Shown here: positions 1-64,000 of the stretch, piece after piece | Layout of the letters: every line of letters starts with the position of its first letter | Position numbering within the stretch: position 1 is the stretch's first letter | Notes under the pieces: generated by a model | The model's database searches: none | What the model was told of the DNA's origin: nothing | Seen by the model: the letters and a program-made list of their open reading frames with translations, nothing else | Program-made: the position numbers and the translations under genes | IMG/VR virus record: IMGVR_UViG_2700989507_000006 | DNA: 64,000 nucleotides | Source of the DNA: a virus | Taxonomy: Duplodnaviria > Heunggongvirae > Uroviricota > Caudoviricetes | Strand: one strand, 5' to 3'

Positions 1-72
1 AAAGTCAATGAAACTGCGCCGTAAGCGCCTCGGCTAAAGGAGGAGGCCGGAGAACTCCGGCCTTTAACTTGA

Positions 73-654
73 ATGGCACCTATACCTTATGGGGTTTACA
101 GCCAGGCTGACGGTGTATCGCCATTTCTGAAAGTTACTTTAACGAACTCTCAGTACCAGGTTACCGGATATATCAGCCAGGGGGCGGCAATGAACATGGC
201 CCAGAATTGGGAAGCACCTTTTACTGGTATGTCCATGGGTTCTGTTGCTGGTGCCTTCAGTGGTTTTGCGCAGGTTGGTACTGAAACAACGTCTGTTGCT
301 CGTTGGAACAGCTTAATGGTTTGGGAAGGGGGAACACCGCCGACTTTCACGCTGCCAGTAACTTTCATCGCTTTGTTTGACCCATTCACGGAGGTTTCAG
401 GAGCTATCGCCGCATTGTCAGCGATGATTAGCCCGGAACTCAAAGATGCCAGTATTGGTGGTCGAATCCCGGAGCGTGTGACGCTAAACATTGGTCGCCG
501 GATCAACATCATTGATGTCGCTATCCAGGACATAAGTTTCGATCTCGATGCGCCCAGGGACAGCAATGGGCATTTCCTGAAAAACACCGTCAACCTCCAG
601 TTGACCGGTTCTTCGATATATAACAGCTCCGATATTGTTCGGGCGTTCCAGTAA
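73..654 (+). CDS. putative virion (tail/baseplate) structural protein
   Basis: 193-aa ORF with balanced composition, immediately followed by a second structural-looking ORF and a terminator; the overlapping antisense ORF 150..881 looks like junk. No family recognised. Confidence 0.45.
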   Translation: MAPIPYGVYSQADGVSPFLKVTLTNSQYQVTGYISQGAAMNMAQNWEAPFTGMSMGSVAGAFSGFAQVGTETTSVARWNSLMVWEGGTPPTFTLPVTFIALFDPFTEVSGAIAALSAMISPELKDASIGGRIPERVTLNIGRRINIIDVAIQDISFDLDAPRDSNGHFLKNTVNLQLTGSSIYNSSDIVRAFQ

Positions 655-665
655 AAGGATTTTAT

Positions 666-1175
666 ATGGGGCACAATAACACTAAGGGAAACCGTAAATT
701 TATTAAGGGCCGCTATACTGCCAACGCGGCCAAAGGCGAACGACTGGTATCTTCTGAATTCCAGCTCACTTTTGCAGGCCATGAAGATATCAGCGTACTG
801 GTTCGCACGTCGCAAATTCCTGAAATGACCCGCGAGGATGTGGAGGACTATGGTCCGAATGGTGTGAAGTTCAACCAGCACGGACCAATTCGAAACTCTG
901 GGGAAATCCAGGTCCAGTGCGTGGAGACTATCGAAGGCGATATTCTTCAGTTCATCAAGGATCGCATTGCGGCGAAGGACTATGTTGATATCACGATGGC
1001 TGCTACCCCTGAATCCAAATCTTCCGGGGTTAACGCTGTGACAAAAGCTGCTACAACAATTGAAATGTTGGACTGCAAAATCTACAGTGATGCAATCGAC
1101 TTTAGTACCGAAGATGTGACTGCCGCTGTGCGCCCGTCACTTCGTATCGTCTACAACTGGATTGAGTGGGATTAA
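666..1175 (+). CDS. putative virion structural protein
   Basis: 169-aa ORF 12 bp downstream of the previous gene, followed by a rho-independent terminator. Confidence 0.45.
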   Translation: MGHNNTKGNRKFIKGRYTANAAKGERLVSSEFQLTFAGHEDISVLVRTSQIPEMTREDVEDYGPNGVKFNQHGPIRNSGEIQVQCVETIEGDILQFIKDRIAAKDYVDITMAATPESKSSGVNAVTKAATTIEMLDCKIYSDAIDFSTEDVTAAVRPSLRIVYNWIEWD

Positions 1176-1194
1176 GAGTCATCCCTTGTATTTT

Positions 1195-1218
1195 AAAGCT
1201 CCTTCGGGAGCTTTTTTT
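1195..1218 (+). terminator. rho-independent terminator
   Basis: aaagctccTTCGggagcttttttt: GC-containing hairpin followed by a T-run, directly after the stop of 666..1175. Confidence 0.6.
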
Positions 1219-1310
1219 ATAACTATTTTATATAAACATGCATCGATAACATTGTCTGGAGTTTTATGTTAGATTATTAATGTTCTAATAAACTACAATT
1301 ATTGAGGTAG

Positions 1311-1943
1311 ATGTTTGTGCCTGTACTGTTAAAGGGGGACTCTAAAATGGCTGTGATTCCAATGTCGTACTCCCCGGGTACTGTCGCTCGTCGATTTTCG
1401 ATCCTGGACGGAGTTACCATCCAAGGTGTGCTTTACCAGGTTATATGGGATTCCAAAACCCCATTTGCAGCTGTAATAGAGGCTGCGCCTTCTATTATCG
1501 ATGGTGATATGCGCCATAAGGTTGTAGCTACTCTTGAACTTCAACGTCGCCCGCAGCTTGAAGGCGTACTGGTAAGGAAGTTCTGGGAGGATAGCGATGT
1601 TGCCCAGATTGAAGGTATCGTGGTTGATGGAACCGTCCGGGATGTCGGTTTAGCTACTTTTGTTTACGAAACCGTAGCCTCAAAAGCTGGTGTTGTTTTG
1701 CTCAGTGATAATGAGCAATACGAAGGTGGAAAAGCTCTTTGGCAACACATCGCCCGTCGCTCTTCCGAGCTAAAAGTGTTTATCCTTGACACCGATGCCG
1801 CTCAGTATTACCCGTTTGACGGCGAACGTGTTTGCTATGACGGGGTAAGTATTCCTGAATCCGAGATATGGAGTGAACACCCAGATCGAAGTAAGCATGG
1901 GGTTGTTCTGGTCGCTGAATCCATAATTGGAAATGCGGCATAG
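1311..1943 (+). CDS. hypothetical protein (possible acetyltransferase-like fold)
   Basis: 210-aa ORF; alternative start at 1347 has a better RBS (aagggggac). AT-rich promoter-like region upstream. Function not recognised. Confidence 0.4.
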   Translation: MFVPVLLKGDSKMAVIPMSYSPGTVARRFSILDGVTIQGVLYQVIWDSKTPFAAVIEAAPSIIDGDMRHKVVATLELQRRPQLEGVLVRKFWEDSDVAQIEGIVVDGTVRDVGLATFVYETVASKAGVVLLSDNEQYEGGKALWQHIARRSSELKVFILDTDAAQYYPFDGERVCYDGVSIPESEIWSEHPDRSKHGVVLVAESIIGNAA

Positions 1944-2125
1944 CAGTAAAAAATTCCTTGCTCCTTAAAAGGGGAGAGGGTTAATCTACGTATGCTAAGC
2001 ATAGATATGGCCTCAGATTAATGTTAAGCGTCTTGCAGGACGCGTAATGTTATCTGGGGCTTTCTTCTATCTGCTTTTCGGGTAATGCCTGAAGCAGATA
2101 GCCTCAAGCACCCGCAACGATTGTA

Positions 2126-2371
2126 TCAATGTCTGGCTTTTTTTCTATAGAAATCACCTGGAAGGGTGAATATCCACATCAGAAGAAATGTTGCAGCAAA
2201 CATGATCCCTAATGGCCAGACCGCGCCAAAGAAAATCCATACTAAGATCTCCTCTGCTTGTTCTTTGCGGTCGATATCGACAAGCATTTTTCGGCTGATC
2301 ATGTATACACAGAAGCCAATACAAACATATCCTGCAAAAGCGATCGCTAACTGTAAAAAATCAGATTGCAT
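2126..2371 (-). CDS. small membrane protein (two predicted TM helices)
   Basis: ORF trimmed to the Met preceded by GAGG (start at 2371); two hydrophobic stretches; lies directly downstream of the repL-like gene. An operator-like half-site (2402-2418) sits in the upstream extension of the longer ORF. Confidence 0.4.
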   Translation of the reverse strand: MQSDFLQLAIAFAGYVCIGFCVYMISRKMLVDIDRKEQAEEILVWIFFGAVWPLGIMFAATFLLMWIFTLPGDFYRKKARH

Positions 2372-2421
2372 CTCCGACCTCAAACTGAAAACGCCAGGTG
2401 ACTCCAGATTAGAGCAATCTA

Positions 2422-3267
2422 TCACCCTCTGAATCCTGCCGGTATACCCCATTGTTCGTTATCTTTATTTTTGGCTAAAACCGCATTAAGAGCTTCGTTT
2501 ACCGTCATGCAATGCGGCAGATTATCGAAGTTTGATACCCCGCCAATATCAGGAGAACGCTTGTTCTTCAGGTAAGCATATTTCCGCGCTGCCGCCTCTA
2601 CTTTCTGCTTGAACTCATGTTTTTGAGCGCGTTTTTTGGATAACCGCAGATTGTCAGCCTTTGCTTTTGCCTCAGCGATCCATGAAGTCAATTTTTTGAG
2701 TCTGGTCGTTCCGGCACCGCCGGAAACTGATCTTTTTGTTTTTTTAACTTGTGACTTCTTATTCTTTATTGCCACGTCATCCTGACAGGGGGAGGGGGTA
2801 TCATTTTGACATGGGGGTGTGGATAAAAAATTAAATAAAGCCAATGTCTTAGCGAGAACAGCTTTAACCTTGGTTGCCGCTGAAGAGATCTTTAATTTGC
2901 TTTCAATCAGCGCATTTTTGGCTTGTTGTGCGAAGGCCAAAAAGGATAGTGTAAACCGGTACAGGTTAGCGCGACGTTCATGGTGATCGCCGATAACAAT
3001 CTCTACAGACAGAATTCCTTTGTTTACAGCTTCACGGAATGCACGAACGACGGTTGATTGGCTATAACCAGTTTCTGCCGCGATCAGGCGGTGAGGCTTG
3101 TGAATGAAGTATTCACTGGTTGTTGCCGCTAGATTTGCACATTGCGACAGGATATGCCCGGCGCTACGGGATAGACCGGAGTGTGTTACAAAGCAGGCCA
3201 ATTCATAGCCAGAAAAAGTAAAATCGCTCATCGTTATACAGCTCAGGAAAGTGACTTTAGCCAGCAT
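2422..3267 (-). CDS. repL: RepL-like lytic replication initiator (winged-helix N-terminus, basic C-terminus)
   Basis: 281 aa; position after the KilA-N gene as in the P1 kilA-repL operon; N-terminal HTH-like region and Lys/Arg-rich tail. Start codon uncertain (3267 or 3231). Confidence 0.5.
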   Translation of the reverse strand: MLAKVTFLSCITMSDFTFSGYELACFVTHSGLSRSAGHILSQCANLAATTSEYFIHKPHRLIAAETGYSQSTVVRAFREAVNKGILSVEIVIGDHHERRANLYRFTLSFLAFAQQAKNALIESKLKISSAATKVKAVLAKTLALFNFLSTPPCQNDTPSPCQDDVAIKNKKSQVKKTKRSVSGGAGTTRLKKLTSWIAEAKAKADNLRLSKKRAQKHEFKQKVEAAARKYAYLKNKRSPDIGGVSNFDNLPHCMTVNEALNAVLAKNKDNEQWGIPAGFRG

Positions 3268-3296
3268 TACAATGCTGGTGGTTCTTACTACGTCTG

Positions 3297-4097
3297 TTAG
3301 CGCGTTGCCGCGACAGGTACCAGCACACCAGCATCAAGCAATCGCTTCATCAGCCACTGCTGACCTTTGCCGGTTATACGAGTCGTGAAAGAAATCCTGC
3401 TTCCATTGCTTGTATCGATCACGGTTTCTTTAAGGGTGAAATACCCACGGGATATGTATTCTTGTTTGGGGACGTTCCTGCGTTCACCGGTTGCGATCAG
3501 AATTCCGTTATCACGCAACCAGGTGAAGAGATAGTTTTGGCCCAGGCCGAGCACTTTGGCATAGTTGCCGATTAGAACCCCGCTGGCGGTAGCAACGCGT
3601 TCGGCGAATTCGACTTTAGGTGCATCCATAAGCATTTTTTGCTCCAGCCGTTGCTTTTGCTCTGCCAGGTCGGCAGCCAAACGGAGAGCTTCAGGGAGAC
3701 TCTGCGGAATAGCAGGTTGTAATCTTCCGGCTCGATAGTCGATAAATGTCTGGTTTACCTTCAGCCGAAACGCGGGAGAAATCCAGCCTGCGTACTCCAC
3801 AGCGAGCAATTCATGGGCAAAAGTGCCGCCGCCACGGCCTTCGAACGAAACTATGCAATTCTGCATAGTTTCTTTTTCAAGCTCTTCGATGAGCTGTTTT
3901 GCTGACAGCGTTCTTAGCCATTGAGCTGGCGCTTTATGGGCACCGAGTCCGCTCGCTCTGTGTAGAGCATTAAGGTTGTAACGGCCAGCGCGGTCGGTCG
4001 TAATTTCAACACCACAAATAACGGGCAGAGTGGTTGAAGGATCGACATTTTGATGAAGGTTTGATATATTCATATCCGCATTGAATGTTTGTTGCAT
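3297..4097 (-). CDS. kilA: KilA (KilA-N domain plus antirepressor-type C-terminal domain)
   Basis: 266 aa; N-terminus matches the KilA-N domain pattern; C-terminal about 110 aa is paralogous to the C-terminus of the next gene; C1 operator immediately upstream. Confidence 0.65.
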   Translation of the reverse strand: MQQTFNADMNISNLHQNVDPSTTLPVICGVEITTDRAGRYNLNALHRASGLGAHKAPAQWLRTLSAKQLIEELEKETMQNCIVSFEGRGGGTFAHELLAVEYAGWISPAFRLKVNQTFIDYRAGRLQPAIPQSLPEALRLAADLAEQKQRLEQKMLMDAPKVEFAERVATASGVLIGNYAKVLGLGQNYLFTWLRDNGILIATGERRNVPKQEYISRGYFTLKETVIDTSNGSRISFTTRITGKGQQWLMKRLLDAGVLVPVAATR

Positions 4098-4166
4098 TTT
4101 TTCTCCAAATTTGCATCAACCTTCAATCACCAGCTCGAAATGGTGATTCTTTGCACTTAGAAAACG

Positions 4167-4183
4167 AAATTTATTAGAGCAAA
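4167..4183. promoter_or_regulatory. C1 repressor operator (16/17 match to AAATTTATTAGAGCAAT)
   Basis: aaatttattagagcaaa upstream of the kilA start; matches the position of the P1 kilA-repL operator. Confidence 0.6.
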
Positions 4184-4260
4184 TTTCTCTGACTCGATCC
4201 AGATCGGGTTGGACGATCTGCTCAGAAACCTGCCAGTTTGCTGGCAGGTTTTTTCTTTTG

Positions 4261-5670
4261 TTAACCTATTGCTACTGGTTTTAACAAACCAGCATCAAGT
4301 AGCTTGCGAGTTAACCACTGCTGGCCTTTACCCGTTAATTGGGGCGTCAGCCGTATCTGATAGCCATTTTCATCATCCAGCACCACTTCTTTCACCGTGA
4401 AATACCCGGCGTTGATGTACTGTTGGCGCGGTACGTTTTTGCGCGCACCAAAAGCCATGAGAATGCCGTTCTGGCGCAACCATGAGAAAAGGGCGTTTTG
4501 CTTAAGTCCAACGACCTTTGCAAAGTTCCCGATCAGGATTCCATTAGCCACTGATACCCGATCGGCAAAATCGACTTTAGGGGCTGCGGCCACCAGCTGC
4601 TGATTTAGCTGGTGGGTTTTCTGTTCCAGTAGCTGCTTTTGTTCAGCCAGCTCGGCAGCCAGGCGCAGAGCTTCGGGAAGCGTCTGGGGGATTGCGACCG
4701 GTTGCTGTTCTTTTTGCCGGAAGTAGCTGTCTTCCAGTTTTTCAAAGAATGCCCACGCTTGCTCTGTGTCTACGATCTTAGACATGCGTGCCGCTCCGCG
4801 TTCGGTCCAGAGTATTAAGGATCTGGTCTTGGGGGAAATTTGCAGCTCGCTAAAAGATAGTCGCAAACTTTTTATCTCATCTCCTTTGATTTTAAAGAAG
4901 TGTTTACCCTCTACAAATCGTTCTTCATTGCGATTGTAGTTCTGCTGAATACGAATAGGTGTAGTGCCATACCCTCTAGCAAGAGTCTCGGTTGTCACGA
5001 CGCGTACTCCCTGCCATTCCAGAACGGGAATTTCATCAGGCTGATTTTCAACATTTATAGGTTCCAATGACTGAATCATGGTATGTAGCGAACGGCGGAC
5101 CGCTTTTGACTCGCGCGCGGCGACTCGCAGGGCTTGTTTGTAGGTCATGGTTATGACAACCATAGGCGTACCACCACCTGGCGGCACGGTTGCACTTTTT
5201 GTGTAACCGTCCTCACCTTCTAATTCGTCGAGTATTTTTTCGATGAATTTGTTGTTCCGAACCTCTGGTTCCCCACATAACTTACGCGCTTCATTGACCA
5301 TCTTTAACAGTGTCTGGCTGTCGATTGTGTCTCCGGTGGTGGGGATGACATTCACGGCTGGTGCTGGCGTTGCTGAAGCAACAGGTGCTGGTTTTTTAAC
5401 ATTCAAATTATTACTGGTCATTCTATGTGCCTCCTTTCTCATTTCTGCTGCCACCGTTGCGTAACGTAGACGTCCTTGTTCAATCAAATAATCCCTGATC
5501 TCGGCTATCAGTAGCCTGTTGATCACAGCCTTATCTGTTCGGGTATAAAAACGTCTGGTTATCATGAAATAGTTGGCAATTGCGCCGGGGATCTCCCGTG
5601 TCGGCACACAGGCAGTATGCAGGGCGATCGCTTCGGCTATGTCATTACGGGTGACGAGAGGTTTTTTCAT
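4261..5670 (-). CDS. ant: antirepressor Ant (ORF6N-type N-terminal domain plus ANT/KilAC C-terminal domain)
   Basis: 469 aa; central region matches the ORF6N domain pattern; C-terminus matches the antirepressor C-terminal domain; start overlaps the stop of the icd-like ORF. Confidence 0.65.
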   Translation of the reverse strand: MKKPLVTRNDIAEAIALHTACVPTREIPGAIANYFMITRRFYTRTDKAVINRLLIAEIRDYLIEQGRLRYATVAAEMRKEAHRMTSNNLNVKKPAPVASATPAPAVNVIPTTGDTIDSQTLLKMVNEARKLCGEPEVRNNKFIEKILDELEGEDGYTKSATVPPGGGTPMVVITMTYKQALRVAARESKAVRRSLHTMIQSLEPINVENQPDEIPVLEWQGVRVVTTETLARGYGTTPIRIQQNYNRNEERFVEGKHFFKIKGDEIKSLRLSFSELQISPKTRSLILWTERGAARMSKIVDTEQAWAFFEKLEDSYFRQKEQQPVAIPQTLPEALRLAAELAEQKQLLEQKTHQLNQQLVAAAPKVDFADRVSVANGILIGNFAKVVGLKQNALFSWLRQNGILMAFGARKNVPRQQYINAGYFTVKEVVLDDENGYQIRLTPQLTGKGQQWLTRKLLDAGLLKPVAIG

Positions 5671-5888
5671 AAACCCCCCTGAACGTCGGCAGAGAAGGGG
5701 AGGTTCCAGTAACTAAGTGAATTGCGCGAGTTAGTTGAAAAACGGGCAGTAAAAATGCAGGGGCCATCAGGCAATTGAGAGCGTGCTTCGTCTTCTGTTG
5801 CTGCGATAACGAAGTGATAGTGGTGTTTTTTACAGGAATAGAAACGCCAGATGAATTCTTGGCGTGCGCAAGGATTGGCATTAACCAT
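5667..5888 (-). CDS. icd: Icd-like small protein, translationally coupled to ant
   Basis: 73-aa ORF whose stop overlaps the ant start codon; RBS GAGG upstream; position matches P1 icd downstream of c4. Confidence 0.45.
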   Translation of the reverse strand: MVNANPCARQEFIWRFYSCKKHHYHFVIAATEDEARSQLPDGPCIFTARFSTNSRNSLSYWNLPFSADVQGGL

Positions 5889-5927
5889 AGTTACGGCCTC
5901 ACAATCAGGTTTAACAACCTGCTACCC

Positions 5928-6106
5928 GCTGCTAAACAGGTGGCAGGACGTGACGGGGTTAGCAGACTGGCGATTGTGAAACCAGCAGGCCGAAGCCTCC
6001 CCATCACGCCCCACCATAATTTGGGCGTAACGCGGTTTTACGGACACAAAAATACCGCAATATAGGATATCTGCGGCTGTCCGCACAATCATTCAGGCTG
6101 CTAAAC
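5928..6106 (-). ncRNA. c4: c4-type antisense RNA and leader region (boundaries approximate)
   Basis: 10-bp direct repeats (gtttagcagc on the transcribed strand) at 5928-5937 and 6097-6106 flank a segment containing partially complementary elements; sits between a sigma70-like promoter and icd, as in the P1 immI leader. The about 77-nt RNA itself probably lies near 5945-6025. Confidence 0.35.
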
Positions 6107-6133
6107 CCGGTCGCAGAATTTGCTACGACGGCG

Positions 6134-6162
6134 GAACTATAAGCCTGAACGATTAAAAGGTC
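6134..6162 (-). promoter_or_regulatory. sigma70-like promoter (TTGACC-17-TATAGT) reading toward c4-icd-ant
   Basis: Hexamers with 17-bp spacing read on the minus strand. Confidence 0.4.
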
Positions 6163-6202
6163 AATATGATGCGAAAAGATAGCATTCGCGACTTAAAAAT
6201 AC

Positions 6203-6219
6203 AAATTTATTAGAGCATT
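6203..6219. promoter_or_regulatory. C1 repressor operator (15-16/17)
   Basis: aaatttattagagcatt, lying between the divergent immI leader and the downstream secreted-protein gene. Confidence 0.55.
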
Positions 6220-6315
6220 ATATGCTTAATAAATACACAATTGGATCTAATAACCTCTTTTTTTTAAAGGCGAAAATATGTACCCTAAATGAGTTATAAG
6301 GCAGGTGAGGTTATA

Positions 6316-6963
6316 ATGAGAAAACTATTACTACCGTTATTATTTATGGCTGGGACTGTTAATGCAGCATCAAGCGTAAAGGAGATTTGTACCGATTATA
6401 CGAAATACCTTGGGCACGTTTACGGCTTTGCTGTCAGTCAAGACGAATCCATGCGCAAGAAGTTACTGTCAGATATGAAACGCCTTAAACTTTCTGAAGC
6501 GATGGTGCAGCAAGAACTGTATAAAGTCGCAACCAACGAAAATGCTAAATATCAATATTCTCGCCTGTTAAATCCCGACGCAAACGAGATCAATCGAAGC
6601 TCTTTCGATTATATGGTAAAGGCATGCGAAACCGCTCCTGATTTTGCTATCCCTAGCTGGGGTGTGCTGGTGGCGAGCAATGCCGTTAATAAAGAAGACG
6701 TTGGAAGAAACGGCATTGATTCAATCAGAAACGCCCCGGGAATGCGCCATCAAAACGTGCAGGGTACGCTTGAAGAGCGGGCCAGGGGGCCGGGTACAAA
6801 CTCCCCAATGGGAAACCTCTCACCAGAGGAATTGCAAGAGTATAACCAACGGATGGAGCAGTATGAGAAAGCGGCACGCGAACAAATGGAACAACAAAAG
6901 AACGGCTCACTTAATACCTTCCAGCAAGGTTTAAAAGCGCTTAATTTACCCTATGAATGGTAA
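6316..6963 (+). CDS. secreted/periplasmic protein, possible superinfection-exclusion (Sim-like) protein
   Basis: Start chosen at MRKLLLPLLFMAGTVNAASS (signal peptide) with RBS ggtgagg; ORF track starts at 6289. Shares a peptide motif with Sit (see findings). Confidence 0.6.
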   Translation: MRKLLLPLLFMAGTVNAASSVKEICTDYTKYLGHVYGFAVSQDESMRKKLLSDMKRLKLSEAMVQQELYKVATNENAKYQYSRLLNPDANEINRSSFDYMVKACETAPDFAIPSWGVLVASNAVNKEDVGRNGIDSIRNAPGMRHQNVQGTLEERARGPGTNSPMGNLSPEELQEYNQRMEQYEKAAREQMEQQKNGSLNTFQQGLKALNLPYEW

Positions 6964-7024
6964 ATATATTATGGATAACCAATTAAAATATTGATAATCG
7001 TTAATATCCAAAGGAGATAAATTA

Positions 7025-7501
7025 ATGCGCATCAAACGATTTTTTCTAATTCTTGCTTTGCTTACTCCATTTTCATCAATGGCAAATGTAAGCAAATGGT
7101 CAACCGGCGAGACTCATGGTGTTCGTTCTTATGCTGTTTCCAGCAAAGATAATTATACGCTTACATTTGAGTGCGATGTTGGATTTAATAATACGGATCC
7201 CAATCAAGTAGGAACACGACTACTCACTCTCATGAAAACAGAACCTGGCGGTGAGTCATTTGATGCTAAAAAAGAACAAATAACGCTGAAAGTTGGTGAT
7301 GATGAATATCCTATCAGTTCTATCGGTTCCTCTGTGGGTGATAGTTACTGGTATGGTTTTTGGTCAGATACCCCTGATATGGAAGTTAAAACATTCGATG
7401 CATACGTAGACGGAAAAAAAATCGCAACATTTACGCTACGTAAGGCCGCAGAGCTTTTCAACGCGGCACCTGAAGATGGCTGCCTGAAGCGCGCAAAATG
7501 A
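7025..7501 (+). CDS. secreted protein of unknown function
   Basis: 158 aa with N-terminal signal peptide MRIKRFFLILALLTPFSSMA; RBS aaggagat upstream. Confidence 0.55.
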   Translation: MRIKRFFLILALLTPFSSMANVSKWSTGETHGVRSYAVSSKDNYTLTFECDVGFNNTDPNQVGTRLLTLMKTEPGGESFDAKKEQITLKVGDDEYPISSIGSSVGDSYWYGFWSDTPDMEVKTFDAYVDGKKIATFTLRKAAELFNAAPEDGCLKRAK

Positions 7502-7535
7502 CCTGTCACAAATGACTACTCGTAGAATCGGTTAA

Positions 7536-8126
<591 letters not shown>

Positions 8127-8136
8127 GGGGGCTGAT

Positions 8137-8748
8137 ATGGGGCTTAATGTTGCTTCAGTAAAGTCTTATGTATCTTCGGCATTAACGACGACATTATTTG
8201 GCTCCGGCGTTGGTGAGCGGGAAGTTGGTAAGCTGACGTCAATCATCATGAACAAAATGCTGTTCGCGCAAGGATGGCAGTTCTCTGTCGAAGTTGATGG
8301 TCTGGAGGGGGCAGACTTCTTTGCTAAAGACATTACCTACCACGATTACAGCATCGAATATGAAACGATTAAAATCGGCGGAGGGAATATCCTTCAGCCA
8401 ACGGAGCGTTCGCCTGGGCAGATAACAATGATGGTCAGGGATACCGTTGATGGCCTCGTTTTGGACTGGTTTAAGACGGCAAAAGGTCGGGTGATCAATC
8501 CGGACGGTACCGGGAATATACCGTCTAAATATTTGCTCAATGTGCGTATTTATCGGTTGCTGTCCTCCGGTTTAACCAAACTGGAAAATGAGATGACGGT
8601 ATTCCCGGTCACTACCGGCGATGTCACCTATGCGCGAGATCAGGTTACGGAATTTAAGTCATTCCCAATGACCTTCGCATTGCACAGCACGTTTAACCAA
8701 TCCTCAAGTTCTTTAGCTTCCCTTCTGGGCTTTAGTTTTTCTCTTTGA
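8137..8748 (+). CDS. putative tail structural protein
   Basis: 203-aa ORF, RBS gagggggc upstream, 10 bp after the previous gene. Confidence 0.45.
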   Translation: MGLNVASVKSYVSSALTTTLFGSGVGEREVGKLTSIIMNKMLFAQGWQFSVEVDGLEGADFFAKDITYHDYSIEYETIKIGGGNILQPTERSPGQITMMVRDTVDGLVLDWFKTAKGRVINPDGTGNIPSKYLLNVRIYRLLSSGLTKLENEMTVFPVTTGDVTYARDQVTEFKSFPMTFALHSTFNQSSSSLASLLGFSFSL

Positions 8749-8762
8749 ATTAAGGAGCAAGG

Positions 8763-9644
8763 ATGCTTTTACCTCTTTTCCCGCTACCATCGCGGCCAAC
8801 TGAATTGATCCAGTTCCGTCAGCCAAATATTGCTGATGCGATGCGTTTCAACTCGATAACACCGGAGGAACAAGAACAACAGACAACGGCGTATTTAAAA
8901 GCCTTGCTGGCTGAACCCGCGAAATATGATCCCCTGACATGGACGGCGCAGGACCGGATTACCGCGTTATGGTGGATATTTACTGGCTCCCGTGAAACAC
9001 CGGTCGAGACATTCACCTACACCTGTAAACATTGTGGTAAAGAGCATTATTACGATTGCGATATGAATGCTCTGGCTGAAGATATCCAGGTCCTGGAAGT
9101 GGAACCGTTCATTGACGATATTGAGGTGTCTGTAGAGGGCGTGCCTTATCAATGGCGTATCGTGCCGCTTGATGGTTGGGCAATGGAAATGCTGGAGATG
9201 CGCCGTGCAGCATTGCCACCTGAAGACGACGCGGAATTCAAAGAAGCGATCGTTGATTTGCGTTTTTGGGAATTCGCTTATCAGTGTGAACTTTATAACG
9301 ATGTTAGCGGTACTCGTGAAGAGCAGGCTGAGCGTCGTTATGAAACGATCAAACGGATGGCCATTGATACTGAATTTATGAAGCTGGCGGCACACATCCG
9401 GCTGGCTCATGAAAAGCTCGAACATGGTTTACCGTGCTACATCGATAAAGGCGAAATGCGTCTTCGTCTCCCGCCGCACAAATGCCCAAACCAGGATACA
9501 AAGGAGTCCACAGAGGGTGCGTATACCCGTCTGTGGGTGCCCTTTCGGGCTACCGACTTCATTCCACAGGTGGGGATTGAAAAGCTATCAGACCTTAGTG
9601 TCCAACCTGGTTTTGTATGGGGGTATACCGATTCAGGACGCTGA
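8763..9644 (+). CDS. putative tail assembly protein (Cys-containing)
   Basis: 293-aa ORF immediately upstream of sit; contains a CKHCGKEHYYDC motif. Confidence 0.5.
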   Translation: MLLPLFPLPSRPTELIQFRQPNIADAMRFNSITPEEQEQQTTAYLKALLAEPAKYDPLTWTAQDRITALWWIFTGSRETPVETFTYTCKHCGKEHYYDCDMNALAEDIQVLEVEPFIDDIEVSVEGVPYQWRIVPLDGWAMEMLEMRRAALPPEDDAEFKEAIVDLRFWEFAYQCELYNDVSGTREEQAERRYETIKRMAIDTEFMKLAAHIRLAHEKLEHGLPCYIDKGEMRLRLPPHKCPNQDTKESTEGAYTRLWVPFRATDFIPQVGIEKLSDLSVQPGFVWGYTDSGR

Positions 9645-9725
9645 AAGGCTCACTGAATCCTATGCGTTTTTCCTGTTGGAGAAACTGGAAGAAAAACTTA
9701 AACCGAAGCGGTAGGCGATAAGATC

Positions 9726-12700
9726 ATGGAAAGAAAAAACGCCAACATTGACGATGTGATAAGGACGGTTGAAACCGCCAGCGCAAAAGAGCTGGAAGAG
9801 CTTGCAGGTATTCGGGAAGCTGTTGAAGATTTGAAAGGGGGGCGAGTTGCTACTGTTGATCCTGTCTCTCGCAGCGTGTCGGCATTAAATCGCACAATCG
9901 AAAATTCCCGGCCTGACTTTGTGGCCAAAGCGCCATCCGTAGACCCTATTGTTGACGCAATGAAACGGCTTAATTTAGGGGACGTTTCTCGTGTAGTTCA
10001 GGAAGATGTTGCTCAACAGGAACAGCGGGCCAAATCAACCACACCAAAGGGTAAAAAACGACGCAGGAAGGCTATACCAGAGGATGTAAAGGCACAACGG
10101 ACCGAAGCAGCCGAACACGCTCGCGAAATGTTCGGTCAAAAAGGCGGTGCGCAAAAAAGCCAAAACCAACGCGATGCGCGTGGTCGTTTTATTGGAAAGT
10201 CAGGGAGTAAGGCCGCAGCGGAAGATGCCCGTGCTGAACGAGCAGAAAAGGCCAGGCGAAAAGAGGATGATGAGCGTCTAAATGCTGAATCAGGTTTATT
10301 AAAAAAACTGTCAAAAGTAGCTGAAGGCATAGGTAACCCTTCAGAGACTCGTGCCGTCGATGCGTTAGGTTATGCCGTTGCTGGTCCATTGTGGGCAGCA
10401 GGGAAGGAGCTTGGCGGGATATCAAAAGAAGTTGGTGGATCGCTTAATGGTGCCAGAAAGTCTATTGCCGATGTGATTCGTGGCAATGACGATAACAGCC
10501 GTAGAAAAGGTTTTTTTAGGCGTAAATCGCAAAATAGTGCCGATGTCGTTCAGGTTAACACCCAAAAACGGACGGTTCAGGAACTTCAGGAGCAGACCAG
10601 CGAAATTAAAGAGGGCAATGACAAGATTCTCAGCGCCCTTGATCAGATAGCCAAAAACACCGGGAAAAAGAAGGGCGGCTTGCTGTCCAAACTATTTAGC
10701 CTGTTAGGGAAGGGGGCCGGTGGCGTCGCGTCGTTGTTAATGGGGCGTGGCATGCTGAAAAAAGCTGGAGCACTCGCTTTTGGCGCTCTGGGGGCAAAGA
10801 AACTTGTAGGAATGCTACGCGGTGGTGGCAAGAAGACTCTCGCCCATGAAGGCGGAGATTTGGCTGCCCGGGCAGCAGGTAAACTTGGATTAAAGGCAGT
10901 TGGTAAAGGGGCGTTACGCGCAATTCCACTAGTCGGCACAGTGGCTGGAGGTATTTATGATGCGGTAACCGGTTGGAATGATACAGAAGCGCAACGTCGA
11001 GCGTTTGGGCTTAAATCAGGACAAGATCCATCATTCCAGCAAAAAGCCGCTTATACGTTAGCTAATGTTCTTGATATGGGGGGACTGGTATCTGGTATTA
11101 GCAGCGCCATTGGTGAGGTTCTCAAATCACTTGGATTTGAGGATATCGGCAATATGTTGCAATCATTTTCGACGGAAAGTATTGCCCAGGCCATTGATAG
11201 TGGGATTACCAACTTAGAAACATATATTTCTAACCTTGGCGACACCATTTCTACCAAGTTCGATGATTACACAGCAAAGATTGGTGATGCTGTTTCAGCA
11301 TGGTTTAGCGATACATCTAATAAGCTGCTTGAAAAGCTGGATGCCATCAAAGACTTCTTTACTGTCGATAACCTGAAACAGGTTTTCAGTGATGCAATTG
11401 ATAGTGCAATTGATTTCATTAAGAACCCAGGGAAACACATTAAAGAGGCGGCTGGTAATATTTGGGATGGGGTTAAAAATTTACCAGGTAAAGCATTAGA
11501 TGCAGCGGTTGATGCCGTTAAAAATACCCCTGCGGCGATGATTGTATCAAAAATACCCAATCCGATCGGCGAGGCTAATGCGAAAGAAATCACTCCAGAG
11601 TTAAAAGCTCCGGTTAATAGCCACCAGGAGACGTCTAATTCTAAAACTGAATCCGATGCCAAACAGAGTAATATTGCTACCCGCGTGATAAATGCGGCAC
11701 TGGACACGGCGAAAGATAGCAATAAAACAGTTAAACAAACTGCCAATCAGATTATCAATGCAAATGCCGTAGAAACGGGCAATAGCGCGTTGCAGAAAAT
11801 TGATAAAGCTATTGGTCAAAATAGCTCGTCATCATCGTCGCTTAATACCACTGGCACCAGGAATGACATTCAGAAAGCTGCGGATACCTACAACAATGGC
11901 AACTTGGATGTAAAAGTCGGAAGTCTTGGCGCTGAAGGTAAGGCAAATCTCGATAAGTTGGCTCCGTATTTTGCCGAACTAGAGAATAAATACGGTCTTC
12001 CAGAAGGCACTCTTTACGCGATTGCTGCAACTGAATCTGGTGGTAATCCGTATGCAAAATCCCAAACCGGTGCTCTGGGGATGTTTCAGTTCACGGGGAT
12101 TGCTCGTGAAGAGACTGGCTTAGCTGAAGGTGAATCGTTTGATCCTGTGAAATCGGCAGAAGCTGCGGCTCTTCTCATGAGCAAATATCTGAAGCAAGCC
12201 AATGGAGACTTAAACGAGGCCATCACTGCATATAATGCTGGGTTTGGCACTATCAATAAGTGGAAAAAAGGCACAGGTGACTTATCGAAAGAAAACCGTG
12301 AGTACGCGATCAAGGTCAATACTCATCGTGCTCGCTATTTAGGTGGTGAAATCTATACACCTGGAGCAGGAGCACAGGGTGGGGCGCAATATGGAGTGAG
12401 GGGACCACTGCCTGATAACGCTGTTATCGATCAGTCTACTGGCCTAGCGTTTACCCCTGGTGATAGCCCGTTTGAGAAAGGCGGTCTGGTAGACAAAATT
12501 GGTAATGCTGTTGGCGTTAACGATCTGGTCAACAAATTCATGAATGGCCGGGGTATGCGTCGGGAAGTCGTTCAGGGAACGCTCGAAGAACGTGCACGAG
12601 GGAAGGGGACCGCAACAGCAGCTGGCAATGTGTATGTTGATACCCCGATGCCAGTTGAAGAGGCGCGTCCGGTGGCCAACAACTCAAGTTACTTTGACCA

Positions 12701-13118
12701 GCTCGGCGCACAAATGGGGGTTGATGGACTATTCGATAAACTCCGCAACTCGCCGGGGATGCGGAAAAATAATGCGCCTGAACCAGCCTCCACGTCCCAG
12801 GTGACGACTGCCGCCAACGATTTGCAGCAACCAACCGGTCGTATGCAGATAGACGGGCAGGTTATTAGTGACCTTGGCGGTTCCGGTGCCAAGCCGACAA
12901 TGCAGTTGGCTGATAATACCGTTTCACTTGATGGTGAAACGAAGCGGCTGTTTGCGCAGATGACCTCATTGCTCGCCAGGATTGAAGAGCACACCAAAGA
13001 CTCGGCGAAAGGCCAGGGAACTGTCGTAAAGGTCAGCACGCCTCAGCCGGGCGTTATGCGCACGGTACCACTGTCAATTGATGATCCGTTGATGAATGAC
13101 TACGCGAGAGTTGATTGA
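9726..13118 (+). CDS. sit: Sit-like injected/tape-measure-type protein with soluble lytic transglycosylase domain
   Basis: 1130 aa; internal SLT-type motif ESGGNPYAKSQTGALGMFQF; Gly/Lys-rich low-complexity N-terminal third. Confidence 0.8.
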   Translation: MERKNANIDDVIRTVETASAKELEELAGIREAVEDLKGGRVATVDPVSRSVSALNRTIENSRPDFVAKAPSVDPIVDAMKRLNLGDVSRVVQEDVAQQEQRAKSTTPKGKKRRRKAIPEDVKAQRTEAAEHAREMFGQKGGAQKSQNQRDARGRFIGKSGSKAAAEDARAERAEKARRKEDDERLNAESGLLKKLSKVAEGIGNPSETRAVDALGYAVAGPLWAAGKELGGISKEVGGSLNGARKSIADVIRGNDDNSRRKGFFRRKSQNSADVVQVNTQKRTVQELQEQTSEIKEGNDKILSALDQIAKNTGKKKGGLLSKLFSLLGKGAGGVASLLMGRGMLKKAGALAFGALGAKKLVGMLRGGGKKTLAHEGGDLAARAAGKLGLKAVGKGALRAIPLVGTVAGGIYDAVTGWNDTEAQRRAFGLKSGQDPSFQQKAAYTLANVLDMGGLVSGISSAIGEVLKSLGFEDIGNMLQSFSTESIAQAIDSGITNLETYISNLGDTISTKFDDYTAKIGDAVSAWFSDTSNKLLEKLDAIKDFFTVDNLKQVFSDAIDSAIDFIKNPGKHIKEAAGNIWDGVKNLPGKALDAAVDAVKNTPAAMIVSKIPNPIGEANAKEITPELKAPVNSHQETSNSKTESDAKQSNIATRVINAALDTAKDSNKTVKQTANQIINANAVETGNSALQKIDKAIGQNSSSSSSLNTTGTRNDIQKAADTYNNGNLDVKVGSLGAEGKANLDKLAPYFAELENKYGLPEGTLYAIAATESGGNPYAKSQTGALGMFQFTGIAREETGLAEGESFDPVKSAEAAALLMSKYLKQANGDLNEAITAYNAGFGTINKWKKGTGDLSKENREYAIKVNTHRARYLGGEIYTPGAGAQGGAQYGVRGPLPDNAVIDQSTGLAFTPGDSPFEKGGLVDKIGNAVGVNDLVNKFMNGRGMRREVVQGTLEERARGKGTATAAGNVYVDTPMPVEEARPVANNSSYFDQLGAQMGVDGLFDKLRNSPGMRKNNAPEPASTSQVTTAANDLQQPTGRMQIDGQVISDLGGSGAKPTMQLADNTVSLDGETKRLFAQMTSLLARIEEHTKDSAKGQGTVVKVSTPQPGVMRTVPLSIDDPLMNDYARVD

Positions 13119-13474
13119 TGGCCAACAATAACGAAATTGATCCTTTGCTGACGCTGGAGTTATCCGGCGTAAAAACGTATGAGTCCCAGGAGGAGGCCTG
13201 GGGCGCTCGTTTATATGAGTGGCTAAACACTTATCAGGGTGAGGTATACGGAGATCCGTCATGGGGCAATGTTTTACCGCAGTTTAAACACGAACCGACC
13301 AACTTGTCGCATGTTCAAATTGCGGTTGAGGCAATGCTGTTGCAAAAACTGACGGTAGATTTACCTGACATACCGATTTCTGGCTTGTCTGTAGCCGAGG
13401 GAGATGCTTTTGATAAGTTGAAAATATCCATTCGTATCAGGGATATAACTATCACACAGGAAGTGGTGCTATGA
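13115..13474 (+). CDS. putative baseplate assembly protein
   Basis: 119-aa ORF overlapping the sit stop by 4 bp. Confidence 0.45.
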   Translation: MMANNNEIDPLLTLELSGVKTYESQEEAWGARLYEWLNTYQGEVYGDPSWGNVLPQFKHEPTNLSHVQIAVEAMLLQKLTVDLPDIPISGLSVAEGDAFDKLKISIRIRDITITQEVVL

Positions 13475-14904
13475 GTAAAACAACACCGACTAAAGACAGT
13501 ATTCGTGCAGAGTTTGAAGAGCTTGTCGAGAAAGATTCATTCTGGTCGAAGTTTGTCGGCTCTCAATTTGTCTCGATGCTGACATTGTTTATTACCCAGA
13601 TTGTCTACAGGTGCTTTCAGTATGCCGATGCGGCGCTGGCTGAAGGCTTTATATCGACCGCGACGCGGCGTTCCTCTATCCTGGCAGCGGCAGAAACGAA
13701 TAGTTACGTTGGTACCAAGCCAACACCGTCATCGGGGATGATTGAGATCACCGCCACAAGTGAAGATGCCCCAGCGGTAATTCCCAAAAACATGCCTTTA
13801 ATATCTGACGACCAGTACCCTTACATGACTATGGATGTATGCAGGTTGGTTGACGGCACCGGTACGGTAGAAGTGGCACAGTTGGAAATCCAGGAGGTGA
13901 CATATACCGTTACGGCTGCCAAAGAATTTCTGGAAGTCGTGTTATCAAAGGCTCTCACTGCTGTCTGCTATAAGCTGGAAGTATTCGTGACGACCGATGG
14001 TAAGACCACGCAGTGGTCTTCCAGCACAATGTTCCGGTTAGCTGGTAGTAAAAGCCAGGTCTACGTTGAGTTTTATAAACCATCCGAACAGTTGGGGGTC
14101 CGATTCGGCGATGGGCTAATTGGGCAAATACCGCCAGAAGGCTCGACAATTACGCTTAAGGTATGGTGCACCAACGGCGATATAACCCTGGTTGCTGGCC
14201 AAAACCTGACTCCTGTTGATTCTGCGGCTAATTTAGCTAATTTGATTTCAGTTAAGACAACGACACCTATAACCGCAGGTACCGATGCTGAAACAACGGA
14301 GATCACACGTAACCGTGCACAATATTACCTTGCCTATGATGATCAGGTCGTATGGGGCGGGGACTATACGTATTTTCTGGTTCGTAACATCCCGGGGCTG
14401 TCCTGGGTAAAGGCATGGGGCGAAGGCCAGCAAGAGAAATTAGATGGTGCTTATAATGTTCAGAATATCAATAAGATATTTATTTCAGGATGGCATCCAA
14501 ATAAAAGCCAGTCAGAGCTTGAAGAAATGATCCTGACTGCCTTTAAGAAGGTACCGAATGAACTGAACAAGAAATTCTCTTATAAAGAGGTCAGAAAACT
14601 ACCATTTAAGATAACCATCACCGGACGGATATCGGCAAGCCTGACCATTGAGAATGTGACCGATGAGCTGAAGTCGGCACTGGAAACAAAATTTGGGCGC
14701 GACTCAACTTTCTTTGATCCGAACCGCGTCGGAAAGTACATCCTGATTAAGAAAAAAGACGTTTGGGCGTTTATCGAAACGCTGGGTTATTTCCGCGACT
14801 TTTATCTGGAATTTGTCGAGTGGAATGAGTCCAACGGCTTTTACGATTTCGTTTATCTGGATACAGAAAACTCCACCTTTAATATTTCGTATGAGGAGGA
14901 GTGA
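13471..14904 (+). CDS. putative baseplate protein
   Basis: 477-aa ORF overlapping the upstream gene by 4 bp. Confidence 0.5.
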   Translation: MSKTTPTKDSIRAEFEELVEKDSFWSKFVGSQFVSMLTLFITQIVYRCFQYADAALAEGFISTATRRSSILAAAETNSYVGTKPTPSSGMIEITATSEDAPAVIPKNMPLISDDQYPYMTMDVCRLVDGTGTVEVAQLEIQEVTYTVTAAKEFLEVVLSKALTAVCYKLEVFVTTDGKTTQWSSSTMFRLAGSKSQVYVEFYKPSEQLGVRFGDGLIGQIPPEGSTITLKVWCTNGDITLVAGQNLTPVDSAANLANLISVKTTTPITAGTDAETTEITRNRAQYYLAYDDQVVWGGDYTYFLVRNIPGLSWVKAWGEGQQEKLDGAYNVQNINKIFISGWHPNKSQSELEEMILTAFKKVPNELNKKFSYKEVRKLPFKITITGRISASLTIENVTDELKSALETKFGRDSTFFDPNRVGKYILIKKKDVWAFIETLGYFRDFYLEFVEWNESNGFYDFVYLDTENSTFNISYEEE

Positions 14905-15740
14905 TGCAGCGTTCCTGGTTTAATAACCGGCTTACATCAGCTAAGCAAAAGTCATTGCTCTATAAATCATTGGCTGATTTGGTTCAGTCAATGATGGACA
15001 CCTTTGTTGACCCATGGTTGGAGCGAATTACCAACCGGAAGTCTATTTTCTCCATGAGCAAGGAGGATCTGGAGACCAGGACAAATGAACTTGGCCAGTT
15101 CTTTACTATCAGAACCTCGAACTCATCTTCCGTTCCGATGTTGTTACAACAGCGGCTTGATGAGATCCACTTTAAGGGAACTGAACGTCCTATAAACCAG
15201 ACAATTTACCGCGAATTTAACGGTATTTCTGTTTTATGGGATCCGATATATGCACCGGTGGACCTTGAGCGTCATCCCTATGGCACAGTTCTAATACCAG
15301 AAAGCACACTGGAGACTACCGGCGGCACATTCGGCGAGATGTTTCTGACTTCCAGAGGGATGATCAGTATTCCCATAAACAACCTGGCCCGGACAATGGG
15401 GATTACTGGCACGATAGATCAGTCCGCAATTACGGAAGAAATTCTCAGAAAGTTTAATCAGTTCGTAAAGCCTCTACTGCCACTGCATATAGTGTTTGAT
15501 GGGCTTACGCTCTATTTGTCGGTTGTTGTAAATGAACAGGCCGACATGATCACTTTGAACGAGATTTCTGATACCGAAAAAGCATTCTGCTGGTTTGAAA
15601 CTTCGGATACAACTTCGCTTACTGGAGTTACGTCGATTAGCGCCCCGATCACCGCAACGCCTGGTGGCACTATTGTGAAAGCGACACCTACGTTTGATCG
15701 CACACGCGCAGATGATTTGTTGCTGGATAGCGACGCCTGA
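14901..15740 (+). CDS. putative baseplate/tail protein
   Basis: 279-aa ORF overlapping the upstream gene by 4 bp; followed by a hairpin and promoter-like region. Confidence 0.45.
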   Translation: MMQRSWFNNRLTSAKQKSLLYKSLADLVQSMMDTFVDPWLERITNRKSIFSMSKEDLETRTNELGQFFTIRTSNSSSVPMLLQQRLDEIHFKGTERPINQTIYREFNGISVLWDPIYAPVDLERHPYGTVLIPESTLETTGGTFGEMFLTSRGMISIPINNLARTMGITGTIDQSAITEEILRKFNQFVKPLLPLHIVFDGLTLYLSVVVNEQADMITLNEISDTEKAFCWFETSDTTSLTGVTSISAPITATPGGTIVKATPTFDRTRADDLLLDSDA

Positions 15741-15818
15741 CAATCACCCCGTCCGCAGGGCGGGGTGACAAGTTACTTCTCTTACAATGAGGCTTCACAA
15801 CATTGATTAGGGAAAATC

Positions 15819-16253
15819 ATGTCTGACGTCTCAACAAACCTCTATAAGAGTCAGTTGTTGGACTATTACTATCAGCGGCGCGCTGAATCGTCCATTAACA
15901 AAGGCTCTCGATTTTTAATCAGCAAGGCCGTTTTCGGTACCAGTTCACTGGTTACTAAGAAAGGAGATGGCACTTATGAGATTGGAGAACTGCCAAAGGC
16001 TTTCGATCTGGCAGAACTGACCAGTCAATTTTGCACCATCAACCTCGTCCCAACCTACTCAGGCGGGATAATTACTGTCCGAATGGACCTTGATCAAAGC
16101 CAGTTGCAGGAAGGGAAAAACTACCCATTCAACACTCTGGTTGTTCTGGATAACGAGAACAAGCCAATCGCCATTATTTGTGTCCAGGAAGACTCGCTGT
16201 ATGTGGGCAAAACATATACCGCAGTTATGGCCATAAACACGACAACAGCATAA
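15819..16253 (+). CDS. tail-fibre-associated protein (P1 R-like by position)
   Basis: 144-aa ORF directly upstream of the tail fibre gene. Confidence 0.45.
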   Translation: MSDVSTNLYKSQLLDYYYQRRAESSINKGSRFLISKAVFGTSSLVTKKGDGTYEIGELPKAFDLAELTSQFCTINLVPTYSGGIITVRMDLDQSQLQEGKNYPFNTLVVLDNENKPIAIICVQEDSLYVGKTYTAVMAINTTTA

Positions 16254-16264
16254 GGATATGCTTG

Positions 16265-19207
16265 ATGAATGACGTTACAGTTGTTACATCAGTTACTTAC
16301 CCATCACCCGAGTCGTTGGCTCTGGTGGCTGATGTGCAATACCACGAACCATATCTGTCAGCCGCGCTAAACCGAAAATTCAGGGGGATTGTTGACCCGG
16401 GATTTTATGCCGGTTTCTTACCTAAGCCTGGCGGTGGGATGAACCTGTTAATCACCTCAGTGGATGGTGATAAAACCGCAGGCGCGGCGTCGGTGGATAT
16501 TGGTGAATTCTACCAGGTAACTATTCAGCATCGTAAGGATATTTCTCTTGCACTTAGCGCAGGTAAGAAATATGCAATTGTGCTGAAGGGAAGATATCTC
16601 CTTGGAGAGGATACCTATCAGGTTAATACAGCGTCACATATTCATGCGGCTGAATTTGTTACCAGAACCTATACCGATTCATATCAGTTGGGAGATGGGG
16701 AACTGCTTGTTTGTACGGTGAATATCCCTGCTGGCGTATCTGCCATTACCCAGGAGATGATTGATACATCCGAGCGTATTAACCGCACGATCGGCATTGA
16801 TATTTCAGACTCTGTAACCAGTACCAGAAGTGATGTTGCGGCAAGTTCGCTGGCGGTTAAAAAAGCCTACGATCTGGCAAAAAGCAAGTATACGGCGCAG
16901 GATGCAAGCACAACGCAAAAGGGATTAGTTCAGCTCAGTAGCGAAACTAACAGCGACAGCGAAACAATGGCGGCGACCCCTAAAGCCGTTAAGTCTGTAA
17001 AAGATCTTGCTGATACCAAAGCGCCAATAGAAAGCCCGAGTCTGACAGGAACGCCAACCGCGCCGACGGCAGCGCAAGGTACAAACAGCACGCAGATCGC
17101 AAATACAGCCTTTGTTAAGGAAGCTATAACTGCACTTATCAACGGTGCGCCTGGCACACTGGATACGCTGAAAGAAATAGCGGCTGCGATCAATAACGAC
17201 CCGAATTTCAGCACAACTATCAACAATGCCCTGGCTCTCAAAGCGCCTTTGGCAAGCCCTGCATTAACGGGTGTCCCTACTGCGCCGACCGCCGCACAGG
17301 GCACAAATAATACGCAGATTGCTACGACCGCTTATGTAAGAGCTGCCATATCCGCATTGGTTGGTTCATCACCAGAAGCTCTTGATACCCTGAATGAGCT
17401 TGCCGCAGCACTTGGCAATGACCCGAACTTTGCGACAACAATGACAAATGCGCTGGCAGGCAAACAGCCTCTGGATGCAACTTTAACCGCGCTCGCTGGC
17501 CTTGCGACTGGTGCAAACAAACTGCCTTATTTCACTGGTAAGGATACGGTAGCTCAGACTGATTTAACGTCAGTCGGTCGCGATATTCTGGCTAAAACAA
17601 GCACACTGGCCGTTATCCAATACCTTGGTTTAAGAGAACTCGGTACCAGCGGTGAAAAGATCCCCCTGTTGAGTACGGCTAACACATGGAGTGCACGCCA
17701 GACTTTCAACGGCGGGATCACCGGGGCGCTGACAGGGAACGCCGACACCGCGACGAAATTAAAAACAGCCATAAACATTAATGGCGTCAGATTCGATGGT
17801 TCTACGAACATTTCGATACCAACAATTACGTCTAGAGGACGCGTTACTGCGCTTACCGGTACAACGCAAGGTGCTGCTACTGGATTGCAGATGTATGAGG
17901 CATACAACAATGGCTACCCTTCCCCCTATGGCAATGTGCTTCACCTTAAAGGTGCCACCGCTGCTGGCGAAGGTGAGTTATTCGTTGGCTGGAGTGGCAC
18001 AAATGGCGCTCATGCACCTGCTTTCATTCGATCCAAAAGAGATAGCACTGCTGCGGCATGGTCCGAATGGGCACAGATCTATACGTCAAAAGATTCAGTT
18101 CCCGGCGTCAATGCTAAAGGGAATCAGGACACCTCTGGTAATGCGGCTACAGCGACCAAATTGCAGATAGCACGTACCATTAACGGTGTCTCGTTTGATG
18201 GTTCTAAAAATATTGAGTTAACGGCGGAAGATTTAAATCTTGAGCAAACTGTAGAATTAGCCGCAGGGGCATTACAGAAAAACCAGAACGGCGCAGATAT
18301 TCCAGGAAAAGATACCTTCACAAAAAATATTGGTGCATGTCGCGCTTTTCACGGTGCTATTAGTACAGGGGCAGGGAACTGGACAACGGCACAATTGATT
18401 GAATGGCTGGATTCTCAAGGGGCATTCAATCACCCATACTGGATGTGCAAATGTTCATGGTCATACGGCAATAATAAAATTATAACCGATACTGGCTGTG
18501 GAACTATTCATCTTGCAGGTTGTGTTATTGAGGTTATGGGTAATAAAGGAGCCATGACCATCCGTGTAACCACCCCGAGCACTTCCAGCGGTGGCGGAAC
18601 TACTAATGCACAATTTACTTATATAAACCACGGTGGAGATTATGCGCCAGGCTGGCGGCGTGACTACAGTACCAAAAATCAGCAGCCTGCATTTGCTTTA
18701 GGGCAAACAGGAAGTACTGTCGGAAATGATAAAGCTGTTGGCTGGAACTGGAATAGCGGGGTCTATAACGCAAATATTGGTGGCGCATCGACATTAATCC
18801 TCCACTTCAATATGAATACGGGGAGCAGCCCTGCTGTACAGTTCCGTGTGAATTACAGGAACGGTGGTATTTTTTATCGTTCAGCGCGTGATGGTTACGG
18901 ATTCGAAGCTGACTGGTCAGAATTTTACACCACAACACGCAAGCCATCAGCAGGAGATGTTGGTGCATATACCAAAGCGGAAGCGGACTCCCGTTATGTA
19001 CGTGATATCCGACTTGGTGGCGCATCATCATACAAACCAGCAAATAATGGCACAACATGGACACATCAGGCTCCATCTGGTTGCGCATATACCGGAATAA
19101 TTGTTCAGGATACAGGCTCAAACTCTGCCGATAATATTGGTGGTGTTTATTACAGACCAATTCAAAAAAATATTAATGGCACATGGTATAACGTATCGAG
19201 TATTTGA
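16265..19207 (+). CDS. S: tail fibre protein S (constant N-terminus, invertible variable C-terminus)
   Basis: Start taken at MNDVTVVTSV with RBS aagga (ORF track starts at 16178 in the R overlap); contains tandem tail-fibre repeats and Gly/Asn-rich C-terminal domain; crosses the left crossover site. Confidence 0.8.
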   Translation: MNDVTVVTSVTYPSPESLALVADVQYHEPYLSAALNRKFRGIVDPGFYAGFLPKPGGGMNLLITSVDGDKTAGAASVDIGEFYQVTIQHRKDISLALSAGKKYAIVLKGRYLLGEDTYQVNTASHIHAAEFVTRTYTDSYQLGDGELLVCTVNIPAGVSAITQEMIDTSERINRTIGIDISDSVTSTRSDVAASSLAVKKAYDLAKSKYTAQDASTTQKGLVQLSSETNSDSETMAATPKAVKSVKDLADTKAPIESPSLTGTPTAPTAAQGTNSTQIANTAFVKEAITALINGAPGTLDTLKEIAAAINNDPNFSTTINNALALKAPLASPALTGVPTAPTAAQGTNNTQIATTAYVRAAISALVGSSPEALDTLNELAAALGNDPNFATTMTNALAGKQPLDATLTALAGLATGANKLPYFTGKDTVAQTDLTSVGRDILAKTSTLAVIQYLGLRELGTSGEKIPLLSTANTWSARQTFNGGITGALTGNADTATKLKTAININGVRFDGSTNISIPTITSRGRVTALTGTTQGAATGLQMYEAYNNGYPSPYGNVLHLKGATAAGEGELFVGWSGTNGAHAPAFIRSKRDSTAAAWSEWAQIYTSKDSVPGVNAKGNQDTSGNAATATKLQIARTINGVSFDGSKNIELTAEDLNLEQTVELAAGALQKNQNGADIPGKDTFTKNIGACRAFHGAISTGAGNWTTAQLIEWLDSQGAFNHPYWMCKCSWSYGNNKIITDTGCGTIHLAGCVIEVMGNKGAMTIRVTTPSTSSGGGTTNAQFTYINHGGDYAPGWRRDYSTKNQQPAFALGQTGSTVGNDKAVGWNWNSGVYNANIGGASTLILHFNMNTGSSPAVQFRVNYRNGGIFYRSARDGYGFEADWSEFYTTTRKPSAGDVGAYTKAEADSRYVRDIRLGGASSYKPANNGTTWTHQAPSGCAYTGIIVQDTGSNSADNIGGVYYRPIQKNINGTWYNVSSI
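17029..17470 (+). repeat. tandem in-frame repeat within S (two copies of about 70 codons)
   Basis: Repeated peptide ...SP.LTG.PTAPTAAQGTN.TQIA.TA.V..AI.AL......LDTL.E.AAA..NDPNF.TT..NALA.K.PL. Confidence 0.6.
17613..17638. other. crossover site cixL (26-bp imperfect palindrome, core TT)
   Basis: ttatccaatacc-tt-ggtttaagagaa; the inner half starts the long inverted repeat; resembles gix/hix half-sites. Confidence 0.6.
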
Positions 19208-19209
19208 TT

Positions 19210-19743
19210 ATGATGCATTTAAAAAACATAAAGCCAGGCAATCCAAAAACCGAAGAGCAATATCTTTTAACTAAAAACTCAGGCGTCGTCTGGTTATGGA
19301 CCGAAGATGGTAAGAACTGGTATGAGGAACAAAAGAACTTTCAGGAAGACACCATAAAGATTGCATATGATGAAAATAATGTTATATGCGACGTGCAAAA
19401 GGATGTGACTGCAATTTGCCCGGAGGGAAAAAGTGTCGTTGAGGTTCCTGATATTACAGCAAATCGCCGGGCTGATATTTCTGGTAAATGGATGTTCAAA
19501 GATGGCGTAGTGATAAAGCGAACTTATACCGAGGAAGAGCAGAGGCAACAAGCGGAAAATGAAAAGCAAAGCCTGCTACAGCTCGTCAGGGATAAAACAC
19601 AGCTATGGGACTCACAGCTACGGCTGGGCATCATTTCCGACGAGAATAAACAAAAATTAACCGAGTGGATGCTCTATGCGCAGAAAGTCGAATCCACAGA
19701 CACCTCCCGCCTGCCAGTAACGTTTCCCGAACAACCAGAATGA
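19210..19743 (+). CDS. U: tail fibre assembly protein U
   Basis: Tail-fibre-assembly family signature (HLKNIKPGNPKT...WLWTEDGKNWYEE...KWMFKDGVVIKR); follows S directly. Confidence 0.8.
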   Translation: MMHLKNIKPGNPKTEEQYLLTKNSGVVWLWTEDGKNWYEEQKNFQEDTIKIAYDENNVICDVQKDVTAICPEGKSVVEVPDITANRRADISGKWMFKDGVVIKRTYTEEEQRQQAENEKQSLLQLVRDKTQLWDSQLRLGIISDENKQKLTEWMLYAQKVESTDTSRLPVTFPEQPE

Positions 19744-19746
19744 GAG

Positions 19747-19776
19747 AAGGCCCGATATCGGGCCTTAATTTTTATT
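19747..19776. terminator. bidirectional rho-independent terminator between convergent U and U'
   Basis: aaggcccgatatcgggcctt hairpin flanked by A/T runs on both sides. Confidence 0.55.
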
Positions 19777-20299
19777 CAGGCTTTTGTGGCCATTCAGGCT
19801 TTGCCGTATCCACACGGCTGACCATAACACTGTAGCGTTCCCATGCTTCCAGTCGTGTGCGTTCCTCGTCTGTTGCCATATTCAGCCTGACAGCGCGTTC
19901 CAGCGGCTGAATAACGCTTTCTGCTTCGGAAAGCAATGCGGCCTTTTGTGATTCGGCTTGTTGTTGCTGTTCGTCTGCCGTATAAATCCGCTTAATCACG
20001 GCACCATCCTTAAACATCCATTTACCTGAGTCATCAGCACGTCGGTTGGAGGTAATATCAGGAACCTCGACAACGCTGAAACCTTCAGGGTTAAGCGTTG
20101 AAGCATCTCTGGTGATGCCGACAATTATATTATTCTCGTCGTAAACAATCTTTATCGTGTCTTCCTGAAAATTACTTACTTCCTCATACCAGTTTTTTCC
20201 CTCTTCGGACCATAACCAGATAACATCAAAATTTTTTGTCAGTTGATATTGGGCAACAGTTTTTGGATTACCCGCAGTAATATTTTTTAAATGCTGCAT
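19772..20299 (-). CDS. alternative tail fibre assembly protein U'
   Basis: 175-aa paralogue of U on the opposite strand inside the invertible segment. Confidence 0.75.
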
Positions 20300-20302
20300 A
20301 AA

Positions 20303-21778
20303 TTACACCTGTGCGACGTTATACCATGTGCCATTGATGTATTTTTGTATTGGCCTGAATACTGCGGGGTCATCACCATCGACTTCACCGACAATACCAA
20401 GCCCGGTAATTACGTGCCCTGCTTTCTCATACATCACCCCTTTCTGCATAGTCTGGACAACACGTGTGCCAAGTCTGATATCTCTCACATAGCGGGAATC
20501 AAAGTTACCGTAATCCGAGGGATTAACACGCCCCGTAATATTTATGGTCTTATTACTTTGAATGCTTCCGGAAACAAAGCGCATAACATGGACGTTATTA
20601 GCATAAACATCCAGATTACCATCGCCATTTTGTTTAAATCCGGTGTCGTTATCACCAAGAACAATAGAGTTCCCACCCAACGCGTTATTCGTGCCAAGTG
20701 CCAGCCCGCCATCAATCCTGGCACCATTACCAACAGACACAACTCCTGTTCTTAAGTTGATGCCGAATGGCCTTAATGGCCCAATATCTCCATTTTCACC
20801 CTCATTTTCTCGTGTAGGGATGATATACAGGTTTTCTTCAGAACGGCGAAAAATAGCACCAAAAGATGAATTAAATATCCTCAGTGCATTGACTGTAGAT
20901 ATTTTTACTTCACTGCTGAAAAGGGCTTTAACAAGAACATACAGAGCATCCCATTTAAGATTCATCAGATCTTTTGTTGTGGTGCTCTGACGACTTCTCC
21001 ATTTGAAATATTCATTGCCGTTGTCACCTGTTTCAAACCACATGTATGAATCAGTGTCACCATCGGCATCATTTTTAAATCCAATCTTCGCCCAGTCAGT
21101 ATTTCGAATCCAGGCAAGGATTGAGTCGTTTTCAAAAGTAAGTCCGCCGGACAAGATATCGCCTGAACGCTGAACGGCATTATTTGCTTTATTAATGAAT
21201 TCCTGTAGATTTAAATCTTCCGCCGTTAGCTCAATGTTTTTAGAACCATCAAACGAGACACCGTTAATAGTACGTGCTGTCTGCAATTTGGTCGCTGTAG
21301 CCGCATTACCAGAGGTGTCCTGATTCCCTTTGGTATTAACGCCGGGAACGGAATCTTTTGACGTATAGATCTGTGCCCATTCGGACCATGCCGCAGCAGT
21401 GCTATCTCTTTTGGATCGAATGAAAGCTGGTGCATGAGCGCCATTTGTGCCACTCCAGCCAATGAGCAACTCGCCTTCACCAGTGGATGCAGCTCCCTTC
21501 AGGTGAAGTACATTCCCGTAAGTCGTCGGATAACCATTGTTGTATGCCTCATACATCTGCAATCCAGTAGCAGCACCTTGCGTTGTACCGGTAAGCGCAG
21601 TAACGCGTCCTCTAGACGTAATTGTTGGTATCGAAATGTTCGTAGAACCATCGAATCTGACGCCATTAATGTTTATGGCTGTTTTTAATTTCGTCGCGGT
21701 GTCGGCGTTCCCTGTCAGCGCCCCGGTGATCCCGCCGTTGAAAGTCTGGCGTGCACTCCATGTGTTAGCCGTGCTCAA
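20303..21778 (-). CDS. silent alternative tail-fibre C-terminal cassette Sv' (expressed only after inversion)
   Basis: N-terminal about 190 codons are about 97 percent identical to the matching S segment (the inverted repeat); the rest is a different C-terminal domain. The apparent Met start is fortuitous. Confidence 0.7.
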   Translation of the reverse strand: MSTANTWSARQTFNGGITGALTGNADTATKLKTAININGVRFDGSTNISIPTITSRGRVTALTGTTQGAATGLQMYEAYNNGYPTTYGNVLHLKGAASTGEGELLIGWSGTNGAHAPAFIRSKRDSTAAAWSEWAQIYTSKDSVPGVNTKGNQDTSGNAATATKLQTARTINGVSFDGSKNIELTAEDLNLQEFINKANNAVQRSGDILSGGLTFENDSILAWIRNTDWAKIGFKNDADGDTDSYMWFETGDNGNEYFKWRSRQSTTTKDLMNLKWDALYVLVKALFSSEVKISTVNALRIFNSSFGAIFRRSEENLYIIPTRENEGENGDIGPLRPFGINLRTGVVSVGNGARIDGGLALGTNNALGGNSIVLGDNDTGFKQNGDGNLDVYANNVHVMRFVSGSIQSNKTINITGRVNPSDYGNFDSRYVRDIRLGTRVVQTMQKGVMYEKAGHVITGLGIVGEVDGDDPAVFRPIQKYINGTWYNVAQV

Positions 21779-21808
21779 CAGGGGGATCTTTTCACCGCTG
21801 GTACCGAG

Positions 21809-21834
21809 TTCTCTTAAACCAAGGTTTAGGATTG
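21809..21834. other. crossover site cixR (26-bp imperfect palindrome, core AA)
   Basis: ttctcttaaacc-aa-ggtttaggattg; overlaps the invertase stop codon. Confidence 0.6.
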
Positions 21835-22386
21835 AAATGACGACGCCGGAAACTTCTTATAAAGCGTGGAAACAGCCACATCATAGATGATTGCAACCTG
21901 CTTACGGGGGATGCCATTCTCCAGCAATCGCCGCATTTGCTGCCATGTTTCTTCTTGGTATTTAGGCCGACGCCCACCTATACGACCTTCTGCGCGAGCT
22001 GCATCAAGTCCAGCGCGTGTACGTTCAACGATAAGCTCACGTTCCATTTCTGCCAGCGCCCCCATTACGTGAAAGAAAAAGCGCCCCATTGGTGTACTGG
22101 TGTCGATAGAGTCAGTGAGACTCCGGAAATTAATTCCTCTGTCACGCAGCTCTTCCACCAGCACAACCAAGTGACGCATGCTGCGCCCAAGACGATCTAA
22201 CTTCCATACGACCAGGGTGTCACCTCTGGAAAGCATACGCAAAACCTTTTTTAGCCCAGGGCGTTCAGTCTTTTTGCCGCTCGCCTTATCCTCAAAAATT
22301 AGCTCACATCCTGCGCTTTCAAGGGCATTTCGTTGCAAAGCAGTGTTTTGTTCATTTGTTGATACGCGTACATAGCCGATCAGCAT
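21826..22386 (-). CDS. cin: Cin-type DNA invertase (serine recombinase, Gin/Hin/Pin family)
   Basis: 186 aa beginning MLIGYVRVSTNEQNT, with catalytic serine region and C-terminal HTH; adjacent to the invertible segment. Confidence 0.9.
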   Translation of the reverse strand: MLIGYVRVSTNEQNTALQRNALESAGCELIFEDKASGKKTERPGLKKVLRMLSRGDTLVVWKLDRLGRSMRHLVVLVEELRDRGINFRSLTDSIDTSTPMGRFFFHVMGALAEMERELIVERTRAGLDAARAEGRIGGRRPKYQEETWQQMRRLLENGIPRKQVAIIYDVAVSTLYKKFPASSFQS

Positions 22387-22852
22387 GATTTTTACTCTAA
22401 TGCGTTGTTCTTATGAGTCTGCGAATTTTAAAGAACAAAGCGTTATGCACAGAAATAACAATCTGAATAGGTTCCTGCTTGATTTTTGTTAGATCCGGGA
22501 GGAGCTTATGCAGATTTTGATTTTTTTAATGTCCATTATTAGTGGAACCTATTTATTTCTTACTGGAGTTAGGCGTGGAGCTTATAAGCCATGTTTTTTA
22601 CATTGGCTTGAAGCATGGCTGCTTGCCATAAAAGGTGGTTTTGTTGGTTTTTGTCTTGCAGAAGTTCAGTGGGGAAACTCATTTTTGAATGTGGTTGCTT
22701 TTTTGATATGTAGTTGGAATAGCCATTTTGTATTAAGAATAACCAAAATATGGGTTTTTCACTTGATTTACGAATGTATTGGCAAATTATGAACAACCAG
22801 ATGAGAAGTTACTTTGCATACCATTACCTCCTGACAACGTAGGAGGGAACTT

Positions 22853-23182
22853 GTGCTTGACACACAGGAATTAGCTCCAGTTGCTATTGCGCTCCTGCTT
22901 TCAGTAATTGGTGGGATAGGCACGTTCCTGATGGATGTCCGAGACGGTCGCCAGTCTGGCAATTTGTTGGGATTGGTTACGGAGATCTTTGTTGCAGTGA
23001 CAGCTGGCGCGGTGGCGTACCTATTGGGGCAACACGAGGGCTGGGAGTTATCAATTACGTACTTAATGGTAACGATAGCCAGCAATAACGGTCATGAGGT
23101 GATTTCAGGGATGAAACGAGTGAATATCGATAGCATTCTGAATGTTCTTACAAGTTTGGTGAAAAAGGGAGGTGGGAAATGA
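22853..23182 (+). CDS. lydA: holin (LydA-like)
   Basis: 109 aa, GTG start with RBS aggaggga, hydrophobic TM segments and charged C-terminus; heads the darA operon. Confidence 0.6.
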   Translation: MLDTQELAPVAIALLLSVIGGIGTFLMDVRDGRQSGNLLGLVTEIFVAVTAGAVAYLLGQHEGWELSITYLMVTIASNNGHEVISGMKRVNIDSILNVLTSLVKKGGGK

Positions 23183-23622
23183 TTGGCTGGGGTGTATGCG
23201 TTCTTGCGTTAGCCTTAGCCGATCGCTATTTGCTAAAACGCAAGGACATCACGCATTTAGAACTTGGTGATGTGGAAATTAAACCGGGTTTCATCCGGGT
23301 GCCGTTCAAGTACCGGTCTAAATTCCCGTTTTTGCGCGGCGCAACGGTCAGATATTGGATCCGCGATGTTCAGAAGCCGACGACAGTGATTGAAGGTGAA
23401 CAACGTTGTCTGACGTCGGCTGAACAGGGCGAAAACAGTGAATGGTTGTACATACCCACTGAATATATGGGTAAAGGAGAGCGACTGTGGCATTTCAACG
23501 TCATGGTTACGCATGGCGACTCGTTCATTAACCCGTTGTATCGGATTTTCCCTGTTACTCAGCAAATCCGCAGAAGTTACGTAATAAATCTCGCACAGGA
23601 TGTGTCAGATGACGAAAAATAA
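23179..23622 (+). CDS. lydB: antiholin (LydB-like)
   Basis: 147-aa ORF overlapping the holin stop by 4 bp; assignment by position. Confidence 0.5.
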   Translation: MIGWGVCVLALALADRYLLKRKDITHLELGDVEIKPGFIRVPFKYRSKFPFLRGATVRYWIRDVQKPTTVIEGEQRCLTSAEQGENSEWLYIPTEYMGKGERLWHFNVMVTHGDSFINPLYRIFPVTQQIRRSYVINLAQDVSDDEK

Positions 23623-24211
23623 GTATGCAACGGTCGATTTTGACCAGGTTAATGAAAAGGGGCTGAAATCCCTTATCGCGGCGATCAATAAAACCGGTGT
23701 TACGGTAATTGAGGTTGACTCCAGCAACCGCGCAACAACGAAAGATGGCGTTAAAGTTAAAACCGCAAAGCTGGTTCTTAACGACGGACAAATTCTTGCC
23801 ATACAGGTAAACGATACTGGCGATATATCGTCTGTGAAACTGAATGGAAAAGCTATTCCTAACGCTCAGTCGCCGGATATCAAGACGCTTGGTACCGTCA
23901 TGGGACAGGCGGCCCGCAAAAACTCCGCAAAATTCCAGAAATCACTGATCGCCAAAGCGAAGCGTGTTGCCAATCCGGTAGACAAGAAACCGGCAGTTAA
24001 ATCCAACTTTCAGCGCCTGCAAGAAGCAAAACAGCGGAATGCTCAGGTGGTTGCCGCTTATAAGTCCGCGCAGAATTCGGTGTCTTTCAATCAACAGCAG
24101 ATCACTGATTTGCGGGCGAAGCTGGATAAGGAGACGGGCCGACTCAATAACGAAAAGGCACGGAATGGCGAACTCAAACGTCGTCTTAAGCAACTGAAAG
24201 CAGGAAATTAA
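23609..24211 (+). CDS. Hdf-like protein (shares a segment with DarA)
   Basis: About 200 aa, Lys-rich; shares the KNSAKFQ-containing segment with the next, larger gene. Confidence 0.5.
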   Translation: MTKNKYATVDFDQVNEKGLKSLIAAINKTGVTVIEVDSSNRATTKDGVKVKTAKLVLNDGQILAIQVNDTGDISSVKLNGKAIPNAQSPDIKTLGTVMGQAARKNSAKFQKSLIAKAKRVANPVDKKPAVKSNFQRLQEAKQRNAQVVAAYKSAQNSVSFNQQQITDLRAKLDKETGRLNNEKARNGELKRRLKQLKAGN

Positions 24212-24212
24212 C

Positions 24213-26132
24213 ATGGAACAGTTCAATATCAATAAAGGGGTGACGATCAAGCCTGGGCTTGACGTGCTTCCCCCGCCAGTGACTGATGATGAATATCGCG
24301 CATTAATGGCCGGTGAGGACCGCTATCTGATGACGGAATCCAACACCCTGGAGGAAATCGAGGCTACGTTCTTCTATGACACGCCGATCCACTGGTGTGC
24401 TACGGATTTATTGGAGGCGATTAGTTCTACTCGTTTGCAGTTACACCGGACCATGCAGGCATTTGTCCGGGCATTGAACCAGAAGCTGAATGGTACCGGA
24501 ATCTCTGCGGGGAGTGATAAAACGGGGGATGTGGCCCAGAGCGGCGCGCGCGCGATCGGCGGCGCTGAAATTGGCCGGGCACGTAACGTTAACGGGCTGC
24601 CAGTCCTGCCAGCCATTATTCCGCTCAGTGATGGTCAGACTATCAGTATTCTGTTTCATAGCCCGACAGCGGAAAACCGGATCACCAATAGCGATACGCT
24701 GGTTGCTTTCCAGTTCTTACTGAATAAAAAAGACGTTACTCACACCGTTGCTCCGATGAGTGGACGTGATATGACGCTGGCGCAGGTCACCATGAAACTT
24801 GCCAACCTTGCAGAGAAAAACTCGGCAAAATTCCAGCGTGCGCAGAAGAAGAAAAAAGCCCTTGTTGATGAAATAACCCAACTACAGGCTGACAGTGACC
24901 AGAAAGAGGATGCCATGAGCGACCTCGCGGATCAGGTGGCAGCGGTAGAAGGGCAGAAGGCAGATCTGGAGCAGAAAATTAACGCTGTTGCATCGGAAGC
25001 GGATTCTCTTTATGAAGAGAATGAGCGTTTGCAGACGGAGATTGATCAGCTCAATCGCACTGGTGGGCGCGATACCATTGCTCCAGCGGGGATGACTGGT
25101 GGGCACTCTCGCGCGCTGACGGATCGCCTTGCCAGTATCAAAAATCGTATGCATATGGACGGGGAAGTGACGCTCAGTAATGGTGCATCAATGAAGCAAT
25201 TCATTGGGGGCGGCGAAGGGTATATCCAGTTAACCGATCCGGATGGCAGCGTATACATGATCAAGGCTAAATCCATACAGGGTGTGGACATGGCAGATGC
25301 GATCGGCAAGCTGTTTAAAGCCTATAAAGCGGGTAATGTATCGGAATACCTGGTCCAACCAGAAGAACATAAACCGGAAAACGTCGAACCTGAACCAGCG
25401 GAGGATACCGGTAGCTCTTCGCCTGAACCAGAAGTCTCTGTAGGTGCATATCGATATGCCCTGCAAATGCGTCCGGCGGCCCCTGGCGCAATACCTGAAG
25501 GTAACAAAGCAATTCTGCCGCGCCCTGATGAAGGTGACCCGTATTATGAATATGCACGCTACGGCATTGCTACTTACGATACCCCGCTTTCTGATCAGCA
25601 AATGAGTGAGTACGACCTGAAGTTATTGCCTCGCGAGGATTCTTTCGACTTCCTGGCGAAGACACTTACTAATGGTCCGTTTGGCAAATATGCACAAAAA
25701 GCTCTGGAGCTGGCCACCAGCTCACCAGACGAGTTCCGCGTAATGCTGAAAACTCAGTTTCAAAAAACTTTCCCCAATATTGCGTTTCCTGGGGGCGCTG
25801 GCACCGAGAAAATGGTGCAGAGCATGATCAATGCATTGCAGGCCGAAGTCGGTGAGATTACTCAGCCAGAACCGGCCCCGGCACAGCCTGATGAAACGGT
25901 TAGCGAAGCAGATGCAGAGGCTAATAAAGCCATTGAATATCTCAATAACGTGATGGATATACAAAGCACTGACATGGCGGAGATCCGTAACGCCCGGGGC
26001 AATGTCCGGGAAGCGATTGCAGCCCTTCAGGCTGCCGGACGTTTTGAGGAAAACGAAGAGCTGGTTAACGGCGCAGCTCGCCACCTGGCTGATCTGCTGG
26101 TAGCAATCCAGAAAGCGGGGGTAGCGGCATGA
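24213..26132 (+). CDS. darA: DarA-like antirestriction/capsid protein
   Basis: 639 aa; position and size match P1 DarA within the lydAB-hdf-darA-ddrA-ddrB operon. Confidence 0.55.
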   Translation: MEQFNINKGVTIKPGLDVLPPPVTDDEYRALMAGEDRYLMTESNTLEEIEATFFYDTPIHWCATDLLEAISSTRLQLHRTMQAFVRALNQKLNGTGISAGSDKTGDVAQSGARAIGGAEIGRARNVNGLPVLPAIIPLSDGQTISILFHSPTAENRITNSDTLVAFQFLLNKKDVTHTVAPMSGRDMTLAQVTMKLANLAEKNSAKFQRAQKKKKALVDEITQLQADSDQKEDAMSDLADQVAAVEGQKADLEQKINAVASEADSLYEENERLQTEIDQLNRTGGRDTIAPAGMTGGHSRALTDRLASIKNRMHMDGEVTLSNGASMKQFIGGGEGYIQLTDPDGSVYMIKAKSIQGVDMADAIGKLFKAYKAGNVSEYLVQPEEHKPENVEPEPAEDTGSSSPEPEVSVGAYRYALQMRPAAPGAIPEGNKAILPRPDEGDPYYEYARYGIATYDTPLSDQQMSEYDLKLLPREDSFDFLAKTLTNGPFGKYAQKALELATSSPDEFRVMLKTQFQKTFPNIAFPGGAGTEKMVQSMINALQAEVGEITQPEPAPAQPDETVSEADAEANKAIEYLNNVMDIQSTDMAEIRNARGNVREAIAALQAAGRFEENEELVNGAARHLADLLVAIQKAGVAA

Positions 26133-26494
26133 CACTATCAGCTATTGAGTTAATGGACCTCAGCGACAAGTTGGATTCTCTGATGTCCAAAGCTGCTACC
26201 GCGAGTGGCATGGAGTTGTTGGATATCAGCGATGAAATTGACCAGATCATGCAACAGATGGGGTACGGCGCGTCCGGCGGCGGTAGTGGTGAGGAAAAAC
26301 AACCTTCGGTACATGATGGTGTGCCAAAACTGGTTGCTGATTTCCTGGCTGATAAATTCGTCGATCAGAGCACCGATGCATTTATCGGTACGTTGCAGGA
26401 CTTGAGTCAATATGTTGGCACATACATCGATCTGGACCAGGTTAAACAACACACGGCGGCATGGATAGCCGCCAACATTAAAGAGGCAGCATAA
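26129..26494 (+). CDS. DdrA-like protein
   Basis: 121-aa acidic ORF overlapping the DarA stop by 4 bp. Confidence 0.45.
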   Translation: MTLSAIELMDLSDKLDSLMSKAATASGMELLDISDEIDQIMQQMGYGASGGGSGEEKQPSVHDGVPKLVADFLADKFVDQSTDAFIGTLQDLSQYVGTYIDLDQVKQHTAAWIAANIKEAA

Positions 26495-26506
26495 GGCGTA
26501 ACAGGG

Positions 26507-29494
26507 ATGAGCTTAAGCGATCAGGTGGTGATGGCCACCAGCATAGAAACGCTGATCGAGCTGCTAAAAAACCTGCCCGATTACGGGCGGGTTTCGTATG
26601 TGGTGACAGCGAAGGGAGACGAGGTAAAAACAGCGTTTGATATCGTCGATGCCTCAACTCTTTTGGTATCCAATACTCTGGACGGGAAAATTAATCCGGA
26701 CTATCCCCAGGAACTTCAGCCGCGCGACCGGACCCGCGCATCCAGCCTTCTTCAGGTTAACCAGATATCCAAGGATTTGCGGCCTGCTCAGCTTACCGAT
26801 TCCGGTCTATCCAGCCATGGCGCGCCGATAATTGGTGAGGACAATGCCGTTGAGTCAGGTAATGGACGGACCATGGGGATCATTAAAGCCTATCAGGACG
26901 GCAATGCGGATCGGTATCGGGAGTACCTGATTGAACATGCGAGCGAATTCGGCATACGTCCTGAAAAGGTTGAATCAATGACGGCTCCGGTACTGGTGCG
27001 CCGCCGGTTAACTAAGGTTGACCGCGTTCAGTTTGCCAAAGACTCAAATATTTCTGATCTTCAGGAAATGGCAGCCAGTGAAAAGGCTTTTGTTGATGCC
27101 GACAGCATAACACCGGCGATGATGGCGCTGTTTAATCCGTCAGAAAGCGGAGATCTGCTTAGCCGCAGTAATGACGCGTTTATTCGCGGATTCATGACGC
27201 AAGTTGGTGCCACACAGGCTGCTGGCCTTGTAACGGAAGATGGGCGACCAACGCGGCAACTTGTTGACCGTATACAAAACGCGATCTTTGCCAAGGCATA
27301 TAAGGATGCGCGCCTGGTAAGGATGGTTGCAGAAGAACCTGATCCGGATATGCGTAATGTTCTGACGGCGCTTAATGCGGCGGCCAATGATTTTGTACAG
27401 ATGCAGGCTTTATCAGGAGAAGCGCACAAGCAGGCTGTGACAACTATCGTTGATGGTATTGAAACAGCGGATAGCCTCGATAAAAAGGCGCTGGCGGCAT
27501 TGAAAGATGCGGTAGACCTGGTAAGGCAATCGAAGGAGTCAGGCCAACATATTACCGATGTTATTGCTCAGGGGGATATGTTCAGCGAAACGGCCCCGGA
27601 AGTGAAAGCACTCGCGTTGTTTATCGTCGCGAATAACCGTAGCGCGAAGCGTATGGCCACCGCCTTTAAGTTGATGGCGCAACGTATCAATGATGAGTTA
27701 CAGCACCAGGGCCAGGCGCTCGGGGATATGTTTGGCGGCGGTGATGTGTCGTTACAGGATATCCTTCGCCAGGTGTCTCAGGAACTGGAAAACGAAGGCA
27801 TGCAAGGGATATCCGGCGGTCTTTTCGAGTCCGTTTCCGGCGGTAGTTACAACGGCGTTGCTCCATATACCAGTTTGCTATTACATCGGGCATCCGGCAC
27901 CAAAGACATTATTCATCTGATCAGGCTGCTTTCCCGTACAGATCCCCAGGATGAACAGCTTGTTCAAGTGCTTGCGCATTTTGTTCGAATGCCTGTTGCC
28001 GACGTGAAAAAATGGTGCCGATTATTCGGTATCAGCAATTCGTTACTTCGCGGCTTGTTAAATCACGCATCCTCCCTTGGGCGCGATGGCTTTGACGAGA
28101 TAGCGCAGGCGATAAAAAACGGAGATATGCCACCAGCTATTGACTGGTTTTCCATTCGCCCAACCAGGGTGAAAGCATTCCTTAGCGCGGCGCAATCAGC
28201 ATCACCATTGGCAGAAATGGTTCAGAGGTTATCGCTCATATTCACAGACCATACCGCGTTGGGTGATCTGACTCTGGACGAGATGAAGGAAGCCTCCATT
28301 CAGTGGGCCGATCAACAAAATGAGGTTAACTCAGACTTCTTGCCAGCATTCAGGAAGGCCGTTAGTAAAGCGGATGATGCCCGTGGAATTCTGAAGGCAT
28401 TTAAGGCATTGCAAAGTCGTGTTAATAAACATGTCGGTGATATCGATGGGGTAACGGCGGAAGGCCGGGATATCCTTAAAGAGCACGGCATAACGCCAGA
28501 GTTTATTGATGAGATCAGGACTGATATGCAGCGTGAGGTCGTATCGTCCCTGCAAATCGTAGCCAGAGCGTTGGCGGATGCTAATCCGAAGAGTGCGGCC
28601 ATTGTTAACCGTGTTATTGGTGATATTGAAGCATCGGAGGGCATGGGGGCGCTGAAACTCTTCCTTTCGCGAGCGTTTAATCCTAACGGCAATATTCTCC
28701 CCAGCATTATTGGTGAGGCTAAAAAGCATGTCAGTGAAGAAGAACTTGAGCTGCTTAACCAGCTACTCAATCGATTTTCATATATCCCGCAGAAACGCTG
28801 GCAAATGAATCAGCGAAGTATGGATTCGGTCTACGAGAAAGTGTTATCTGCCATGAACAGTGCGATCGCCAACTCATCTGTATCAGAAGAAAAAGCTCTT
28901 GAGTGGGCCGACTCTTTTATCACGGAAGAAGTGGAAGAAGCCCGCGCTGGACAGAATGGTGGAATAGACTTGCGCAAGGAACTTGCTGATATTTATCGCC
29001 TGACCGGCGGGAAAATATCAACCTTATCAAGGGTAATTCACCACAAGGGTAGGGCGTATGCAAATCTTAATGGTGTTGTTGCTGTCGATTTGCACGATGA
29101 AAATGCAAATGCACTGTGGCACGAGCTGGGTCATCATCTTGAGTACAGTAACCCGGGGTTGTTAGAGAAAGCCAGGTCATTCCTGAAGGCCAATGTTGAA
29201 GGGGATAAGCCATCTTTCGTTAATATCGGTGGGCGTGGCAAGCCTGAATGGTGCTTCAGATCTCGATTGAGTGATATTTATATGGCGAAGGTATACCCGC
29301 CAGCCTCAGTAAGTAACACCGGGAAAATTCGGCAGAAATCACCGACTATTTCCAAAACGTCAGCAACGGAAGTATTCTCTATGGCTCTTCAGTTGTATCA
29401 TGACAAAGAGGCCGCTGCCGCATCACTGATGAATGGTGACGGATTGCTGGAACTGTTATTAGGTGTGGCAAAGGAGCTAAATAATGCAGATTAA
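26507..29494 (+). CDS. DdrB-like large protein of the darA operon
   Basis: 995-aa ORF; assignment by position and size. Confidence 0.5.
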   Translation: MSLSDQVVMATSIETLIELLKNLPDYGRVSYVVTAKGDEVKTAFDIVDASTLLVSNTLDGKINPDYPQELQPRDRTRASSLLQVNQISKDLRPAQLTDSGLSSHGAPIIGEDNAVESGNGRTMGIIKAYQDGNADRYREYLIEHASEFGIRPEKVESMTAPVLVRRRLTKVDRVQFAKDSNISDLQEMAASEKAFVDADSITPAMMALFNPSESGDLLSRSNDAFIRGFMTQVGATQAAGLVTEDGRPTRQLVDRIQNAIFAKAYKDARLVRMVAEEPDPDMRNVLTALNAAANDFVQMQALSGEAHKQAVTTIVDGIETADSLDKKALAALKDAVDLVRQSKESGQHITDVIAQGDMFSETAPEVKALALFIVANNRSAKRMATAFKLMAQRINDELQHQGQALGDMFGGGDVSLQDILRQVSQELENEGMQGISGGLFESVSGGSYNGVAPYTSLLLHRASGTKDIIHLIRLLSRTDPQDEQLVQVLAHFVRMPVADVKKWCRLFGISNSLLRGLLNHASSLGRDGFDEIAQAIKNGDMPPAIDWFSIRPTRVKAFLSAAQSASPLAEMVQRLSLIFTDHTALGDLTLDEMKEASIQWADQQNEVNSDFLPAFRKAVSKADDARGILKAFKALQSRVNKHVGDIDGVTAEGRDILKEHGITPEFIDEIRTDMQREVVSSLQIVARALADANPKSAAIVNRVIGDIEASEGMGALKLFLSRAFNPNGNILPSIIGEAKKHVSEEELELLNQLLNRFSYIPQKRWQMNQRSMDSVYEKVLSAMNSAIANSSVSEEKALEWADSFITEEVEEARAGQNGGIDLRKELADIYRLTGGKISTLSRVIHHKGRAYANLNGVVAVDLHDENANALWHELGHHLEYSNPGLLEKARSFLKANVEGDKPSFVNIGGRGKPEWCFRSRLSDIYMAKVYPPASVSNTGKIRQKSPTISKTSATEVFSMALQLYHDKEAAAASLMNGDGLLELLLGVAKELNNAD

Positions 29495-29795
29495 AATCGC
29501 AGCGCCATTAGGCGGAGATGCCATTATCGAATTTGATGATAATGAAGAAGTTTCCGGGCGTTTAAGCATTATCTCCGGTGACATTACCGAGGACATGATC
29601 GCTGAAGCCATAGTTGGGGCAAATCCCAATAGCTATATGGGATTCGTTAATACCCTTGATGCTCCCGCAAGTGATGTTCTCCGAACGCTGCATCTTTACG
29701 CTGGCTGGTTTGTTGATTGGCCAGCAGTAGATGGTGGTGATGAGGACGACGACGACGATGATTTTGGTGATCATGTAGACCAGATCGTATATTGA
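29484..29795 (+). CDS. highly acidic small protein (possible DNA mimic)
   Basis: 103 aa, Asp/Glu-rich with a DDDDDD run; overlaps the upstream stop by 11 bp. Confidence 0.5.
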   Translation: MQIKIAAPLGGDAIIEFDDNEEVSGRLSIISGDITEDMIAEAIVGANPNSYMGFVNTLDAPASDVLRTLHLYAGWFVDWPAVDGGDEDDDDDDFGDHVDQIVY

Positions 29796-29826
29796 AGAAA
29801 TCCCGCCAATCGGCGGGATTTTTACC

Positions 29827-30921
29827 TCACGAGAAGCTCTTTTCTGATGTCAGCCAACAGTGCTCGTGCAAATCTCTTGGTGGTTTTTCGACAAATGCCT
29901 CTTCAGCTACATCCCGCCAGGGAATTTGTTTAGCCCATTCAGCTATAGCGTTATGGTTTGCTGAGAATAACGGTATTGTATAGGCTTTCAGCCAGTCTAA
30001 TGTGCTGGAGTTGTGTTTTTGAGCGTGATGTTTCGCATGGTGTTTGGCGATCACGATCGTAGGCACTACCCATTTACTACCGTCAGTCATTGTGAAGTGC
30101 ATATTACGGGGAACAGATGATTTTTCCATCAACTCCCGAATCCCAGGGAATTTCCCCAAGATCAATCGGCGATATTTATCGCTATTGCACCCACCAAACT
30201 CTTTGGCTTTATATTCAAGATATGCTTCAGAAACGAGAGGTGAATCCTCTGTGCTGAGAGTTATAGCCGTGAAAATACCAGCAGGATTGTTCTCACTATG
30301 GGCCAACCGGTGATGCGAATCATAAAAATACCCTTTCTCTCGTTCCGATGGTTTCGACAGCAACAGCAGGCGCGAATCATAACCGGTCAAATTGCCTGTT
30401 ATCACAGCATGAGCGCGGTCGCTGATTTCTGCCGCGTTAATAACGATGAAGAGATCATGCGGCCCAGTAAAACCAGCCAGAGATTCTTCGTTATTCAGAC
30501 AATAGTTTAAATATACACATCCCCATGCTTCACTGATATGTACCAACCCTTTTTCAGGGTGCAGTTTGAAATGATTGCCAAGAAAAGGGTGTTTCTTGAT
30601 AACCTGCGCCCAATAACAGCACATATAGTCAATTATATTGTTTCGACTATCGTTAATAGCAGGAGAAACAACCACTGTACGGGAACACGAATACAGTATT
30701 GTTTGCAGGATGCTAATCACTGCCACAATAGAGGTTTCCCCAATACCATGTGGTGTGGTGGCAGTGACTTTGGCTCCGGTGTTCTTTATCGCGTTAATAA
30801 TTTTTGCTTGATGAGGTGTTAACTTAATATCAAGCAACTCTTTTGCTGCCAGTTCCCAATTGTCTTTATACCGTTCTATCAGTGCTAACCAGGCAGATTC
30901 ATTCTGTATACGATTAATCAC
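29827..30921 (-). CDS. terminase-large-subunit ATPase-domain paralogue with degenerate Walker motifs
   Basis: 364 aa colinear with the PacB N-terminal ATPase domain from this window; Walker A GKS replaced by GETS and Walker B acid replaced by Asn; no nuclease domain. Confidence 0.6.
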   Translation of the reverse strand: MINRIQNESAWLALIERYKDNWELAAKELLDIKLTPHQAKIINAIKNTGAKVTATTPHGIGETSIVAVISILQTILYSCSRTVVVSPAINDSRNNIIDYMCCYWAQVIKKHPFLGNHFKLHPEKGLVHISEAWGCVYLNYCLNNEESLAGFTGPHDLFIVINAAEISDRAHAVITGNLTGYDSRLLLLSKPSEREKGYFYDSHHRLAHSENNPAGIFTAITLSTEDSPLVSEAYLEYKAKEFGGCNSDKYRRLILGKFPGIRELMEKSSVPRNMHFTMTDGSKWVVPTIVIAKHHAKHHAQKHNSSTLDWLKAYTIPLFSANHNAIAEWAKQIPWRDVAEEAFVEKPPRDLHEHCWLTSEKSFS

Positions 30922-31708
30922 TTTCCACCTCTTCCGTGGTGTTTTCTTGCAGTTCTGTTAATGCAGCACGACACAGGTTCCGGGCATTGGCTATAGCCAC
31001 ACTTTTTACCTCATCCGTCATTGTGCAGGTAATGTACTGATCGAGTTCTTCAGCTCGGATGATGCTTTTCCCAATCATAAACTCTATTTGCCAGAGCAGA
31101 TCGGCATCCATCGTCAGTATTTCAGCCTGGCCTTCTGGGCCTGCGGGGAAGCAAACATAAGACTGTTTGCCCAGGCCGATAACTCGACAACTTGCTTCAA
31201 GAATTGCACGCTTGAGGTCTAACTTTGTAACTGAAACAGGTTGATTTTCACCTGTGATTACGCCATTGACATGGACGTGGAAGGGCATGTAGCTTGAAAT
31301 TCGCTCTACTTTCCATACGCCAGCAAGCGATCCTTCATGCAGCACAATGGGGGTAACCGCGAGTTTCATCTCACCATATAACTGCTGGCAGATAGCTGGA
31401 TTGCTGAATACATCCAAAGGTTCACACTCAAACAGCGGCGCAATCTGCATGAGGTCCATCATGGTCATACCAGGGGTACGAGCAGTAATGAATCTGCGCA
31501 TTCCAGTATCCATTGTGCGCCAGATAGCTACACCATGCTTTTTGCTCACTTCTTCAGTAAAGCCAAGGTGGCACATGATGGTTTTTTCGATAGCCAGATC
31601 AGAGATAGAAACCTTTTCGCCTGGCACTCCATCATTATTGATGGTCACTTCGACACTCTGGCCATTACGTAGGCGGTATTGAATGGTTTTAGTATTTTGT
31701 GCTGTCAT
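30914..31708 (-). CDS. hypothetical protein co-transcribed with the terminase-like paralogue
   Basis: 264-aa ORF whose stop overlaps the downstream gene start by 8 bp. Confidence 0.5.
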   Translation of the reverse strand: MTAQNTKTIQYRLRNGQSVEVTINNDGVPGEKVSISDLAIEKTIMCHLGFTEEVSKKHGVAIWRTMDTGMRRFITARTPGMTMMDLMQIAPLFECEPLDVFSNPAICQQLYGEMKLAVTPIVLHEGSLAGVWKVERISSYMPFHVHVNGVITGENQPVSVTKLDLKRAILEASCRVIGLGKQSYVCFPAGPEGQAEILTMDADLLWQIEFMIGKSIIRAEELDQYITCTMTDEVKSVAIANARNLCRAALTELQENTTEEVESD

Positions 31709-31805
31709 AGTCTTTTCTCTGCTTAAAAACTGATGTATTGCGCCTTCAGGTTGGTTAGGAATGTTTTCCCACCAGCGAAAGCAATATCTCGGGGTGTTCT
31801 ATTCG

Positions 31806-32294
31806 TTAAAACGGAATATCGTCTTCAAAGTCCATTGGAGGTTCGTTATTGGCGTTGCTCTGAGGTTTACCGCCACCGCTGTATTGCTGGTGGTTTTGAG
31901 GTTGGTTTGACTGCCCCCAGCCATTTGAGGACTGTGAATCGTCGCGGCGAGCGCCGATCATTTGCATGGTGCCGCCCTGGCTGACGATAATTTCCGTCGT
32001 GTAACGTTCTACACCGGCGTCATCTGTCCACTTACGGGTTTTAAGTTTCCCTTCGATGTAGACCTGAGAACCTTTTCGTAAATATTCACTCGCAATTTCA
32101 GCAAGTTTTCCGAACAAAACGACTTTATGCCATTCTGTTTGCTCTTTCTGTTGGCCCGTTTGCTTGTCGCGCCATGATTCATTCGTTGCGATGCTGAGTC
32201 TTCCGACCGCTCCGCCATTTGGTATATACCTGATCTCCGGGTCTTGCCCCAGGGTACCAATCAGGATGACTTTGTTTACACCGCGTTGTGCCAC
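31806..32294 (-). CDS. ssb: single-stranded DNA-binding protein
   Basis: 162 aa; OB-fold core, Gly/Gln-rich linker and acidic C-terminal tip DFEDDIPF. Confidence 0.9.
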
Positions 32295-32313
32295 TTATCT
32301 TACCTAATAAAAT

Positions 32314-32330
32314 AAATTAATTAGAGCAAT
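32314..32330. promoter_or_regulatory. C1 repressor operator (16/17)
   Basis: aaattaattagagcaat between the divergent ssb and lyz genes. Confidence 0.55.
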
Positions 32331-32463
32331 AATGTATATCTTTGAAACGTAGCTAACAAGTGATTTGCATTATCCTGTGCCTTCTAAAGGGATCGAGTCA
32401 GTCGGTATTGGCTGTGAATGGGTGTTTGTCCTGGAGCGTAAAAAATTCGCTTATGAGGTCTTT

Positions 32464-33021
32464 ATGAAGGGAAAAACAGCCGCAGGAGGCGGTGCAATTT
32501 GCGCTATCGCGGTGATGATTACCATCGTGATGGGTAATGGCAATGTGCGAACCAACCAGGCGGGGCTTGAGCTGATTGGTAACGCTGAAGGTTGCCGACG
32601 TGATCCATACATGTGCCCGGCGGGGGTATGGACTGACGGGATCGGTAATACACACGGGGTAACGCCGGGTGTGCGAAAAACCGACCAGCAAATCGCCGCT
32701 GATTGGGAAAAGAATATCCTGATCGCTGAACGCTGTATTAATCAGCACTTCCGGGGCAAAGACATGCCCGATAATGCCTTCAGTGCAATGACAAGCGCGG
32801 CATTCAATATGGGATGCAATAGCTTACGGACCTACTACAGCAAAGCGCGAGGCATGCGAGTCGAAACGTCCATCCACAAGTGGGCGCAGAAAGGGGAATG
32901 GGTGAATATGTGTAACCATCTCCCTGATTTCGTGAACAGTAACGGCGTGCCCCTGCGAGGTTTAAAGATTCGCCGTGAAAAAGAACGCCAGCTTTGCCTG
33001 ACGGGACTGGTCAATGAATAA
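32464..33021 (+). CDS. lyz: SAR-type endolysin (T4-lysozyme fold with N-terminal signal-arrest-release segment)
   Basis: Start at MKGKTAAGGGAICAIAVMITIVMG (RBS gagg), giving 185 aa; catalytic region ...LELIGNAEGCRRDPYMCPAGVWTDGIGNTHG. Confidence 0.85.
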   Translation: MKGKTAAGGGAICAIAVMITIVMGNGNVRTNQAGLELIGNAEGCRRDPYMCPAGVWTDGIGNTHGVTPGVRKTDQQIAADWEKNILIAERCINQHFRGKDMPDNAFSAMTSAAFNMGCNSLRTYYSKARGMRVETSIHKWAQKGEWVNMCNHLPDFVNSNGVPLRGLKIRREKERQLCLTGLVNE

Positions 33022-33268
33022 ACTCCGGCAGCTCCGCCGACTTTCGACAATGAAGTTATCGCTGGCGGCGATAGTTTTTGACTCGATTTTCATGGCGGTA
33101 TATGTGCTCAATGAGACGTGGCCACTGGAACCGCTATTGTATGCCGGGCTTCGGCTGTGCCTGACATTTTTGAGCATGGCTGCGAGATTGATGCAGCAGA
33201 AAGAAACTGCTTCAGATTGTCCACGCCGCGCGGTGCGCAAATATATGGCACGCAGGCGAAGGAGATAA
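33014..33268 (+). CDS. small membrane protein downstream of lyz (possibly lysis-associated)
   Basis: 84 aa with one TM helix and an Arg-rich C-terminus; overlaps the lyz stop by 8 bp. Confidence 0.35.
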   Translation: MNKLRQLRRLSTMKLSLAAIVFDSIFMAVYVLNETWPLEPLLYAGLRLCLTFLSMAARLMQQKETASDCPRRAVRKYMARRRRR

Positions 33269-33281
33269 TAGTTAACGAGAA

Positions 33282-33307
33282 CCCCGGCAGCCGCCGGGGT
33301 TATTTTT
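33282..33307. terminator. rho-independent terminator between convergent genes
   Basis: ccccggcAGCCgccgggg hairpin followed by ttattttt. Confidence 0.6.
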
Positions 33308-33312
33308 GGTGG

Positions 33313-36043
<2,731 letters not shown>

Positions 36044-36109
36044 TTAATTAGAATAATTCGCATCGTGTTTTAACGGAATTTAACACTAGTCACTTGTTAA
36101 GGATTACCA

Positions 36110-39100
36110 ATGAACAAGCTATCTATGGGGGTGTTTCGCTGTTCAAGTGTCAGCGAAATATTGAAATACATTAGGGCAATAGCATCTCACCGAGCGCCGA
36201 TTAAATACGGCGTGGAAAAGGTGGAAGGCAAAAGCTATGACCGACTGCGCCGGGAGGCGAATCAGAAGGCGATAGATTTGCTTAATTCACTGGTGGACGG
36301 CGCGACACTGACAGATGAACAGCGCCAGATCCTGGCTGGGTACACCGGTGAAGGCGGCATTGGCGGGTCCGTCTCCGAATATTACACACCAAAGCCGATC
36401 GCTGAAGGTGTCTGGGAGATCATGAAGCTCTACGGCGCGGACGTAGGTAACACTCTGGAACCATCGGCGGGCACCGGCGTTTTTAATGAGACAAAACCGG
36501 TTGGTACGGTGATGACCGCGACTGAGATCAGCAGTGTTTCCGGTCGTATAAACCAGCTGTTACACCCGGAAGACAGCGTACAGATTTCCCCGTTTGAACA
36601 GCTGGCTGTAAGCACGCCTAACGATTCATTCGACCATGTTGTGGGTAACGTTCCGTTCGGTGGTCGTGATCACACACGCAACATCGATAAGCCTTACGCA
36701 GAAGAAACGGACATGGGTTCTTACTTCATGCTCCGCATTCTGGACAAGATAAAGCCAGGCGGATTCATGTGCGTGATTGTGCCGCCGTCCATTGTTTCAG
36801 GTTCAAACATGAAGCGGTTACGCCTGCGCCTATCACGGAAAGCTGAATTTCTTGGTGCCCACCGCTTGCCTACCGGTACTTTTGACGCAAACGGGACCAG
36901 TACGGTCGTTGACGTGGTGCTGATGCGCAAACATCCGGCGGAGATGGCTGAGAAAATCCCCCTGGTGGATGAAGGCACTCTTGAATCGGCAAATGTGCTT
37001 TGGCCAACGTTTATTTCTGGCAAGTGGTTTGAAAAGGATGGCCGCCGGTTTGTTCATGGCACCCAGGAAAAGGGCTTCCAGGGGCGTATTGAGGTTCGTG
37101 CCGACGGTCAGATTGATAACCAGGCTCTTAAAGCGAAGCTGATTCATCGTTTCGAAAGCCGTATCGACTGGTCTTTGCTCGATATGGCTGAACCGTCACC
37201 GACCGCAGACGTTGTTGGTGAAGGGGAAATGCGCCTGATTAATGGTGTATGGCAAAAATATGCTGGTGGTCGCTGGATTGAAGCTGATGCCGGGAAGGAA
37301 CTTAAGATCGATGCTGCCAGTTATGGCGCGGACAGCTGGGAGGCTCTTCAGCGTAACCTGACTACAACAGAAGGCCGTCTCGGCATGACATTTACCCAGA
37401 TGGCAAATGTCCGCGATAAGTACACCACATCAATCAGCGACGATATGGTGCAGCTGGTGGACTGGATTAACAGCCAGCCTGAAAAATACCGTGAACGCTT
37501 GTATCGCGGGGCGATGATTGGCCGGATGTTAATTGAATATCAGGACATGAAGGCCGCCGGGCATAGTGCTGAACAAATCGAACAGCAGCGCCTTTCTCTG
37601 GTATCCCGTTTGCAGGCAGAGATTGACCGTTTTGGTAACCCCGGTCGCGGTCCGATAGCGAAATTATCGGGGAGCGGTGCGCGCGCCTGGTTTGCTTTCC
37701 GTGGTGCAATTAAGCTGGATGGCACTATTTCTGACGAGCTGACAGGAAAACTGGTTACGCATGATTCCAGCGCCAGTTATGACTCCACCAGCTATCAGGA
37801 CACCCTGCGTTATCTCTACAGTGATCTCACTCGCGATCCAATCCAGCTCGATGATTTCCGCCTTGCGTTTACCGGCGAACTGCCAGCCAGTGATGACGAG
37901 TTGCTTAATTTATTGGCCAGCACCCCTGGCATTGCGGTTTCACCGTATGGCGGGATTGTTCCGTTCGCCCGCGCCACCAGCGGCGACATTAACGAGATAG
38001 TGGCTCCAAAACAGGAATTCCTCGCCACGCTCCCCGACGGTCCAGTAAAGAACAACGTCCTTAATCAGCTGGCAGCGATCGAAGAGAAGCGCATCAAGAC
38101 GCCAGCAGAGAATATCCGCTTTAAGCTCAATAGCCGTTGGTTCGACCGTTCCGTCATTCTGGAGTTTTTGCAGGAAAACGGCTATCCGGATCTGCGCTAT
38201 GTGCAGTCAGTGCAGTTGGAAGGCGACGAAATGGTTTCTGACACCTATCACGGTGGTGATGGTCTGTTCGTCGGGCACCGATACGGTGTCGTCCAGCGTA
38301 AGGATAAAGAAACAGGCGAGATCCGCTACGAGTGGGACCGTAAATCAGGTGAAAACGCGACCGGGTTCCCGGCACAGCTGGAAAAGTATCTCAATGGTGC
38401 GCGTATCGGTGGCAAAGATAGCGCGACGGCGAACGGCTACCGCGAGCAGATGGCACTGCTTGAGGACCAGTTCAATAAGTGGATCAAGACGCACGATCGC
38501 TACGATGAGCTGGTTGCCAAATACAACGATGTGTTCAATAGCAATATCCCGTATGAACACTCTGGCGATCCGCTTGGGTTGAAGGGATTAAGCGGTAAGC
38601 GTCAGCCATTTGATTACCAGAATAGCGAGGTGCGCCGACTGTCCGAAGATGGGCGCGGCATCCTGGGCTTCGGCACCGGGCTGGGTAAAACCACGACCGC
38701 GCTGGCACTTGAGGCGTTCAACTATGAGAACGGTCGCTCCACCCGTACTGCGTATGTAGTGCCTAAATCAGTGCTGGAAAACTGGTATTACGAAGCAAAA
38801 GAATTCCTGAGTGAAGAGGCATTCAGTAACTACCTGTTCGTCGGTCTTGATGTGCTGATGGATGGCGATCAGATTCGCCAGGTGCCGGTGCTCGATGAGA
38901 ACGGTAAACCTGTTCTTGGTGCTGATGGCACTCCAGTTATGCGCGATGCTCTTAAGCTGGCAGATGAAGCCACTATCACGGCGCGGATGAATGCGATCCC
39001 GCACTCAAATTACCGTGCAGTCGTGTTTACCAAAGAACAATACGCCCGCATTCCGCTACGTGATGACACCGTAGATGAGCATGCACAAGACATGCTTTAT

Positions 39101-42100
39101 GACTTCGTTGCTGCCGGACGTGTGGCCAGCGCAATGGATTCCGATTCCCATCGCAAAGAGGCGGCGCGTCGCCGGGTATTGTCGGAGTATTCAGATACCG
39201 GTACCGAAAAAGCAGAGAAGTATCCGTACTTTGAGGATATGGGCTTCGACAGCGTGATCGCCGACGAAGGCCACAACTACCGCAATAGCTATAAAAATGG
39301 TCGCGAAGCGTCACAACTGGCCTATCTGCCCACCAGCGCGGTGGCGCAATCGGCGCGGGATATGGCAATTAAAAACGCGTACCTGATGAAAAAGAATGGC
39401 GGGCGCGGACCGGTTCTCCTGACTGCAACGCCAGTCGTTAACACCCCGATCGATGCATACAACATGCTTTCTCATGTTCTGCCGAAGGAATACTGGCAGA
39501 AGATGGGGATCTACGGTCCTGATGACTTCGTTAAATTCTTCGGCAAGACCAGGCTGGAAACGGTACAGAAAATCAGCGGTGAAGTTGAAGAAAAAATGGC
39601 GCTGGTGGGCTTTGAAAACCTTGATGCGCTGCGCGGTATATTCCATCGCTGGGTAACGCTTAAAACGGCGGAAGACGTTAAGGATACCGTGGAGATCCCG
39701 GAGCTGGACGAACACCAGCAGGATGCACCACTTACTGAAGAACAACTGGCGGCGTATGAAGAATTGCGTCAGCAGGCGGAAGCGGCAGCAAAAGCCAACA
39801 ATGGCGTAACGACCTCGGTTAATGAAGACGGCGTGATTGAGCACGAGAAAGCCCGTCCGATCTTCTCAATAATCAGGGATATGGACCGCGTATGTACTGA
39901 CATGGACCTGTACTATCGCCGGATCACCTATCGTTTCCTGCCGGAGTACGCCGATGCGGTGCAGCAGCTGGCGGACAGTTTGCCTAAACAAGCCACCAGC
40001 GAAGACGACGACAGTGATGATTCAATCACGCAGCAATCGCAATACTCCCTGATAGATAAGGGCGAGTTTATTCAGTTGCAGGTTCCGGAAGCGTTCGAGC
40101 AGGAAGTGAATAAGCGCCTGGCCAGGTTTGGCATTGACGAACAGACCGTAACTCACCCCGTTACGCCCAAATACGCGAAGCTGATTGCCACGCTGAAGGA
40201 GTTTTTCCCGGAAGGTAAGCAAATCATCTTCACGGACGAAAAAACGCAGCACCAGAAGCTCAAGCGCATTATCTGCAATGCTCTTAACCTTGAACCTTCA
40301 AAGGTGGGGATCCTGAATGCTCAGACGGTTGCCGAGGCAGGTAAAACCGGTAAGAAACTGAAAGCGGTTAAACCGCCGAAAGAGTTACCGGATGAACCAA
40401 CAGATGCACAGATAGCGAAATACAACGAGCAAATGGCTCTGTATGACGCCTATATCGCGCAGCAAAATGAAATGTCGTTGGGCGGTCTGGAAAAGATTGC
40501 AGCCGACTTCCAGGAGGGCCGGACTCCGATCATCATCTGCAACAAAAAGGCAGAGGTGGGTATCAACCTGCATCGAGGAACAACTGACATCCATCATCTG
40601 ACGTTGCCATGGACACCAGCCAGTATCGCACAACGTAACGGTCGCGGTGCCCGAGTTGGCTCCAACCGTGCAAGCGTTCGCGTTCACTACTACTGCGGCA
40701 AGGGTTCTTTCGATGAATACCGACTGAAGACGCTGAAGCGTAAAGCAGGCTGGATCTCCGATATCCTCCGTTCAGATAAGTCAGAAATGGAGAACGCCGA
40801 CGCCAACGATATGATCGAAATGCAGATGTATACCGCTAAGGATGATGGCGAACGTCTGGCAATGATGCAGGTTCAAATGGATAAGGCGAAAGCCGCGCAA
40901 CGCGCTCGCCAGAAAGAACAGGCTACTATCGACCTTCAGAACTACATCAAGGCGCAGCACGCAGCTGGCGAGGATGTGGAGGTACTTACCGCTGAATTAG
41001 AGCGAAGCAAAGCGGAATTTGAAAAGAGCACCGACGAGGTAGCTAAATTCAAACAGGCGGTAATGGCCAAAGCCGCTGATAACGCAGACTGGAAGGCCCG
41101 CTGGGGGAGTGTCCATCACACAGACCGTATGTTGTTAGCACAGTATCGCGCGTCGTTGAAAAGCGCCATTCAGCGCAAGGCTAATATCTCTCAAGCCATT
41201 TCCCGCTATGAGAAATTATTGAACCGTACTCAGAAGGCCGCGACGGATATCAAACGCCTGCGCCCGCTGGTGGAGGATGCAATAAATAAAGGCATTCTGG
41301 ATGTTGATCCTGATCTGGTTAACCATGCGAATGAATTCCTTGTTATCGGCGATCGCTCATGGCGTGTAGGCCAATACTACGATTGTGCCGGTGATATCGT
41401 TCGCATTAAGTCGCTGGACTTCGACAGCCAGCGCGCAGACGTGGAGATCATCTTTACCTTCAAAGGCACCAAATCGGGTAACTGGGATGTGAAGACGCTG
41501 GATAAACAGGTGGATGTAACTCCCGATGAAGATGCTGTTATGCAGAAAATCAGTGGAGGCGTCTCCATCGCCGGGATTAACGACATCATTTCCTGTGACG
41601 ATTTCTACCGTTTCCAGCAGCGCGGCATGATCAAAATCACTGACTCATACGGCGTTCAGACTACAGAGTCAGGCTATAGCATTGATTTTGTTGGTACCTA
41701 TACGGACCCACTGAAGCATGCGGTTTACCCGGATCGCCGTGACGGCGCGCTGAAGTCGTCAATTGCAAAATGGGTGCTTGGTATGATGTCGGAAGGGAAT
41801 AACCGCCAGGTCCGTTTGGCAGAAGTATTCCTGACTGAACTGTTTGGCTCCAATTATGGCGATGTAATCGCGTCATACGGAGATACGCTATCTCCTGAAG
41901 CAATTCAGGAGAAAATAGCGGATGCGATCGCAAAAATGCCGGAGAAAACAAGCCAGGGGGCTACTCGTAACGGGGATTCTGAACTTGAGGTCACCAATGC
42001 TATTTTCGGTACCAATGAGTTCCGGGCGTCAGATTATGAGATCACCACAGCACAGTTTGGCACCATTGGCATTTACAGCAATAAAGACGAGATCAAGCAG

Positions 42101-42877
42101 GCAATGGACGCAGCAAGCGCGCGCATTGCAGCAGAACGGAAAGCCAATCTGAATCATGCAGTCGCCGCGCTGACTCAATCGTGGGTAACAGCAATCAGGG
42201 AGGCCGCCACCATAGGGAAAATCACACCGGCAATTGCGGATGTCGTAAACGACGGCTCTAAATTTATGGATGCCTATCAAATGGATGCGGTGAAGTTGCC
42301 ATCAGCCTATGGTCAACTCAGCTATCGTATGACCTACAACCTGGTATCAATGTTTTCCGACCTTGCCATCCTTGGGCTGGTGGATCTTAACGAGGTTACG
42401 CCGGAATTGCTCAGCATGCGCAAGAATCATGTGGAGATATTGCAGAGAATTAACACGGTTCTTGCCGGGCGCACCGATGAAGAGAAACAGGCCGACGCTG
42501 ATCGGATAAACCTGGCCCTTGGCAACATCACGGAGGAAGAAATTGCCGCCAGAAACGAGAAACAAGAAGAGTTATCATCAATACAGGGTGATGCCACCAG
42601 CATAGCTCAGTCTCTTGGTCTGAATTATCGCGTATCCACCGCCGACCTGAAGATGATGTACGCACCAAAATTCGCCGCTGGCGAGGTATTTGGGCTTCAG
42701 GAGGCGTCCGGCATGAAAGGCATTCTTTTCCGTGCGAAAGACGCAATCAAGGCGAAATTCGGCGCTCGCTGGCTGCCAGCGAAGGCGAAGAACAGCGATT
42801 TCCCGGGCAACTGGTGGATTATCGAGACAAAACACAACGTGGCGGACGTTCTGGCCGTCATCCAACAATACGCATAA
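36110..42877 (+). CDS. darB: DarB antirestriction protein (N6-adenine methyltransferase plus DExH helicase)
   Basis: 2255 aa; MTase motifs EPSAGTGVF and VGNVPFGG; helicase motifs GFGTGLGKTTTA and ADEGHNYRN; matches P1 DarB size. Confidence 0.85.
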   Translation: MNKLSMGVFRCSSVSEILKYIRAIASHRAPIKYGVEKVEGKSYDRLRREANQKAIDLLNSLVDGATLTDEQRQILAGYTGEGGIGGSVSEYYTPKPIAEGVWEIMKLYGADVGNTLEPSAGTGVFNETKPVGTVMTATEISSVSGRINQLLHPEDSVQISPFEQLAVSTPNDSFDHVVGNVPFGGRDHTRNIDKPYAEETDMGSYFMLRILDKIKPGGFMCVIVPPSIVSGSNMKRLRLRLSRKAEFLGAHRLPTGTFDANGTSTVVDVVLMRKHPAEMAEKIPLVDEGTLESANVLWPTFISGKWFEKDGRRFVHGTQEKGFQGRIEVRADGQIDNQALKAKLIHRFESRIDWSLLDMAEPSPTADVVGEGEMRLINGVWQKYAGGRWIEADAGKELKIDAASYGADSWEALQRNLTTTEGRLGMTFTQMANVRDKYTTSISDDMVQLVDWINSQPEKYRERLYRGAMIGRMLIEYQDMKAAGHSAEQIEQQRLSLVSRLQAEIDRFGNPGRGPIAKLSGSGARAWFAFRGAIKLDGTISDELTGKLVTHDSSASYDSTSYQDTLRYLYSDLTRDPIQLDDFRLAFTGELPASDDELLNLLASTPGIAVSPYGGIVPFARATSGDINEIVAPKQEFLATLPDGPVKNNVLNQLAAIEEKRIKTPAENIRFKLNSRWFDRSVILEFLQENGYPDLRYVQSVQLEGDEMVSDTYHGGDGLFVGHRYGVVQRKDKETGEIRYEWDRKSGENATGFPAQLEKYLNGARIGGKDSATANGYREQMALLEDQFNKWIKTHDRYDELVAKYNDVFNSNIPYEHSGDPLGLKGLSGKRQPFDYQNSEVRRLSEDGRGILGFGTGLGKTTTALALEAFNYENGRSTRTAYVVPKSVLENWYYEAKEFLSEEAFSNYLFVGLDVLMDGDQIRQVPVLDENGKPVLGADGTPVMRDALKLADEATITARMNAIPHSNYRAVVFTKEQYARIPLRDDTVDEHAQDMLYDFVAAGRVASAMDSDSHRKEAARRRVLSEYSDTGTEKAEKYPYFEDMGFDSVIADEGHNYRNSYKNGREASQLAYLPTSAVAQSARDMAIKNAYLMKKNGGRGPVLLTATPVVNTPIDAYNMLSHVLPKEYWQKMGIYGPDDFVKFFGKTRLETVQKISGEVEEKMALVGFENLDALRGIFHRWVTLKTAEDVKDTVEIPELDEHQQDAPLTEEQLAAYEELRQQAEAAAKANNGVTTSVNEDGVIEHEKARPIFSIIRDMDRVCTDMDLYYRRITYRFLPEYADAVQQLADSLPKQATSEDDDSDDSITQQSQYSLIDKGEFIQLQVPEAFEQEVNKRLARFGIDEQTVTHPVTPKYAKLIATLKEFFPEGKQIIFTDEKTQHQKLKRIICNALNLEPSKVGILNAQTVAEAGKTGKKLKAVKPPKELPDEPTDAQIAKYNEQMALYDAYIAQQNEMSLGGLEKIAADFQEGRTPIIICNKKAEVGINLHRGTTDIHHLTLPWTPASIAQRNGRGARVGSNRASVRVHYYCGKGSFDEYRLKTLKRKAGWISDILRSDKSEMENADANDMIEMQMYTAKDDGERLAMMQVQMDKAKAAQRARQKEQATIDLQNYIKAQHAAGEDVEVLTAELERSKAEFEKSTDEVAKFKQAVMAKAADNADWKARWGSVHHTDRMLLAQYRASLKSAIQRKANISQAISRYEKLLNRTQKAATDIKRLRPLVEDAINKGILDVDPDLVNHANEFLVIGDRSWRVGQYYDCAGDIVRIKSLDFDSQRADVEIIFTFKGTKSGNWDVKTLDKQVDVTPDEDAVMQKISGGVSIAGINDIISCDDFYRFQQRGMIKITDSYGVQTTESGYSIDFVGTYTDPLKHAVYPDRRDGALKSSIAKWVLGMMSEGNNRQVRLAEVFLTELFGSNYGDVIASYGDTLSPEAIQEKIADAIAKMPEKTSQGATRNGDSELEVTNAIFGTNEFRASDYEITTAQFGTIGIYSNKDEIKQAMDAASARIAAERKANLNHAVAALTQSWVTAIREAATIGKITPAIADVVNDGSKFMDAYQMDAVKLPSAYGQLSYRMTYNLVSMFSDLAILGLVDLNEVTPELLSMRKNHVEILQRINTVLAGRTDEEKQADADRINLALGNITEEEIAARNEKQEELSSIQGDATSIAQSLGLNYRVSTADLKMMYAPKFAAGEVFGLQEASGMKGILFRAKDAIKAKFGARWLPAKAKNSDFPGNWWIIETKHNVADVLAVIQQYA

Positions 42878-42910
42878 CAGGAGCGCCCGGTTCGCCGGGC
42901 GTCGCATAAT

Positions 42911-43351
42911 ATGGCCACACTATCTGATACAATAAAACCGAATAAAACATATCTTGAGGCGGTACTCCGTACAGCGTTGTTAGGAAAGACAGAAGACGAA
43001 TACGTTGATTTCTTCCTGTCAGGGCTACGCGGGCGATTACTGAAAAATCCCCGCCTGTACCGCAGCTATGGTCCATACTGGCCGGAAATTAAAAAATTAT
43101 TACTGGAGCGCGGTTATGGTAATTTCGGTCGTCTCGTTGACCGTGACGTTCGCAAAATTTACCGTTATGACCGCCCGGCGCTAACACTCATAGCCGCGAC
43201 GCTCTACAGCCAGGAGCGTTTTGATAATGGTCAGATATACTCAGCCTGGCATTTACTGCCAGTGCCTGAAGAAGTTGACGACCAGGACTATGAGTTTGAG
43301 TCTTACGATTTGGAAGTTGAAGCCTTGGCACAGGCTGGAGAGAAAACTTGA
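42911..43351 (+). CDS. small protein downstream of darB (P1 Ulx-like by position)
   Basis: 146-aa ORF 34 bp after darB, separated from it by a short hairpin. Confidence 0.45.
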   Translation: MATLSDTIKPNKTYLEAVLRTALLGKTEDEYVDFFLSGLRGRLLKNPRLYRSYGPYWPEIKKLLLERGYGNFGRLVDRDVRKIYRYDRPALTLIAATLYSQERFDNGQIYSAWHLLPVPEEVDDQDYEFESYDLEVEALAQAGEKT

Positions 43352-43596
43352 AAAAGCGATACTACACAGTAAAGCATGGGACGCTACGAGCATTACAAGA
43401 GTTTGCTGACAAGCATAACGTTGAGGTGCGCAGGGAAGGGGGAAGTAAAGCTCTGCGCATGTACCGTCCGGACGGGAAATGGCGTACGGTCGTCGATTTC
43501 AAAACTAACAGTGTTCCCCAGGGCGTCCGCGATCGGGCATTCGAAGAATGGGAGCAGATCATCATAGATAACGCATTGCTCCTGAATGCTGATTAA
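43348..43596 (+). CDS. small basic protein (P1 Lxc/Bof-like by position and size)
   Basis: 82-aa ORF overlapping the upstream stop by 4 bp. Confidence 0.45.
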   Translation: MKKRYYTVKHGTLRALQEFADKHNVEVRREGGSKALRMYRPDGKWRTVVDFKTNSVPQGVRDRAFEEWEQIIIDNALLLNAD

Positions 43597-43635
43597 ACTT
43601 TCCGCCCTTTTGCCCGGTCTATCGCCGGGCATCTT

Positions 43636-44277
43636 TCAGAGATAATTACCTTTACCCGTCAATTCCCCTTGTGGTACTTGTTTTTGCGCCAGTGTTTGGG
43701 TTCCGCGAATTATGTTAATCAGAGGGCTTAGTAACGATGGTTCCTGGCGTGCCTCAACTTCTCCAGCCATTGCCCTGATGTAGTCGGCGCTGGCAACGTT
43801 GTTGTATTCCGTCGCAAAGCAACATAGTAACGTCAGAACATGCTCTGTCGTTATTTCACTCCAGTTGATGTTGAAAAATTCATCGCCTTTTTTATCGTGT
43901 TCGGAATCGAAGATGCTTTGGTGGAGGATGTATTTGCCGGATTCCTTGCGCGGTAACTTGATCGCTTTCTGGCGTTCCAGCTCCTTGTAAATCTGCATTG
44001 CTTCAATCAGTACCGGCCTGCCGTTCATGAAGGGATCGCGCAACCTTACACGCTGGCCAACTCGACCAGTAATAAAGCTGTTTTCCTCTTCCACCAGCAC
44101 GATAAAACCCTTTTCCTCTTTTTCTCGCAATTCGCGCAGCAGCTGGAGTTCCATGTCGCGGCGGCGTTCAGGGTAGCTGGTCCGCTCAGCCATTATCAGC
44201 TCGTTGTTGATCCATGCAGCAGTCATTGACGCCGGTTTGCCGACGCTCATCGAAACAACGCATATTTTCTTATCCAT
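43636..44277 (-). CDS. hypothetical protein at the res-mod-equivalent locus (possibly Mat-like)
   Basis: 213-aa ORF with normal GC content; no motif recognised. Confidence 0.5.
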   Translation of the reverse strand: MDKKICVVSMSVGKPASMTAAWINNELIMAERTSYPERRRDMELQLLRELREKEEKGFIVLVEEENSFITGRVGQRVRLRDPFMNGRPVLIEAMQIYKELERQKAIKLPRKESGKYILHQSIFDSEHDKKGDEFFNINWSEITTEHVLTLLCCFATEYNNVASADYIRAMAGEVEARQEPSLLSPLINIIRGTQTLAQKQVPQGELTGKGNYL

Positions 44278-44295
44278 AGCGCCCCCTACAAAAAA

Positions 44296-44325
44296 AGAAA
44301 AGCCACCAGTGGCGGCTTAGCAATA
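44296..44325 (-). terminator. rho-independent terminator downstream of the AT-rich accessory gene
   Basis: Minus-strand reading aagccgccactggtggcttttctttttttg: hairpin plus T-run. Confidence 0.55.
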
Positions 44326-44435
44326 CAGCTGAAGGTAGCGCCCGGTACTCAGACTGTGCCGTCCATGGAATATTTGAAAAGGGATCCATCCGTACCGGGC
44401 GTGTGATGATTCTGACTGAAGTCACTTGTCAGTTG

Positions 44436-45185
44436 TCAACATTTTTGTTTTTGAGGATTAAATTTTTTGTCTAGATTATGAGCTAACTCACTAACCTTTT
44501 TGCGATTATCCGAATATAAATCACTTAGAATAAAATTCATGATCTCGTATGAGTTATCCAAGTCATCTGCGGTAACTTTTTCATAGCGGTGGCTACCCGC
44601 ATTTCCAAGAAACTTAATCGCAAATAACAGGCTTTTAAAGCCAGAATGTTCACTAGGGATCATCTCAATTCTATTATGGAGGTTAATTCTATTCCCATTT
44701 TCGCTTGTTTCAGTTACCCCGATAGCAGTAAGTAACCTTTCTACAGATGTTCTTATTAGATTTGCAGCGGCACCTGGATGAATTGTGCTTAGTGCAAACG
44801 AGGTGTTTATAGGCAAGGCTATGTCTTCAGGGCACATGTTCGGGATAAGAAATAGCTTTAACGCAGGAGTAAAACTTAATGGTTCATACCAGCGATAGTA
44901 ACTAAGCCCTTTATGTTCGCACCAATCTTGTTCTAGACCACTTCTGCCGATACATGCCACTACCTCCTTACATTGAGGTCTTACGCACTGTGACATACAA
45001 CTGAATACCGAGCTTGTATACTCTAAGTCAAACCATTCTTCACCCTCCATTTTGACAGTTTCAGCTGTATCCTTACAGATGAAAGATTCATCTAAAATTT
45101 TTAAAGTTGTTTGCCCACAATTAGGACATGGCCATTCAACCATTTTGTTGTCCCAAAATTTTTTGGGGATTTTGTGTATTGTCAT
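44436..45185 (-). CDS. zinc-ribbon plus DUF4145-like protein (AT-rich accessory gene, candidate defence function)
   Basis: 249 aa; N-terminal CPNC...C and CMSQCVRPQC Cys clusters; C-terminal ...FLGNAGSHRYEKVTADDLDNSYEIMNFILSDLY resembles DUF4145; clearly lower GC than flanking genes. Confidence 0.6.
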   Translation of the reverse strand: MTIHKIPKKFWDNKMVEWPCPNCGQTTLKILDESFICKDTAETVKMEGEEWFDLEYTSSVFSCMSQCVRPQCKEVVACIGRSGLEQDWCEHKGLSYYRWYEPLSFTPALKLFLIPNMCPEDIALPINTSFALSTIHPGAAANLIRTSVERLLTAIGVTETSENGNRINLHNRIEMIPSEHSGFKSLLFAIKFLGNAGSHRYEKVTADDLDNSYEIMNFILSDLYSDNRKKVSELAHNLDKKFNPQKQKC

Positions 45186-45271
45186 ATTTGGCTTATGCCC
45201 CGTATATGAAGAACTAATCTCGATAATAACAGAGAAGTTCTGTTTTAATAAAAATTAAAATAATAAATATA

Positions 45272-45832
45272 TTAGAATAATAAGTTTGCCATCTCATAGG
45301 CGTCAACCAACAGCTCCATCTCTGACTTGTTCCGCAGGGTGAATTCTTTCTTGCCTCCAACCACACCATCGGCATGAACAGGGACCAGCCAGGGGTATTT
45401 TGCTCTTACTTCAGCCGGTGCTGCATGCTGGTGGTGCCATCTACAAAGTGGCAATTGCTTTTTATGACAACCCGGCGCGGTACGACCGGAGATATGGTGC
45501 AGAGACACCTCTTCAGATATTACTCCATGCATGTAGCAGGCAATGCAGGGGAGAGCGCCAAGAGCATTGGCGATGCTCCGTTCCTCCGCCGTCGGTGTTC
45601 GCCCCTTCAAGCCACGAGATTTTATCTTTACCGCACTTTTCCGCGTTTTGCTGGCTGGTGGACGCTCTTTCTGTTTAGCGATACGGCGGTCGATAGAATC
45701 CCGCATTTTCTGATATTGCGATTCTCGCCAGGCGGGGTCAGCCAACTTTTCCCGTTGCCGAGCGATCGCTCGTTCTCTGGCTGCCTTCTGCCACTCGCGG
45801 CGCTGTTCAAGTTTTTGTTCGATTGTTTTCAT
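45272..45832 (-). CDS. ref: Ref recombination-enhancement HNH nuclease
   Basis: 186 aa from MKTIEQKLEQRREWQKAARERA...; HNH-type Cys/His motif ...CIACYMHG...HH...CRWHH; ORF track has a longer 212-aa version from 45910. Confidence 0.75.
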   Translation of the reverse strand: MKTIEQKLEQRREWQKAARERAIARQREKLADPAWRESQYQKMRDSIDRRIAKQKERPPASKTRKSAVKIKSRGLKGRTPTAEERSIANALGALPCIACYMHGVISEEVSLHHISGRTAPGCHKKQLPLCRWHHQHAAPAEVRAKYPWLVPVHADGVVGGKKEFTLRNKSEMELLVDAYEMANLLF

Positions 45833-45836
45833 ATGG

Positions 45837-45861
45837 CAAAAAAAAGGCGGCCTAATGGCCG
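45837..45861 (-). terminator. hairpin plus T-run immediately upstream of the ref start
   Basis: Minus-strand reading ggcggccattaggccgcctttttttt. Confidence 0.4.
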
Positions 45862-45929
45862 CCAATGATGTCAAGGAGTGAAGTAATGGCAACGTCTTCG
45901 TAGTTGACAAAAACTGCGGCTAAATTATA

Positions 45930-45946
45930 TCAATCAATTAGAGCAA
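45930..45946. promoter_or_regulatory. C1 repressor operator (about 14/17) at the ref promoter
   Basis: caatcaattagagcaat overlapping a TATAAT-like element on the minus strand. Confidence 0.5.
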
Positions 45947-46077
45947 TGGTAGATATTTTGTTTATCGCGAATCACATTTTTTCACTTCAGTACCTGTGTG
46001 CTATACTCCTTCTTGATTGATTGGATGCGGAATACAAACCCGCTCTTTTGTGCAGCCTGGCTCCTTGCCAGGCTTTT

Positions 46078-46389
46078 TTATTTCATCATGGAAGCTGTTA
46101 ACGCTTTGGATCTTGCTGAACTGATTGAAAGGGCATTGTTTACCTTACCCAAGAGTTGGCCAAATTCCGCCATCACTCTAGTAAGCCCGCGCCGCGCTTC
46201 CTCCTCCGTTGCATTCATCACAAAATGTTCAGCACTCCGCATGCTTTTAACGGGGAACGCAACAGATATCGAGTCGATATCAGGCATCCTATCACTCAAT
46301 TTTACGGTGACAATGACAGATGGTGACTGAATTTGAGAGCTTACAGACAGCACCACATATTTTCCGTCTATTTTGAAATCCTTCCGCAT
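46078..46389 (-). CDS. small protein between cre and ref (Cra-like by position)
   Basis: 103-aa ORF with plausible composition; the overlapping + strand ORF 45998..46330 looks antisense-like. Confidence 0.4.
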   Translation of the reverse strand: MRKDFKIDGKYVVLSVSSQIQSPSVIVTVKLSDRMPDIDSISVAFPVKSMRSAEHFVMNATEEEARRGLTRVMAEFGQLLGKVNNALSISSARSKALTASMMK

Positions 46390-46404
46390 GTGTCACCATA
46401 AATA

Positions 46405-46421
46405 TCAAATAATTAGAGCAA
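46405..46421. promoter_or_regulatory. C1 repressor operator (about 14/17)
   Basis: caaataattagagcaat between the cre stop and the downstream small gene. Confidence 0.45.
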
Positions 46422-46439
46422 TCAAGCGCAAATGAACGG

Positions 46440-47471
46440 CTAATCGCCATCTTCCAGCAGGCGCACCATTGCCCCCGTTTCACTATCCAGGTTACGAATG
46501 TAGTTCATGACAATATTTACGTTGGTCCAGCCACCAGCTTGCATGATCTCCGGTATTGAAACTCCGGCGCGGGCCATATCTCGCGCGGCACCGACACGGG
46601 CACTATGTCCAGACCAGGCCAGGTATCGCTGACCAGAGTCATCTTTTGCCCCGTAAATCAATCGGTGAGTTGCTTCAAAAATCCCTTCCAAGGCGCGAGT
46701 TGATAGCTGGCTGGTGGATGATGGCGCGGCAACACCATTTTTTCTGACGCGGCAAAACAGGTAGTTATTCGGATCATCAGCTACACCAGAGACAGAAATC
46801 CATCGCTCAACCAGTTTAGTTACCCCCAGGCTAAGTGCCTTCTCTACACCAGCGGTGCTAACCAGCGTTTTCGTTCTGCCAATATGGATTAACATTCTCC
46901 CACCGTCAGTACGTGAGATATCTTTAACCCTGATCCTGGAAATTTCGGCTATACGTAACAGGGTGTTATAAGCAATCCCCAGAAATGCCAGATTACGTAT
47001 ATCCTGGCAGCGATCGCTATTTTCCATAAGTGAACGAACCAGGTCGAAATCAGTGCGTTCGAACGCCAGTGCCTGTTTTGCACGTTCACCGGCATCAACG
47101 TTTTCTTTTCGGATCCGTCGCATGACCAGTGAAACAGCATTGCTGTCACTTGGTCGTGGCAGACCGGACCGACGATGAAGCATATTTAGCTGGCCCAAAT
47201 GTTGCTGGATAGTTTTCACTGCCAGACCGCGCGCCTGAAGATATAGAAGATAATCGCGAACATCTTCAGGTTCTGCGGGAAACCACTTCCGGTTATTCAA
47301 CTTGCACCATGCCGCCCACGACCGGCAAACGGACAGAAGCATTTTCCAGGTATGCTCAGAAAACGCCTGGCGATCCCTGAACATGTCCATCAGGTTCTTG
47401 CGAACCTCATCACTCGTTGCATCGACCGGTAATGCAGGCAAATTTTGGTGTACGGTCAGTAAATTGGACAT
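46440..47471 (-). CDS. cre: Cre site-specific tyrosine recombinase
   Basis: 343 aa starting MSNLLTVHQNLPALPVDATSDEVRKNLMDMFRDRQAFSEHTWK..., recognised as P1 Cre; loxP lies 419 bp upstream. Confidence 0.95.
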   Translation of the reverse strand: MSNLLTVHQNLPALPVDATSDEVRKNLMDMFRDRQAFSEHTWKMLLSVCRSWAAWCKLNNRKWFPAEPEDVRDYLLYLQARGLAVKTIQQHLGQLNMLHRRSGLPRPSDSNAVSLVMRRIRKENVDAGERAKQALAFERTDFDLVRSLMENSDRCQDIRNLAFLGIAYNTLLRIAEISRIRVKDISRTDGGRMLIHIGRTKTLVSTAGVEKALSLGVTKLVERWISVSGVADDPNNYLFCRVRKNGVAAPSSTSQLSTRALEGIFEATHRLIYGAKDDSGQRYLAWSGHSARVGAARDMARAGVSIPEIMQAGGWTNVNIVMNYIRNLDSETGAMVRLLEDGD

Positions 47472-47796
47472 TTAACACTCAGATAATGGTTTTAAGTAAA
47501 GTGTACAGGATCGGCTCTGCCTTTACCTGTTTATGGTTCTCGTCATAGAAACGCCAGCGACCGCGCGTGCGTTCTATTTTCTCTTCACCGCGCGATAATG
47601 ACAGTTGGCAACTATCACGATCAAACCCTTTTGCCCGCCAGTAACCACGGTTTTTCTCAAGCTCAAGATGAGTGGACACTTTAGCAGCTGAATATCCCAT
47701 TTTTCACCTCTGATTGATTGGTGGTGCTAAGTGCGCTACGCGAAATCTGGAGCACTAACACTGCCAACATTTCGCAGATTTTACGTAGCGCAACCT

Positions 47797-47868
47797 TGAT
47801 CAAATGATCAAGTGATCACTATTTGACCTGATAAGGTATTGAACTGTATGGATTTACAGGTAAATTGA
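47797..47868. promoter_or_regulatory. cluster of four GATC (Dam) sites in the cre promoter region
   Basis: tgatcaaatgatcaagtgatcac ... ttgatca within about 70 bp between cre and loxP. Confidence 0.45.
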
Positions 47869-47889
47869 TCATGTTCAATAACCCTTAAG

Positions 47890-47923
47890 ATAACTTCGTA
47901 TAATGTATGCTATACGAAGTTAT
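47890..47923. other. loxP recombination site
   Basis: Exact 34-bp ATAACTTCGTATA-ATGTATGC-TATACGAAGTTAT. Confidence 0.97.
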
Positions 47924-47966
47924 TAGGTCCGAAGAGGAGTTTACGTCCAGCTGCGCATAAAAATCA

Positions 47967-47983
47967 AGAATTATTAGAGCAAT
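47967..47983. promoter_or_regulatory. C1 repressor operator (15/17)
   Basis: agaattattagagcaat upstream of coi-c1. Confidence 0.55.
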
Positions 47984-48049
47984 AAATTTTGAGAGAAAAA
48001 TCCCACTCCACCAGCCAAAAACTGGATTGTTTTTCATAGTTGTTTGACA

Positions 48050-48066
48050 ATTGCTCTAATAAATTA
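48050..48066. promoter_or_regulatory. C1 repressor operator (16/17) overlapping a TTGACA promoter element
   Basis: ttgacaATTGCTCTAATAAATTAtagt. Confidence 0.6.
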
Positions 48067-48304
48067 TAGTTTTGCCGCCGTTTCGTAATACGACTTTGGA
48101 TTCACTATTTAATGTGTCTTCAGCGTTGTAGAGCGGCTCAGAAGGAAATGAGCAAACAGGGAAACCTTATACAACGGCATTACAGCTATGCATTGCTCAT
48201 CTTACACACAGCGCAATGTTGTTAGATTACCCCAGCATGGATCATGGGTGAAACAGTAGGTCAGAGCTTCAGGCTCTGTGTTGTCAATACAGTGAGGCAT
48301 AATT

Positions 48305-48514
48305 ATGGCTTTCATTCCACCAACCATCGACGACGTTAGACATTGCTCTAACGCTTTATCTGTAGACCCTGCCGAAACCGACGCTGCCCGCGCCATTGCT
48401 GAACACTACTCAAAGATATCCAATCAGGAGTACCGCATCACCCAAGACGACCTGGATGATCTCACTGACACAATCGAATATCTCATGGCCACTAACCAGC
48501 CAGACTCACAATAA
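48305..48514 (+). CDS. coi: Coi, C1 inactivator
   Basis: 69-aa ORF immediately upstream of c1 and downstream of the operator cluster; size and position match P1 Coi. Confidence 0.7.
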   Translation: MAFIPPTIDDVRHCSNALSVDPAETDAARAIAEHYSKISNQEYRITQDDLDDLTDTIEYLMATNQPDSQ

Positions 48515-48624
48515 ATGCACTAATAAATCTATTATTTTCGTTGGATCCTTCTATAATGGTGGCCAACAACTCCCAGTGTAATCCGCTGTGAGTTGTTGGC
48601 CATGTCAATTCTGGAGGAGGATCA

Positions 48625-49476
48625 ATGATAAATTATGTCTACGGCGAACAACTGTACCAGGAGTTCGTCAGCTTCAGGGATCTCTTTCTAAAAAAAGCTG
48701 TTGCACGCGCCCAACACGTTGATGCCGCCAGCGACGGTCGTCCTGTTCGCCCGGTTGTCGTTCTACCGTTCAAAGAAACGGACAGCATTCAGGCTGAAAT
48801 TGATAAATGGACTTTAATGGCGCGGGAACTGGAACAGTACCCAGACCTCAATATCCCAAAGACTATTTTATATCCAGTGCCTAACATCCTTCGCGGTGTG
48901 CGTAAGGTTACAACTTATCAGACAGAAGCTGTGAACAGCGTCAACATGACCGCTGGCCGCATTATTCATCTGATTGATAAGGACATTCGCATCCAGAAAA
49001 GCGCGGGGATCAATGAGCACAGTGCGAAATACATAGAGAACCTGGAAGCAACAAAAGAGCTAATGAAGCAGTACCCGGAGGATGAAAAATTCCGTATGCG
49101 TGTACACGGCTTTAGCGAAACAATGCTGCGCGTCCATTACATTTCCAGTAGCCCTAACTACAATGATGGTAAATCAGTTAGTTACCATGTGCCGCTGTGT
49201 GGTGTGTTTATCTGCGATGAAACTCTCCGTGATGGAATCATCATCAACGGTGAATTCGAGAAAGCAAAATTTAGCCTTTATGACTCTATAGAACCGATCA
49301 TCTGCGACCGCTGGCCGCAGGCAAAAATATATCGCCTGGCAGATATTGAAAATGTAAAAAAACAAATTGCCATCACTCGCGAAGAGAAAAAGGTCAAATC
49401 AGCCGCATCAGTTACGCGCAGCCGTAAAACTAAGAAGGGGCAGCCAGTAAACGACAACCCCGAAAGCGCGCAATAG
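48625..49476 (+). CDS. c1: C1 immunity repressor
   Basis: 283 aa; RBS ggaggagg; preceded by a 12-bp-stem hairpin; size and context match P1 C1, and its operators are present throughout the window. Confidence 0.85.
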   Translation: MINYVYGEQLYQEFVSFRDLFLKKAVARAQHVDAASDGRPVRPVVVLPFKETDSIQAEIDKWTLMARELEQYPDLNIPKTILYPVPNILRGVRKVTTYQTEAVNSVNMTAGRIIHLIDKDIRIQKSAGINEHSAKYIENLEATKELMKQYPEDEKFRMRVHGFSETMLRVHYISSSPNYNDGKSVSYHVPLCGVFICDETLRDGIIINGEFEKAKFSLYDSIEPIICDRWPQAKIYRLADIENVKKQIAITREEKKVKSAASVTRSRKTKKGQPVNDNPESAQ

Positions 49477-49500
49477 TTTCCATCCGGCATGGTCAATGAG

Positions 49501-50985
49501 TTATTCATTAAGCCATGCCAGAGCTTCATCAACCTGCGCTTCGTCTTCGACGCTAAGCACTTCATCCTGGGGAACATAATCCGCCAGCATAGCGAAACAA
49601 TATGTATCCCAATGGTCTGGTGAGTGCAGGTTGAGTTTTTTCTTCATATCCTCCTTACTCATCACCTTCCATTGACCTGCGGAGTTAATCCCTACAGGGA
49701 TTTTCGACGCTTCCTCAATAGTTTCATTACCCTTATCCAGTCTCATACGACCTGATTTTACGGCCTCTGCGGCTTGAACGTTGGCATAAGCACGCTTATC
49801 AAAGTACAGGCTCTTATCTTCACGGCTATGCATCTTTTTACCCCAGCGTATACGCTGTACGGTAATACCATAATACTCGTACATCAGATCCGCCGTTGCT
49901 TTACCCAGCCCATCGCCGTCTATCGCTATGGTGATATTTGGGAATCGCTCAGGATTACATTCTGCGAAAATTTTGGCGGCAAGCTGCGTTTCTGTAACGT
50001 CTGTGTATTCCAGCATTCGATAGTTGATTACACGGCGTTTATTTCGCTGGCCGGACACCATCATGATATTGATAACGGACTTATCCCGTCCCGTACCACC
50101 AGCAACGTCCACACATGCAAGCCAGCCCCATCCTTTGGCAATCTTGACTTTCCGCCGCGTTGCACGTTCAACCTCATCACGTCCAAGAAGGAAGCCATCC
50201 TGTGATTTAGGGAATAGGCCGCGTACCTTAATCATGTACATAGGGTTATCACGCCCGCCGTACTCCGCCAGCTTCATTTTGATAAATGCTGGCGTTACCA
50301 ACGGTGATTCCTCACTGTTAAGCGTGATCGCCGTATAAACACCATCAGGGTTACCAGGACGCTTGGCCAGTTTATGGTGTGTATCGTAGAAATAGCCGCT
50401 TGGGCGTGTAGGCTGTGACAGCAATAAGATGCGGTTATCCTGTCCGGTAAGAGCACCGGTGATGATACCGAAAGCTCTATCACTGACACCGGAGGCTTCA
50501 TCGATAATATACAGAAGATGATCTGCGTGTTCACCGGCGAGAGCTTCTTCACTTCCCAGACGAAAGCCCTTCGGTACTACAGTCCATACACCTTTACCAG
50601 TAACCTCATAGAAAGCGGTTTCTGTCAGAACAAAATAATCAGCAAGCCATGGAAAACGGCTGGTGGCAGTAGCCCAGTTTATCTTGATGTACTTGAATAT
50701 ACCGGTCATTACCTGCTGAATTTTGTTCGCAACGATAATGGCGCGGGCACCGGGATACATGATTATGAACAACATGATCATGATAGAAGTCATGTCTGAT
50801 TTCCCGGTACCGTGACCAGACGAAACAGATGTCTTGCTACCCTGTTCCTGCACAGACTCAATAATCAGATCCTGCTGCCAGGTAGGTGTTTTGCCGAACA
50901 AAACATCAGCGGCCGCAATCCAGTCATAACGATATAGCGCCACCAGCTCGCGCCAACGTGGATCCGTTACGCAACTTCTGGCCAT
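49501..50985 (-). CDS. pacB: terminase large subunit PacB
   Basis: 494 aa; Walker A GHGTGKSD, Walker [13 protein letters not shown]-terminal nuclease region; overlaps the pacA stop. Confidence 0.9.
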
Positions 50986-52178
50986 TAATCATCATCCCCG
51001 TATAGCTTGCGGGTAACTTCTTCGTCTTCCTCCTCGTCTTCGTCCAGGTCTTGTTCCAGCCATGGGTCGTTTGATACACCTTCAGTATCAACATCTCCAT
51101 AACCGCCTGTATCAACGATATCGGCGATTTCTTCCCTACGCTGCTCAATCCACAATGCGGCATCCGCGCGGCGGTTGGCGGCCCGTTCTCGCGCAACTTT
51201 GTCCAGATCTTCAAGAGAAGGGCCACCGACGGCTGTTTGCCTTTCCTCATCATCGGTATTGGTCTTAGGAGCACGCAGATCGGCTTTGATTTGCTCCAGC
51301 ATCAGGGGCGGCACTTTCCCGCCATGCGCCTCGATGAATTCAGCTGCTTCCAGCACTGACCAGTTATTTTCACGCTTTCGTTCGTATGCCAGCTTAACAA
51401 TGCCAGCTTGCCCCATAGACAAAGCGTGCTTTTCCGCCTCCCGGCTTTCTTTTCGATAGTTATTCCGGATGCTGTAAATGGTGTTGATCAGGCTGCTTAT
51501 CTGCGCGGAACAGCTGTTTAGCATGCTCGCGATACGATATTCAGGCGGAGTCCCTTCATCATCGTCTTTTTGCTGATCGCGCATTTCCTGCACCAGACGA
51601 ATACACGTATCCCTGGCGTTCTCCAGCATAAGGAGATGAGAAAGAGACTTTTCCAGAAGAGTGGTTTCCAGAACATCGGCCCCGGACCGACGCAACATAG
51701 CGCGCGCGGCCTTCCGCGCTTCAACGTTATCTATCAGGTAATCGCCAGCTTCGAATTCAAAGCGTTCACCATCATCATCCAGGGTGTCGCGTTCCAGGCG
51801 ATCACGTAAGGTTCGGTGGGCACGGGTGATCACGTCATGATCATCAGAACGATCATTTATGCGCTTATTTTGGCGCTTAGCGTTCTCGACTGCGGCACTG
51901 ACAACAGCATTAACTCTTTGTTTTTCAGCCATTTCAGCCACAATGTGATCACCTGCACGTTGATCATTAGCGTGATCAATGATCATGCTTTTTAGTGGTT
52001 TCCTGACAGGCTTATTTGGCTTACGGCTGTCCGCTGTTCCGGTGTCTTCTTTGAATGCACGGAGATAACGACGTGCGGTGTTTGGGTTGAGATTAAACTC
52101 GGCGGCATATTGTGCGATGGTGTAACCACCATCTCGCGCCAGGCGAGCAAAATTCTTCTTGTGATCGTCCCAGGTCAC
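50985..52178 (-). CDS. pacA: terminase small subunit PacA (contains the pac site)
   Basis: 397 aa; N-terminal HTH-like region; the pac hexamer cluster lies in its 5' third. Confidence 0.9.
51826..51986. other. pac packaging site (3 + 4 TGATCA/G hexamers flanking the cleavage region)
   Basis: GATC-containing hexamers at 51828, 51837, 51851 and at 51947, 51962, 51974, 51981, inside pacA. Confidence 0.8.
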
Positions 52179-52264
52179 TTATGCTTCCTTTCGTATAAAA
52201 CTCTTTTTGACGCGAGGGTAACGAAAGTCACATGTCAAAAGGCCCGGAACGGGCAAGCAATCAA

Positions 52265-52717
52265 TCAGATACGTGCGGATGTGGCATTACCGTAATGACG
52301 GTGCTGACGGACCACCTTATTGAAAAGTTGACGCGCCATCACCCAAGGCTGGTGCTCCCGGCGTTCCTTTTCGTCCTGCGTCATATAGAGTTCGTTCTGG
52401 AGTTTTTCATCAAACCGGCGCGGAGCGCGGCTGCGGCGAAAGAATTCAGGATTCAGAGAGTGGATCTGAAATCTACGTGGGCGTGTACTGTCATCAATCA
52501 AAACAGACGAATACTTAGACACAGCGATAGCCTTTAAGCGCAGATAAACATCGCGCTTATCGACATCCAGATGCGGGTATTCCTTTTCAAGAATTGCTGC
52601 GAGTTCTTTCGCTGATAGAAGAGATTTAGTGCGGATCATGTAATCCGCAATCTCGTACGATGTTATTCGTGAGTGATTTATTTCCATGAAGTGGCGTCCC
52701 TGCCAGTTAAGTAACAT
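52265..52717 (-). CDS. lpa: late promoter activator (Lpa-like)
   Basis: About 140-150 aa directly upstream of pacA with a C1 operator in front; start may be the internal MEINHSR. Confidence 0.55.
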   Translation of the reverse strand: MLLNWQGRHFMEINHSRITSYEIADYMIRTKSLLSAKELAAILEKEYPHLDVDKRDVYLRLKAIAVSKYSSVLIDDSTRPRRFQIHSLNPEFFRRSRAPRRFDEKLQNELYMTQDEKERREHQPWVMARQLFNKVVRQHRHYGNATSARI

Positions 52718-52787
52718 CCTGTCACCTACTGATTAGCCCATGTCAACTAATCAACGTGGAATATAATACCCTCGATTAAAGAAATAG

Positions 52788-52804
52788 CAATACATTAGAG
52801 CAAT
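52788..52804. promoter_or_regulatory. C1 repressor operator (about 14/17) upstream of lpa
   Basis: caatacattagagcaat. Confidence 0.5.
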
Positions 52805-52805
52805 T

Positions 52806-53849
52806 TTATCTAACGCTCGACGAGTGACTTGTGATAGCGCCGACTCCAAGCGCGTAATCAAAGAACAATCGTTGATGCATCGCCAGCCTACCGTGCGTCT
52901 TCTCCCAATTATCGCGGTCACGCTCAATATCACGCTGGCATGACTGGCACAGAGGAATTGCGTAAATGTCATGCGCGCATAATCGACTATGACGAACGAT
53001 ATAAGGCGTAATGCGAGCGCCAGCTCCCGCAGCTCCACATCCACAGCACGGACGGGAAGCAACAAAGTCCATGTACTCGGGTAATTTTAGCGATTGCAGT
53101 TTTGGTATTTTGAAATGCGCCATGCCAGGGTCGGAGTCAACATCCACAGGGCATACTTTTGCACGCATCGGCGCGGCGCGTTCTTCCATCATCTGAACAT
53201 ATGCTGTAGCACGATCGTCGTACGGGCGAATATCCGCCTCTTTCAAAGGTCCGCTATCCTGCGGAGCAGCCTTCATCTTATTTATTGATATGCGGCAGAC
53301 TTCTTCCGGCATCAGGTGCATCATGTTACGCATGAAAGCCCACCAGCACAGCTCCTGAATACTTAAATCATGGCTATCTGAAAGGCCCATTTCCTGACGG
53401 GCGACATCCAGTATCCAGTTAACGCGATTATTATGCAGCGTTTCTTTCAGCTCATTAAAACCACGCATCCGGTAATGGTTATCGTGATGCCAGCACAGCA
53501 ACACCGCGCTATTGTCTCGTTCTGCGTGGACAATATGGTTGTCACACCAGCTACGATCTGCGGCCTGGCATTGCCCCTCTTTCCTGCGCAACCACGCCAC
53601 CAGCGCGTCAATTCCACCAATACGGCGAAACAGTTCATCGCTGTTAAAAAACGGCTGCAACGCCTCATTTGTTGCCATAGTTTGCTCGGAAACAACGAGG
53701 CCGTCGTCCATGTGCTCGATTAACTCACGCGGCACCGGCTCCATAATAAATTTACGGCCAGCCTCCACCAGCTTTCTGACTTCCTGATCCACTTTGAATG
53801 TGGCGACGCCAAGCTCTTTTTGTACAAAGGGAGTAATTACGGCTTTCAC
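52806..53849 (-). CDS. Cys-rich hypothetical protein (P1 PdcB-like by position)
   Basis: 347-aa ORF between the doc cluster and lpa. Confidence 0.5.
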
Positions 53850-53876
53850 ATCACACCTTTCATCACTGATTGGGCT

Positions 53877-54077
53877 TTATCTGCTGCCCGGCATTCTCTG
53901 TTTAAGCACAACCATTTCCTGACGGCATAACACAGCAATAGCGGTCCTGACTCCAATTTGCTTACCAACCAGGTATTGCTTTACCTTGCGGCGGCTCACG
54001 CCATCAAGAAGCATCTTTAACGCTTCACGGGACAATTTGTTGTATTTACGTGCCATTAATCTACTCCGCAGAACCAT
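53877..54077 (-). CDS. small basic protein
   Basis: About 60-66 aa, Lys/Arg-rich; start uncertain. Confidence 0.3.
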   Translation of the reverse strand: MVLRSRLMARKYNKLSREALKMLLDGVSRRKVKQYLVGKQIGVRTAIAVLCRQEMVVLKQRMPGSR

Positions 54078-54336
54078 ACAATCTACGTAGCGTGGTAGCA
54101 GTAGATGCAGATATCGCTCTTAAAACCTCCTCCTTACTTACATCACTGCGGGAGAGGATTTCAGAAGGCGATATTTCCTTTAACGACTTTTGCTTCTCTT
54201 TGCAGTTCTCGACCAGTTCCGCAGGAATAACAAACCTGCTATCAATCGGCACAAGTTCATCAAGCGTTTGTTTGGGTACGTTAAACGTAGGATTCTTGAA
54301 CACCGCAGATTCGGTTCTTAAGTTAATTTTCGACAT
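54061..54336 (-). CDS. small hypothetical protein (P1 PdcA-like by position)
   Basis: 91-aa ORF just downstream of doc. Confidence 0.4.
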   Translation of the reverse strand: MSKINLRTESAVFKNPTFNVPKQTLDELVPIDSRFVIPAELVENCKEKQKSLKEISPSEILSRSDVSKEEVLRAISASTATTLRRLYGSAE

Positions 54337-54355
54337 TGTTTCGTAACTCCACTAC

Positions 54356-54736
54356 TCAAGTCTTGGAACCATATAGTTCACGTAGCTTTTCTGCGACTGA
54401 AGATACGGCGATTTCACCAGTCGCAGCGCCTACAGTAAGGTCTGCCAGTTCAGGTGAATCAAATACCTGCACCCCGTTACGGCGTAGAAATAGCAGCGCA
54501 CTGTTTAGCGCGGTACGCTTATTGGCATCATTGAATATATGCCCTCTCGCAGTAGCCACCAGGTAGGTTGCGGAGACTTCGAAAAGGTCGGTAATCTCTT
54601 CGTACACAACTCTGGCCTGGACTCTCCCGATAATGGCCTCTGCCCTGCCCGGATCTGACATGCCAGGCAGGCCGCCGTAGCGGTTTATATTCGCATCATG
54701 AAGCGCAATAAGTTCTTCCGGTGATATATGCCTCAT
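54356..54736 (-). CDS. doc: Doc toxin (Fic-fold kinase) of the phd-doc addiction module
   Basis: 126 aa starting [25 protein letters not shown]...; start overlaps the phd stop by 1 nt. Confidence 0.95.
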
Positions 54737-54957
54737 TATCGGTTAACCAGTTCCTTGTTGGTGGAGTCCAGGGTGTCAAACAGGGATGCAAATTCAGCAT
54801 CCAGCGCCGCTTTTTTGTAGGCTTCGAAAGTAGCCTTGCTGACAATTACTGCTGGCTCACGGCCTCTGCGGGTGATTTCAACCTCTTCCCCGGCTTCAAC
54901 ATTGTTGAGCACTTCAGAAAGGTTGCCGCGCGCGGTACGGAAGTTAATGGATTGCAT
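54736..54957 (-). CDS. phd: Phd antitoxin
   Basis: 73 aa starting [41 protein letters not shown]... Confidence 0.9.
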
Positions 54958-55029
54958 AAACACCTCGTGTACTCGTTATGTGTACACAATTATAAACCTC
55001 ACAGGCATAAAGCACCAGCCCTTTGCAGC

Positions 55030-55419
55030 TTAAATAACCGGACAATCATCAAACTCCCCACTTCGGGCATCATTGATGACATGAGTGATCACACCAAAAA
55101 CAGCATTACTGCCCGTGCATCCATCGTCATCTACTGGTAACGCCTCTTTCTTCCCGGTGCTTAAATCCTCCAGGTGCTGGCGCGGATACTTCCTGTATCT
55201 CTTTATGCGATATTCACCCTCCATAGCGCAGACAAGTAGCGAACCATCAACCGGAGTAAGTGAGGAATCGACCACCAGCAAAGCACCCTGCAATATTCCC
55301 TCACGGTGATGGCTATCAGCTGCCCGCATGAAGTAGGTTGCTGATGGATGCCTGATTAGTTGCTGATCAAGAGAAATTCTGCTTTCAACATAATCCGCCG
55401 CAGGAGAAGGGAAGCCCAT
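55030..55419 (-). CDS. humD: HumD (UmuD' homologue)
   Basis: 129 aa with LexA/UmuD-type peptidase motifs; LexA box upstream. Confidence 0.8.
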   Translation of the reverse strand: MGFPSPAADYVESRISLDQQLIRHPSATYFMRAADSHHREGILQGALLVVDSSLTPVDGSLLVCAMEGEYRIKRYRKYPRQHLEDLSTGKKEALPVDDDGCTGSNAVFGVITHVINDARSGEFDDCPVI

Positions 55420-55438
55420 AGCGTTTTCACCTCAATAA

Positions 55439-55458
55439 TACTGTTCATTTATACAGTA
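55439..55458. promoter_or_regulatory. LexA box (SOS operator)
   Basis: TACTGTtcatttatACAGTA matches CTGT-N8-ACAG; between divergent humD and the + strand gene. Confidence 0.7.
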
Positions 55459-55593
55459 TACATTAAAGAGACACCTTTGGTGCAAACGCGTTATGTACAT
55501 CAATCACCGCAGATGATTTTGTGCGCTTTGCTACTATTCATCACCAACGGATCCGCGTAATCTCATTGCCAATCAGTTAATAAGGAATTAGCT

Positions 55594-56175
55594 ATGCCTA
55601 ATCGCATTCCTCTCGATCCTGTATTGCCCAAAAATTTTGACTGCACTCCTAACGAGAAACGCTCTAAAGCTCAGCTGGACGCCTGGTGGGACCATCCATA
55701 TGGGGTTACACAACCTGACGGGAAAATTGTAGTTTATTGTCTGAATGGTGGGGCGTGGGACCGTCCATCCGTGCTTTGTTTGGCAGATAACTATGATGAA
55801 GCCTGTGAACTTGCCGAAAGACAGCAGGCAAGCTGGGTAAAAACACGGTCTGAACCGACATTCATGTTTTCAAAAGAACCGCCATTTATACTGGCGAGGA
55901 TGCCGCAGCGACCGGATCATCAACAAGAAATTGTTGCTGAATTTTCCTCAAGGGATGAGATGAATCTCTTCTCATTAAAGCAGGAAGAAAGGGATCGCGT
56001 CGAAGTGTCTCCAACTCTCGACCACAACCGGATGAACCTGGCCCAACTCGCCTGGTACAGCAAAGAATTAGAGATTTCTATTGCCCGACTTGAAAACGAA
56101 AAAGCCGCTATCCAAGCCCAGCATGAAGTAGTTCTGAACCGGATTAGAGAAATGCAAAACGATAATAGAGGCTAA
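55594..56175 (+). CDS. hypothetical protein divergent from humD (possibly LexA-regulated)
   Basis: 193-aa ORF with RBS aaggaatt; C-terminal coiled-coil. Confidence 0.5.
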   Translation: MPNRIPLDPVLPKNFDCTPNEKRSKAQLDAWWDHPYGVTQPDGKIVVYCLNGGAWDRPSVLCLADNYDEACELAERQQASWVKTRSEPTFMFSKEPPFILARMPQRPDHQQEIVAEFSSRDEMNLFSLKQEERDRVEVSPTLDHNRMNLAQLAWYSKELEISIARLENEKAAIQAQHEVVLNRIREMQNDNRG

Positions 56176-56235
56176 ATCGAGGTAGAAAACACATTGTTTA
56201 AGGCCACTAATTGTGGCCTCAAAGGGGAGAGATGC

Positions 56236-56787
56236 TTATTGGCTATGGCTAAAAATCAAATGAGACACTTCATGTGGTTGTAGCTCGTCAAGATCCGGGG
56301 CCACAAAACCTTTTCCGAAAGACTTCACAAGTGATTCACCAGCCACATCATTGTCACCTATTACACGAAAGTCATACGGCAGCATCGCAAGTTGACGGCG
56401 TAATCCAGCGGAGAAAGTCGAACCTAACAGCGCCCACGAATTGCCGCCCGCGTTGTGTACAGCTGCGCTCTTAAAAATAGACTCAGTTATCCATATTGGG
56501 CCATCTTTTAAAGGAAGATAGGTTCCCCAAAGTAACTGTCTGCCATGTGATCGCGTGAAATACCGGGCCATCTTCGGATTGCTATGCTGCTTAGGAGCAC
56601 CTGGTCTATATGTCTGATACCCAGCCAACATCCCATCAAACCTGTATAGAGGGAATGTAACTACTCCTTCGCTTTCATCGATCCACTGTCTATATGGGTG
56701 TATATCATGGCGGTAGTTACGAGTTAGCAAATGAGCTTCCAGCTTTCCAAATTTTGTCATATTCCGTTCTTCCTGCATACTGGGCAT
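56236..56787 (-). CDS. small TOPRIM-domain protein
   Basis: IWITESIFKSAAV (conserved Glu) and VIGDNDVAGESL (DxD) resemble TOPRIM motifs; N-terminal start uncertain. Confidence 0.45.
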   Translation of the reverse strand: MPSMQEERNMTKFGKLEAHLLTRNYRHDIHPYRQWIDESEGVVTFPLYRFDGMLAGYQTYRPGAPKQHSNPKMARYFTRSHGRQLLWGTYLPLKDGPIWITESIFKSAAVHNAGGNSWALLGSTFSAGLRRQLAMLPYDFRVIGDNDVAGESLVKSFGKGFVAPDLDELQPHEVSHLIFSHSQ

Positions 56788-57062
56788 GTGTTCTCTGTGA
56801 AATATGGGAAACTATTATCCAGCTCATCTACCCACTGTTTATGGTCGAAGCAGAAAAATATCTCCCACGGCATTCCATATTCTTCCATCCATAGGCGGAT
56901 CTGCATTTCTATTGGAATCGGCGGTATTGCAGACACCATATCAACAGGATAACAGTTCAGACGACGTTCCAGTTCTTCTACTCTCTTCTGGAGATGAAAT
57001 ATCCGATCCAGATGCACACGCCGCTCCCGTGCCATTTTAAAATAAAGCTCGCCGGTCATCAT
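56757..57062 (-). CDS. small Cys-motif protein, paralogue of the next gene
   Basis: C-terminal motif WE.FFC.DH..W.DELD.SFPYF.E..CP.CR shared with 57062..57358. Confidence 0.4.
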   Translation of the reverse strand: MMTGELYFKMARERRVHLDRIFHLQKRVEELERRLNCYPVDMVSAIPPIPIEMQIRLWMEEYGMPWEIFFCFDHKQWVDELDNSFPYFTENTCPVCRKNGI

Positions 57063-57358
57063 TAACTCCTACATTCAGGGCAAGAGTTCCCTTCCGCAAA
57101 ATAGGGGAAACTGCTATCAAGCTCATCACACCATCTGCGATGGTCGTAGCACCAAAACGCCTCCCACGGTGCACGGAAATACTTCATCCACCAGGACACT
57201 CGATCAGGTATATCTGCTGGTGGCAGCTCTTCTGGCAATAATTTGCCTGATAATTCCCTTTCCGCCCGCGCCAGCATTCCTTTTAGACTCGCATTCTCTT
57301 TTTCAAGAATATCTATGCGCGCCTGTAACTCAGCTTTCGTTGGCATGGTCCGCCTCAT
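57062..57358 (-). CDS. small coiled-coil/Cys-motif protein, paralogue of 56757..57062
   Basis: Start taken at the internal Met (MRRTMPTKAEL); ORF track starts at 57427. Confidence 0.4.
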   Translation of the reverse strand: MRRTMPTKAELQARIDILEKENASLKGMLARAERELSGKLLPEELPPADIPDRVSWWMKYFRAPWEAFWCYDHRRWCDELDSSFPYFAEGNSCPECRS

Positions 57359-58010
57359 GTTTTTCAGCCACCAGCGGCAATAAAGCCCTGGCCATCTTAT
57401 GAACCAACAGAGCATCGATAATGCCAAGCGTATGCCCCGGCTTAATGTTTAATGCCGCCTCAAGGTGACACCTTTCCAGGTCACTTTTCTCGGCTTGTTT
57501 ATGATGATCTGGCGTAATAACGTCGCCCAAAACACGGCTAATTCTTTCTCGTAATTGCTGGGTGCCAGCACACTTGATCGCTGTATCGTGGAGACGGTTA
57601 ACCAGTTCGCGATAAACATGCGGCTTAATGCGGATACGTTCACCGGTGACGCCCTTTCCTGGCGCTGGCACCGAACTATCCGGAATATCCGGATAGTTGC
57701 CAGCCTCGTAAGCTACCCGCAGCCAGTGCATGAATGTTTCAGTGGACACACAACCACAGTCCACATCGATTTTTCCGCGTTGCTGTTCCAGCCACTGCTC
57801 AAAATTCAATCTACACGTATTACTTTCATGTTGCTCTTTTTGTCTCAAGGCCAGCACCTGTTGGGCCAGTTTCAGAACGATACCGGGTGACGCTAACCTC
57901 TCAAATTCCAATAAATAGTTTGCGTCAGGATGACAAGTAGCCTCGCCTGCAAAAAATACCAATTGCTGTAAGTATGCTGTCGTTAGAGTAGTCATTTCTT
58001 TTTGCGCCAT
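57330..58010 (-). CDS. hypothetical protein
   Basis: 226-aa ORF; boundaries uncertain. Confidence 0.4.
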   Translation of the reverse strand: MAQKEMTTLTTAYLQQLVFFAGEATCHPDANYLLEFERLASPGIVLKLAQQVLALRQKEQHESNTCRLNFEQWLEQQRGKIDVDCGCVSTETFMHWLRVAYEAGNYPDIPDSSVPAPGKGVTGERIRIKPHVYRELVNRLHDTAIKCAGTQQLRERISRVLGDVITPDHHKQAEKSDLERCHLEAALNIKPGHTLGIIDALLVHKMARALLPLVAEKHEADHANES

Positions 58011-58366
58011 TTCTTTTCACATTCCTTAGTCCATTTTTCAATGTTCATTTTGGCAATATCAGTCATTCCATCACCTAAGAAATACTTTTTCCGGTACGTC
58101 TTGCACTTAAACCACACTACAACAGCCACCAGCCAGAAAATAAAAGGCCATACGGCAATACCAACTCCAGCCGCGATAAAGCCCAATATCCATAAATGAA
58201 GCTCTCCAACTTCTGTTTCCGGCAATATTCTTAAAGAATTAAACAGCAGGCTGAACGAATGGTCGTATGCATTGGCAGTATAAGACATGCAATCCATATA
58301 ATTAAAGTCATAGCCTGCGGCTGCCGCCCATAATGGGCGGTCAAGAAAATGTTTTAGTGTCATCAT
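57992..58366 (-). CDS. membrane protein
   Basis: 124 aa with a strongly hydrophobic central helix pair and Lys-rich C-terminus. Confidence 0.4.
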   Translation of the reverse strand: MMTLKHFLDRPLWAAAAGYDFNYMDCMSYTANAYDHSFSLLFNSLRILPETEVGELHLWILGFIAAGVGIAVWPFIFWLVAVVVWFKCKTYRKKYFLGDGMTDIAKMNIEKWTKECEKKWRKKK

Positions 58367-58372
58367 ATTAAT

Positions 58373-58666
58373 TTAAGGTTCAGACCAGTTATCTTCAATA
58401 GCAATGCTTAATCTTTGTAGCCATTCTGCTAATTTCAGCATTGCTTCTCTTTCGCTTAAACCACACGGAAAATCATCAAGCGATATTGTTGGCTTGAAGT
58501 TTCCCAAATTATCCATTTCAACGGTCAGATTTTGCTCCAGAACGGTATTTCTTACGCGGCTATTGTGCCGAAGCAAATATACTGAACGTGATTTATTGGT
58601 TTTGTGGTCGAACGTATATTCGGTAAGTATCATCTGACTTCCGCCATGATTATTACCGCGCCACAT
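58373..58666 (-). CDS. hypothetical protein
   Basis: 97-aa ORF in a tightly packed minus-strand operon. Confidence 0.35.
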   Translation of the reverse strand: MWRGNNHGGSQMILTEYTFDHKTNKSRSVYLLRHNSRVRNTVLEQNLTVEMDNLGNFKPTISLDDFPCGLSEREAMLKLAEWLQRLSIAIEDNWSEP

Positions 58667-58689
58667 AATTACTCCGTGTTAATTGAAAT

Positions 58690-58971
58690 TTAGCTATTAA
58701 TCTTCACTTTTATCGCGAACACCTTTACCGGTTTATCACCGAAGTGTGGATGTGTGATTGTTTTTATTTCATATCCGTTATACGGGACGTCAATTCTGCG
58801 ACTGAAGTCTTCGCGCTTCGGATATCCCTTTGTGATAATCAGGCGGTCATACTCCCGGAACATAATTCGCTTATTCCAGTAGTCATTACACAGGCGATAT
58901 TCTTCTGTTTTCTCTCCACGAATCATGGCATCGAAGTATTCACCTTTGACGGCAAGTTGCAGGTTAGCCAT
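58690..58971 (-). CDS. hypothetical protein
   Basis: About 93 aa from the internal Met that overlaps the upstream stop. Confidence 0.35.
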   Translation of the reverse strand: MANLQLAVKGEYFDAMIRGEKTEEYRLCNDYWNKRIMFREYDRLIITKGYPKREDFSRRIDVPYNGYEIKTITHPHFGDKPVKVFAIKVKINS

Positions 58972-59231
58972 TACCGCACCTCCAGTCTCCATACCGCCTG
59001 ACCAATCCGGCTGGCATAGGTATCTTTGGATACTGCTCCGTCTTTAGCCAGCTCCATAAGAATTTTGCGCAAATCTGCCGAACGCCATTCTTCATCAGGA
59101 AATTCCTTCTCCATTGCCAACCGCAGATTCCAGGTTGCTATCGTGAATGGATATTCACCGCCGAGAGCTTTCTCTTGTAGGGCAGCACGGGAACGCATCA
59201 CCTGCAAAACCTTCTCTTTTACATCCATCAT
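58971..59231 (-). CDS. hypothetical protein
   Basis: About 86 aa from the internal Met (MMDVKEK) that overlaps the upstream stop. Confidence 0.35.
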   Translation of the reverse strand: MMDVKEKVLQVMRSRAALQEKALGGEYPFTIATWNLRLAMEKEFPDEEWRSADLRKILMELAKDGAVSKDTYASRIGQAVWRLEVR

Positions 59232-59773
59232 TTCGCCTCCTGTGGCGGTTCTGGTAGCGGCATCCAGTGTGATGGAATCCACGACGCACCAGGAATTATC
59301 CAACCATCATTAGCATCAGGATGTCCCGGTATGTAAGTCGCCCACTTCATTCGCCAGTCACCTTTCCCGTCAAACTCCCTGGCAACAAGAACAGCTGTTT
59401 TGCTATCCGGCATTCGCTCACTACAGCTTATCCAACCATCCGGAGTTACCGGAGAGTTGCCATTTACATCGAAGTTTGGCTCTGCGTCCTGAACCAGGAG
59501 GATGTAACCATTCTTGGCAGTATCAAGTTCTAACGCCTCGGTGACGGTGCCGAAATAGCGATTACCTAAATCAGCATCACAAGTGCTTACATCAATGGAA
59601 ACTTCCATCCCTTCGATTAATTCTGGCAAGTTGTAAGTTTGGCTTACAGGCTCTGCTTCCAGCGATGCCAGTGCAATTTCATAAGCACGGCGCTCAATAT
59701 TGTCTCGAACGTCCAGGCCGCCTATGCGCTCTTTGATTTCTTTAATCAGTTCTTTGTCGGTAAAAGTGGTCAT
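59228..59773 (-). CDS. DUF551-like protein
   Basis: C-terminal ...GWI.PGASWIPSHWMPLPEPP resembles the DUF551 signature of lambdoid early-region proteins. Confidence 0.45.
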   Translation of the reverse strand: MTTFTDKELIKEIKERIGGLDVRDNIERRAYEIALASLEAEPVSQTYNLPELIEGMEVSIDVSTCDADLGNRYFGTVTEALELDTAKNGYILLVQDAEPNFDVNGNSPVTPDGWISCSERMPDSKTAVLVAREFDGKGDWRMKWATYIPGHPDANDGWIIPGASWIPSHWMPLPEPPQEAK

Positions 59774-60135
59774 GCTGTAGCCCCTTCTTGATATTTTTCA
59801 AACCAGAACACAACCGGGTCAGATTTCATTTCAACCAATCCCATACGAACCAGCGCTTTGCCTTTCCCGGACGCAAGGAATTCACGACGACCATCACTGA
59901 TAATTCGCCGATAATCTTCCAGGCTACTGCAATGCTTGTGCAGATTGCATGGGTGGCATGCTGGTACCATGTTGGATATATCGTCACATTCCTGGTGAAG
60001 CATATTTCCATCAAAACGAATGACCGGTTTTACATGGTCTGCATGCCACTTTTCGCCAAGTTCGCAGCCGCAATAAGCGCAGCGACCACCAAACTTCATG
60101 CGCAATTCTGCACGTTGTTTTTTCGTCAGTGCCAT
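59770..60135 (-). CDS. HNH endonuclease
   Basis: About 121 aa from MALTKKQRAEL; CAYCGCEL...HADHVKP...CHPCNLHKH motif. Confidence 0.6.
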   Translation of the reverse strand: MALTKKQRAELRMKFGGRCAYCGCELGEKWHADHVKPVIRFDGNMLHQECDDISNMVPACHPCNLHKHCSSLEDYRRIISDGRREFLASGKGKALVRMGLVEMKSDPVVFWFEKYQEGATA

Positions 60136-60136
60136 A

Positions 60137-60355
60137 TCAGCTTTCCTTATACGGATTAATTTTATTGTGCAGTGTGTTGAACGACGCCCATACCACGTCG
60201 TTATACAATTCAATAACTGGCTCAATTATTTTCCCGATTATCCAGACCAGTAATAGCGGGGATATCGGTATCATCAACACGATAAACAGAATGAGAAACA
60301 AAAATTCTGTTGTTCTACTCCTTCGCGGATATTTTTTTCTGAATAATGTGACCAT
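60137..60355 (-). CDS. small membrane protein
   Basis: 72-aa ORF with one long hydrophobic stretch, just upstream of the HNH gene. Confidence 0.3.
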   Translation of the reverse strand: MVTLFRKKYPRRSRTTEFLFLILFIVLMIPISPLLLVWIIGKIIEPVIELYNDVVWASFNTLHNKINPYKES

Positions 60356-60449
60356 TCATTACCGCCCTTTCGGGCGGCCTCCTGATGTTCTGAGGGTGCA
60401 GAAATCCCTCCGGTTAAGGATTAAATTTTATTTACAACACTAAATTTAA

Positions 60450-61115
60450 TTATTCAGGCGCGCGAATCTGTTCCGCACAATGCAACAATGCTTCTGTCAC
60501 TTCCTTAAGCGTCACGGTATCGGCATCATCCAGTCCTGCAACTTTTGCGTGCCTGACAAACGCCGCGCGAAGCTCGTTAAACGCCACCGCCCGTACATCA
60601 GCCAGGAAAGCATCTGTAGCCAAGGTTTGCGGCATACCTCCGTCTGTTGCGCAGATATACGCATCAGATATTTCATCCTGCTGGCCATCAAACACGTAGC
60701 AACAGCCCCTGATAAACAGCTTCATTGAGGCATTCTCCACTGCCAGCGCCGTGCGATTACCATCCAGCTCTGCAATGCGCTGTTTTGCGGCATCCAGTTC
60801 AATCGACAATTTTCCCAACTGCTCTTGATGCTTCTTGTATTCCTGATATGCGTGCCAAGACTGACCTTTGCGCACACTATCAGTGATATCAGTAATCTGT
60901 TCTGGTGTTAGCGTGGTCAGTGGCTGTGATGGGAAAATAAGCACTTTCCCGGAATCCCAATCAAAACCAGCGTGAATTGACTGAACCTCAACTGAAGGTG
61001 TTGAACCAATGCTGCCAGGCGAATGAACAACGATCGTTACATCCATATCGCGACGATGGCTGTGGTTGTTGGACAAAATACGATTCACCAACTCAGAAAA
61101 TTTGGAAAATTTCAT
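60450..61115 (-). CDS. Ea22/Ead-like protein
   Basis: 221 aa; shares IAELDGNRTALAVENA and TLATDAFLADVRA segments with 61399..62274. Confidence 0.45.
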   Translation of the reverse strand: MKFSKFSELVNRILSNNHSHRRDMDVTIVVHSPGSIGSTPSVEVQSIHAGFDWDSGKVLIFPSQPLTTLTPEQITDITDSVRKGQSWHAYQEYKKHQEQLGKLSIELDAAKQRIAELDGNRTALAVENASMKLFIRGCCYVFDGQQDEISDAYICATDGGMPQTLATDAFLADVRAVAFNELRAAFVRHAKVAGLDDADTVTLKEVTEALLHCAEQIRAPE

Positions 61116-61435
61116 GCTGATTCCCCTTTCTCTGCTCTCTCCTGTCGGAACATCACTATCATCAGGTCGCCTTTTGTCGCTATCCTGGCTGTTGTACCTG
61201 GTTCAATGCGGCTAAGCTCAAATGCGTCATAGAACGCTTCTAATGCCTTCTGGCGTAGTTCCTGTTTGCGCCGTTTTTTCCACTGTTTTAGGAAAATGGA
61301 ACCCAGCCATCGCCATGTACGGGACATGATGTAAAGCCAACCGAGAAGTGCCAGACCGGTATTTAGGAGCGTATCGATCGTTATTGTCGTGTCGATATTC
61401 ACTGGCTGCTTCCTTTGCGAATCTGTTCCGCCCAT
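61112..61435 (-). CDS. small hypothetical protein (possible membrane protein)
   Basis: ORF overlapping the downstream start by 4 bp; start uncertain. Confidence 0.3.
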   Translation of the reverse strand: MGGTDSQRKQPVNIDTTITIDTLLNTGLALLGWLYIMSRTWRWLGSIFLKQWKKRRKQELRQKALEAFYDAFELSRIEPGTTARIATKGDLMIVMFRQERAEKGESA

Positions 61436-62274
61436 TCTTCAAGGGATTTCTCCGCATATTCACCAGACAGGCCATCAATCGGATGCGCTTCATTAGCCAA
61501 CTCTTCTTTCGCTGACAAAATCATGCGTGTAACGTCGAAAACTTCACGCAAAGACTTATTGATAAATCCGTGATTGAACGCAGCAGCAAGACGGCTGGCG
61601 GTATAGTTAATCCCCTCGTTGCGTGCTTCCGCACGTACTTCAGCAAGGAAAGCATCGGTGGCTGGGGTTTCGACATTAGGTCGAAGCTCATAATCACAAA
61701 CTCTTTCAATCCATGGTGATACTCTGTCGCATTTCCTCTTCTTGCGTTCACCGACCTTGGTTGCCTGCTGAATAATTACCCCCCAGCAAATGCTTTCGAC
61801 CTCTTCGCTCCATCCATCGCAAGCATCGCCTCTATAGTCGTCAATTGCAGCCTCAGCAGCAGCGATAGCCTCCTCAGCAGTTTTGTGACACTCGAAACTA
61901 AATTCAGAGCCATATGAGAAATACATAGCCCCGGCCTTAAGCCCCGCATTCTCCGCCACCAGCGCCGCGAGATTAGTCTCAAGCTCTGCAATTCGACACA
62001 TAGCATCAATATTTGTGTCCTCCAGGCGCTTAATTTCACCAAGCAGCTCCAGTGCAACCTTTGGGTTGAACGCGGCAACATAACGAGCGTTGTTCTCTGC
62101 ATTTTTCTGTCCATCAAAGCCGGTCCATTTGATAACGTCTTCACATCGTTCATCACCTGGCGTGTGCACCGCATAAGTACCAGTATCCGTCGAAATAAAT
62201 GCGACCCATTCATCTGGTGTTGCCTTTTCTGCCGCCTCACGCAGTACCTGATAGTCAATTGTCATTCTCGCCAT
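61399..62274 (-). CDS. Ea22/Ead-like protein
   Basis: 291-aa paralogue of 60450..61115. Confidence 0.45.
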   Translation of the reverse strand: MARMTIDYQVLREAAEKATPDEWVAFISTDTGTYAVHTPGDERCEDVIKWTGFDGQKNAENNARYVAAFNPKVALELLGEIKRLEDTNIDAMCRIAELETNLAALVAENAGLKAGAMYFSYGSEFSFECHKTAEEAIAAAEAAIDDYRGDACDGWSEEVESICWGVIIQQATKVGERKKRKCDRVSPWIERVCDYELRPNVETPATDAFLAEVRAEARNEGINYTASRLAAAFNHGFINKSLREVFDVTRMILSAKEELANEAHPIDGLSGEYAEKSLEEWAEQIRKGSSQ

Positions 62275-62942
62275 CCTTCACAGTTGTAATCACTACAGCC
62301 TTCAAAATCATATGGGCTGTACTGCCAAGTTATTTTTCCGCAATGCGGACAATTCCAACGCACCTTCCCGCTTCGCGACTTCTTTCTTCTGTTCTGCTCT
62401 TTCAACCAGTCAGGCATGACCAAACCTGCGCCCTGAACCATTGTTCTACGGTTAAAGTTATTGATATTGAACGTCCGGCGCTTTGCTGCATCAGCAATGG
62501 AAAATGGCAACCAAACTATTCCTGGTTCGTTTTTGTTGGCGACGCTAAAGATGGTCGCTTTACTGAAGTCATCTGTTGGCAATCCACCGTGTTGAAGCCA
62601 GTAAACATCGTTGCCGTTCCAGCTACCTTTTTTGTAGGCCACATACGCAGTGCAATCTGACTCAATCAGGCTTTCTGTAGGGATGTACTGGCAATCAACG
62701 TGCCACACAGCCATTGCATCCACGCTATCAGCGCAAACAGGCTGATCGATATCTCGACCACAATTCCAGGCTTTTTGGGCTTCTTCCTGCGTGTAAACAT
62801 GTGCTCGATCGATATCAGAACTGTAACCATTGCCGTTATGGCAATGGAATGAGGCGTTATTACCCACAGTTTCACGCAAGCACATCATGTAAAAACGGTT
62901 ACTCACTGGTTGCCTCCTTGGTGGAGTTGCGCTGCGATGCAC
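62262..62942 (-). CDS. Cys-rich hypothetical protein
   Basis: About 210-226 aa; C-terminal CPHCGK...C..C motif; start uncertain. Confidence 0.4.
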   Translation of the reverse strand: MHRSATPPRRQPVSNRFYMMCLRETVGNNASFHCHNGNGYSSDIDRAHVYTQEEAQKAWNCGRDIDQPVCADSVDAMAVWHVDCQYIPTESLIESDCTAYVAYKKGSWNGNDVYWLQHGGLPTDDFSKATIFSVANKNEPGIVWLPFSIADAAKRRTFNINNFNRRTMVQGAGLVMPDWLKEQNRRKKSRSGKVRWNCPHCGKITWQYSPYDFEGCSDYNCEGWRE

Positions 62943-63142
62943 GAAAAAAAAGACTCCCGAGTGTGACAGTTAAGAGCTGGTGCGAACGCCGCGTTAAGAA
63001 CGGCGGCATCACAGCCGTCATCAATATAGAGCGCAATTTTTTTCTCCAGGCGCGCTTTGGCTTCCTGCAACTGCATACCCCAGCACGCACGCGGGATATA
63101 ATCAGCAATTTGAGCGATAGCTTTTTCGTTCTGTTTAAACAT
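62903..63142 (-). CDS. small hypothetical protein
   Basis: 79-aa ORF in operon context. Confidence 0.3.
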   Translation of the reverse strand: MFKQNEKAIAQIADYIPRACWGMQLQEAKARLEKKIALYIDDGCDAAVLNAAFAPALNCHTRESFFSCIAAQLHQGGNQ

Positions 63143-63338
63143 GCTTCACCTCGATAGGCTTGATGGTGTCTAACAGCAGTCGGCGGCGCGTATTTTCTGC
63201 AAAATGGCGGCGTCCAGTTTCTTTGTGGTAAAACTCGTTTTTGCCAACGACCCACATCCGCTCTGTTTGGTGCAGTTTTTTTACCTTCGGGCCATCTTTG
63301 GTGATCACGGTACCGGTATGGGTTTTTACGATTGTCAT
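63135..63338 (-). CDS. small basic protein
   Basis: 67-aa ORF overlapping both neighbours by 4-8 bp. Confidence 0.35.
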   Translation of the reverse strand: MTIVKTHTGTVITKDGPKVKKLHQTERMWVVGKNEFYHKETGRRHFAENTRRRLLLDTIKPIEVKHV

Positions 63339-64000
63339 TCCACTACCTCTTCGAATTTCAACTCCAATTGGTCACCCCAGATTTCACATGATTCGGAACA
63401 CGAACCAGTATCAAACCGCTTGGCCAGCACCATCGCCTGATACAAATTTCTGTAGTCACTGTCGGCATACATTCTGGCAATCCCGTCAAGCGTCAGGAGG
63501 CCACGGTACATAACGTCTTTACCTGTTCTGCGCTGACCATCCCTGACGTGTTTGCCTGTAACCAGTTCATTAAAAACCCGCATCAGACCTGGTTCGTCTT
63601 TACATGCAAGCCCCAGCTTTTGCGTTGACTTTTTGATGCAAAAAACACAGTTCCCGAGGTGCTCCGGGATTTGCAAATCAAAAGGTTGTTTTCGCCACCA
63701 CCGGATAACATCCGACTTATCAAAATCTGACAGTTCGGCAAGATACCGGACGCCCGGTTTCGGTTTCAGCCTACGGGGTTCGTCCGCACGAATACCGAGC
63801 CATGTGATGTAATTCCCTCGCCCAAAATGGTCATCGCAATATTTCGTGAAAGGGGTGAGTTTTAGCCTGTCGGTACAGAATGCGCCGCCGATGTATGGCG
63901 TACCGTACTTTTTAACCATGTCCATAAACGGTTTAAGCACCGGCATTCGCGTCTGAATATCCTTTGGTTCCCATTCCGTATAACCATTTGGCTGCCCAAG
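63335..64000 (-). CDS. PAPS-reductase-like protein (N-terminus beyond the window edge)
   Basis: The reading frame stays open to position 64000 upstream of the first Met; C-terminal region with conserved Cys pairs resembles phage PAPS-reductase family proteins. Confidence 0.6.
   Translation of the reverse strand, partial: LGQPNGYTEWEPKDIQTRMPVLKPFMDMVKKYGTPYIGGAFCTDRLKLTPFTKYCDDHFGRGNYITWLGIRADEPRRLKPKPGVRYLAELSDFDKSDVIRWWRKQPFDLQIPEHLGNCVFCIKKSTQKLGLACKDEPGLMRVFNELVTGKHVRDGQRRTGKDVMYRGLLTLDGIARMYADSDYRNLYQAMVLAKRFDTGSCSESCEIWGDQLELKFEEVVE

Follow-up and report, generated by a model that had tools for sequence, protein, structure and literature searches.

The window, i.e. the whole stretch of 64,000 nt analysed here, contained genes and sites of phage P1 (Punavirus P1, NC_005856) in the order of the P1 map but reversed, as proposed in the sequence-only reading and borne out by blastn and by tblastn with 83 P1 proteins. 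The collinear stretch extended from pmgG (P1 54628) to pmgU (P1 85182), the common order covering P1 54628-1 and 94800-85182, and ran pmgG-bplB, repL-kilA, ant-icd-c4, pmgC...sit...bplA-16-R-S, C-segment and cin on the left; lydABC-hdf-darA-ddrAB-hxr, isaA-ssb, lyz-lydDE, pro-prt, darB-ulx-lxc and mat in the middle; and ref-c8-cre-cra, loxP, imcAB-coi-c1, pacBA, lpa, pdcBA, doc-phd, humD, lxr and pmgU on the right. Blastn aligned 50,686 of the 64,000 nt (79%) with P1 at a mean identity of 95.6%, and about 21% had no P1 alignment. Of the 83 P1 proteins, 59 had matches, and almost all proteins of the backbone were full-length relative to P1 with 88% to 100% identity (most 92% to 100%), the lowest values being those of PacB (88.7%), c8 (90.3%) and Ant1 (81% to 84%, in two pieces). 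Features common to both were C1, Coi, Cre-loxP, PacAB, Lpa, Phd-Doc, the Dar operon, Cin with the C-segment, late promoters and C1 operators; among the P1 sites of this map interval, 7 of 8 late promoters and 10 of 12 C1 operators were kept (the 10 operators exactly), and the C1 operator consensus had 11 matches in the window versus 0.22 expected. Missing from the window were res-mod, IS5, IS1-isaB, simBC, rlfAB, pmgF, hot, upfMNO, pmgV and full pmgT, whereas a PacB paralogue, a DUF4145 gene, orf91, a toprim gene and a lambdoid-like block were extra. The left end carried the following features.

nt 73-1175, plus strand: pmgG and bplB, baseplate/tail morphogenesis (PmgG 91.2%, BplB 99.4% to P1 by tblastn)
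nt 1218-2407, unstranded: replacement of P1 pmgF-rlfB-rlfA, no P1 match by blastn
nt 1311-1943, plus strand: 210-aa ORF inside this replacement
nt 1939-2113, minus strand: hok/sok leader remnant (Rfam sok RF01794, 94.7 bits)
nt 2126-2452, minus strand: small membrane ORF inside the same replacement
nt 2422-4097, minus strand: repL and kilA, lytic replicon (RepL 97.9%, KilA 99.6% to P1)
nt 4167-4183: C1 operator OrepL, exact match to that of P1
nt 4261-6219, minus strand: immI region with ant1 variant, icd, c4, target sites and Oc4
nt 5936-6021, minus strand: c4 antisense RNA (Rfam C4, 69.6 bits)
nt 6090-6142, minus strand: a1/b1 target sites (Rfam c4-a1b1, 55.5 bits)
nt 6203-6219: Oc4 operator of the immI region
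nt 6289-7501, plus strand: sim-locus replacement encoding a 224-aa and then a 158-aa protein

The left edge of collinearity was formed by nt 1-1217, corresponding to P1 54628-53412 (95.3% identity by blastn). ORFs of the adjoining replacement matched phrog_7522 and phrog_3772, and 86% of this segment is carried by Salmonella phage SJ46. No Hok ORF was found at the sok match, and the hok/sok module is a remnant. The ant1 variant encoded 469 aa with ORF6N and KilAC domains (Pfam). In the c4 alignment, the window was the same as P7 and unlike P1 at the recognition-loop positions; the recognition sequences were identical to those of P7, whereas P1 c4 differs in specificity. The c4 specificity is of the P7 type, so that heteroimmunity to P1 would be expected at immI. 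At the sim locus, the 224-aa protein started with the SimA N-terminus and possessed a Sit-like stretch of 47 aa (tblastn), SimB and SimC were absent from the window by tblastn, and the two proteins matched phrog_3933 and phrog_3429. This replacement was covered over 100% of its length by phage Ro157c2YLVW at 97.1% identity.

nt 7510-16253, plus strand: LPsit, pmgC, tub, pmgB, sit, pmgA, bplA, gene 16, LPs and R, late tail/baseplate operon
nt 16265-19207, plus strand: tail-fibre gene S, constant part plus currently expressed variable part
nt 17615-21832, unstranded: invertible C-segment with 633-nt inverted repeats, cix sites, U, U' and silent Sv'
nt 21826-22386, minus strand: cin DNA invertase (98.9% to P1 Cin)
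nt 22508-29795, plus strand: lydC-like holin variant, LPdar, lydA, lydB, hdf, darA, ddrA, ddrB and hxr
nt 29827-30921, minus strand: 364-aa paralogue of PacB, the large terminase (full-length match to phrog_5902)
nt 30914-32330, minus strand: isaA, ssb and operator Ossb (97.0% and 99.4%; operator exact)
nt 32358-33333, plus strand: LPlyz, lyz, lydD and lydE, lysis (93-100%; promoter exact)
nt 33313-36095, minus strand: pro, prt and LPpro, head processing and portal (99.7% and 98.9%; promoter exact)
nt 36110-43596, plus strand: darB, ulx and lxc (98.8%, 98.6% and 100%)

Proteins of the late tail/baseplate operon shared 96.6% to 100% identity with those of P1, and its late promoters were kept. 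Gene S was an intact ORF of 1009 aa with Phage_fiber_2 and gp37_C domains and aligned without a break to P7 S (96.6%), the expressed variable part being P7-like. The inverted repeats of the C-segment were 94% complementary over 633 nt and flanked genes for the chaperones U and U' and the silent Sv', with cix sites at nt 17616-17635 and 21812-21831 showing 0 mismatches; in the P1 reference record the segment has the opposite orientation and the tips are diverged (84% to 88%). The region of lysis control and the Dar anti-restriction operon (nt 22508-29795) was 96% to 100% identical to P1 except for the lydC variant, which matched the holin family phrog_1527. Next to it, at the locus occupied by IS1 and isaB in P1 and by nmpC in P7, the window had the PacB paralogue beside isaA. 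It shared 36% identity with PacB residues 11-274 (E 5e-56), but in the alignment its Walker A and B motifs were degenerate and the nuclease domain was missing, and the protein is predicted to be catalytically dead. Escherichia phage 813R1 also has it (96.3%).

nt 43597-43635, unstranded: empty restriction-modification slot; spacer of 39 bp containing a GC hairpin, flanked by the stops of convergent lxc and mat
nt 43636-44427, minus strand: mat and LPmat; 213-aa allele, annotated so in SJ46; LPmat exact
nt 44436-45185, minus strand: AT-rich inserted gene, Cys-rich N-terminal domain plus DUF4145 (HEPN-fold)
nt 45306-45277: promoter-like site at the DUF4145 gene
nt 45265-45281: C1-operator-like site, behind which the DUF4145 gene sits

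The absence of type III restriction genes and IS elements, claimed from the sequence alone, held throughout the window. P1 Res, P7 Res and Mod, InsA and InsB had no tblastn match in it, P1 3438-9742 and P7 8394-13499 had no counterpart, and sequences of IS1, IS5, Tn3, IS903, IS605, IS421 and Tn1721 from relatives gave no match; no transposase domain was observed among the ORFs of the non-P1 segments, and the remaining ORFs of at least 150 aa were all P1 homologues or antisense overlaps. The stop codons of lxc (nt 43596) and mat (nt 43636) were separated by a 39-bp spacer. Type III restriction-modification genes lie at this position in both P1 and P7, and the slot holds RelA/SpoT in SJ46, a GNAT gene in pNADC1036 and four ORFs in 813R1, its content differing in each relative examined. 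As P1 and P7 both have res-mod there and most relatives fill the slot with some cargo, a recent deletion of type III restriction-modification, depriving the element of a function on which it normally depended, may be considered instead of an ancestral or alternative empty state. It seems rather unlikely: no res or mod remnant was detected by blastn or tblastn, and the two convergent genes are both intact and set apart by a neat spacer with a single hairpin. Of 694 matching plasmid records, 31, from several hosts, have the uninterrupted joint, and in three of these the identity is 100% across 401 bp. The empty slot of NZ_CP035313 is 100% identical. Because the identical joint recurs in these 31 records, the empty slot is best regarded as a circulating allele; in sequence, a deleted and a never-filled slot would look alike. 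Absence of type III restriction-modification and IS elements is not unusual for P1-like elements; in a 2025 survey, just 28% of the P1-like contigs from E. coli contained complete known defence systems (bioRxiv 10.1101/2025.09.12.675607).

Mat was 95.9% identical to residues 32-250 of P1 Mat, with the first 36 codons in another frame. The 213-aa mat allele and the hok/sok remnant were counted against the main reading given below. At the ref-mat joint, where P7 has Tn3, the window carried the zinc-ribbon/HEPN (DUF4145) gene, whose predicted architecture resembles that of RAZR/PD-T7-4, a zinc-finger plus DUF4145 HEPN RNase (PMC13017515). The domain order, N-terminal Cys-rich and C-terminal DUF4145/HEPN fold, and an invariant His 8 residues past a conserved basic residue were shared, whereas the window gene has an invariant Lys instead of Arg at the basic position, a larger N-terminal domain of about 105 aa that contains six invariant Cys, and a C1-operator-like site in front of it. 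The PD-T7-4 HMM matched weakly, and with E values of 0.0047 and 0.09 the sequence match was marginal; the top solved structure by profile was PDB 9y9c, which holds 24 copies of a DUF4145 protein of 219 aa and is presumably the RAZR complex.

nt 45272-47700, minus strand: ref, c8, cre and cra (92.4%, 90.3%, 99.1% and 98.6%; Oref exact)
nt 47890-47923, plus strand: loxP, exact 34-bp match (0 expected by chance)
nt 47967-49476, plus strand: immC with Oc1e, Oc1d, Oc1c and Oc1a/b, then imcA, imcB, coi and c1
nt 49501-52233, minus strand: pacB, pacA and LPpac (PacB 88.7%, PacA 95.7% to P1)
nt 52265-52804, minus strand: lpa, late promoter activator, and Olpa (99.3%; operator exact)
nt 52806-54077, minus strand: pdcB and pdcA (97.1% and 98.5%)
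nt 54061-54336, minus strand: inserted 91-aa ORF between doc and pdcA (phrog_31462, 6.6e-62)
nt 54356-54963, minus strand: doc and phd, addiction module (95.2% and 100%)
nt 55030-56175: humD (minus strand, 98.5%) and lxr (plus strand, 93.7%)
nt 56236-57427, minus strand: replacement of P1 hot-upfONM-pmgV, toprim/primase-like 183-aa ORF and two phrog_3797 ORFs
nt 57330-63946, minus strand: variable early-region block beginning with a pmgT/pmgU remnant (Pfam and PHROG matches)

The immC proteins shared 97% to 100% identity with those of P1 (C1, 99.6%) and the operators were exact. The pac site lay near nt 51847-52007 in a pac region 94.4% identical to that of P1; phage phiW39 matched pacAB at 99.0%. 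The 3' end of the 91-aa ORF duplicated that of doc, with P1 88590-88637 aligning at both flanks, and the insertion was present in 10 of 1095 matching plasmids. Further right, the 183-aa ORF matched the DNA primase family phrog_849 (2e-53), and the whole hot-upfONM-pmgV replacement was covered by pNADC1036 (100%, 98.1% identity), where a toprim protein is annotated. The last 6.3 kb held Ead/Ea22, DUF551, HNH, DUF4752 and PAPS-reductase-like genes, and the block as a whole also contained phrog_368, phrog_2457 and ORFs with no assigned function. The lambdoid-style early genes noticed at the far right were recovered in Stx phage ArgO145 (nt 59759-60621, 93.0%; nt 62899-64000, 94.6%), in which the matching genes are situated between int and exo/recT/kil. 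All scanned non-P1 ORFs except that at nt 62899-63255 matched an existing PHROG, mostly over full length.

The 93% to 95% identity of the last 4 kb to Stx prophages, together with the existence of chromosome-integrated P1-like elements (PMC10879196; also NZ_CP093011), could point to a chimeric assembly of a P1-like contig and a lambdoid prophage joined at about 57.7 kb, or to an integrated, defective P1-like remnant. Either seems highly improbable, since complete circular P1-like plasmids (CP148519, NZ_CP067401, CP088756 and pNADC1036) have the same genes in the same order and position, Ead/Ea22-type genes occur at that place in P7 too, pmgU/pmgT sequence is kept at the 57.3-57.8 kb junction, and the backbone ORFs of the window are full length by tblastn except mat and isaA. 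A block of the same kind is found at the same position in P7 and hundreds of P1-like plasmids, many of about 96 kb having the same genes; CP148519 covers 79% of it at 98.5%, including the PAPS reductase, and the Ead/Ea22 homologue of P7 lies in the same right-hand variable region, and nt 62229-62917 are 98.1% identical to P7. The lambdoid-like genes are standard content of the P1-family variable region.

Comparable alignment figures were obtained with P1, P7, SJ46, 813R1 and pNADC1036IncYphage. P7 (NC_050152) aligned with 80% of the window at 96.1% identity, but none of its EcoP7 res-mod, IS903 and rapAB occurs in the window, nor do the Tn3 that it has at the ref-mat joint, the nmpC of its IS1 locus or its different set of sim-locus genes. 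The best single match was the E. coli plasmid pNADC1036IncYphage (NZ_CP076266; 89% of the window, 95.7%), which also has the ref-mat DUF4145 gene, the toprim block, the lydC variant and much of the Ead/Ea22-DUF4752 block; unlike the window, it has GNAT in the restriction-modification slot, intact hokD with IS421, a second icd-ant module and another gene at the IS1 locus in place of the PacB paralogue, and its ref-cre-c1 region is only about 91% identical. SJ46 shares the nt 1218-2237 block, the 213-aa mat allele and the pac-c1 region (98%) and has its own cargo (CTX-M-27/Tn1721, RelA/SpoT); 813R1 shares the PacB paralogue and has IS609 and a four-gene restriction-modification slot. Neither SJ46, 813R1 and Ro157c2YLVW nor plasmids such as CP148519 and NZ_CP035313 match the whole window. 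No whole-window match was found in three collections, the best coverage per tested sub-window being 79% to 96%, and the exact combination of modules is undocumented in these collections, although all non-P1 segments were recovered in other P1-like phages or plasmids.

High overall similarity, identical gene order and the exact loxP would suit an identification as P1 or P7, or as a cloning vector or laboratory derivative with res-mod and IS1 deleted. The chance of this is practically nil: the whole backbone diverges by 2% to 7%, with PacB at only 88.7%, some 21% of the sequence has no relation to P1, natural plasmids from animals and humans match eleven separate replacements or insertions, and c4 is P7-type, yet many blocks are nearer SJ46 or 813R1 than P1 or P7. 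Whole-window alignment against P1 and P7 revealed neither res-mod and IS1 nor full identity, and the per-block identities (93% to 98% with P1) had already refuted P1, P7 or an engineered derivative; they support the earlier view of a P1-like variant distinct from P1 itself. The sequence-only reading was right about the lack of restriction-modification and IS1 and about the lambdoid right end, but it overlooked the replacements at rlfAB-pmgF, simBC, the IS1 locus (PacB paralogue) and hot-pmgV, as well as the DUF4145 gene at the ref-mat joint and c4 immunity of P7 rather than P1 type. From these comparisons, the window very probably represents about two-thirds of a natural temperate phage-plasmid of the Punavirus type with P7-type c4 immunity, neither P1 nor P7. 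It is a mosaic drawn from a module pool circulating among P1-like plasmids of the E. coli group, and an ordinary new member of the well-studied P1 family with E. coli-type bacteria as hosts. About 30% of genes per element recombine in P1-like phage-plasmids (PMC10879196).

While homology, synteny, regulatory sites and absences were read directly, we infer that the functions are all active and that the element exists as a plasmid, the latter from relatives, cre-lox and phd-doc; the replicon (repA, oriR, incA, parAB) falls outside the window, as do head, tail and replication genes amounting to about 30 kb, which was counted against the main reading. By direct homology, P1-like workings are expected. 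In lysogeny, C1 would repress the scattered operators, with c4 RNA, icd and ant as a second layer of immunity, while Cre-loxP would resolve plasmid dimers and Phd-Doc would kill plasmid-free segregants. After derepression, RepL would drive lytic replication, Lpa would switch on the late promoters, and PacAB would cut at pac for headful packaging. During infection, head-packed Dar proteins would shield the incoming DNA from restriction, and flipping of the C-segment by Cin would switch between two alternative tail-fibre tips. At the accessory slots, simBC, rlfAB and hot-pmgT are exchanged for other small genes, some of them common to lambdoid prophages. As a separate observation, at least one close relative located in a chromosome (NZ_CP093011) was counted against the plasmid reading.

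Three parts of the window were searched by megablast against 50,697 phage records; P1, P7, RCS47, SJ46 and other Punavirus genomes matched at 93% to 98% identity, none of them spanning everything. When P1 (NC_005856) was fetched and aligned locally, the window ran antiparallel to it, from P1 position 54628 (pmgG) down to 1, across loxP to 94800, and on to 85182 (pmgU). The P1-alignable part comprised 50,686 of the 64,000 nt (79%) with a mean identity of 95.6%, identity per block ranging from 93.2% to 98.3%, and just 84% to 88% identity was shared by the variable parts of the C-segment, the cix-flanked invertible tail-fibre segment. With 83 P1 proteins as tblastn queries, all the genes named in the sequence-only reading were recovered, in addition to repL-kilA, icd-ant and the tail/baseplate operon. 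Since they stood in P1 map order, the reversed P1 gene order proposed in that reading was correct, far beyond what chance would give. Protein identities to P1 were mostly 92% to 100%, the lowest being those of PacB (88.7%), c8 (90.3%) and Ant1 (81% to 84%, in two pieces). The aligned fraction and mean identity also agree with the view that the element is a P1-like variant and not P1 itself, near-full identity being reached neither in the P1 blocks nor with P7. P7, SJ46, 813R1 and the IncY phage-plasmid pNADC1036 were fetched as well and compared locally with the window.

Local comparison of the window with further P1-like relatives
P7: 51,030 nt aligned, mean identity 96.1%
SJ46: 49,766 nt aligned, mean identity 96.4%
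813R1: 48,465 nt aligned, mean identity 96.6%
pNADC1036: 56,904 nt aligned, mean identity 95.7%

About 79% to 89% of the window aligned to the five relatives at approximately 96% identity with the map order kept, as is found in Punavirus. For membership in one species, the ICTV requires a whole-genome nucleotide identity of 95% or more, calculated as identity multiplied by aligned fraction. This product was about 76% for P1 (0.79 × 95.6%) and about 77% for P7 (0.80 × 96.1%), so that the element, judged on the window only, falls below the value for species Punavirus P1, which contains P1 and P7. No identical public record was found by megablast with all window parts among phages, PLSDB plasmids and complete E. 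coli genomes, in which the top coverage by any record was 79% to 96% per sub-window. As judged from these searches, no component of the window lacks precedent and its novelty is in the combination only, because no record exceeded that coverage in any sub-window. The element belongs to a very well-known family, of which it is an ordinary mosaic not recorded before, and it is of little importance as a discovery; E. coli, Salmonella and their relatives commonly carry P1-like phage-plasmids, which are known mosaics with swappable accessory slots. Confident annotation of the window was possible by transfer from P1 and P7. No tRNA genes were present in the window, the P1 tRNA genes mapping outside it.

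The regulatory and recombination sites of P1 were largely retained. Cre was 99.1% identical to P1 Cre, with loxP (nt 47890–47923) exact over 34 bp, and the C1 repressor was 99.6% identical to that of P1; 10 of the 12 P1 C1 operators in the interval were exact, and the operator consensus gave 11 matches versus 0.22 expected. Lpa shared 99.3% identity with its P1 counterpart, and seven of the eight P1 late promoters in the interval were kept, six exactly and LPs with one mismatch. The sites lost relative to P1 were LPhot, Orlf and Omat, all at recombination joints. The pac region was 94.4% identical to that of P1, with PacA and PacB both present, and Cin was 98.9% identical to P1 Cin. The C-segment was delimited by two inverted repeats, with cixL and cixR at their outer ends showing no mismatches:

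17615–18247: first C-segment inverted repeat, 633 nt
21200–21832: second C-segment inverted repeat, 633 nt

The segment (17615–21832) was in the orientation opposite to that in the P1 reference record; the S variable part now expressed was P7-Sv-like (96.6%), and short stretches in the two fibre tips, at 18983–19093, 20515–20575 and 20698–20765, matched none of the five relatives.

With promoters, operators and pac kept, the P1 regulatory circuitry is thus, as far as sequence conservation tells, intact in the part of the genome seen, and P1-like behaviour should be expected by homology. The prophage state would be held by C1 repression, with c4/icd/ant as a second immunity layer; Cre-lox would resolve dimers and Phd-Doc would serve for addiction. 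RepL would drive lytic replication, Lpa would activate late transcription, and PacAB headful packaging would start from pac, while Dar and Cin would provide anti-restriction and host range switching, respectively. The homology and the sites themselves are shown by the sequence; activity and plasmid state are only inferred, because RepA/oriR/incA and ParAB/parS map to P1 58.9–62.9 kb, directly to the left of window position 1; the plasmid-stability functions within the window are only the accessory phd-doc and cre-lox.

Heteroimmunity between P1 and P7 is determined by c4. The C4 antisense RNA and its c4-a1b1 targets were found with Rfam at 5930–6150 (minus strand), and both the c4 RNA and the a/b target sites were identical to those of P7, differing from P1 exactly at the recognition-loop positions. 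We therefore infer that the element is P7-immune at immI (the c4, icd and ant locus), although its c1 is 99.6% identical to P1 c1. A second icd-ant module is situated beside c1 in pNADC1036, whereas the window has no such module. The predicted Ant1 (4261–5670, minus strand) had 469 aa versus 347 aa in P1, since its N-terminal and KilAC parts are separated by an additional segment carrying an ORF6N domain.

The segments differing from P1, with the best counterpart of each, were as follows.

Non-P1 segments of the window
1218–2407: in place of pmgF-rlfAB; SJ46 shares 86%
4693–5086: middle segment of Ant1 adding the ORF6N domain; present in pNADC1036
6456–7507: in place of simBC; phage Ro157c2YLVW, coverage 100%, identity 97.1%
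C-segment tips: partly P7-like
22440–22795: lydC variant common to P7 and pNADC1036
29794–30912: at the IS1 locus; 813R1 at 96.3%
44445–45256: insertion of 812 bp at the ref-mat joint; shared with pNADC1036
54116–54365: insertion between doc and pdcA containing a 91-aa ORF; carried by 10 of 1095 matching plasmids
56162–57364: in place of hot-pmgV; pNADC1036 at 98.1%
57712–64000: right-end block; plasmid CP148519 covers 79% at 98.5%, parts in about 785 plasmids

All the non-P1 ORFs scanned, except that at 62899–63255, fitted existing PHROG families, most of them over the full length. At the sim locus (6289–7501, plus strand), two genes replaced simB and simC, and the same pair was observed in Ro157c2YLVW; the first encodes a fusion of the N-terminal 50 aa of SimA with a 47-aa Sit-like stretch (49% identity to Sit residues 937–979). 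The rare 91-aa ORF (54061–54336, minus strand) ends in codons repeating the 3′-end of doc, because P1 88590–88637 is present on both sides.

In P1-like elements, recombining genes make up approximately 30% of each element (PMC10879196). Three recombination hot spots are illustrated by the window, and their cargo in the relatives includes R-M, CapRel-type, GNAT, Tn3, CTX-M and porin genes.

Occupants of the three hot spots
lxc-mat slot: type III R-M in P1 and P7; RelA/SpoT-family gene in SJ46; GNAT in pNADC1036; four ORFs in 813R1; empty in the window
ref-mat joint: nothing extra in P1; Tn3 in P7; Tn1721/CTX-M-27 in SJ46; DUF4145 gene in the window
ssb-hxr locus: isaA-IS1-isaB in P1; nmpC in P7; isaA and a PacB paralogue in the window

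The absence of type III res-mod genes and of IS elements, both reported in the sequence-only reading, held throughout the 64 kb seen. Neither P1 Res nor the Res and Mod proteins of P7 gave a tblastn match within the window, and in place of P1 3438–9742, which in the P1 record contains IS5 besides res and mod, there were 63 unaligned bases. Between the last base of the lxc stop codon (43596) and the first base of the mat stop codon (43636) lies a 39-bp spacer with one GC hairpin. Of 694 plasmid records matching a 401-bp probe over this empty joint, 31 contained the probe sequence without interruption, three of these at 100% identity, and the empty slot is for this reason regarded as a minority allele, yet one in circulation on the evidence of these records. 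The adjacent mat (43636–44389, minus strand) was the 213-aa allele, in which codons 1–36 of P1 mat are retained, but in a different reading frame; decay of this gene into a frameshifted pseudogene was rejected, because the 213-aa allele is likewise annotated in SJ46 and many plasmids.

As for insertion sequences, InsA, InsB and IsaB were tblastn-negative; IS1, IS5, Tn3, IS903, IS605, IS421 and Tn1721 from the relatives gave no blastn match beyond a 27-nt flank; and no transposase domain was found in any ORF of the non-P1 segments, the remaining ORFs of at least 150 aa being P1 homologues or their antisense overlaps. P1 22533–24245, containing IS1 and isaB, was swapped for 1.1 kb at 29794–30912. 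In a 2025 survey of E. coli P1-like contigs, complete known defence systems were found in only 28%, unlike the Dar-Ddr anti-restriction set, which was universal (10.1101/2025.09.12.675607). In the window, tblastn detected the Dar set in its entirety (darA, darB, ddrA, ddrB, hdf and ulx). PADLOC found no known defence system among the non-P1 ORFs, with just two weak matches, to PD-T7-4 (E = 0.0047) and to SspD (E = 5.9e-6, on a PAPS-reductase-like ORF), and neither a resistance gene nor a known complete defence system was present in the part of the genome seen.

Two genes at the hot spots were as follows:

29827–30921 (minus strand): 364-aa PacB paralogue
44436–45185 (minus strand): DUF4145 protein, within the AT-rich insertion (GC 37% to 40%)

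The PacB paralogue, which overlaps the isaA stop codon downstream of ssb at the site of P1 IS1 and isaB, shared 36% identity with PacB residues 11–274, the ATPase domain (E = 5e-56). Its Walker A motif reads GIGET instead of GTGKS in PacB, the Lys being gone, and its Walker B motif VINAAE instead of IIDEAS, the Asp-Glu being gone. The nuclease domain was also absent, the C-terminal 220 aa of PacB being replaced by an unrelated tail of approximately 90 aa. Close relatives were limited to a 91%-identical cluster (n = 851) and a single homologue at 53%, whose motifs are degenerate in a similar way; both Walker motifs were retained in a homologue at 29%. By this motif loss, the paralogue is predicted to be catalytically dead, and it is conserved in P1-like elements. 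As a conserved pseudo-terminase, it is an intriguing candidate for a regulatory or decoy role. A more specific proposal, which we consider improbable, is that it shares a C1-controlled transcript with ssb and isaA and binds PacA, the portal or pac DNA, thereby timing the element's own packaging or blocking that of competing P1-like phages, and that, together with the Lys-variant RAZR-like HEPN gene described below, it represents uncharacterised conflict genes replacing R-M. If true, this would be packaging-decoy exclusion between phages, a form not described for the P1-like family.

The protein predicted for 44436–45185 possessed a C-terminal DUF4145 domain with a HEPN fold and, in a beta-rich N-terminal domain, six invariant cysteines (C20, C23, C63, C67, C72 and C78); neither a family nor a fold of the zinc-ribbon type was matched. 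RAZR/PD-T7-4 is a ring-activated HEPN RNase with catalytic residues R146 and H154 (PMC13017515). The domain order, Cys-rich N-terminal and DUF4145 C-terminal, was the same in both proteins. They differed in that the family of the DUF4145 protein had an invariant K191-x7-H199, the His being kept and the catalytic Arg being replaced by Lys in all 37 of 37 sequences. The sequence link to PD-T7-4 was marginal (PADLOC E = 0.0047, 14.4 bits); PDB chain 9y9c was the top profile match at E = 0.09 and gave E = 0.45 with the single sequence, both weak, and a Foldseek search against the PDB returned nothing significant. In view of these PDB scores and the negative Foldseek search, membership in RAZR was not accepted, and the protein is therefore kept as a candidate that works like RAZR. 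Upstream, a promoter-like site (45306–45277) overlapped a C1-operator-like sequence at 45265–45281 (14 of 17 positions matching), and the gene may therefore be repressed in the prophage rather than constitutively protective. For phage-phage competition, two leads that can be tested cheaply are thus available in the dead PacB paralogue and the RAZR-like HEPN gene.

A hok/sok leader RNA was found at 1939–2113 (minus strand) with Rfam RF01794 (94.7 bits versus a gathering threshold of 59). No Hok ORF was present downstream in any frame, and tblastn with Hok and HokD gave nothing significant; a working hok/sok module was thus rejected. Similarity to pNADC1036, which bears hokD, ended at 1979, and the leader is probably a relic left by recombination.

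The lambdoid-style genes noticed earlier at the right end were confirmed by the matches of this block to 516 phage records at 90% to 95% identity, mostly Stx-converting lambdoid phages. The block encodes Ead/Ea22, DUF551, HNH, DUF4752 and PAPS-reductase-like proteins. In the Stx phage ArgO145, the shared genes lie in the early-left region, between int and exo/recT/kil, and identity was 93.0% over 59759–60621 and 94.6% over 62899–64000. In P7, this position is already occupied by one Ead-like and one CP-933U-like gene, and the block is a known variable region of the P1 family, not special to this element. The PAPS-reductase-like ORF (63335–63946, minus strand), common to Stx phages at 94.6% and annotated there as NinC, matched the phage family profile over the C-terminal half of that profile only, and the N-terminal half of the ORF may run off the end of the window.

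Follow-up and report, generated by a model that had tools for sequence, protein, structure and literature searches.

A predicted P7-type immI control region and its c4 antisense RNA in a P1/P7-family phage-plasmid

The closest described relatives of the locus considered here are the immI regions of the phages P1 and P7, where synthesis of the antirepressor Ant is repressed by c4 (PMC8546580). As summarized in PMC5320573, which cites Citron & Schuster and Hartmann 1995, c4 is an RNA excised from its own leader by RNase P to a length of 77 +/- 1 nt; processing from a longer transcript by RNase P likewise figures in PMC2190699. The former source, citing Citron & Schuster 1990, 1992 and Hartmann 1995, further credits an element termed b' with occlusion of the ribosome-binding site (RBS) and a second one, a', with specificity. 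A comparable order is displayed by the isrK-orf45/STnc1160-anrP locus of Gifsy-1 (Hershko-Shalev et al. 2016, PMC4825925), which combines the Hfq-binding Salmonella small RNA IsrK (of the a1b1 type), a C4-type RNA, a2, a b2 abutting the Shine-Dalgarno sequence and an AUGA-coupled antirepressor. It differs from the present locus in having a strong terminator (U6) after IsrK, in lacking icd, in a short ORF that overlaps the C4 element itself and in its unrelated boxes (a = UUGGCG). In its published model the short IsrK activates, and the processed C4-like RNA has no repressor role (PMC4825925). The same layout with unrelated boxes (a = GUGGAAA, b = UCACCAAAG) is also seen in an Stx2 phage. Finally, in P4 (seqA/CI RNA/seqC) and N15 (immA CA RNA; compared here by BLAST match alone) a small RNA processed from the leader pairs with boxes situated up- and downstream on the same transcript, the reported outcome being premature transcription termination rather than RBS occlusion.

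Against this background we examined a 64-kb stretch of DNA, referred to as the window in its entirety, and found that its minus strand from 6219 to 5667 represents, with very little doubt, an immI control region of P7 specificity belonging to a phage-plasmid of the P1/P7 family, in which a c4 antisense RNA would silence the antirepressor. An initial annotation of the window had claimed a P1-like c4/icd/ant arrangement and proposed an alignment with the P1 and P7 immI leaders as a check; that alignment upheld the arrangement, with a specificity of the P7 rather than the P1 type, and every curated P1 and P7 immI feature could be placed on the window (Table 1). The transcript order on the minus strand is a1b1 leader, c4, a2, b2 with the Shine-Dalgarno sequence, icd and ant1/ant2. 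In sequence comparisons the identity of the region is 95.6% with P1 and 99.4% with P7; 600 plasmid records contain it. In most plasmid records c4 and the boxes lack annotation.

Table 1. Positions of the immI features in the window
Feature	Position	Strand	Basis and remarks
Predicted C1 repressor operator Op51 (Oc4), AATGCTCTAATAAATTT	6203..6219	-	same sequence as the operator in the P1 record NC_005856
Predicted promoter P51a (P2c4), C1-controlled; -35 TTGTAT 6204..6199, -10 TATCTT 6181..6176	6176..6204	-	transferred from P1 annotation by alignment
Predicted promoter P51b (P1c4), TTGACC-17 nt-TATAGT	6136..6164	-	consensus scan, 10/12 matches
a1b1 leader, IsrK relative: hairpin 1, a1 hairpin, b1, terminator-like hairpin 6077..6054, then UAUUUUU 6054..6048	6048..6129	-	Rfam c4-a1b1 and isrK
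a1 box TTAGCAG, P7 type, in loop of second hairpin	6098..6104	-	complementary to a'; all cells pair in 21 leaders; 2/7 pairs compensatory
b1 box GATTGTG, P7 type	6084..6090	-	complementary to b'; all cells pair; 6/7 pairs change on both sides
c4 antisense RNA, 77 nt	5939..6015	-	boundaries transferred from P1/P7 misc_RNA annotations
b' loop CACAATC, in 9-nt hairpin loop of c4	5972..5978	-	unpaired in minimum-energy and centroid folds; complementary to b1/b2
a' element CTGCTAA, single-stranded joint of c4 multiloop	5959..5965	-	unpaired in fold; complementary to a1/a2
a2 target box TTAGCAG	5929..5935	-	all a':a2 cells pair; 2/7 pairs compensatory
Candidate cis partner of a2 or a1, GUUGUUAAAC; wobble complement of the a-box 10-mer fitting either a-type	5909..5918	-	plus-strand match, 2 mismatches
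b2 target box GATTGTGA	5899..5906	-	99.3% of b':b2 cells pair; 6/7 pairs compensatory
icd, 73 aa, cell-division inhibitor; upstream ORF coupling ant translation	5667..5888	-	ORF list; P7 Icd 73/73 identical
ant1, 469 aa	4261..5670	-	ORF list and sequence
Internal ant2 start	5421	-	preceded by AAGGAGG; conserved

P7 (AF503408 / NC_050152) and the window share c4 (77/77), Icd (73/73) and the six specificity boxes without a single difference, while their 334-nt leaders between the operator and the icd ATG differ at 4 positions. The two diverge in that the DNA upstream of the operator in the window follows P1, that the neighboring cargo genes are unlike both P7 upf50.0/50.5 and P1 simABC, and that the Ant of P7 has 348 aa. 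P1 (NC_005856) presents the same architecture feature for feature, including an identical Op51 and two identical promoters, with different boxes (a = TTGACAG, b = GTTAGTG); correspondingly, four of the 5 differences from P1 c4 lie in boxes, the remaining one being a change from G-C to G-U in a stem. Given the identity of c4 and Icd to those of phage P7, the immI region of the window is an ordinary one, and represents an already known, textbook regulator.

At its upstream end the region contains Op51, which fits the operator consensus at 16/17 positions, overlapping the -35 element of P51a, followed by the second promoter P51b; both promoters precede c4 on the same strand. This agrees with the earlier description of a TTGACC-17-TATAGT promoter and a C1 operator upstream of the leader. 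P51a has the P1 sequence, while P51b, which aligns base for base with the annotated P51b of P1, is devoid of an operator. Operator-like sites with at most 3 mismatches number 11 in the window against 0.22 expected. At the other end, the leader runs into the 73-aa icd-like ORF, whose TGA shares bases with the ant ATG in the sequence ATGA (5670..5667), an overlap that had been noted. The product shows 2 differences from P1 Icd and matches the NCBIfam model phage_ICD_like (NF033153) with 52.7 bits against a cut-off of 25; a search for a Pfam family for Icd found none. Ant matches P1 Ant1 with 81-84% identity in its N- and C-terminal parts and, relative to both P1 and P7 Ant1, carries an ORF6N insert of ~110 aa, so that the protein made from this operon would differ from the characterized Ant.

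The central component is c4 itself. A search with the Rfam C4 model (RF01695) recovered 6021..5936 on the minus strand across the full model (1-87) with 69.6 bits against a gathering threshold of 45. The covariance-model search recommended by the initial annotation hence gave two hits above gathering, C4 and the c4-a1b1 model discussed below; weak Rfam matches over c4 to mir-1231 (20.6 bits) and bacterial SRP (18.2 bits) were dismissed as chance. RNA folding, the other computational check suggested, yielded a stable structure for the 77 nt (-44.9 kcal/mol, z = -5.73) in which the minimum-energy and centroid folds agree: a long closing stem encloses two internal hairpins, the loop of one of them exposing b', whereas a' is left unpaired. 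The RNA limits and pairing, which had been considered impossible to fix by eye, can thus be given as 6015..5939, with a' pairing with a2, b' with b2, and the same two elements also with a1 and b1. All cells of the three c4 helices pair in 21 distinct leaders, yet the helices hardly vary; they are accordingly backed by the Rfam model and by thermodynamics, not by covariation in this set.

Upstream of c4 lies the a1b1 leader, whose 5' end corresponds to the predicted transcription start of P51b. The c4-a1b1 model (RF03163) matched 6142..6090 with 55.5 bits against a gathering threshold of 46.7. The entire leader further aligned with the full isrK model (RF01394, 1-77) with 43.7 bits (E = 2.5e-8), a score below the gathering threshold of 50, for which reason we treat it as a relative of IsrK and not as a member of that family. 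Immediately after b1 there is a hairpin followed by a U-run, both invariant in all 21 leaders. In the P1/P7 family this U-tract is interrupted (GCGGUAUUUUU), as opposed to U6-U7 in the IsrK loci, and the hairpin loop has 12 nt; owing to these two features a simple terminator scan found no Rho-independent terminator at the a1b1 leader. In the Gifsy-1 locus the isrK (79.3 bits) and c4-a1b1 (48.1 bits, at or above gathering) matches fall on the same DNA, with a C4 match (69 bits) just downstream, and the validated IsrK pairs G28-C162 and G31-C159 (PMC4825925) are a1:a' pairs. We did not find this equation of IsrK with a1b1 in the literature searched.

Speculatively, the a1b1 leader might be the counterpart of IsrK, an anti-antisense element that would counter c4 by pairing with a' and b', in cis or, as a short terminated RNA, in trans, and help to switch icd and ant on. 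Under this possible reading, which we hold with limited confidence, an IsrK-type RNA of ~82 nt at the start of the P51b transcript, either terminated by itself or as part of the full-length RNA, would compete with a2/b2 for c4 and relieve the repression of icd/ant, much as short IsrK activates anrP of Gifsy-1. The full-length isrK match points in this direction, as do the coincidence of the isrK, c4-a1b1 and C4 matches and of the validated pairs in Gifsy-1, the approximately 140-fold increase in anrP translation by IsrK supplied in trans (PMC4825925), and the retention of a1/b1 complementarity to c4 in 21/21 distinct leaders. On the other hand, the isrK score stays under gathering, and with its interrupted U-tract and 12-nt loop the short RNA may hardly accumulate. 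To our knowledge, no short a1b1 RNA has been reported in P1. Were this reading true, immI would be a switch of three RNA modules, one serving as decoy, one as repressor and one as target; a role would be found for the a1/b1 boxes, long left without explanation, and the published work on IsrK and on c4 would concern a single system. The a1b1 position of IsrK in Gifsy-1 and the location of its published compensatory mutations on a1:a' pairs provide a testable function for a1/b1 of P1 and P7.

A rather unlikely alternative, though one compatible with the decoy function and not exclusive of it, is that c4 pairing with nascent a1/b1 promotes termination after b1, so that the operon would regulate itself by attenuation in the manner of the P4 CI RNA and the N15 CA RNA. 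Ravin et al. reportedly described the termination mechanism of N15 CA RNA in 1999, and we know of no evidence for attenuation in P1 or P7. The attenuation reading is favored by the hairpin and U-run adjoining b1 in 21/21 leaders, by shared sequence between the a1b1 module and the N15 cA and phiKO2 regions (BLAST), and by the precedent of P4, where CI RNA pairs with seqA and seqC to cause premature termination and IsrK is a structural homologue of SeqA (PMC4825925); against it stands a terminator that is weak by sequence.

The starting observation in the region was a repeated 10-mer, GTTTAGCAGC, which an exact search of the window located precisely twice, at 5928-5937 and again at 6097-6106, each time on the minus strand as previously described (0.14 copies expected; 1/100 shuffles reached 2). 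The two copies contain the boxes a2 and a1. Of the shorter partial repeats said to lie between them, the element near 5958-5966 is real; it is, though, not a direct partial repeat but the reverse complement of the 10-mer, with a' (CTGCTAA, 5965..5959) falling within a plus-strand match of 2 mismatches at 5957-5966. The one placed at 5991-6000 disappears, as this stretch has no match to the 10-mer with up to 2 mismatches and corresponds to a hairpin of c4 with a tetraloop, GGCUUCGGCC. In turn, the second antisense loop b' (5978..5972) and its targets b1/b2 had been overlooked.

These boxes were evaluated in 84 related leaders, which display 2 a-types, 5 b-types and 8 combinations thereof, and a1 = a2 = rc(a') together with b1 = b2 = rc(b') holds in 83/84 of them. 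Pair cells and compensatory changes were counted over the 21 distinct leaders: in the a'/b' pairings 99.3-100% of the cells are paired with either target set, a figure that becomes 99.9-100% when the complete tested structure is counted, and compensatory pairs amount to 8/14 for a2/b2 and equally 8/14 for a1/b1. None of 500 shuffles reached the observed covariation score, and controls obtained by sliding were only 31-55% paired. In the window the Watson-Crick matches are 7/7 for a and 8/8 for b, and the complementarity of a'/b' to a2/b2 extends to the Shine-Dalgarno sequence, the final two bases of b2 being the start of the icd GAGG (5900..5897). Loop-only duplexes with the cognate boxes have energies of -9.3 and -11.1 kcal/mol versus -3.7 and -4.6 with P1 boxes, a gain of 5.6-6.5 kcal/mol per box. 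The loop-only form was adopted since whole-molecule RNAduplex and cofold calculations of c4 against its targets were uninformative (duplexfold ignores the c4 fold, and the cofold ddG was 0).

This covariation also decides against the notion, to which we attach next to no probability, that the repeats match by chance or serve to bind a protein (as iterons do), with no functional RNA between them. It is true that single 7-mer triples of the form X..rc(X)..X are common in the window (19 versus 2-12 in mononucleotide shuffles), which makes their count a poor discriminator by itself, and that the 10-mer with up to 2 mismatches is no commoner than chance (63 observed versus 57). However, two interleaved triples occur here within one 200-nt stretch, throughout the 8 classes each change in either box is strictly compensated in all three of its copies, and the covariance-model matches and the identity to the experimentally characterized P7 c4 remain to be accounted for. 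Moreover, a protein-site model predicts identical changes in the direct repeats without the complementary change in the inverted copy, and is refuted by the covariation. Equally hard to credit is a c4 acting as a small protein repressor: although two ORFs, one of 56 aa (6092..5922) and one of 38 aa (6007..5891), run across the region, c4 is listed as a CDS in an old GenBank entry (X15639) and the Gifsy-1 counterpart orf45 is translated (PMC4825925), variation falls precisely at the positions where RNA-RNA complementarity is preserved, the remainder of the 77 nt being near-invariant, and c4 is presented as a processed RNA in the publications cited by PMC5320573 and PMC8546580.

A further element that might pair with the a boxes is the candidate at 5909-5918. 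In the minimum-energy fold of the full leader it forms a long-range helix with the a1 region, and in that of the processed mRNA a 10-bp hairpin with a2. Its helices pair in 94-97% of cells, compatibility being provided by A-U/G-U wobble, with a single compensatory cell; as there is essentially no compensatory change, we do not claim this helix.

Taken together with the P1 and P7 precedents, these features permit a model in which one transcript would arise from two promoters, P51a with its -35 under the C1 operator Op51 and the operator-free P51b. The 77-nt c4 would be cut from its own leader, its closing stem displaying the b' loop and the single-stranded a', and these two elements would then pair with the a2 and b2 boxes of transcripts of this kind. 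Since b2 runs into the icd Shine-Dalgarno sequence, translation of icd is proposed to be blocked; as ant is coupled to icd via ATGA, no antirepressor would be made, and C1 repression and lysogenic immunity would consequently be kept. By analogy, we infer that the processing, the RBS occlusion and the repression take place in this particular plasmid; no feature of its sequence speaks against this account. Rho-dependent polarity on ant is said to have been described by Biere, Citron & Schuster in 1992.

In this model the two 7-nt boxes would set the specificity. Their identity to those of P7 predicts, at the level of sequence, P7-type specificity, so that ant of the P7 type, but not that of the P1 type, is expected to be repressed by the element. 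From the published comparison of P1 and P7 (PMC5320573, PMC6906374), it and P1 should be heteroimmune at immI.

For the window as such the finding is of little importance, the RNA and the first gene product being identical to those of phage P7; in terms of annotation, it allows the plasmid to be assigned to the P7-type immI immunity. More generally, the a and b boxes reassort freely, which implies a number of immI immunity types well beyond the two so far examined by experiment. The box combinations of P1-like phage-plasmids, at least eight and fully concerted, offer a ready natural resource for testing antisense specificity and heteroimmunity.

The minus strand was read over 5300-6700, and the whole window was searched with Rfam models at their gathering thresholds. 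On that strand the search recovered a C4 antisense RNA at 6021..5936 (69.6 bits; gathering 45), as anticipated in the initial annotation, together with a c4-a1b1 element at 6142..6090 (55.5 bits; gathering 46.7). BLAST of 5600-6300 matched P1 with 95.6% identity across the entire query, P7 with 99.4% identity over 88% of the query, and 600 plasmid records, mainly from E. coli. The proposed alignment with the immI leaders also succeeded: curated P1 and P7 annotations were carried onto the window via a three-way alignment, each string being checked in the window (table below). The c4 and Icd of P7 are identical to those of the window (77/77 and 73/73 positions respectively), an identity that argues for P7 specificity of the window element. 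Relative to P1 c4 there are five differences, two each in b' and a' plus a G-C to G-U change in the stem; upstream of the operator the window resembles P1, not P7. Thus, the observation is real and the P1-like c4/icd/ant arrangement was correctly interpreted, the region being the already-known P7-type immI region.

Features of the immI region (all on the minus strand)
Feature	Position	Sequence or length
Op51 (C1 operator)	6219..6203	AATGCTCTAATAAATTT
P51a	-35 at 6204..6199; -10 at 6181..6176	
P51b	6164..6136	TTGACC-17-TATAGT
a1	6104..6098	TTAGCAG
b1	6090..6084	GATTGTG
c4	6015..5939	77 nt
b'	5978..5972	CACAATC
a'	5965..5959	CTGCTAA
a2	5935..5929	TTAGCAG
b2	5906..5899	GATTGTGA
icd Shine-Dalgarno	5900..5897	GAGG
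icd	5888..5667	73 aa
ant1	5670..4261	
ant2 start	5421	

The promoter, the C1 operator and the icd-like ORF, whose TGA stop and the start codon of a 469-aa ORF overlap in ATGA, were found as first described. So was the repeated 10-mer GTTTAGCAGC, which occurs on the minus strand at 5928-5937 and 6097-6106 and nowhere else in the window (0.14 copies expected by chance; two copies reached in 1/100 shuffles). Of the two partial matches placed between these copies, the element near 5958-5966 exists, but as the reverse complement of the 10-mer rather than a direct match; the stretch at 5991-6000 bears no resemblance to it, and is a tetraloop hairpin within the c4 RNA. Sites resembling the C1 operator with at most three mismatches number 11 in the window versus 0.22 expected (4167-4183, 32314-32330 and 47967-48066 among others); one of the 11, of Op53 type, precedes kilA (3297-4097) on its upstream side, and several cluster at 45.2-48.5 kb.

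Folding of the 77-nt c4 RNA, as had been suggested, yields a stable structure (-44.9 kcal/mol; z = -5.73) matched by none of 200 shuffles, and the minimum-energy and centroid structures coincide. The predicted fold comprises a 17-bp closing stem, a GGCUUCGGCC hairpin and a second hairpin with b' within its 9-nt loop, with a' in a 7-nt single-stranded joint. Modeled loop-only duplex energies favor the cognate over the P1 boxes (a box, -9.3 vs -3.7 kcal/mol; b box, -11.1 vs -4.6 kcal/mol).

To this we added a comparative set of 80 Icd-encoding IMG/VR loci plus P1, P7 and D6, with 84 sequences scored. Differences among the six boxes are fully concerted and define eight classes, which combine two a-types (TTAGCAG, TTGACAG) with five b-types (GATTGTG, GTTAGTG, ACTTACG, ACGAATG, ACTTGTG); in 83/84 sequences a1 and a2 equal the reverse complement of a', and b1 and b2 that of b'. 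In an alignment of 21 distinct leaders, 100% of a':a2, a':a1 and b':b1 cells and 99.3% of b':b2 cells are paired, with both-side changes in 8/14 pairs for each target set (a2/b2 and a1/b1). None of 500 shuffles reached the observed covariation score, and sliding the partner by 1-3 columns lowers pairing to 31-55%. This pairing pattern is strong evidence for maintained complementarity between the c4 loops and each of the four target boxes. Within c4, the internal helices are almost invariant in the 21 leaders, and are therefore supported here by the Rfam model and thermodynamics.

The boxes also reassort, with 8/10 possible a-type/b-type combinations seen (L003-L083: 80 IMG/VR loci with P1, P7 and D6), including P7-type a with P1-type b in 7 loci and P1-type a with P7-type b in 10; as far as our literature search reached, experimental characterization was found for the P1 and P7 box pairs only. 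The sole leader of the 84 with mismatched boxes, L008 (IMGVR_UViG_2565956613_000015, a 4.9-kb contig), combines b1/b' of ACGAATG/CATTCGT with a P1-type b2, GTTAGTG. Natural recombination between b' and b2 may have produced it, in which case weakened c4 control is predicted; alternatively, it may be an assembly chimera. Between a2 and b2, the minus strand at 5909-5918 (GUUGUUAAAC) carries another complement of the a-box 10-mer, the third, which tolerates wobble and through G.U pairs can match P7-type and P1-type a boxes alike. In predicted folds this stretch forms either a 10-bp hairpin with a2, when the mRNA is processed, or a long-range helix with a1, when the leader is complete; the pair counts (94-97% paired) fit this but reveal no real covariation.

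In the published model, RNase P releases a c4 RNA of 77 +/- 1 nt from the operon's own leader; the ribosome-binding site is partially covered by the b' loop, and specificity comes from a' (PMC5320573). The sequence anatomy of the window agrees with this model: going by those literature-derived steps and the features seen here, c4 would be excised from the immI leader and repress ant. Biere, Citron and Schuster (1992) reportedly described Rho-dependent polarity on ant.

The window Ant (4261-5670, minus) has 469 aa versus 347 aa in P1, whose Ant1 is 81-84% identical to it in the N- and C-terminal parts; Pfam finds an ORF6N domain (73.7 bits) in an insert spanning residues ~200-300. The internal start codon for Ant2, an ATG preceded by AAGGAGG, is conserved. 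Between immI and a pmgC/tubA homologue (7560-8126), the plus strand at 6289-7501 codes for two ORFs with signal-peptide-like N-termini: one of 224 aa, which matches PTPlike_phytase weakly (26.5 bits, just below the cut-off of 27), and one of 158 aa with no family match. The same slot holds simABC in P1 and upf50.0/upf50.5 in P7, and these differing contents mark it as a variable cargo slot. An Rfam sok antitoxin RNA at 1939-2113, minus (94.7 bits; gathering 59), implies that a toxin-antitoxin locus of the hok/sok type lies downstream of kilA/repL.

Among the phage matches, the most distant are those to an Stx2 phage and two wastewater contigs; in these, Rfam places isrK instead of c4-a1b1 just upstream of C4. 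At these loci the box logic is preserved in unrelated sequences: the Stx2 phage has copies of a (GUGGAAA) and b (UCACCAAAG) both upstream and downstream of C4, and its b2 adjoins the Shine-Dalgarno. In Gifsy-1, isrK (79.3 bits at 34316..34240) and c4-a1b1 (48.1 bits, at least gathering) overlap on the same DNA, with C4 (69 bits) ~25 nt downstream. With 34316 as +1, all nucleotides named by Hershko-Shalev et al. 2016 (PMC4825925) agree with the sequence (C18, G28, G31, AUG107, AUG119, C159, C162, G173, C175), and the pairs validated there, G28-C162 and G31-C159, fall on a1 (UUGGCG, 26-31) pairing with a' (CGCCAA, 159-164). By the overlapping matches and these pairs, IsrK corresponds to a1b1, and the 'orf45/STnc1160' of that study to the C4 homologue. 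That study compared IsrK with P4 SeqA without mentioning P1 c4 (PMC4825925), a 2025 review enters IsrK and c4 separately, and an APSE phage study gives both Rfam matches without relating them; we found no paper making the link, but literature coverage was incomplete and priority is not claimed. Several lambdoid phage records carry the isrK and C4 RNAs inside a long CDS called 'antirepressor' or 'transcriptional regulator' (e.g. L084, AP012536.1, 477-1628; L087, Gifsy-1, 34131-34329); the annotated CDS start probably lies too far upstream, taking in the RNA leader.

With E-value reporting, the window itself matches the full isrK model at 6129..6048 (43.7 bits, E = 2.5e-8, below the gathering of 50), starting at the predicted P51b transcription start and closing with the hairpin at 6077..6054 and its UAUUUUU tail. 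In true IsrK loci the run of six or seven U is unbroken, and the weakened terminator of the window makes short-RNA accumulation there uncertain. By analogy, a1/b1 of the window might counteract c4 as a decoy or activator, on the Gifsy-1 pattern, or serve as a c4-dependent attenuation site, as in P4 and N15. Two modest by-products of this analysis, both open to testing, are the IsrK link and the combinatorial repertoire of boxes.

Follow-up and report, generated by a model that had tools for sequence, protein, structure and literature searches.

The DNA stretch analyzed here, hereafter the window, comprises 64,000 nucleotides and belongs to a P1-like phage. Its region between positions 5600 and 13200 shares 97.5–98.8% identity with P1 and P7 over the common parts, and 98.1% identity over the whole length with Escherichia phage vB_EcoM-Ro157c2YLVW. 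The minus strand carries genes in the order ant, icd, and c4, and the plus strand carries a short cassette followed by pmgC, tub, pmgB, sit, pmgA, and bplA. The cassette is located at the position of simA-simB-simC in P1 and of upf50.5-upf50.0 in P7. It is thus placed between Oc4/c4 and pmgC, i.e., between the immunity operator and the tail operon (Table 1). In the P1 annotation, simABC is the experimentally defined superimmunity region, and its position in the window is occupied by a full-length form of simA (simA-FL, encoding SimA-FL), accompanied by a second gene for a secreted protein (ORF2). Neither simB nor simC is present in the window, and its sim cassette represents a two-gene form that looks ancestral. 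According to a survey of P1-like phage-plasmids, the sim locus belongs to a set of eight hypervariable regions (PMC9603915), and D6-like prophages have variants that differ both in this locus and in sit (PMC6799933). The C1 repressor operator at the head of the cassette occupies a position homologous to Oc4 in the P1 annotation, and the simA-FL start codon follows 97 bp further downstream. The PsimA promoter of the P1 annotation maps shortly after the operator. In total, five C1-type sites were detected in the window, compared with 0.04 expected by chance.

Table 1. Features of the sim cassette and of sit in the window, with their coordinates and the basis of each assignment.
Feature	Position	Strand	Basis or remark
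C1 repressor operator (Oc4 of P1)	6203..6219	-	AATGCTCTAATAAATTT, 1 mismatch to consensus
Full-length simA (SimA-FL), secreted protein, 215 aa	6316..6963	+	ORF and signal peptide from sequence
Sec signal peptide MRKLLLPLLFMAGTVNA	6316..6366	+	n/h/c layout in sequence, cleavage predicted after VNA
Conserved all-helical N-terminal domain, aa 19–130	6370..6705	+	AlphaFold2 with family alignment
Sit-like motif NAPGMRHQNVQGTLEERARGPGTNSPMGN, aa 139–167	6730..6816	+	low-confidence linker in AlphaFold
C-terminal helix, aa 170–208	6823..6939	+	AlphaFold2, moderate confidence
ORF2, second secreted cassette protein, 158 aa, YkfB-like	7025..7501	+	phrog_3429
sit, tape-measure/injection protein, 1130 aa	9726..13118	+	97.5–98.8% DNA identity to P1, P7
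SLT lytic transglycosylase domain of Sit, aa 748–857	11967..12296	+	PF01464, E=8.9e-27
Sit motif copy 1 with preceding helix, NAVGVNDLVNKFM-NGRGMRREVVQGTLEERARGKGTATAAGN, aa 927–968	12504..12629	+	BLASTP, alignment
Sit motif copy 2, QMGVDGLFDKLR-NSPGMRKNNAPE, aa 996–1019	12711..12782	+	internal repeat

The P1 annotation of simA uses an in-frame ATG that corresponds to position 6289 of the window, upstream of 6316. We favor the start at 6316, because AGGTGAGG ends 8 nt before this ATG. SimA-FL shares sequence identity with P1 SimA, and both genes come directly after Oc4/PsimA. Residues 1–45 of the P1 SimA ORF (52 aa) match the window frame read from the ATG at 6289. This match reaches residue 36 of the 215-residue SimA-FL, and the P1 DNA diverges beyond it. 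The DNA alignment of P1 with the window is collinear on both sides of the C1 operator and up to approximately codon 45, past which the P1 sequence diverges abruptly from the window into simB. This collinearity, followed by a sharp breakpoint, indicates that P1 simA is a stub resulting from cassette replacement and that the gene in the window is intact. P1 "SimA" has its full-length counterpart in the secreted protein, the P1 ORF being a 45-codon stub. P1 SimA resembles SimA-FL in its locus, upstream DNA, and promoter region, but the 52-residue stub possesses neither the helical domain nor the motif of the full-length protein. On this view, P1 "simA" is what remains of a larger gene. In P7, the DNA diverges from the window just after the C1 operator.

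Identity of the secreted protein with P1 SimC was considered and rejected, since BLASTP among the cassette proteins detected no match at E≤1e-3. The motif was not found in the sequence of SimC, the P1 protein annotated with the superimmunity function. SimA-FL is like SimC in its predicted signal peptide, as read from the sequence, and in its position at the sim locus. The preliminary description of this DNA had reasoned from the condition that the secreted protein is the superinfection-exclusion factor. That premise requires correction: the protein is not homologous to P1 SimC, but its gene lies in the same replaceable locus and corresponds to the full-length form of P1 simA.

SimA-FL belongs to the family phrog_3933 (E=5e-137), and its homologues form 28 clusters. 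The clusters on long contigs (~90 kb) are consistent with P1-like plasmid prophages. In PLSDB, 267 plasmid records match SimA-FL, including 84 with the full-length form (≥80% coverage). By extrapolation from an evenly spaced listing, a 163-residue form ending just after the motif accounts for approximately 30 records, and the 48-codon stub alone for approximately 140. Some part of simA-FL occurs in 251 of 5426 complete E. coli genomes, nearly always on plasmids. At least 80% of the gene is retained in 81 of these 251 genomes, so that full-length simA is intact in about one third of the E. coli P1-like plasmid prophages with any part of it. Such prophages are important in the dissemination of resistance genes. 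The full gene occurs in only two deposited phages, Ro157c2YLVW and Cronobacter phage JK004.

SimA-FL begins with MRKLLLPLLFMAGTVNA followed by ASS, and the signal peptide does not contain a Cys lipobox. Past residue 20, the highest value for a 19-residue Kyte-Doolittle window is 0.9, and no second hydrophobic segment exists beyond the signal peptide. The lipobox check and the hydropathy analysis thus detected neither a transmembrane nor a lipoprotein anchor in SimA-FL, for which we predict a periplasmic location on the basis of its sequence. The preliminary description had likewise recognized a secreted protein with a signal peptide. In the AlphaFold2 model, residues 19–130 have pLDDT values above 90. 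This N-terminal domain contains two invariant cysteines, C25 and C104, and represents a novel helical fold that is probably disulfide-bonded. No match to it was detected among solved or viral predicted structures, an HMM search of the PDB sequences with SimA-FL returned nothing relevant, and no Pfam, NCBIfam, or PADLOC family was assigned to the protein. A precomputed Pfam label on the homologues, the PTP-like phytase family PF14566, was rejected as spurious: its score of 26.7 bits is below the gathering cutoff of 27, and it covers profile positions 46–132 of 158 on an all-helical model. Residues 140–170, which include most of the motif, have pLDDT values of 46–48, and the motif is not docked on the N-terminal domain in the AlphaFold2 model. 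Some homologues have a helical tail that ends in PYEW, others have one or two Cys-hairpin modules, and still others lack a tail, which makes the tail module variable or dispensable. Because the 163-residue variants stop just after the motif, the domain and the motif together constitute the retained unit.

The linker of SimA-FL carries a motif that is also found in Sit. BLASTP aligns the two proteins with 23 identities over 47 positions (E=6e-9) and detects no similarity outside the motif region. Residues 139–167 of SimA-FL and 940–968 of Sit are identical at 19 of 29 positions. The Smith-Waterman score of the two proteins is 101, and none of 1000 shuffles reaches this value (mean 40, sd 5.7, max 70), corresponding to a Gumbel p of ~5e-7. 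Family-level comparisons agree in both directions: SimA-FL matches the Sit family phrog_2533 at positions 929–972 (E=8e-8), and Sit matches phrog_3933, the SimA-FL family (E=3e-4). The element comprises a helix and N-x-x-G-M-R-x-Q, usually followed by V-[QE]-G-T-L-x-x-R-A-x-G. When all six frames of the window were scanned with a profile HMM of the motif, only three copies were recovered, one in SimA-FL and two in Sit. Sit-like segments were not found in SimB, SimC, Upf50.0, Upf50.5, ORF2, or the SH3 proteins. The DNA of the two motifs is identical at 54 of 87 positions (62%), and the third codon positions match in 11 of 29 codons. The similarity therefore does not stem from a recent DNA duplication.

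The Sit protein of the window was assigned by its length of approximately 1100 residues, its place in the pmgC-tub-pmgB-sit-pmgA tail operon, and its PF01464 SLT domain. The first copy of the motif, NGRGMRREVVQGTLEERARGKGTATAAGN, spans residues 940–968 (DNA 12543–12629) and lies ~80 residues after the SLT domain. The second, NSPGMRKNNAPE, spans residues 1008–1019 (DNA 12747–12782), 68 residues after the first. The internal repeat, including the preceding helix, scores 55, above all of 2000 shuffles (mean 22, max 42), and the profile domain E-value of copy 2 is 6e-4. The preliminary description had pointed to this shared motif, and its main elements are borne out by the alignment and shuffling analyses. 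It had placed the Sit copy at about 12540–12620, which is essentially right, and a second, shorter copy about 60 residues further on. It had also regarded the similarity as maintained at the protein level rather than arising from a recent duplication, in agreement with the saturated synonymous sites and the retention of the motif in both families described below. Copy 2 resides within an insertion that is restricted to the E. coli P1/P7 lineage, and it is absent from P0035, P0037, and JK004. The distant homologue P0159 (locus L179, 29% identical) contains two copies of AEGMRHQV. Considering these two distributions together, the motif was duplicated in Sit at least twice independently.

Sit is the tape-measure protein of P1 and is ejected upon tail contraction, the opening of the cell wall is attributed to its SLT domain, and the protein is not resolved in the recent P1 virion structures (PMC12810830). 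In the AlphaFold2 model of residues 730–1130 as a monomer, the SLT domain has pLDDT values of 80–93, and everything after it, including the motif, has values of 26–51. Only the SLT domain is confidently predicted, and no confident contact between the motif and this domain is observed. In mosaic Sit proteins, this motif region is combined with a different SLT domain. Between the SLT domain and the extreme C-terminus, itself conserved, the motif is the stretch observed to be most conserved. The tape-measure proteins of other contractile and long-tailed phages have their C-terminal end at the baseplate, and this end exits first. Since the C-terminus leaves first in those phages, the SLT domain and the motif of Sit would enter the periplasm.

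This arrangement raises the question of whether the target of SimA-FL could be the incoming Sit itself instead of a third partner. Two forms of such an action can be envisaged. The motif may be an element for self-association or intramolecular docking of Sit, in which case SimA-FL would co-assemble with Sit and poison it. Alternatively, the motif may mimic a regulatory segment following the SLT domain, and SimA-FL would inhibit the cutting of the cell wall as a functional analogue of Spackle. The position of the motif ~80 residues after the SLT domain fits with a direct action, and the independent duplications in two Sit lineages are consistent with a valency-dependent interaction. The inhibition of a tail muralytic enzyme in the periplasm has a precedent in T4 Spackle (Sp), which inhibits the gp5 tail lysozyme (PMC7677548). 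Like Spackle, SimA-FL is small, phage-encoded, and predicted to be secreted, and it could act on the cell-wall cutter of an incoming tail; its helical structure, predicted periplasmic location, and conserved cysteines would suit such an inhibitor. Fold and sequence comparisons between SimA-FL and Spackle revealed no similarity. Taking both forms together, we consider a direct action on Sit unlikely.

The motif is conserved in both families. Its core, N-x-x-G-M-R-x-Q, is present in every full-length SimA homologue whose motif region was read, down to 42% identity, and the truncated 163-residue forms also retain the motif. An alignment of 19 SimA-FL sequences shows an invariant R144 and at least 90% conservation of N139, G142, and Q146. 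In the comparison of the core, pS is 0.6–1.0 or saturated, with saturated synonymous sites (pS 0.7–1.0) between the SimA-FL lineages, while pN for the ten core codons is 0.08–0.26, similar to that of the folded domain (0.05–0.25). The codon for the core arginine switches among CGC, AGA, and AGG. The extended half, V-[QE]-G-T-L-x-x-R-A-x-G, occurs in the E. coli type and several types from Salmonella and Klebsiella, and P0158, the 42% identical homologue reading NAPGMRHQAVKGSMAERARGDGT, also has it. Elsewhere in the family, Cys-hairpin tails take its place directly after GMR-x-Q. On the Sit side, G-M-R-x-[QE]-V is kept in all homologues examined, down to 29% identity, and lineages using different codons keep GMR..VVQGTL.[ED]RA.G.G. 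The corresponding segments are NGRGMRQQVVQGTLAERAYG in L005, SAPGMRHQVVQGTLAERAYG in the Salmonella lineage, NSRGMRHEVVQGTLADRAYG in JK004, and NAPGMRHQVATGSMADRAYG in P0156 (43% identical). The motif is thus under purifying selection in both families. The preliminary description had named a lack of the motif in homologues of either protein as a refuting observation, and the homologues examined show no such lack for the core. It needs to be refined in one respect: the extended VQGTLEERARG is absent from many homologues, and Sit copy 2 is specific to one lineage.

The pLDDT values over the motif are below 50 in both proteins, the core is conserved, and the two proteins are otherwise unrelated. 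Such low AlphaFold confidence is expected of a short linear motif. The shared element is therefore probably a short linear motif within regions modeled at low confidence and presumably disordered in both proteins. An explanation without any function for the motif in the secreted protein would be an old illegitimate exchange between sit and the sim locus. The genomes of P1-like phages are highly mosaic, both sim and sit are prone to recombination, and many SimA homologues diverge right after the core, which places the motif at a module junction. Nevertheless, the core is kept although synonymous divergence is saturated and the region is probably free of structural constraint, which is hardly expected of a functionless relic. 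The presence of the core in every full-length homologue read, including one of 42% identity, and in the truncated forms points in the same direction, and such a relic is the least probable of the explanations considered here.

The distribution of the motif outside these two families was examined at the protein and DNA levels. A search of 1.84 billion (1.84e9) representative proteins with the motif profile yielded 11 hits at E≤1e-3, one of which (P0160) is a spurious low-complexity repeat. Eight of the remaining ten, whose sequences were read or were already included in the SimA-FL set, are Sit-like or SimA-like; the other two, P0152 (1124 aa, match 914–965) and the 22-residue fragment P0157, were assigned solely from their length and the position of the match. 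Five hits to a degenerate DNA pattern were obtained in 185,579 species genomes, all within sit or simA genes. In IMG/VR, the exact pattern GMRxxVxQGTLxERA gave 96 hits, all in Sit ORFs of P1-like contigs. The extended motif was not found in host proteins, either in the 185,579 species genomes or in the 1.84e9 proteins, and the motif is absent from the other SLT-bearing tape-measure proteins P0049, P0050, and P0058. Within the searches performed, the motif is exclusive to the SimA and Sit families. Two of the five species-genome hits reside on mis-binned "Bacillota" MAG contigs.

The distant P1-like loci L179 and L180 provide information about the direction of copying. The motif is present in Sit at both loci, and no match to SimA-FL or ORF2 was detected within ~10 kb upstream and 2–4 kb downstream of sit. 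The gene that precedes the operon neighbors of sit directly abuts pmgC at these loci. The presence of the motif in Sit, with no SimA around sit, indicates that the motif is an ancient, inherent part of Sit, its original bearer, and that SimA-FL carries a copy.

The second protein of the cassette, ORF2, shares 30% identity with YkfB of E. coli K-12, a family that is also present in CP4-6, a non-P1 prophage of that strain. A gene of the ORF2 family is located 3' of simA-FL in all of the full-length cassettes examined, namely those of the window, L004, L005, L006, and JK004. This pairing, which extends from E. coli to Cronobacter, could reflect a sensor or guard module, in which the SimA motif would hold ORF2 or its own N-terminal domain inactive until the motif of an incoming Sit displaces it and triggers a block. 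Such a module is purely inferential. ORF2 also occurs in cassettes apparently devoid of full-length SimA (at ≥80% coverage, 190 PLSDB records contain ORF2 and 84 contain SimA-FL), and the AlphaFold2 model shows no docking of the motif on the SimA N-terminal domain. We regard this explanation as very unlikely.

The constant association with a secreted YkfB-family partner may also be understood as a shared dependency without antagonism. In this case, SimA-FL and Sit would use the same host periplasmic factor through the motif, such as a chaperone, a protease, or peptidoglycan, and SimA-FL would be an envelope-modifying or lysogenic-conversion protein. The occurrence of the partner family in CP4-6, the modular tails of SimA, and the resemblance of the motif to a generic short linear motif in flexible regions are compatible with this possibility. 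A signal for a general host factor would, however, be expected to recur elsewhere, and the motif appears nowhere else among the 1.84e9 proteins. Moreover, SimA-FL copies the injection protein of its own phage, and its gene is located at the exclusion locus of that phage. A shared dependency of this kind seems somewhat less likely than a direct action on Sit.

The interpretation that we prefer, with a probability of roughly 40%, is that SimA-FL functions as a decoy in the periplasm that interferes with phage entry, and thereby as a superinfection-exclusion protein. SimA-FL would accumulate in the periplasm of a cell already carrying the phage, where its helical domain and flexible linker would display the Sit-like motif. 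The displayed motif would occupy what the Sit motif must engage, either a component of the host envelope or a part of the entry apparatus, and incoming P1-like phages would be stopped after adsorption. The preliminary description had suggested competition for a periplasmic or inner-membrane partner of Sit, which is likewise a reasonable hypothesis. Exclusion by SimA-FL, its action as a decoy, and the nature of its partner are deduced from the sequences. A decoy is favored because a soluble periplasmic protein with the motif on a flexible linker would suit the design of a competitor. The genomic context is in line with this interpretation, as the gene lies in the P1 superimmunity locus, a known hypervariable cassette. 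By analogy, the known exclusion proteins Imm, Spackle, and Ltp target the same entry step. Several observations argue against a decoy. The tested Sim factor of P1 is the unrelated SimC, and P1 has only the SimA stub. In addition, many SimA homologues contain only the 8-residue core, without the extended motif. Finally, the SimA and Sit variants do not match perfectly within a genome, as exemplified by L005, in which SimA reads ESRARG and Sit reads AERAYG. The pairing of the SimA and Sit variants tracks the lineage, and therefore co-evolution is inseparable from shared ancestry.

The proposed role can be compared with those of characterized exclusion systems. HK97 gp15 is an exclusion protein that targets the tape-measure protein. 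T4 Imm binds the tape-measure protein (bioRxiv 10.64898/2026.03.06.709160), and Ltp of the Streptococcus phage TP-J34 targets it, according to Bebeacua 2013 as cited in PMC3952083. These three proteins are phage-encoded, act after adsorption, and are directed at the tape measure, and SimA-FL is likened to them by its proposed role. They are membrane proteins or lipoproteins that bind the tape measure through their own folds, whereas SimA-FL is devoid of a membrane anchor and is distinctive in carrying a copy of a tape-measure segment. In this respect, SimA-FL and Sit resemble cases of short linear motif mimicry, in which a motif of 10–30 residues under purifying selection is present in two otherwise unrelated proteins. 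Classical mimicry of this type copies host motifs, while the motif copied in SimA-FL belongs to a virion protein of the phage itself. Exclusion at the step of tape-measure-mediated entry is a known kind of exclusion, and the copying of a tape-measure motif would be new. It is possible, although doubtful, that SimA-FL is the first exclusion protein to mimic the injection machinery of the invader, as a soluble decoy bearing the entry motif of the tape measure. Neither the shared motif nor the truncated state of P1 simA is mentioned in the searchable literature, with the P1 genome paper (Lobocka 2004) outside the search.

Such mimicry, if confirmed, would add a new mode to the ways in which phages exclude each other. 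The motif would then mark an envelope contact that P1-like phages need for passing their DNA across the periplasm and the inner membrane. To our knowledge, no host entry factor of P1 beyond LPS has been established, and a peptide of the motif is a possible bait for the entry partner of P1-like phages.

The region upstream of simA-FL bears on the timing of its expression. In JK004, an operator-like site precedes the SimA homologue, the only upstream neighbor in the stretch examined is co-directional, and a divergent c4 gene is not annotated there. The C1 operator adjacent to the gene in the window, together with this site in JK004, suggests that the gene may be repressed in lysogens, which weighs against the decoy interpretation. 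T4 imm and sp act early after infection, and simA-FL may similarly be expressed early after induction or infection.

On sequence comparison, the 52-aa 'simA' of P1 is a truncated remnant of the 215-aa gene simA-FL, which encodes a secreted protein in the window. Collinearity between the window and P1 ends at about codon 45 of simA and then breaks, while the break relative to P7 lies directly after the C1 operator. Stub-only simA, of 48 codons, is carried by roughly 140 plasmid records, as extrapolated from an evenly spaced hit list.

The full-length gene is followed on its 3' side by a member of the ORF2 family in every cassette examined, including that of Cronobacter phage JK004, and the pair seems to form a conserved module. 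The ORF2 product, a second secreted protein, matches no Pfam family and is related to YkfB of prophage CP4-6 in E. coli K-12 (30% identity). Some sim-locus cassettes contain a further gene between the ORF2-family gene and pmgC, annotated as encoding an SH3-domain-containing protein; the products from loci L004 and L006 are 69% identical to each other.

Coordinates of features in the window and in related loci
Feature	Location	Strand	Remarks
simA stub region	window 6289-6450; L001 (P1) 1189-1347		collinearity, then break
Alternative frame within simA-FL	window 6644-6934	+	open for 96 codons
Second secreted protein (ORF2)	window 7025-7501	+	158 aa, two Cys
Sit glycine-rich, moderately hydrophobic region	window about 10680-11125		Sit aa about 320-466
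Operator-like C1 repressor site	L103 (JK004) 2851-2889		core ATTGCTCTAATAAA exact
Additional SH3-domain-containing protein (annotation)	L004 9128-10162; L006 8589-9758		344-389 aa

In JK004, the operator-like C1 site overlaps a terminator-like hairpin and lies directly upstream of the simA-FL homologue. Since the next gene upstream of this homologue, in the stretch examined, is not c4 but one that runs in the same direction, the arrangement suggests that the cassette itself is under C1 control. A weaker core, TTGCTCTAA, precedes the distant simA-FL homologue of locus L177.

Some SimA-FL homologues in the databases (P0007, P0008) have a frameshift close to residue 137, after which they continue in the alternative frame and lack the motif. 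Probably these entries, which come from run-level assemblies, reflect pseudogenes or errors of sequencing. Sit and SimA sequences of P1-like type are also filed as belonging to MAGs of Bacillota or Paenibacillus and to 'Bacillus altitudinis' (L105 and L106; P0040 and P0047); almost certainly the contigs derive from P1-like elements of enterobacteria and were mis-binned or are contaminants.

SimA-FL terminates in LPYEW (window 6940-6960), and Upf50.0 (DUF5384), an unrelated P7 cassette protein (L002 1927-2466), ends in SSWW. Such aromatic C-termini on periplasmic proteins recall, as a resemblance only, the C-terminal signals of outer-membrane proteins that are sensed by DegS.

Mosaic Sit proteins (P0034; L107, from Escherichia sp. 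MOD1-EC7003) combine a different, JK004-like SLT domain (overall identity to the query fragment about 58%) with an E. coli-type C-terminal motif region. Such mosaics show that sit has recombined internally, in the stretch that separates the SLT domain from the motif. The glycine-rich region of Sit could be the counterpart of the membrane-inserting part described in other tape-measure proteins; Kyte-Doolittle hydropathy (19-residue window) peaks at residues 396-414 and 444-466 of Sit.

Follow-up and report, generated by a model that had tools for sequence, protein, structure and literature searches.

A probable Cin/cix C segment in a P1-like plasmid prophage of Escherichia coli and the divergence of its inverted-repeat arms

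What kind of switch lies between the constant part of a tail-fibre gene and a DNA invertase gene in a stretch of 64,000 nucleotides of viral DNA (the window), and why do the two long inverted repeats of this switch differ in sequence? We conclude, with a probability of about 0.93, that the region is the invertible C segment (Cin/cix) carried by a P1-like E. coli plasmid prophage (Punavirus). The preliminary description read the locus as a serine-invertase switch that would swap Sv-U for Sv'-U' behind a constant Sc, and comparison at the sequence level supports that reading. Characterisation of the Cin/cix C segment dates back to the 1980s, so the system is an already known one: every part of it is kept here almost unchanged.

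Anatomy of the segment and its counterparts

The segment is bounded by two 26-bp cix sites and measures 4,198 bp. The sites lie in inverted orientation and have matching central dinucleotides (TT and AA on the + strand). The preliminary description had likened them to gix or hix half-sites with reverse-complementary cores, and the comparison with annotated sites bears this out: the Sc-side site, read as its reverse complement, has exactly the letters of the cix annotated on the Sc side in P1 and P7, and the cin-side site equals the cin-side cix of both phages in the same way. The 17 nt of inner half and core that the two sites have in common occur in exactly 2 copies in the 64-kb window, inverted relative to each other. 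By chance, 0.13 matches to this motif are expected with 3 mismatches allowed, and two matches were seen in 0 of 100 shuffles.

Features of the locus, with positions in the window
Feature	Position	Strand	Details
LPs late promoter	15770-15789	+	-22 box AAGTTACTT, -10 TACAAT; collinear with annotated P7 LPs, one spacer mismatch
Gene R, tail-fibre structure or assembly, 144 aa	15819-16253	+	ORF; collinear with P7/P1 gpR
S, full gene, 980 aa	16265-19207	+	exact protein WP_072053457.1
Sc, constant N-terminal part of S, residues 1-453	16265-17624	+	about 94.6% nt identity to P1/P7 Sc; Phage_fiber_2 repeats
cix, Sc side	17613-17638		+ strand TTATCCAATACCTTGGTTTAAGAGAA; core TT at 17625-17626; reverse complement TTCTCTTAAACCAAGGTATTGGATAA
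Sv, expressed variable part	17625-19207	+	ORF; gp37_C domain; homologue of P1 Sv'
Left arm	17625-18240	+	patch allele A (P1 type) at 17914-17984
U, tail-fibre assembly chaperone, 177 aa, expressed	19210-19743	+	Caudo_TAP E=1e-35; homologue of P1 U'
Terminator-like hairpin between convergent U and U'	19747-19766	+	sequence
U', alternative chaperone, 175 aa, silent here	19772-20299	-	Caudo_TAP E=1e-36; homologue of P1 U
Sv', alternative variable part, silent	20303-21822	-	open frame up to crossover; Gp34_trimer domain; homologue of P1 Sv
Right arm	21207-21822	-	patch allele B (P7 type) at 21463-21533
cix, cin side	21809-21834		reads TTCTCTTAAACCAAGGTTTAGGATTG; core AA at 21821-21822; overlaps cin 3' end
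cin, serine DNA invertase, 186 aa	21826-22386	-	full-length Resolvase (E=4e-51) and HTH_7 (E=2e-18)
Recombinational enhancer in 5' part of cin	22297-22368	-	69/72 nt identical to annotated P1 enhancer

The late promoter LPs lies outside the invertible segment and, by identity to the P7 annotation, drives R-S-U. Sv' has neither a start codon nor a promoter of its own. When the segment is inverted in silico, Sc is joined in frame to Sv' to give a 959-aa S', followed by U', as the preliminary description had foreseen for the other orientation; the predicted protein shares 95% of its residues with natural 958-aa proteins and 80% with P1 S. The exact U protein is present in a public protein collection. 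The labels Sv and Sv' are positional: by homology, the expressed Sv-U of the window corresponds to P1 Sv'-U' and the silent set to P1 Sv-U, so the window shows the equivalent of the P1 C(-) state.

Cin is identical to P1 Cin at 184 of 186 residues (99%), and its Ser9 is present in MLIGYVRVSTNEQ. The 68-nt annotated enhancer of P7 is contained exactly at 22301-22368. The surroundings point to the same family: the succession of genes, bplA-16-R-S-U-U'-Sv'-cin-lydC-lydA-lydB-hdf-darA, agrees with that of P7 and P1, the flanks give collinear blastn matches at 93-99% to both phages, and a contig identical to the window carries the Pfam domains Phage_P1_Gp16, Phage_P1_tail_fiber_R (on R), LydB and DarA.

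The C segment of P1 (AF234172 / NC_005856) is built alike, with Sc outside, two opposed Sv-U sets inside and cin beside one cix. It is also of similar size (4,258 bp), and the arms are about 0.6 kb in both (613 nt in P1). P1 differs in its arms, which hold only 4 mismatches (99.3% identity) versus 34 here; in its cassettes, which are 83-89% identical in nucleotides to those of the window in a mosaic manner; and in its deposited orientation, which is the opposite one, the window expressing the homologue of P1 S'/U'. Among phage records, P7 (AF503408) and RCS47 give the best overall match (87% coverage, 91% identity), with a collinear layout and no inversion relative to the window. The enhancer, LPdar and Op(lydC) of P7 are identical to those of the window, LPs is one spacer base off and Cin one residue off. 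However, the arms of P7 are in register for only 145 nt, its segment measures 4,009 bp, its cassette tips differ, and its U is annotated as split Ua/Ub.

More distant systems share the recombinase family, the mechanism and a 26-bp site with a 2-bp core: the G segment of Mu with Gin/gix (also D108 and SfMu), Hin/hix of Salmonella, and Pin of e14. The S-U-U'-S' region of Mu and D108 is about 86% identical in nucleotides to the unique part of the window's segment (about 18269-21165), but Mu is a transposable phage that uses Gin as its invertase, and its crossover lies elsewhere in the S gene. The inverted repeats of Mu are short (34 bp). The Min system of p15B is a multiple-inversion system on a P1-related plasmid prophage, in which a Din-family invertase acts on tail-fibre segments (PMC6906374). 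In p15B, many segments are shuffled through several crossover sites. The exactly two sites in the 64-kb window make a simple two-state switch; multiple inversion of the p15B type through extra or quasi-cix sites was rejected, as the window holds no further sites with 3 or fewer mismatches.

Divergence of the inverted-repeat arms

A repeat search placed the arms at 17615-18247 and 21200-21832 (633 nt, 94% complementary). Counted from the crossover, they comprise 616 nt with 34 mismatches (94.5% identity) and 0 indels, in agreement with the repeats of about 0.62 kb, starting at each site, in the preliminary description. The repeats were said there to encode roughly the first 190 residues of both variable cassettes; they do encode the start of the variable part in both, and their extent is about 205 residues. 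The two differences singled out as examples, PSPYGN versus PTTYGN and LFVGW versus LLIGW, are present in the translations. The alignment of the arms that had been proposed as a check reveals that the mismatches are unevenly spread: 24 of the 34 fall within one 71-nt patch, and the outermost 289 nt of the arms contain a single mismatch. At the protein level, the arms differ at 10 of the first 206 residues of the variable part, 7 of them in the patch.

The preliminary description took the two copies to be divergent and incompletely homogenised. The divergence is real, but it is ordinary for the P1 family: among 18 distinct segments, the arms measure 145-856 nt and are 83.7-100% identical. Both patch alleles, A and B, occur commonly in the family, and the cin-side arm of the window is 98.5% identical to the Sc-side arm of P7, allele B included. 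One patch with the P1 allele on one arm and the P7 allele on the other argues for mosaic recombination rather than slow drift. The divergence of the arms is unremarkable, and it is mostly one imported allele patch. The 616-nt arms would be dispensable for crossover by Cin; they probably exist because both cassettes start with the same fibre module. Their 5.5% divergence, chiefly the patch, would then have been left by homologous exchange with other phages and by occasional gene conversion between the arms.

Orientation among relatives and the route of inversion

Both orientations are found among relatives. Among closed E. coli genomes, 39 records have an Sv-type cassette joined to cin and 18 an Sv'-type cassette. 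The window is collinear with P7 and inverted relative to P1, and two family members (L088 and L091) have segments of 4,565 nt with 99.89% identity that lie in opposite orientations beside a collinear flank. No near-identical record exists among annotated phages, plasmids and complete E. coli genomes, where the best match reaches 93% coverage and 91% identity. One assembly contig (L239; GCA_015687505.1, contig WXYV01000004.1), reached by looking up exact proteins, is 100% identical to the window and has the same orientation. Three contigs from metagenomes (L240 to L242) run collinear with the inverted isomer that was built in silico from the present element, at 99.6-99.99% identity, although they end inside the other arm and cross arm-identical stretches of at least 240 nt, so that an assembler could have picked the inverted path without a real inversion. 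L240 aligns to the inverted isomer over 7,657 nt with 1 mismatch, and carries the base of the other arm at the outermost diagnostic SNP. In L241, each of the 36 positions that tell the arms apart has moved with the cassette, which is what a crossover at cix would give. In L242, the patch carries the other allele (allele B on the Sv-linked arm), so that identity between its arms may extend beyond 400 nt.

Contigs that end at cix or inside the arms (L084, L085, L094 and L099; L243 to L248) were rejected as evidence of inversion, as any collapsed inverted repeat breaks in this manner; the ends of L243 (k127) and L244 (k119) fall k nt beyond the outermost patch SNP. The Sc-Sv' junction is distinguishable solely by SNPs that are native to P7-like phages. 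An exact look-up in a collection of about 15 billion proteins gave no match to the predicted S' fusion. As a negative result this carries little weight, since even the native S is found there on only 2 contigs, one of which was compared in full (L239) and has the orientation shown in the window.

The missing match to the Sc-Sv' fusion, the rarity of S and the orientation of L239 would also suit a frozen relic, with the anatomy of the P1 switch and no flipping: two substitutions in Cin, or weak expression of cin, might leave Sc-Sv as the sole fibre made. P1-like plasmids with disabled switches are indeed on record (PMC6906374). We regard such a relic as very unlikely here, since all components are intact and nearly identical to functional P1 and P7 parts, the silent Sv' and U' frames are open at full length, and three contigs match the inverted isomer; moreover, 228 contigs carry exactly this Cin protein, as would be expected of a gene that is maintained. 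A different proposal accepts that the segment inverts, mainly by RecA-dependent exchange between the 0.6-kb arms instead of by Cin at cix, the mismatch pattern being a footprint of crossover. The arms do contain a perfectly identical stretch of 239 nt, ample for RecA; the outermost SNP of L240 is what a crossover within the arm would give; and both the converted patch of L242 and a family member whose patch alleles are not bound to a given cassette (L212) fit the proposal. Yet the diagnostic positions of L241 place the exchange within 52 nt around the cix core, the inverted block of L088 and L091 begins within cix, and even where the arms measure only 145-189 nt, the family shows both orientations, while the patterns of L240 and L242 may be artefacts of assembly. 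Mutants of P1 in cin are locked, and inversion by homology is accordingly rare. As the main route of inversion, RecA is hardly credible.

A further question is whether the divergence of the arms reflects selection and not neutral mosaicism, the arms encoding two proximal fibre modules that differ in function, each of them co-adapted with one particular tip. The concentration of amino acid differences in the patch is compatible with such selection, as is the heterozygous patch state, which is kept in several identical copies (L239, L243 to L245). However, the linkage of allele and cassette in L212 is the opposite of that in the window, L242 has allele B on the Sv-linked arm, and both arms carry allele A in P1, L086, L101 and L103; from these arrangements, either patch allele works with either tip. 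The differences in the patch are also mostly synonymous (24 nucleotide changes for 7 amino acid changes), and we consider co-adaptation quite improbable. The SNP patterns of L240 and L242 could be genuine marks left in the arms by homologous crossover and gene conversion. In natural populations, the shared proximal module would then be a landing pad for recombination, swapping tips between phages and between sides of the switch in parallel to flipping by Cin. This extension is rather doubtful.

Proposed working of the switch and its significance

P1 toggles between S and S' fibres through Cin-mediated inversion of the C segment at cix (bioRxiv 10.1101/2022.07.24.501295; PMC6906374). The present element would work in the same manner. 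LPs, R and Sc would stay in place outside the segment, while two opposed sets of a fibre C-terminal part and its chaperone would be exchanged inside it. Cin, encoded just beyond the other end, would bind the two cix sites and be activated, we assume, by host Fis on the enhancer within cin; staggered cuts of 2 bp at the central dinucleotides and rotation of the strands would then invert the 4,198 bp. In the orientation shown, Sc-Sv would be made as the 980-aa S with U co-transcribed; in the flipped state, Sc would continue in frame into Sv' as the 959-aa S', with U' behind it. We infer that Cin is active in the present element, that it depends on Fis, and that there are consequences for host range: with two fusion states, a population of lysogens would release virions with two receptor-binding tips, thereby widening the host range.

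As a discovery, this locus matters little; its practical value lies in annotation. Assemblies routinely break or take arbitrary paths at the arms, and a deposited orientation is not to be read as fixed. The fibre currently encoded belongs to the P1 S' type, and its tip recurs on other E. coli plasmids; the silent fibre belongs to the P1 S type. The window would thus be annotated as a P1-like plasmid prophage of E. coli that is able to present two fibres.

A C segment of the P1 type

The sequence places the region in a P1-like plasmid prophage, as its C segment. Among phages, RCS47 and P7 match best (87% coverage, 91% identity, collinear), followed by P1 and D6, and an Escherichia coli contig reached via exact-protein look-up (WXYV01000004.1, 95,299 bp; assembly GCA_015687505.1) is 100% identical to window 13772-26299. 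A preliminary description had proposed a tail-fibre inversion switch; the observation is confirmed, and its interpretation is supported by the match to the P1 Cin/cix system, all sequence-testable defining features of which are recognizable in the window. The switch is an already known feature.

The 2 inverted crossover sites that the description had reported, with TT and AA cores, are present and are letter-identical to the annotated cix of P1 (AF234172) and P7 (AF503408). Their common 17-nt half has exactly 2 matches, in inverted orientation, in the 64-kb window with up to 3 mismatches allowed (chance expectation 0.13), and no further cix-like match was found at that threshold. The recombinase differs from P7 Cin at 1 residue and is identical to P1 Cin at 184 of 186 amino acids; the P7 68-nt enhancer is present as an exact copy, and the P1 72-nt enhancer, annotated inside cin, is matched at 69 of 72 nt. 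Cin would be active in this element and dependent on Fis. Only in its cassette alleles and in how closely its arms match does the segment depart from P1 and P7, and in both it stays within normal family variation.

Features of the switch region and its flanks, with window positions
Feature	Position	Strand	Remarks
LPs late promoter	15770-15789		upstream of R, outside the segment
R	15819-16253	+	ORF
S, tail-fibre gene, 980 aa	16265-19207	+	ORF
Sc-side cix, 26 bp	17613-17638		TTATCCAATACCTTGGTTTAAGAGAA; central dinucleotide TT
U, chaperone, 177 aa	19210-19743	+	Caudo_TAP domain
GC-rich hairpin with T run	19747-19766		terminator-like; between convergent U and U'
U', second chaperone	19772-20299	-	ORF
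Sv', open frame	20303 up to crossover at 21822	-	no stop before crossover
cin-side cix, 26 bp	21809-21834		TTCTCTTAAACCAAGGTTTAGGATTG; central dinucleotide AA
Serine recombinase (Cin), 186 aa	21826-22386	-	full Resolvase and HTH_7 domains
P7-type enhancer, 68 nt	22301-22368
Op(lydC), C1 repressor operator, 17 nt	22391-22407		directly upstream of cin start codon; identical to P7 annotation
LPdar late promoter	22806-22824		upstream of lydA, other side of segment

LPs and LPdar are P1-type late promoters with a palindromic -22 box (AAGTTACTT), and both belong to direct-repeat family D5. With the segment oriented as in the window, the fibre operon would end at the hairpin, whose T run is weaker on the other strand. 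Internal direct repeats of Sc, the constant N-terminal part of S (…SP.LTG.PTAPTAAQGTN.TQIA.TA.V…, Phage_fiber_2; window 16900-17500), match elements a/b, the repeats annotated in P1 Sc. Beyond the segment, lydC, lydA, lydB, hdf, and darA continue the flank as in P1.

Two fibre states and the orientation of the segment

In P1, Cin acts at the cix sites to invert the DNA that they bound, and Sc, transcribed from a late promoter, is joined to Sv or Sv' with the matching chaperone gene next (bioRxiv 10.1101/2022.07.24.501295; PMC6906374). In the window, Cin inversion at cix would join Sc to either Sv or Sv', each with its own chaperone, U or U', downstream. The earlier proposal that the other orientation fuses Sc to Sv' and pairs it with U' held on in-silico inversion, which leaves the 26-bp site sequences at the junctions unchanged and gives an in-frame Sc-Sv' protein of 959 aa, with the U' start 3 bases past its stop. 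Natural full-length proteins of this fusion type exist (958 aa, 95% and 94% identity), and P1 S is 80% identical over the full length. The exact predicted fusion has no match in a collection of 15 billion proteins, an absence that says little because native S occurs there on only 2 contigs. The expressed set of the window, Sv and U, is homologous to P1 Sv' and U', and the silent Sv' and U' to P1 Sv and U; the window is therefore the counterpart of the P1 C(-) state. The receptor-binding tip of Sv with the 5' half of U (window 18850-19560) is 80-88% identical to P1-family loci but 98.7% identical to unrelated E. coli plasmids of ~48-50 kb (NZ_CP062206.1, NZ_CP035864.1), so another kind of element shares the tip by horizontal exchange.

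Comparison among assemblies indicates that the C segment flips within the P1 family. Two loci assembled independently of each other, L088 and L091, share a C segment of 4,565 nt that is 99.89% identical but lies in opposite orientations; their cin flanks are collinear, and the inverted block begins inside the cix site. P1 and loci L082, L087, L091, L096, and L103 hold the segment in the orientation opposite to that of the window, and P7, L083, L086, L088, L092, L095, L098, and L101 hold it in the window's own. Among complete E. coli genomes, 39 records have cin joined to an Sv-type cassette and 18 have it joined to an Sv'-type cassette.

For the window's own element, the evidence for flipping is suggestive but short of proof. 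Three metagenome contigs align collinearly with the window as inverted in silico: L240 (JGI 3300014523; 7,657 nt, 1 mismatch), L241 (ERZ28646798), and L242 (ERZ652612; 6,231 nt, 25 mismatches, 24 of which are a 71-nt patch of the arms in its other allele). In L241, all 36 arm-diagnostic positions are found on the cin side along with the Sv cassette, a pattern that puts the exchange in the 52 nt around the core of cix. Inversion is nonetheless unproven in these contigs, because the contig ends inside the opposite arm, an arm-identical stretch of at least 240 nt is crossed, and the one mismatch of L240 is the outermost arm SNP, as a switch of arms by the assembler would also give.

The repeat also marks public assemblies. 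Six short contigs (L243-L248), 100% identical to the segment interior (window 17787-21660 down to 18181-21266), stop at symmetric points within the two arms, 162, 170, 290, 472, 484, and 556 nt from the crossover; two with k in their names (127, 119) end k nt past the outermost patch SNP. These ends show the mode of assembly breakage at the C-segment repeat. In L103 (1-5293), cin sequence stands at each end in inverted orientation, both outer half-sites are of the cin type, and the arms are 100% identical; in L215 (91-4123), both outer half-sites are of the Sc type. Such structures probably arose when assembly folded back at the inverted repeat, with real duplications a possible alternative.

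Divergence of the inverted arms

A repeat search of the window returns an inverted repeat of 633 nt at 94%. Measured from the crossover, the arms are 616 nt long and differ by 34 mismatches, without indels; the long repeats with diverged copies noted earlier are thus real, and the quoted peptide differences are correct on translation (the variable parts differ at 10 of their first 206 residues). The outer 289 nt hold one mismatch, a 71-nt patch (17914-17984 and 21463-21533) holds 24, and the other 9 are further inward; the patch accounts for most of the divergence.

We surveyed 18 distinct P1-family C segments, comprising P1, P7, and IMG/VR loci found via Cin and via the cix site. Their arms are 145-856 nt long and 83.7-100% identical. 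Given this span, the window, at 94.5%, is mid-range among long-armed members, which include L212 (83.7%), L101 (85.6%), L086 (97.4%), P1 (99.3%), L087 (99.8%), and L103 (100%).

Both patch alleles are common among the loci (32 and 8 copies). The Sc-side arm of the window carries the P1 allele (A); its cin-side arm is 100% identical to the P7 Sc-side arm in the patch (allele B) and 98.5% identical over the whole arm. L212 has the opposite allele-to-cassette arrangement with collinear cassettes, and L242, otherwise 99.6% identical to the inverted window, has allele B rather than A on its Sv-linked arm (L242:3421-3491), suggesting that the patch underwent gene conversion in this very close relative. 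The linkage of patch allele to cassette is thus not fixed. Tile by tile, the best-matching relative changes every few hundred bases along the region, and even family members whose arms are just 145 nt long are seen in both orientations. On the simplest reading, the arms form a shared proximal module of the fibre, Cin has no need for them, and homologous exchange with other phages, together with occasional arm-to-arm conversion, left the differences between them.
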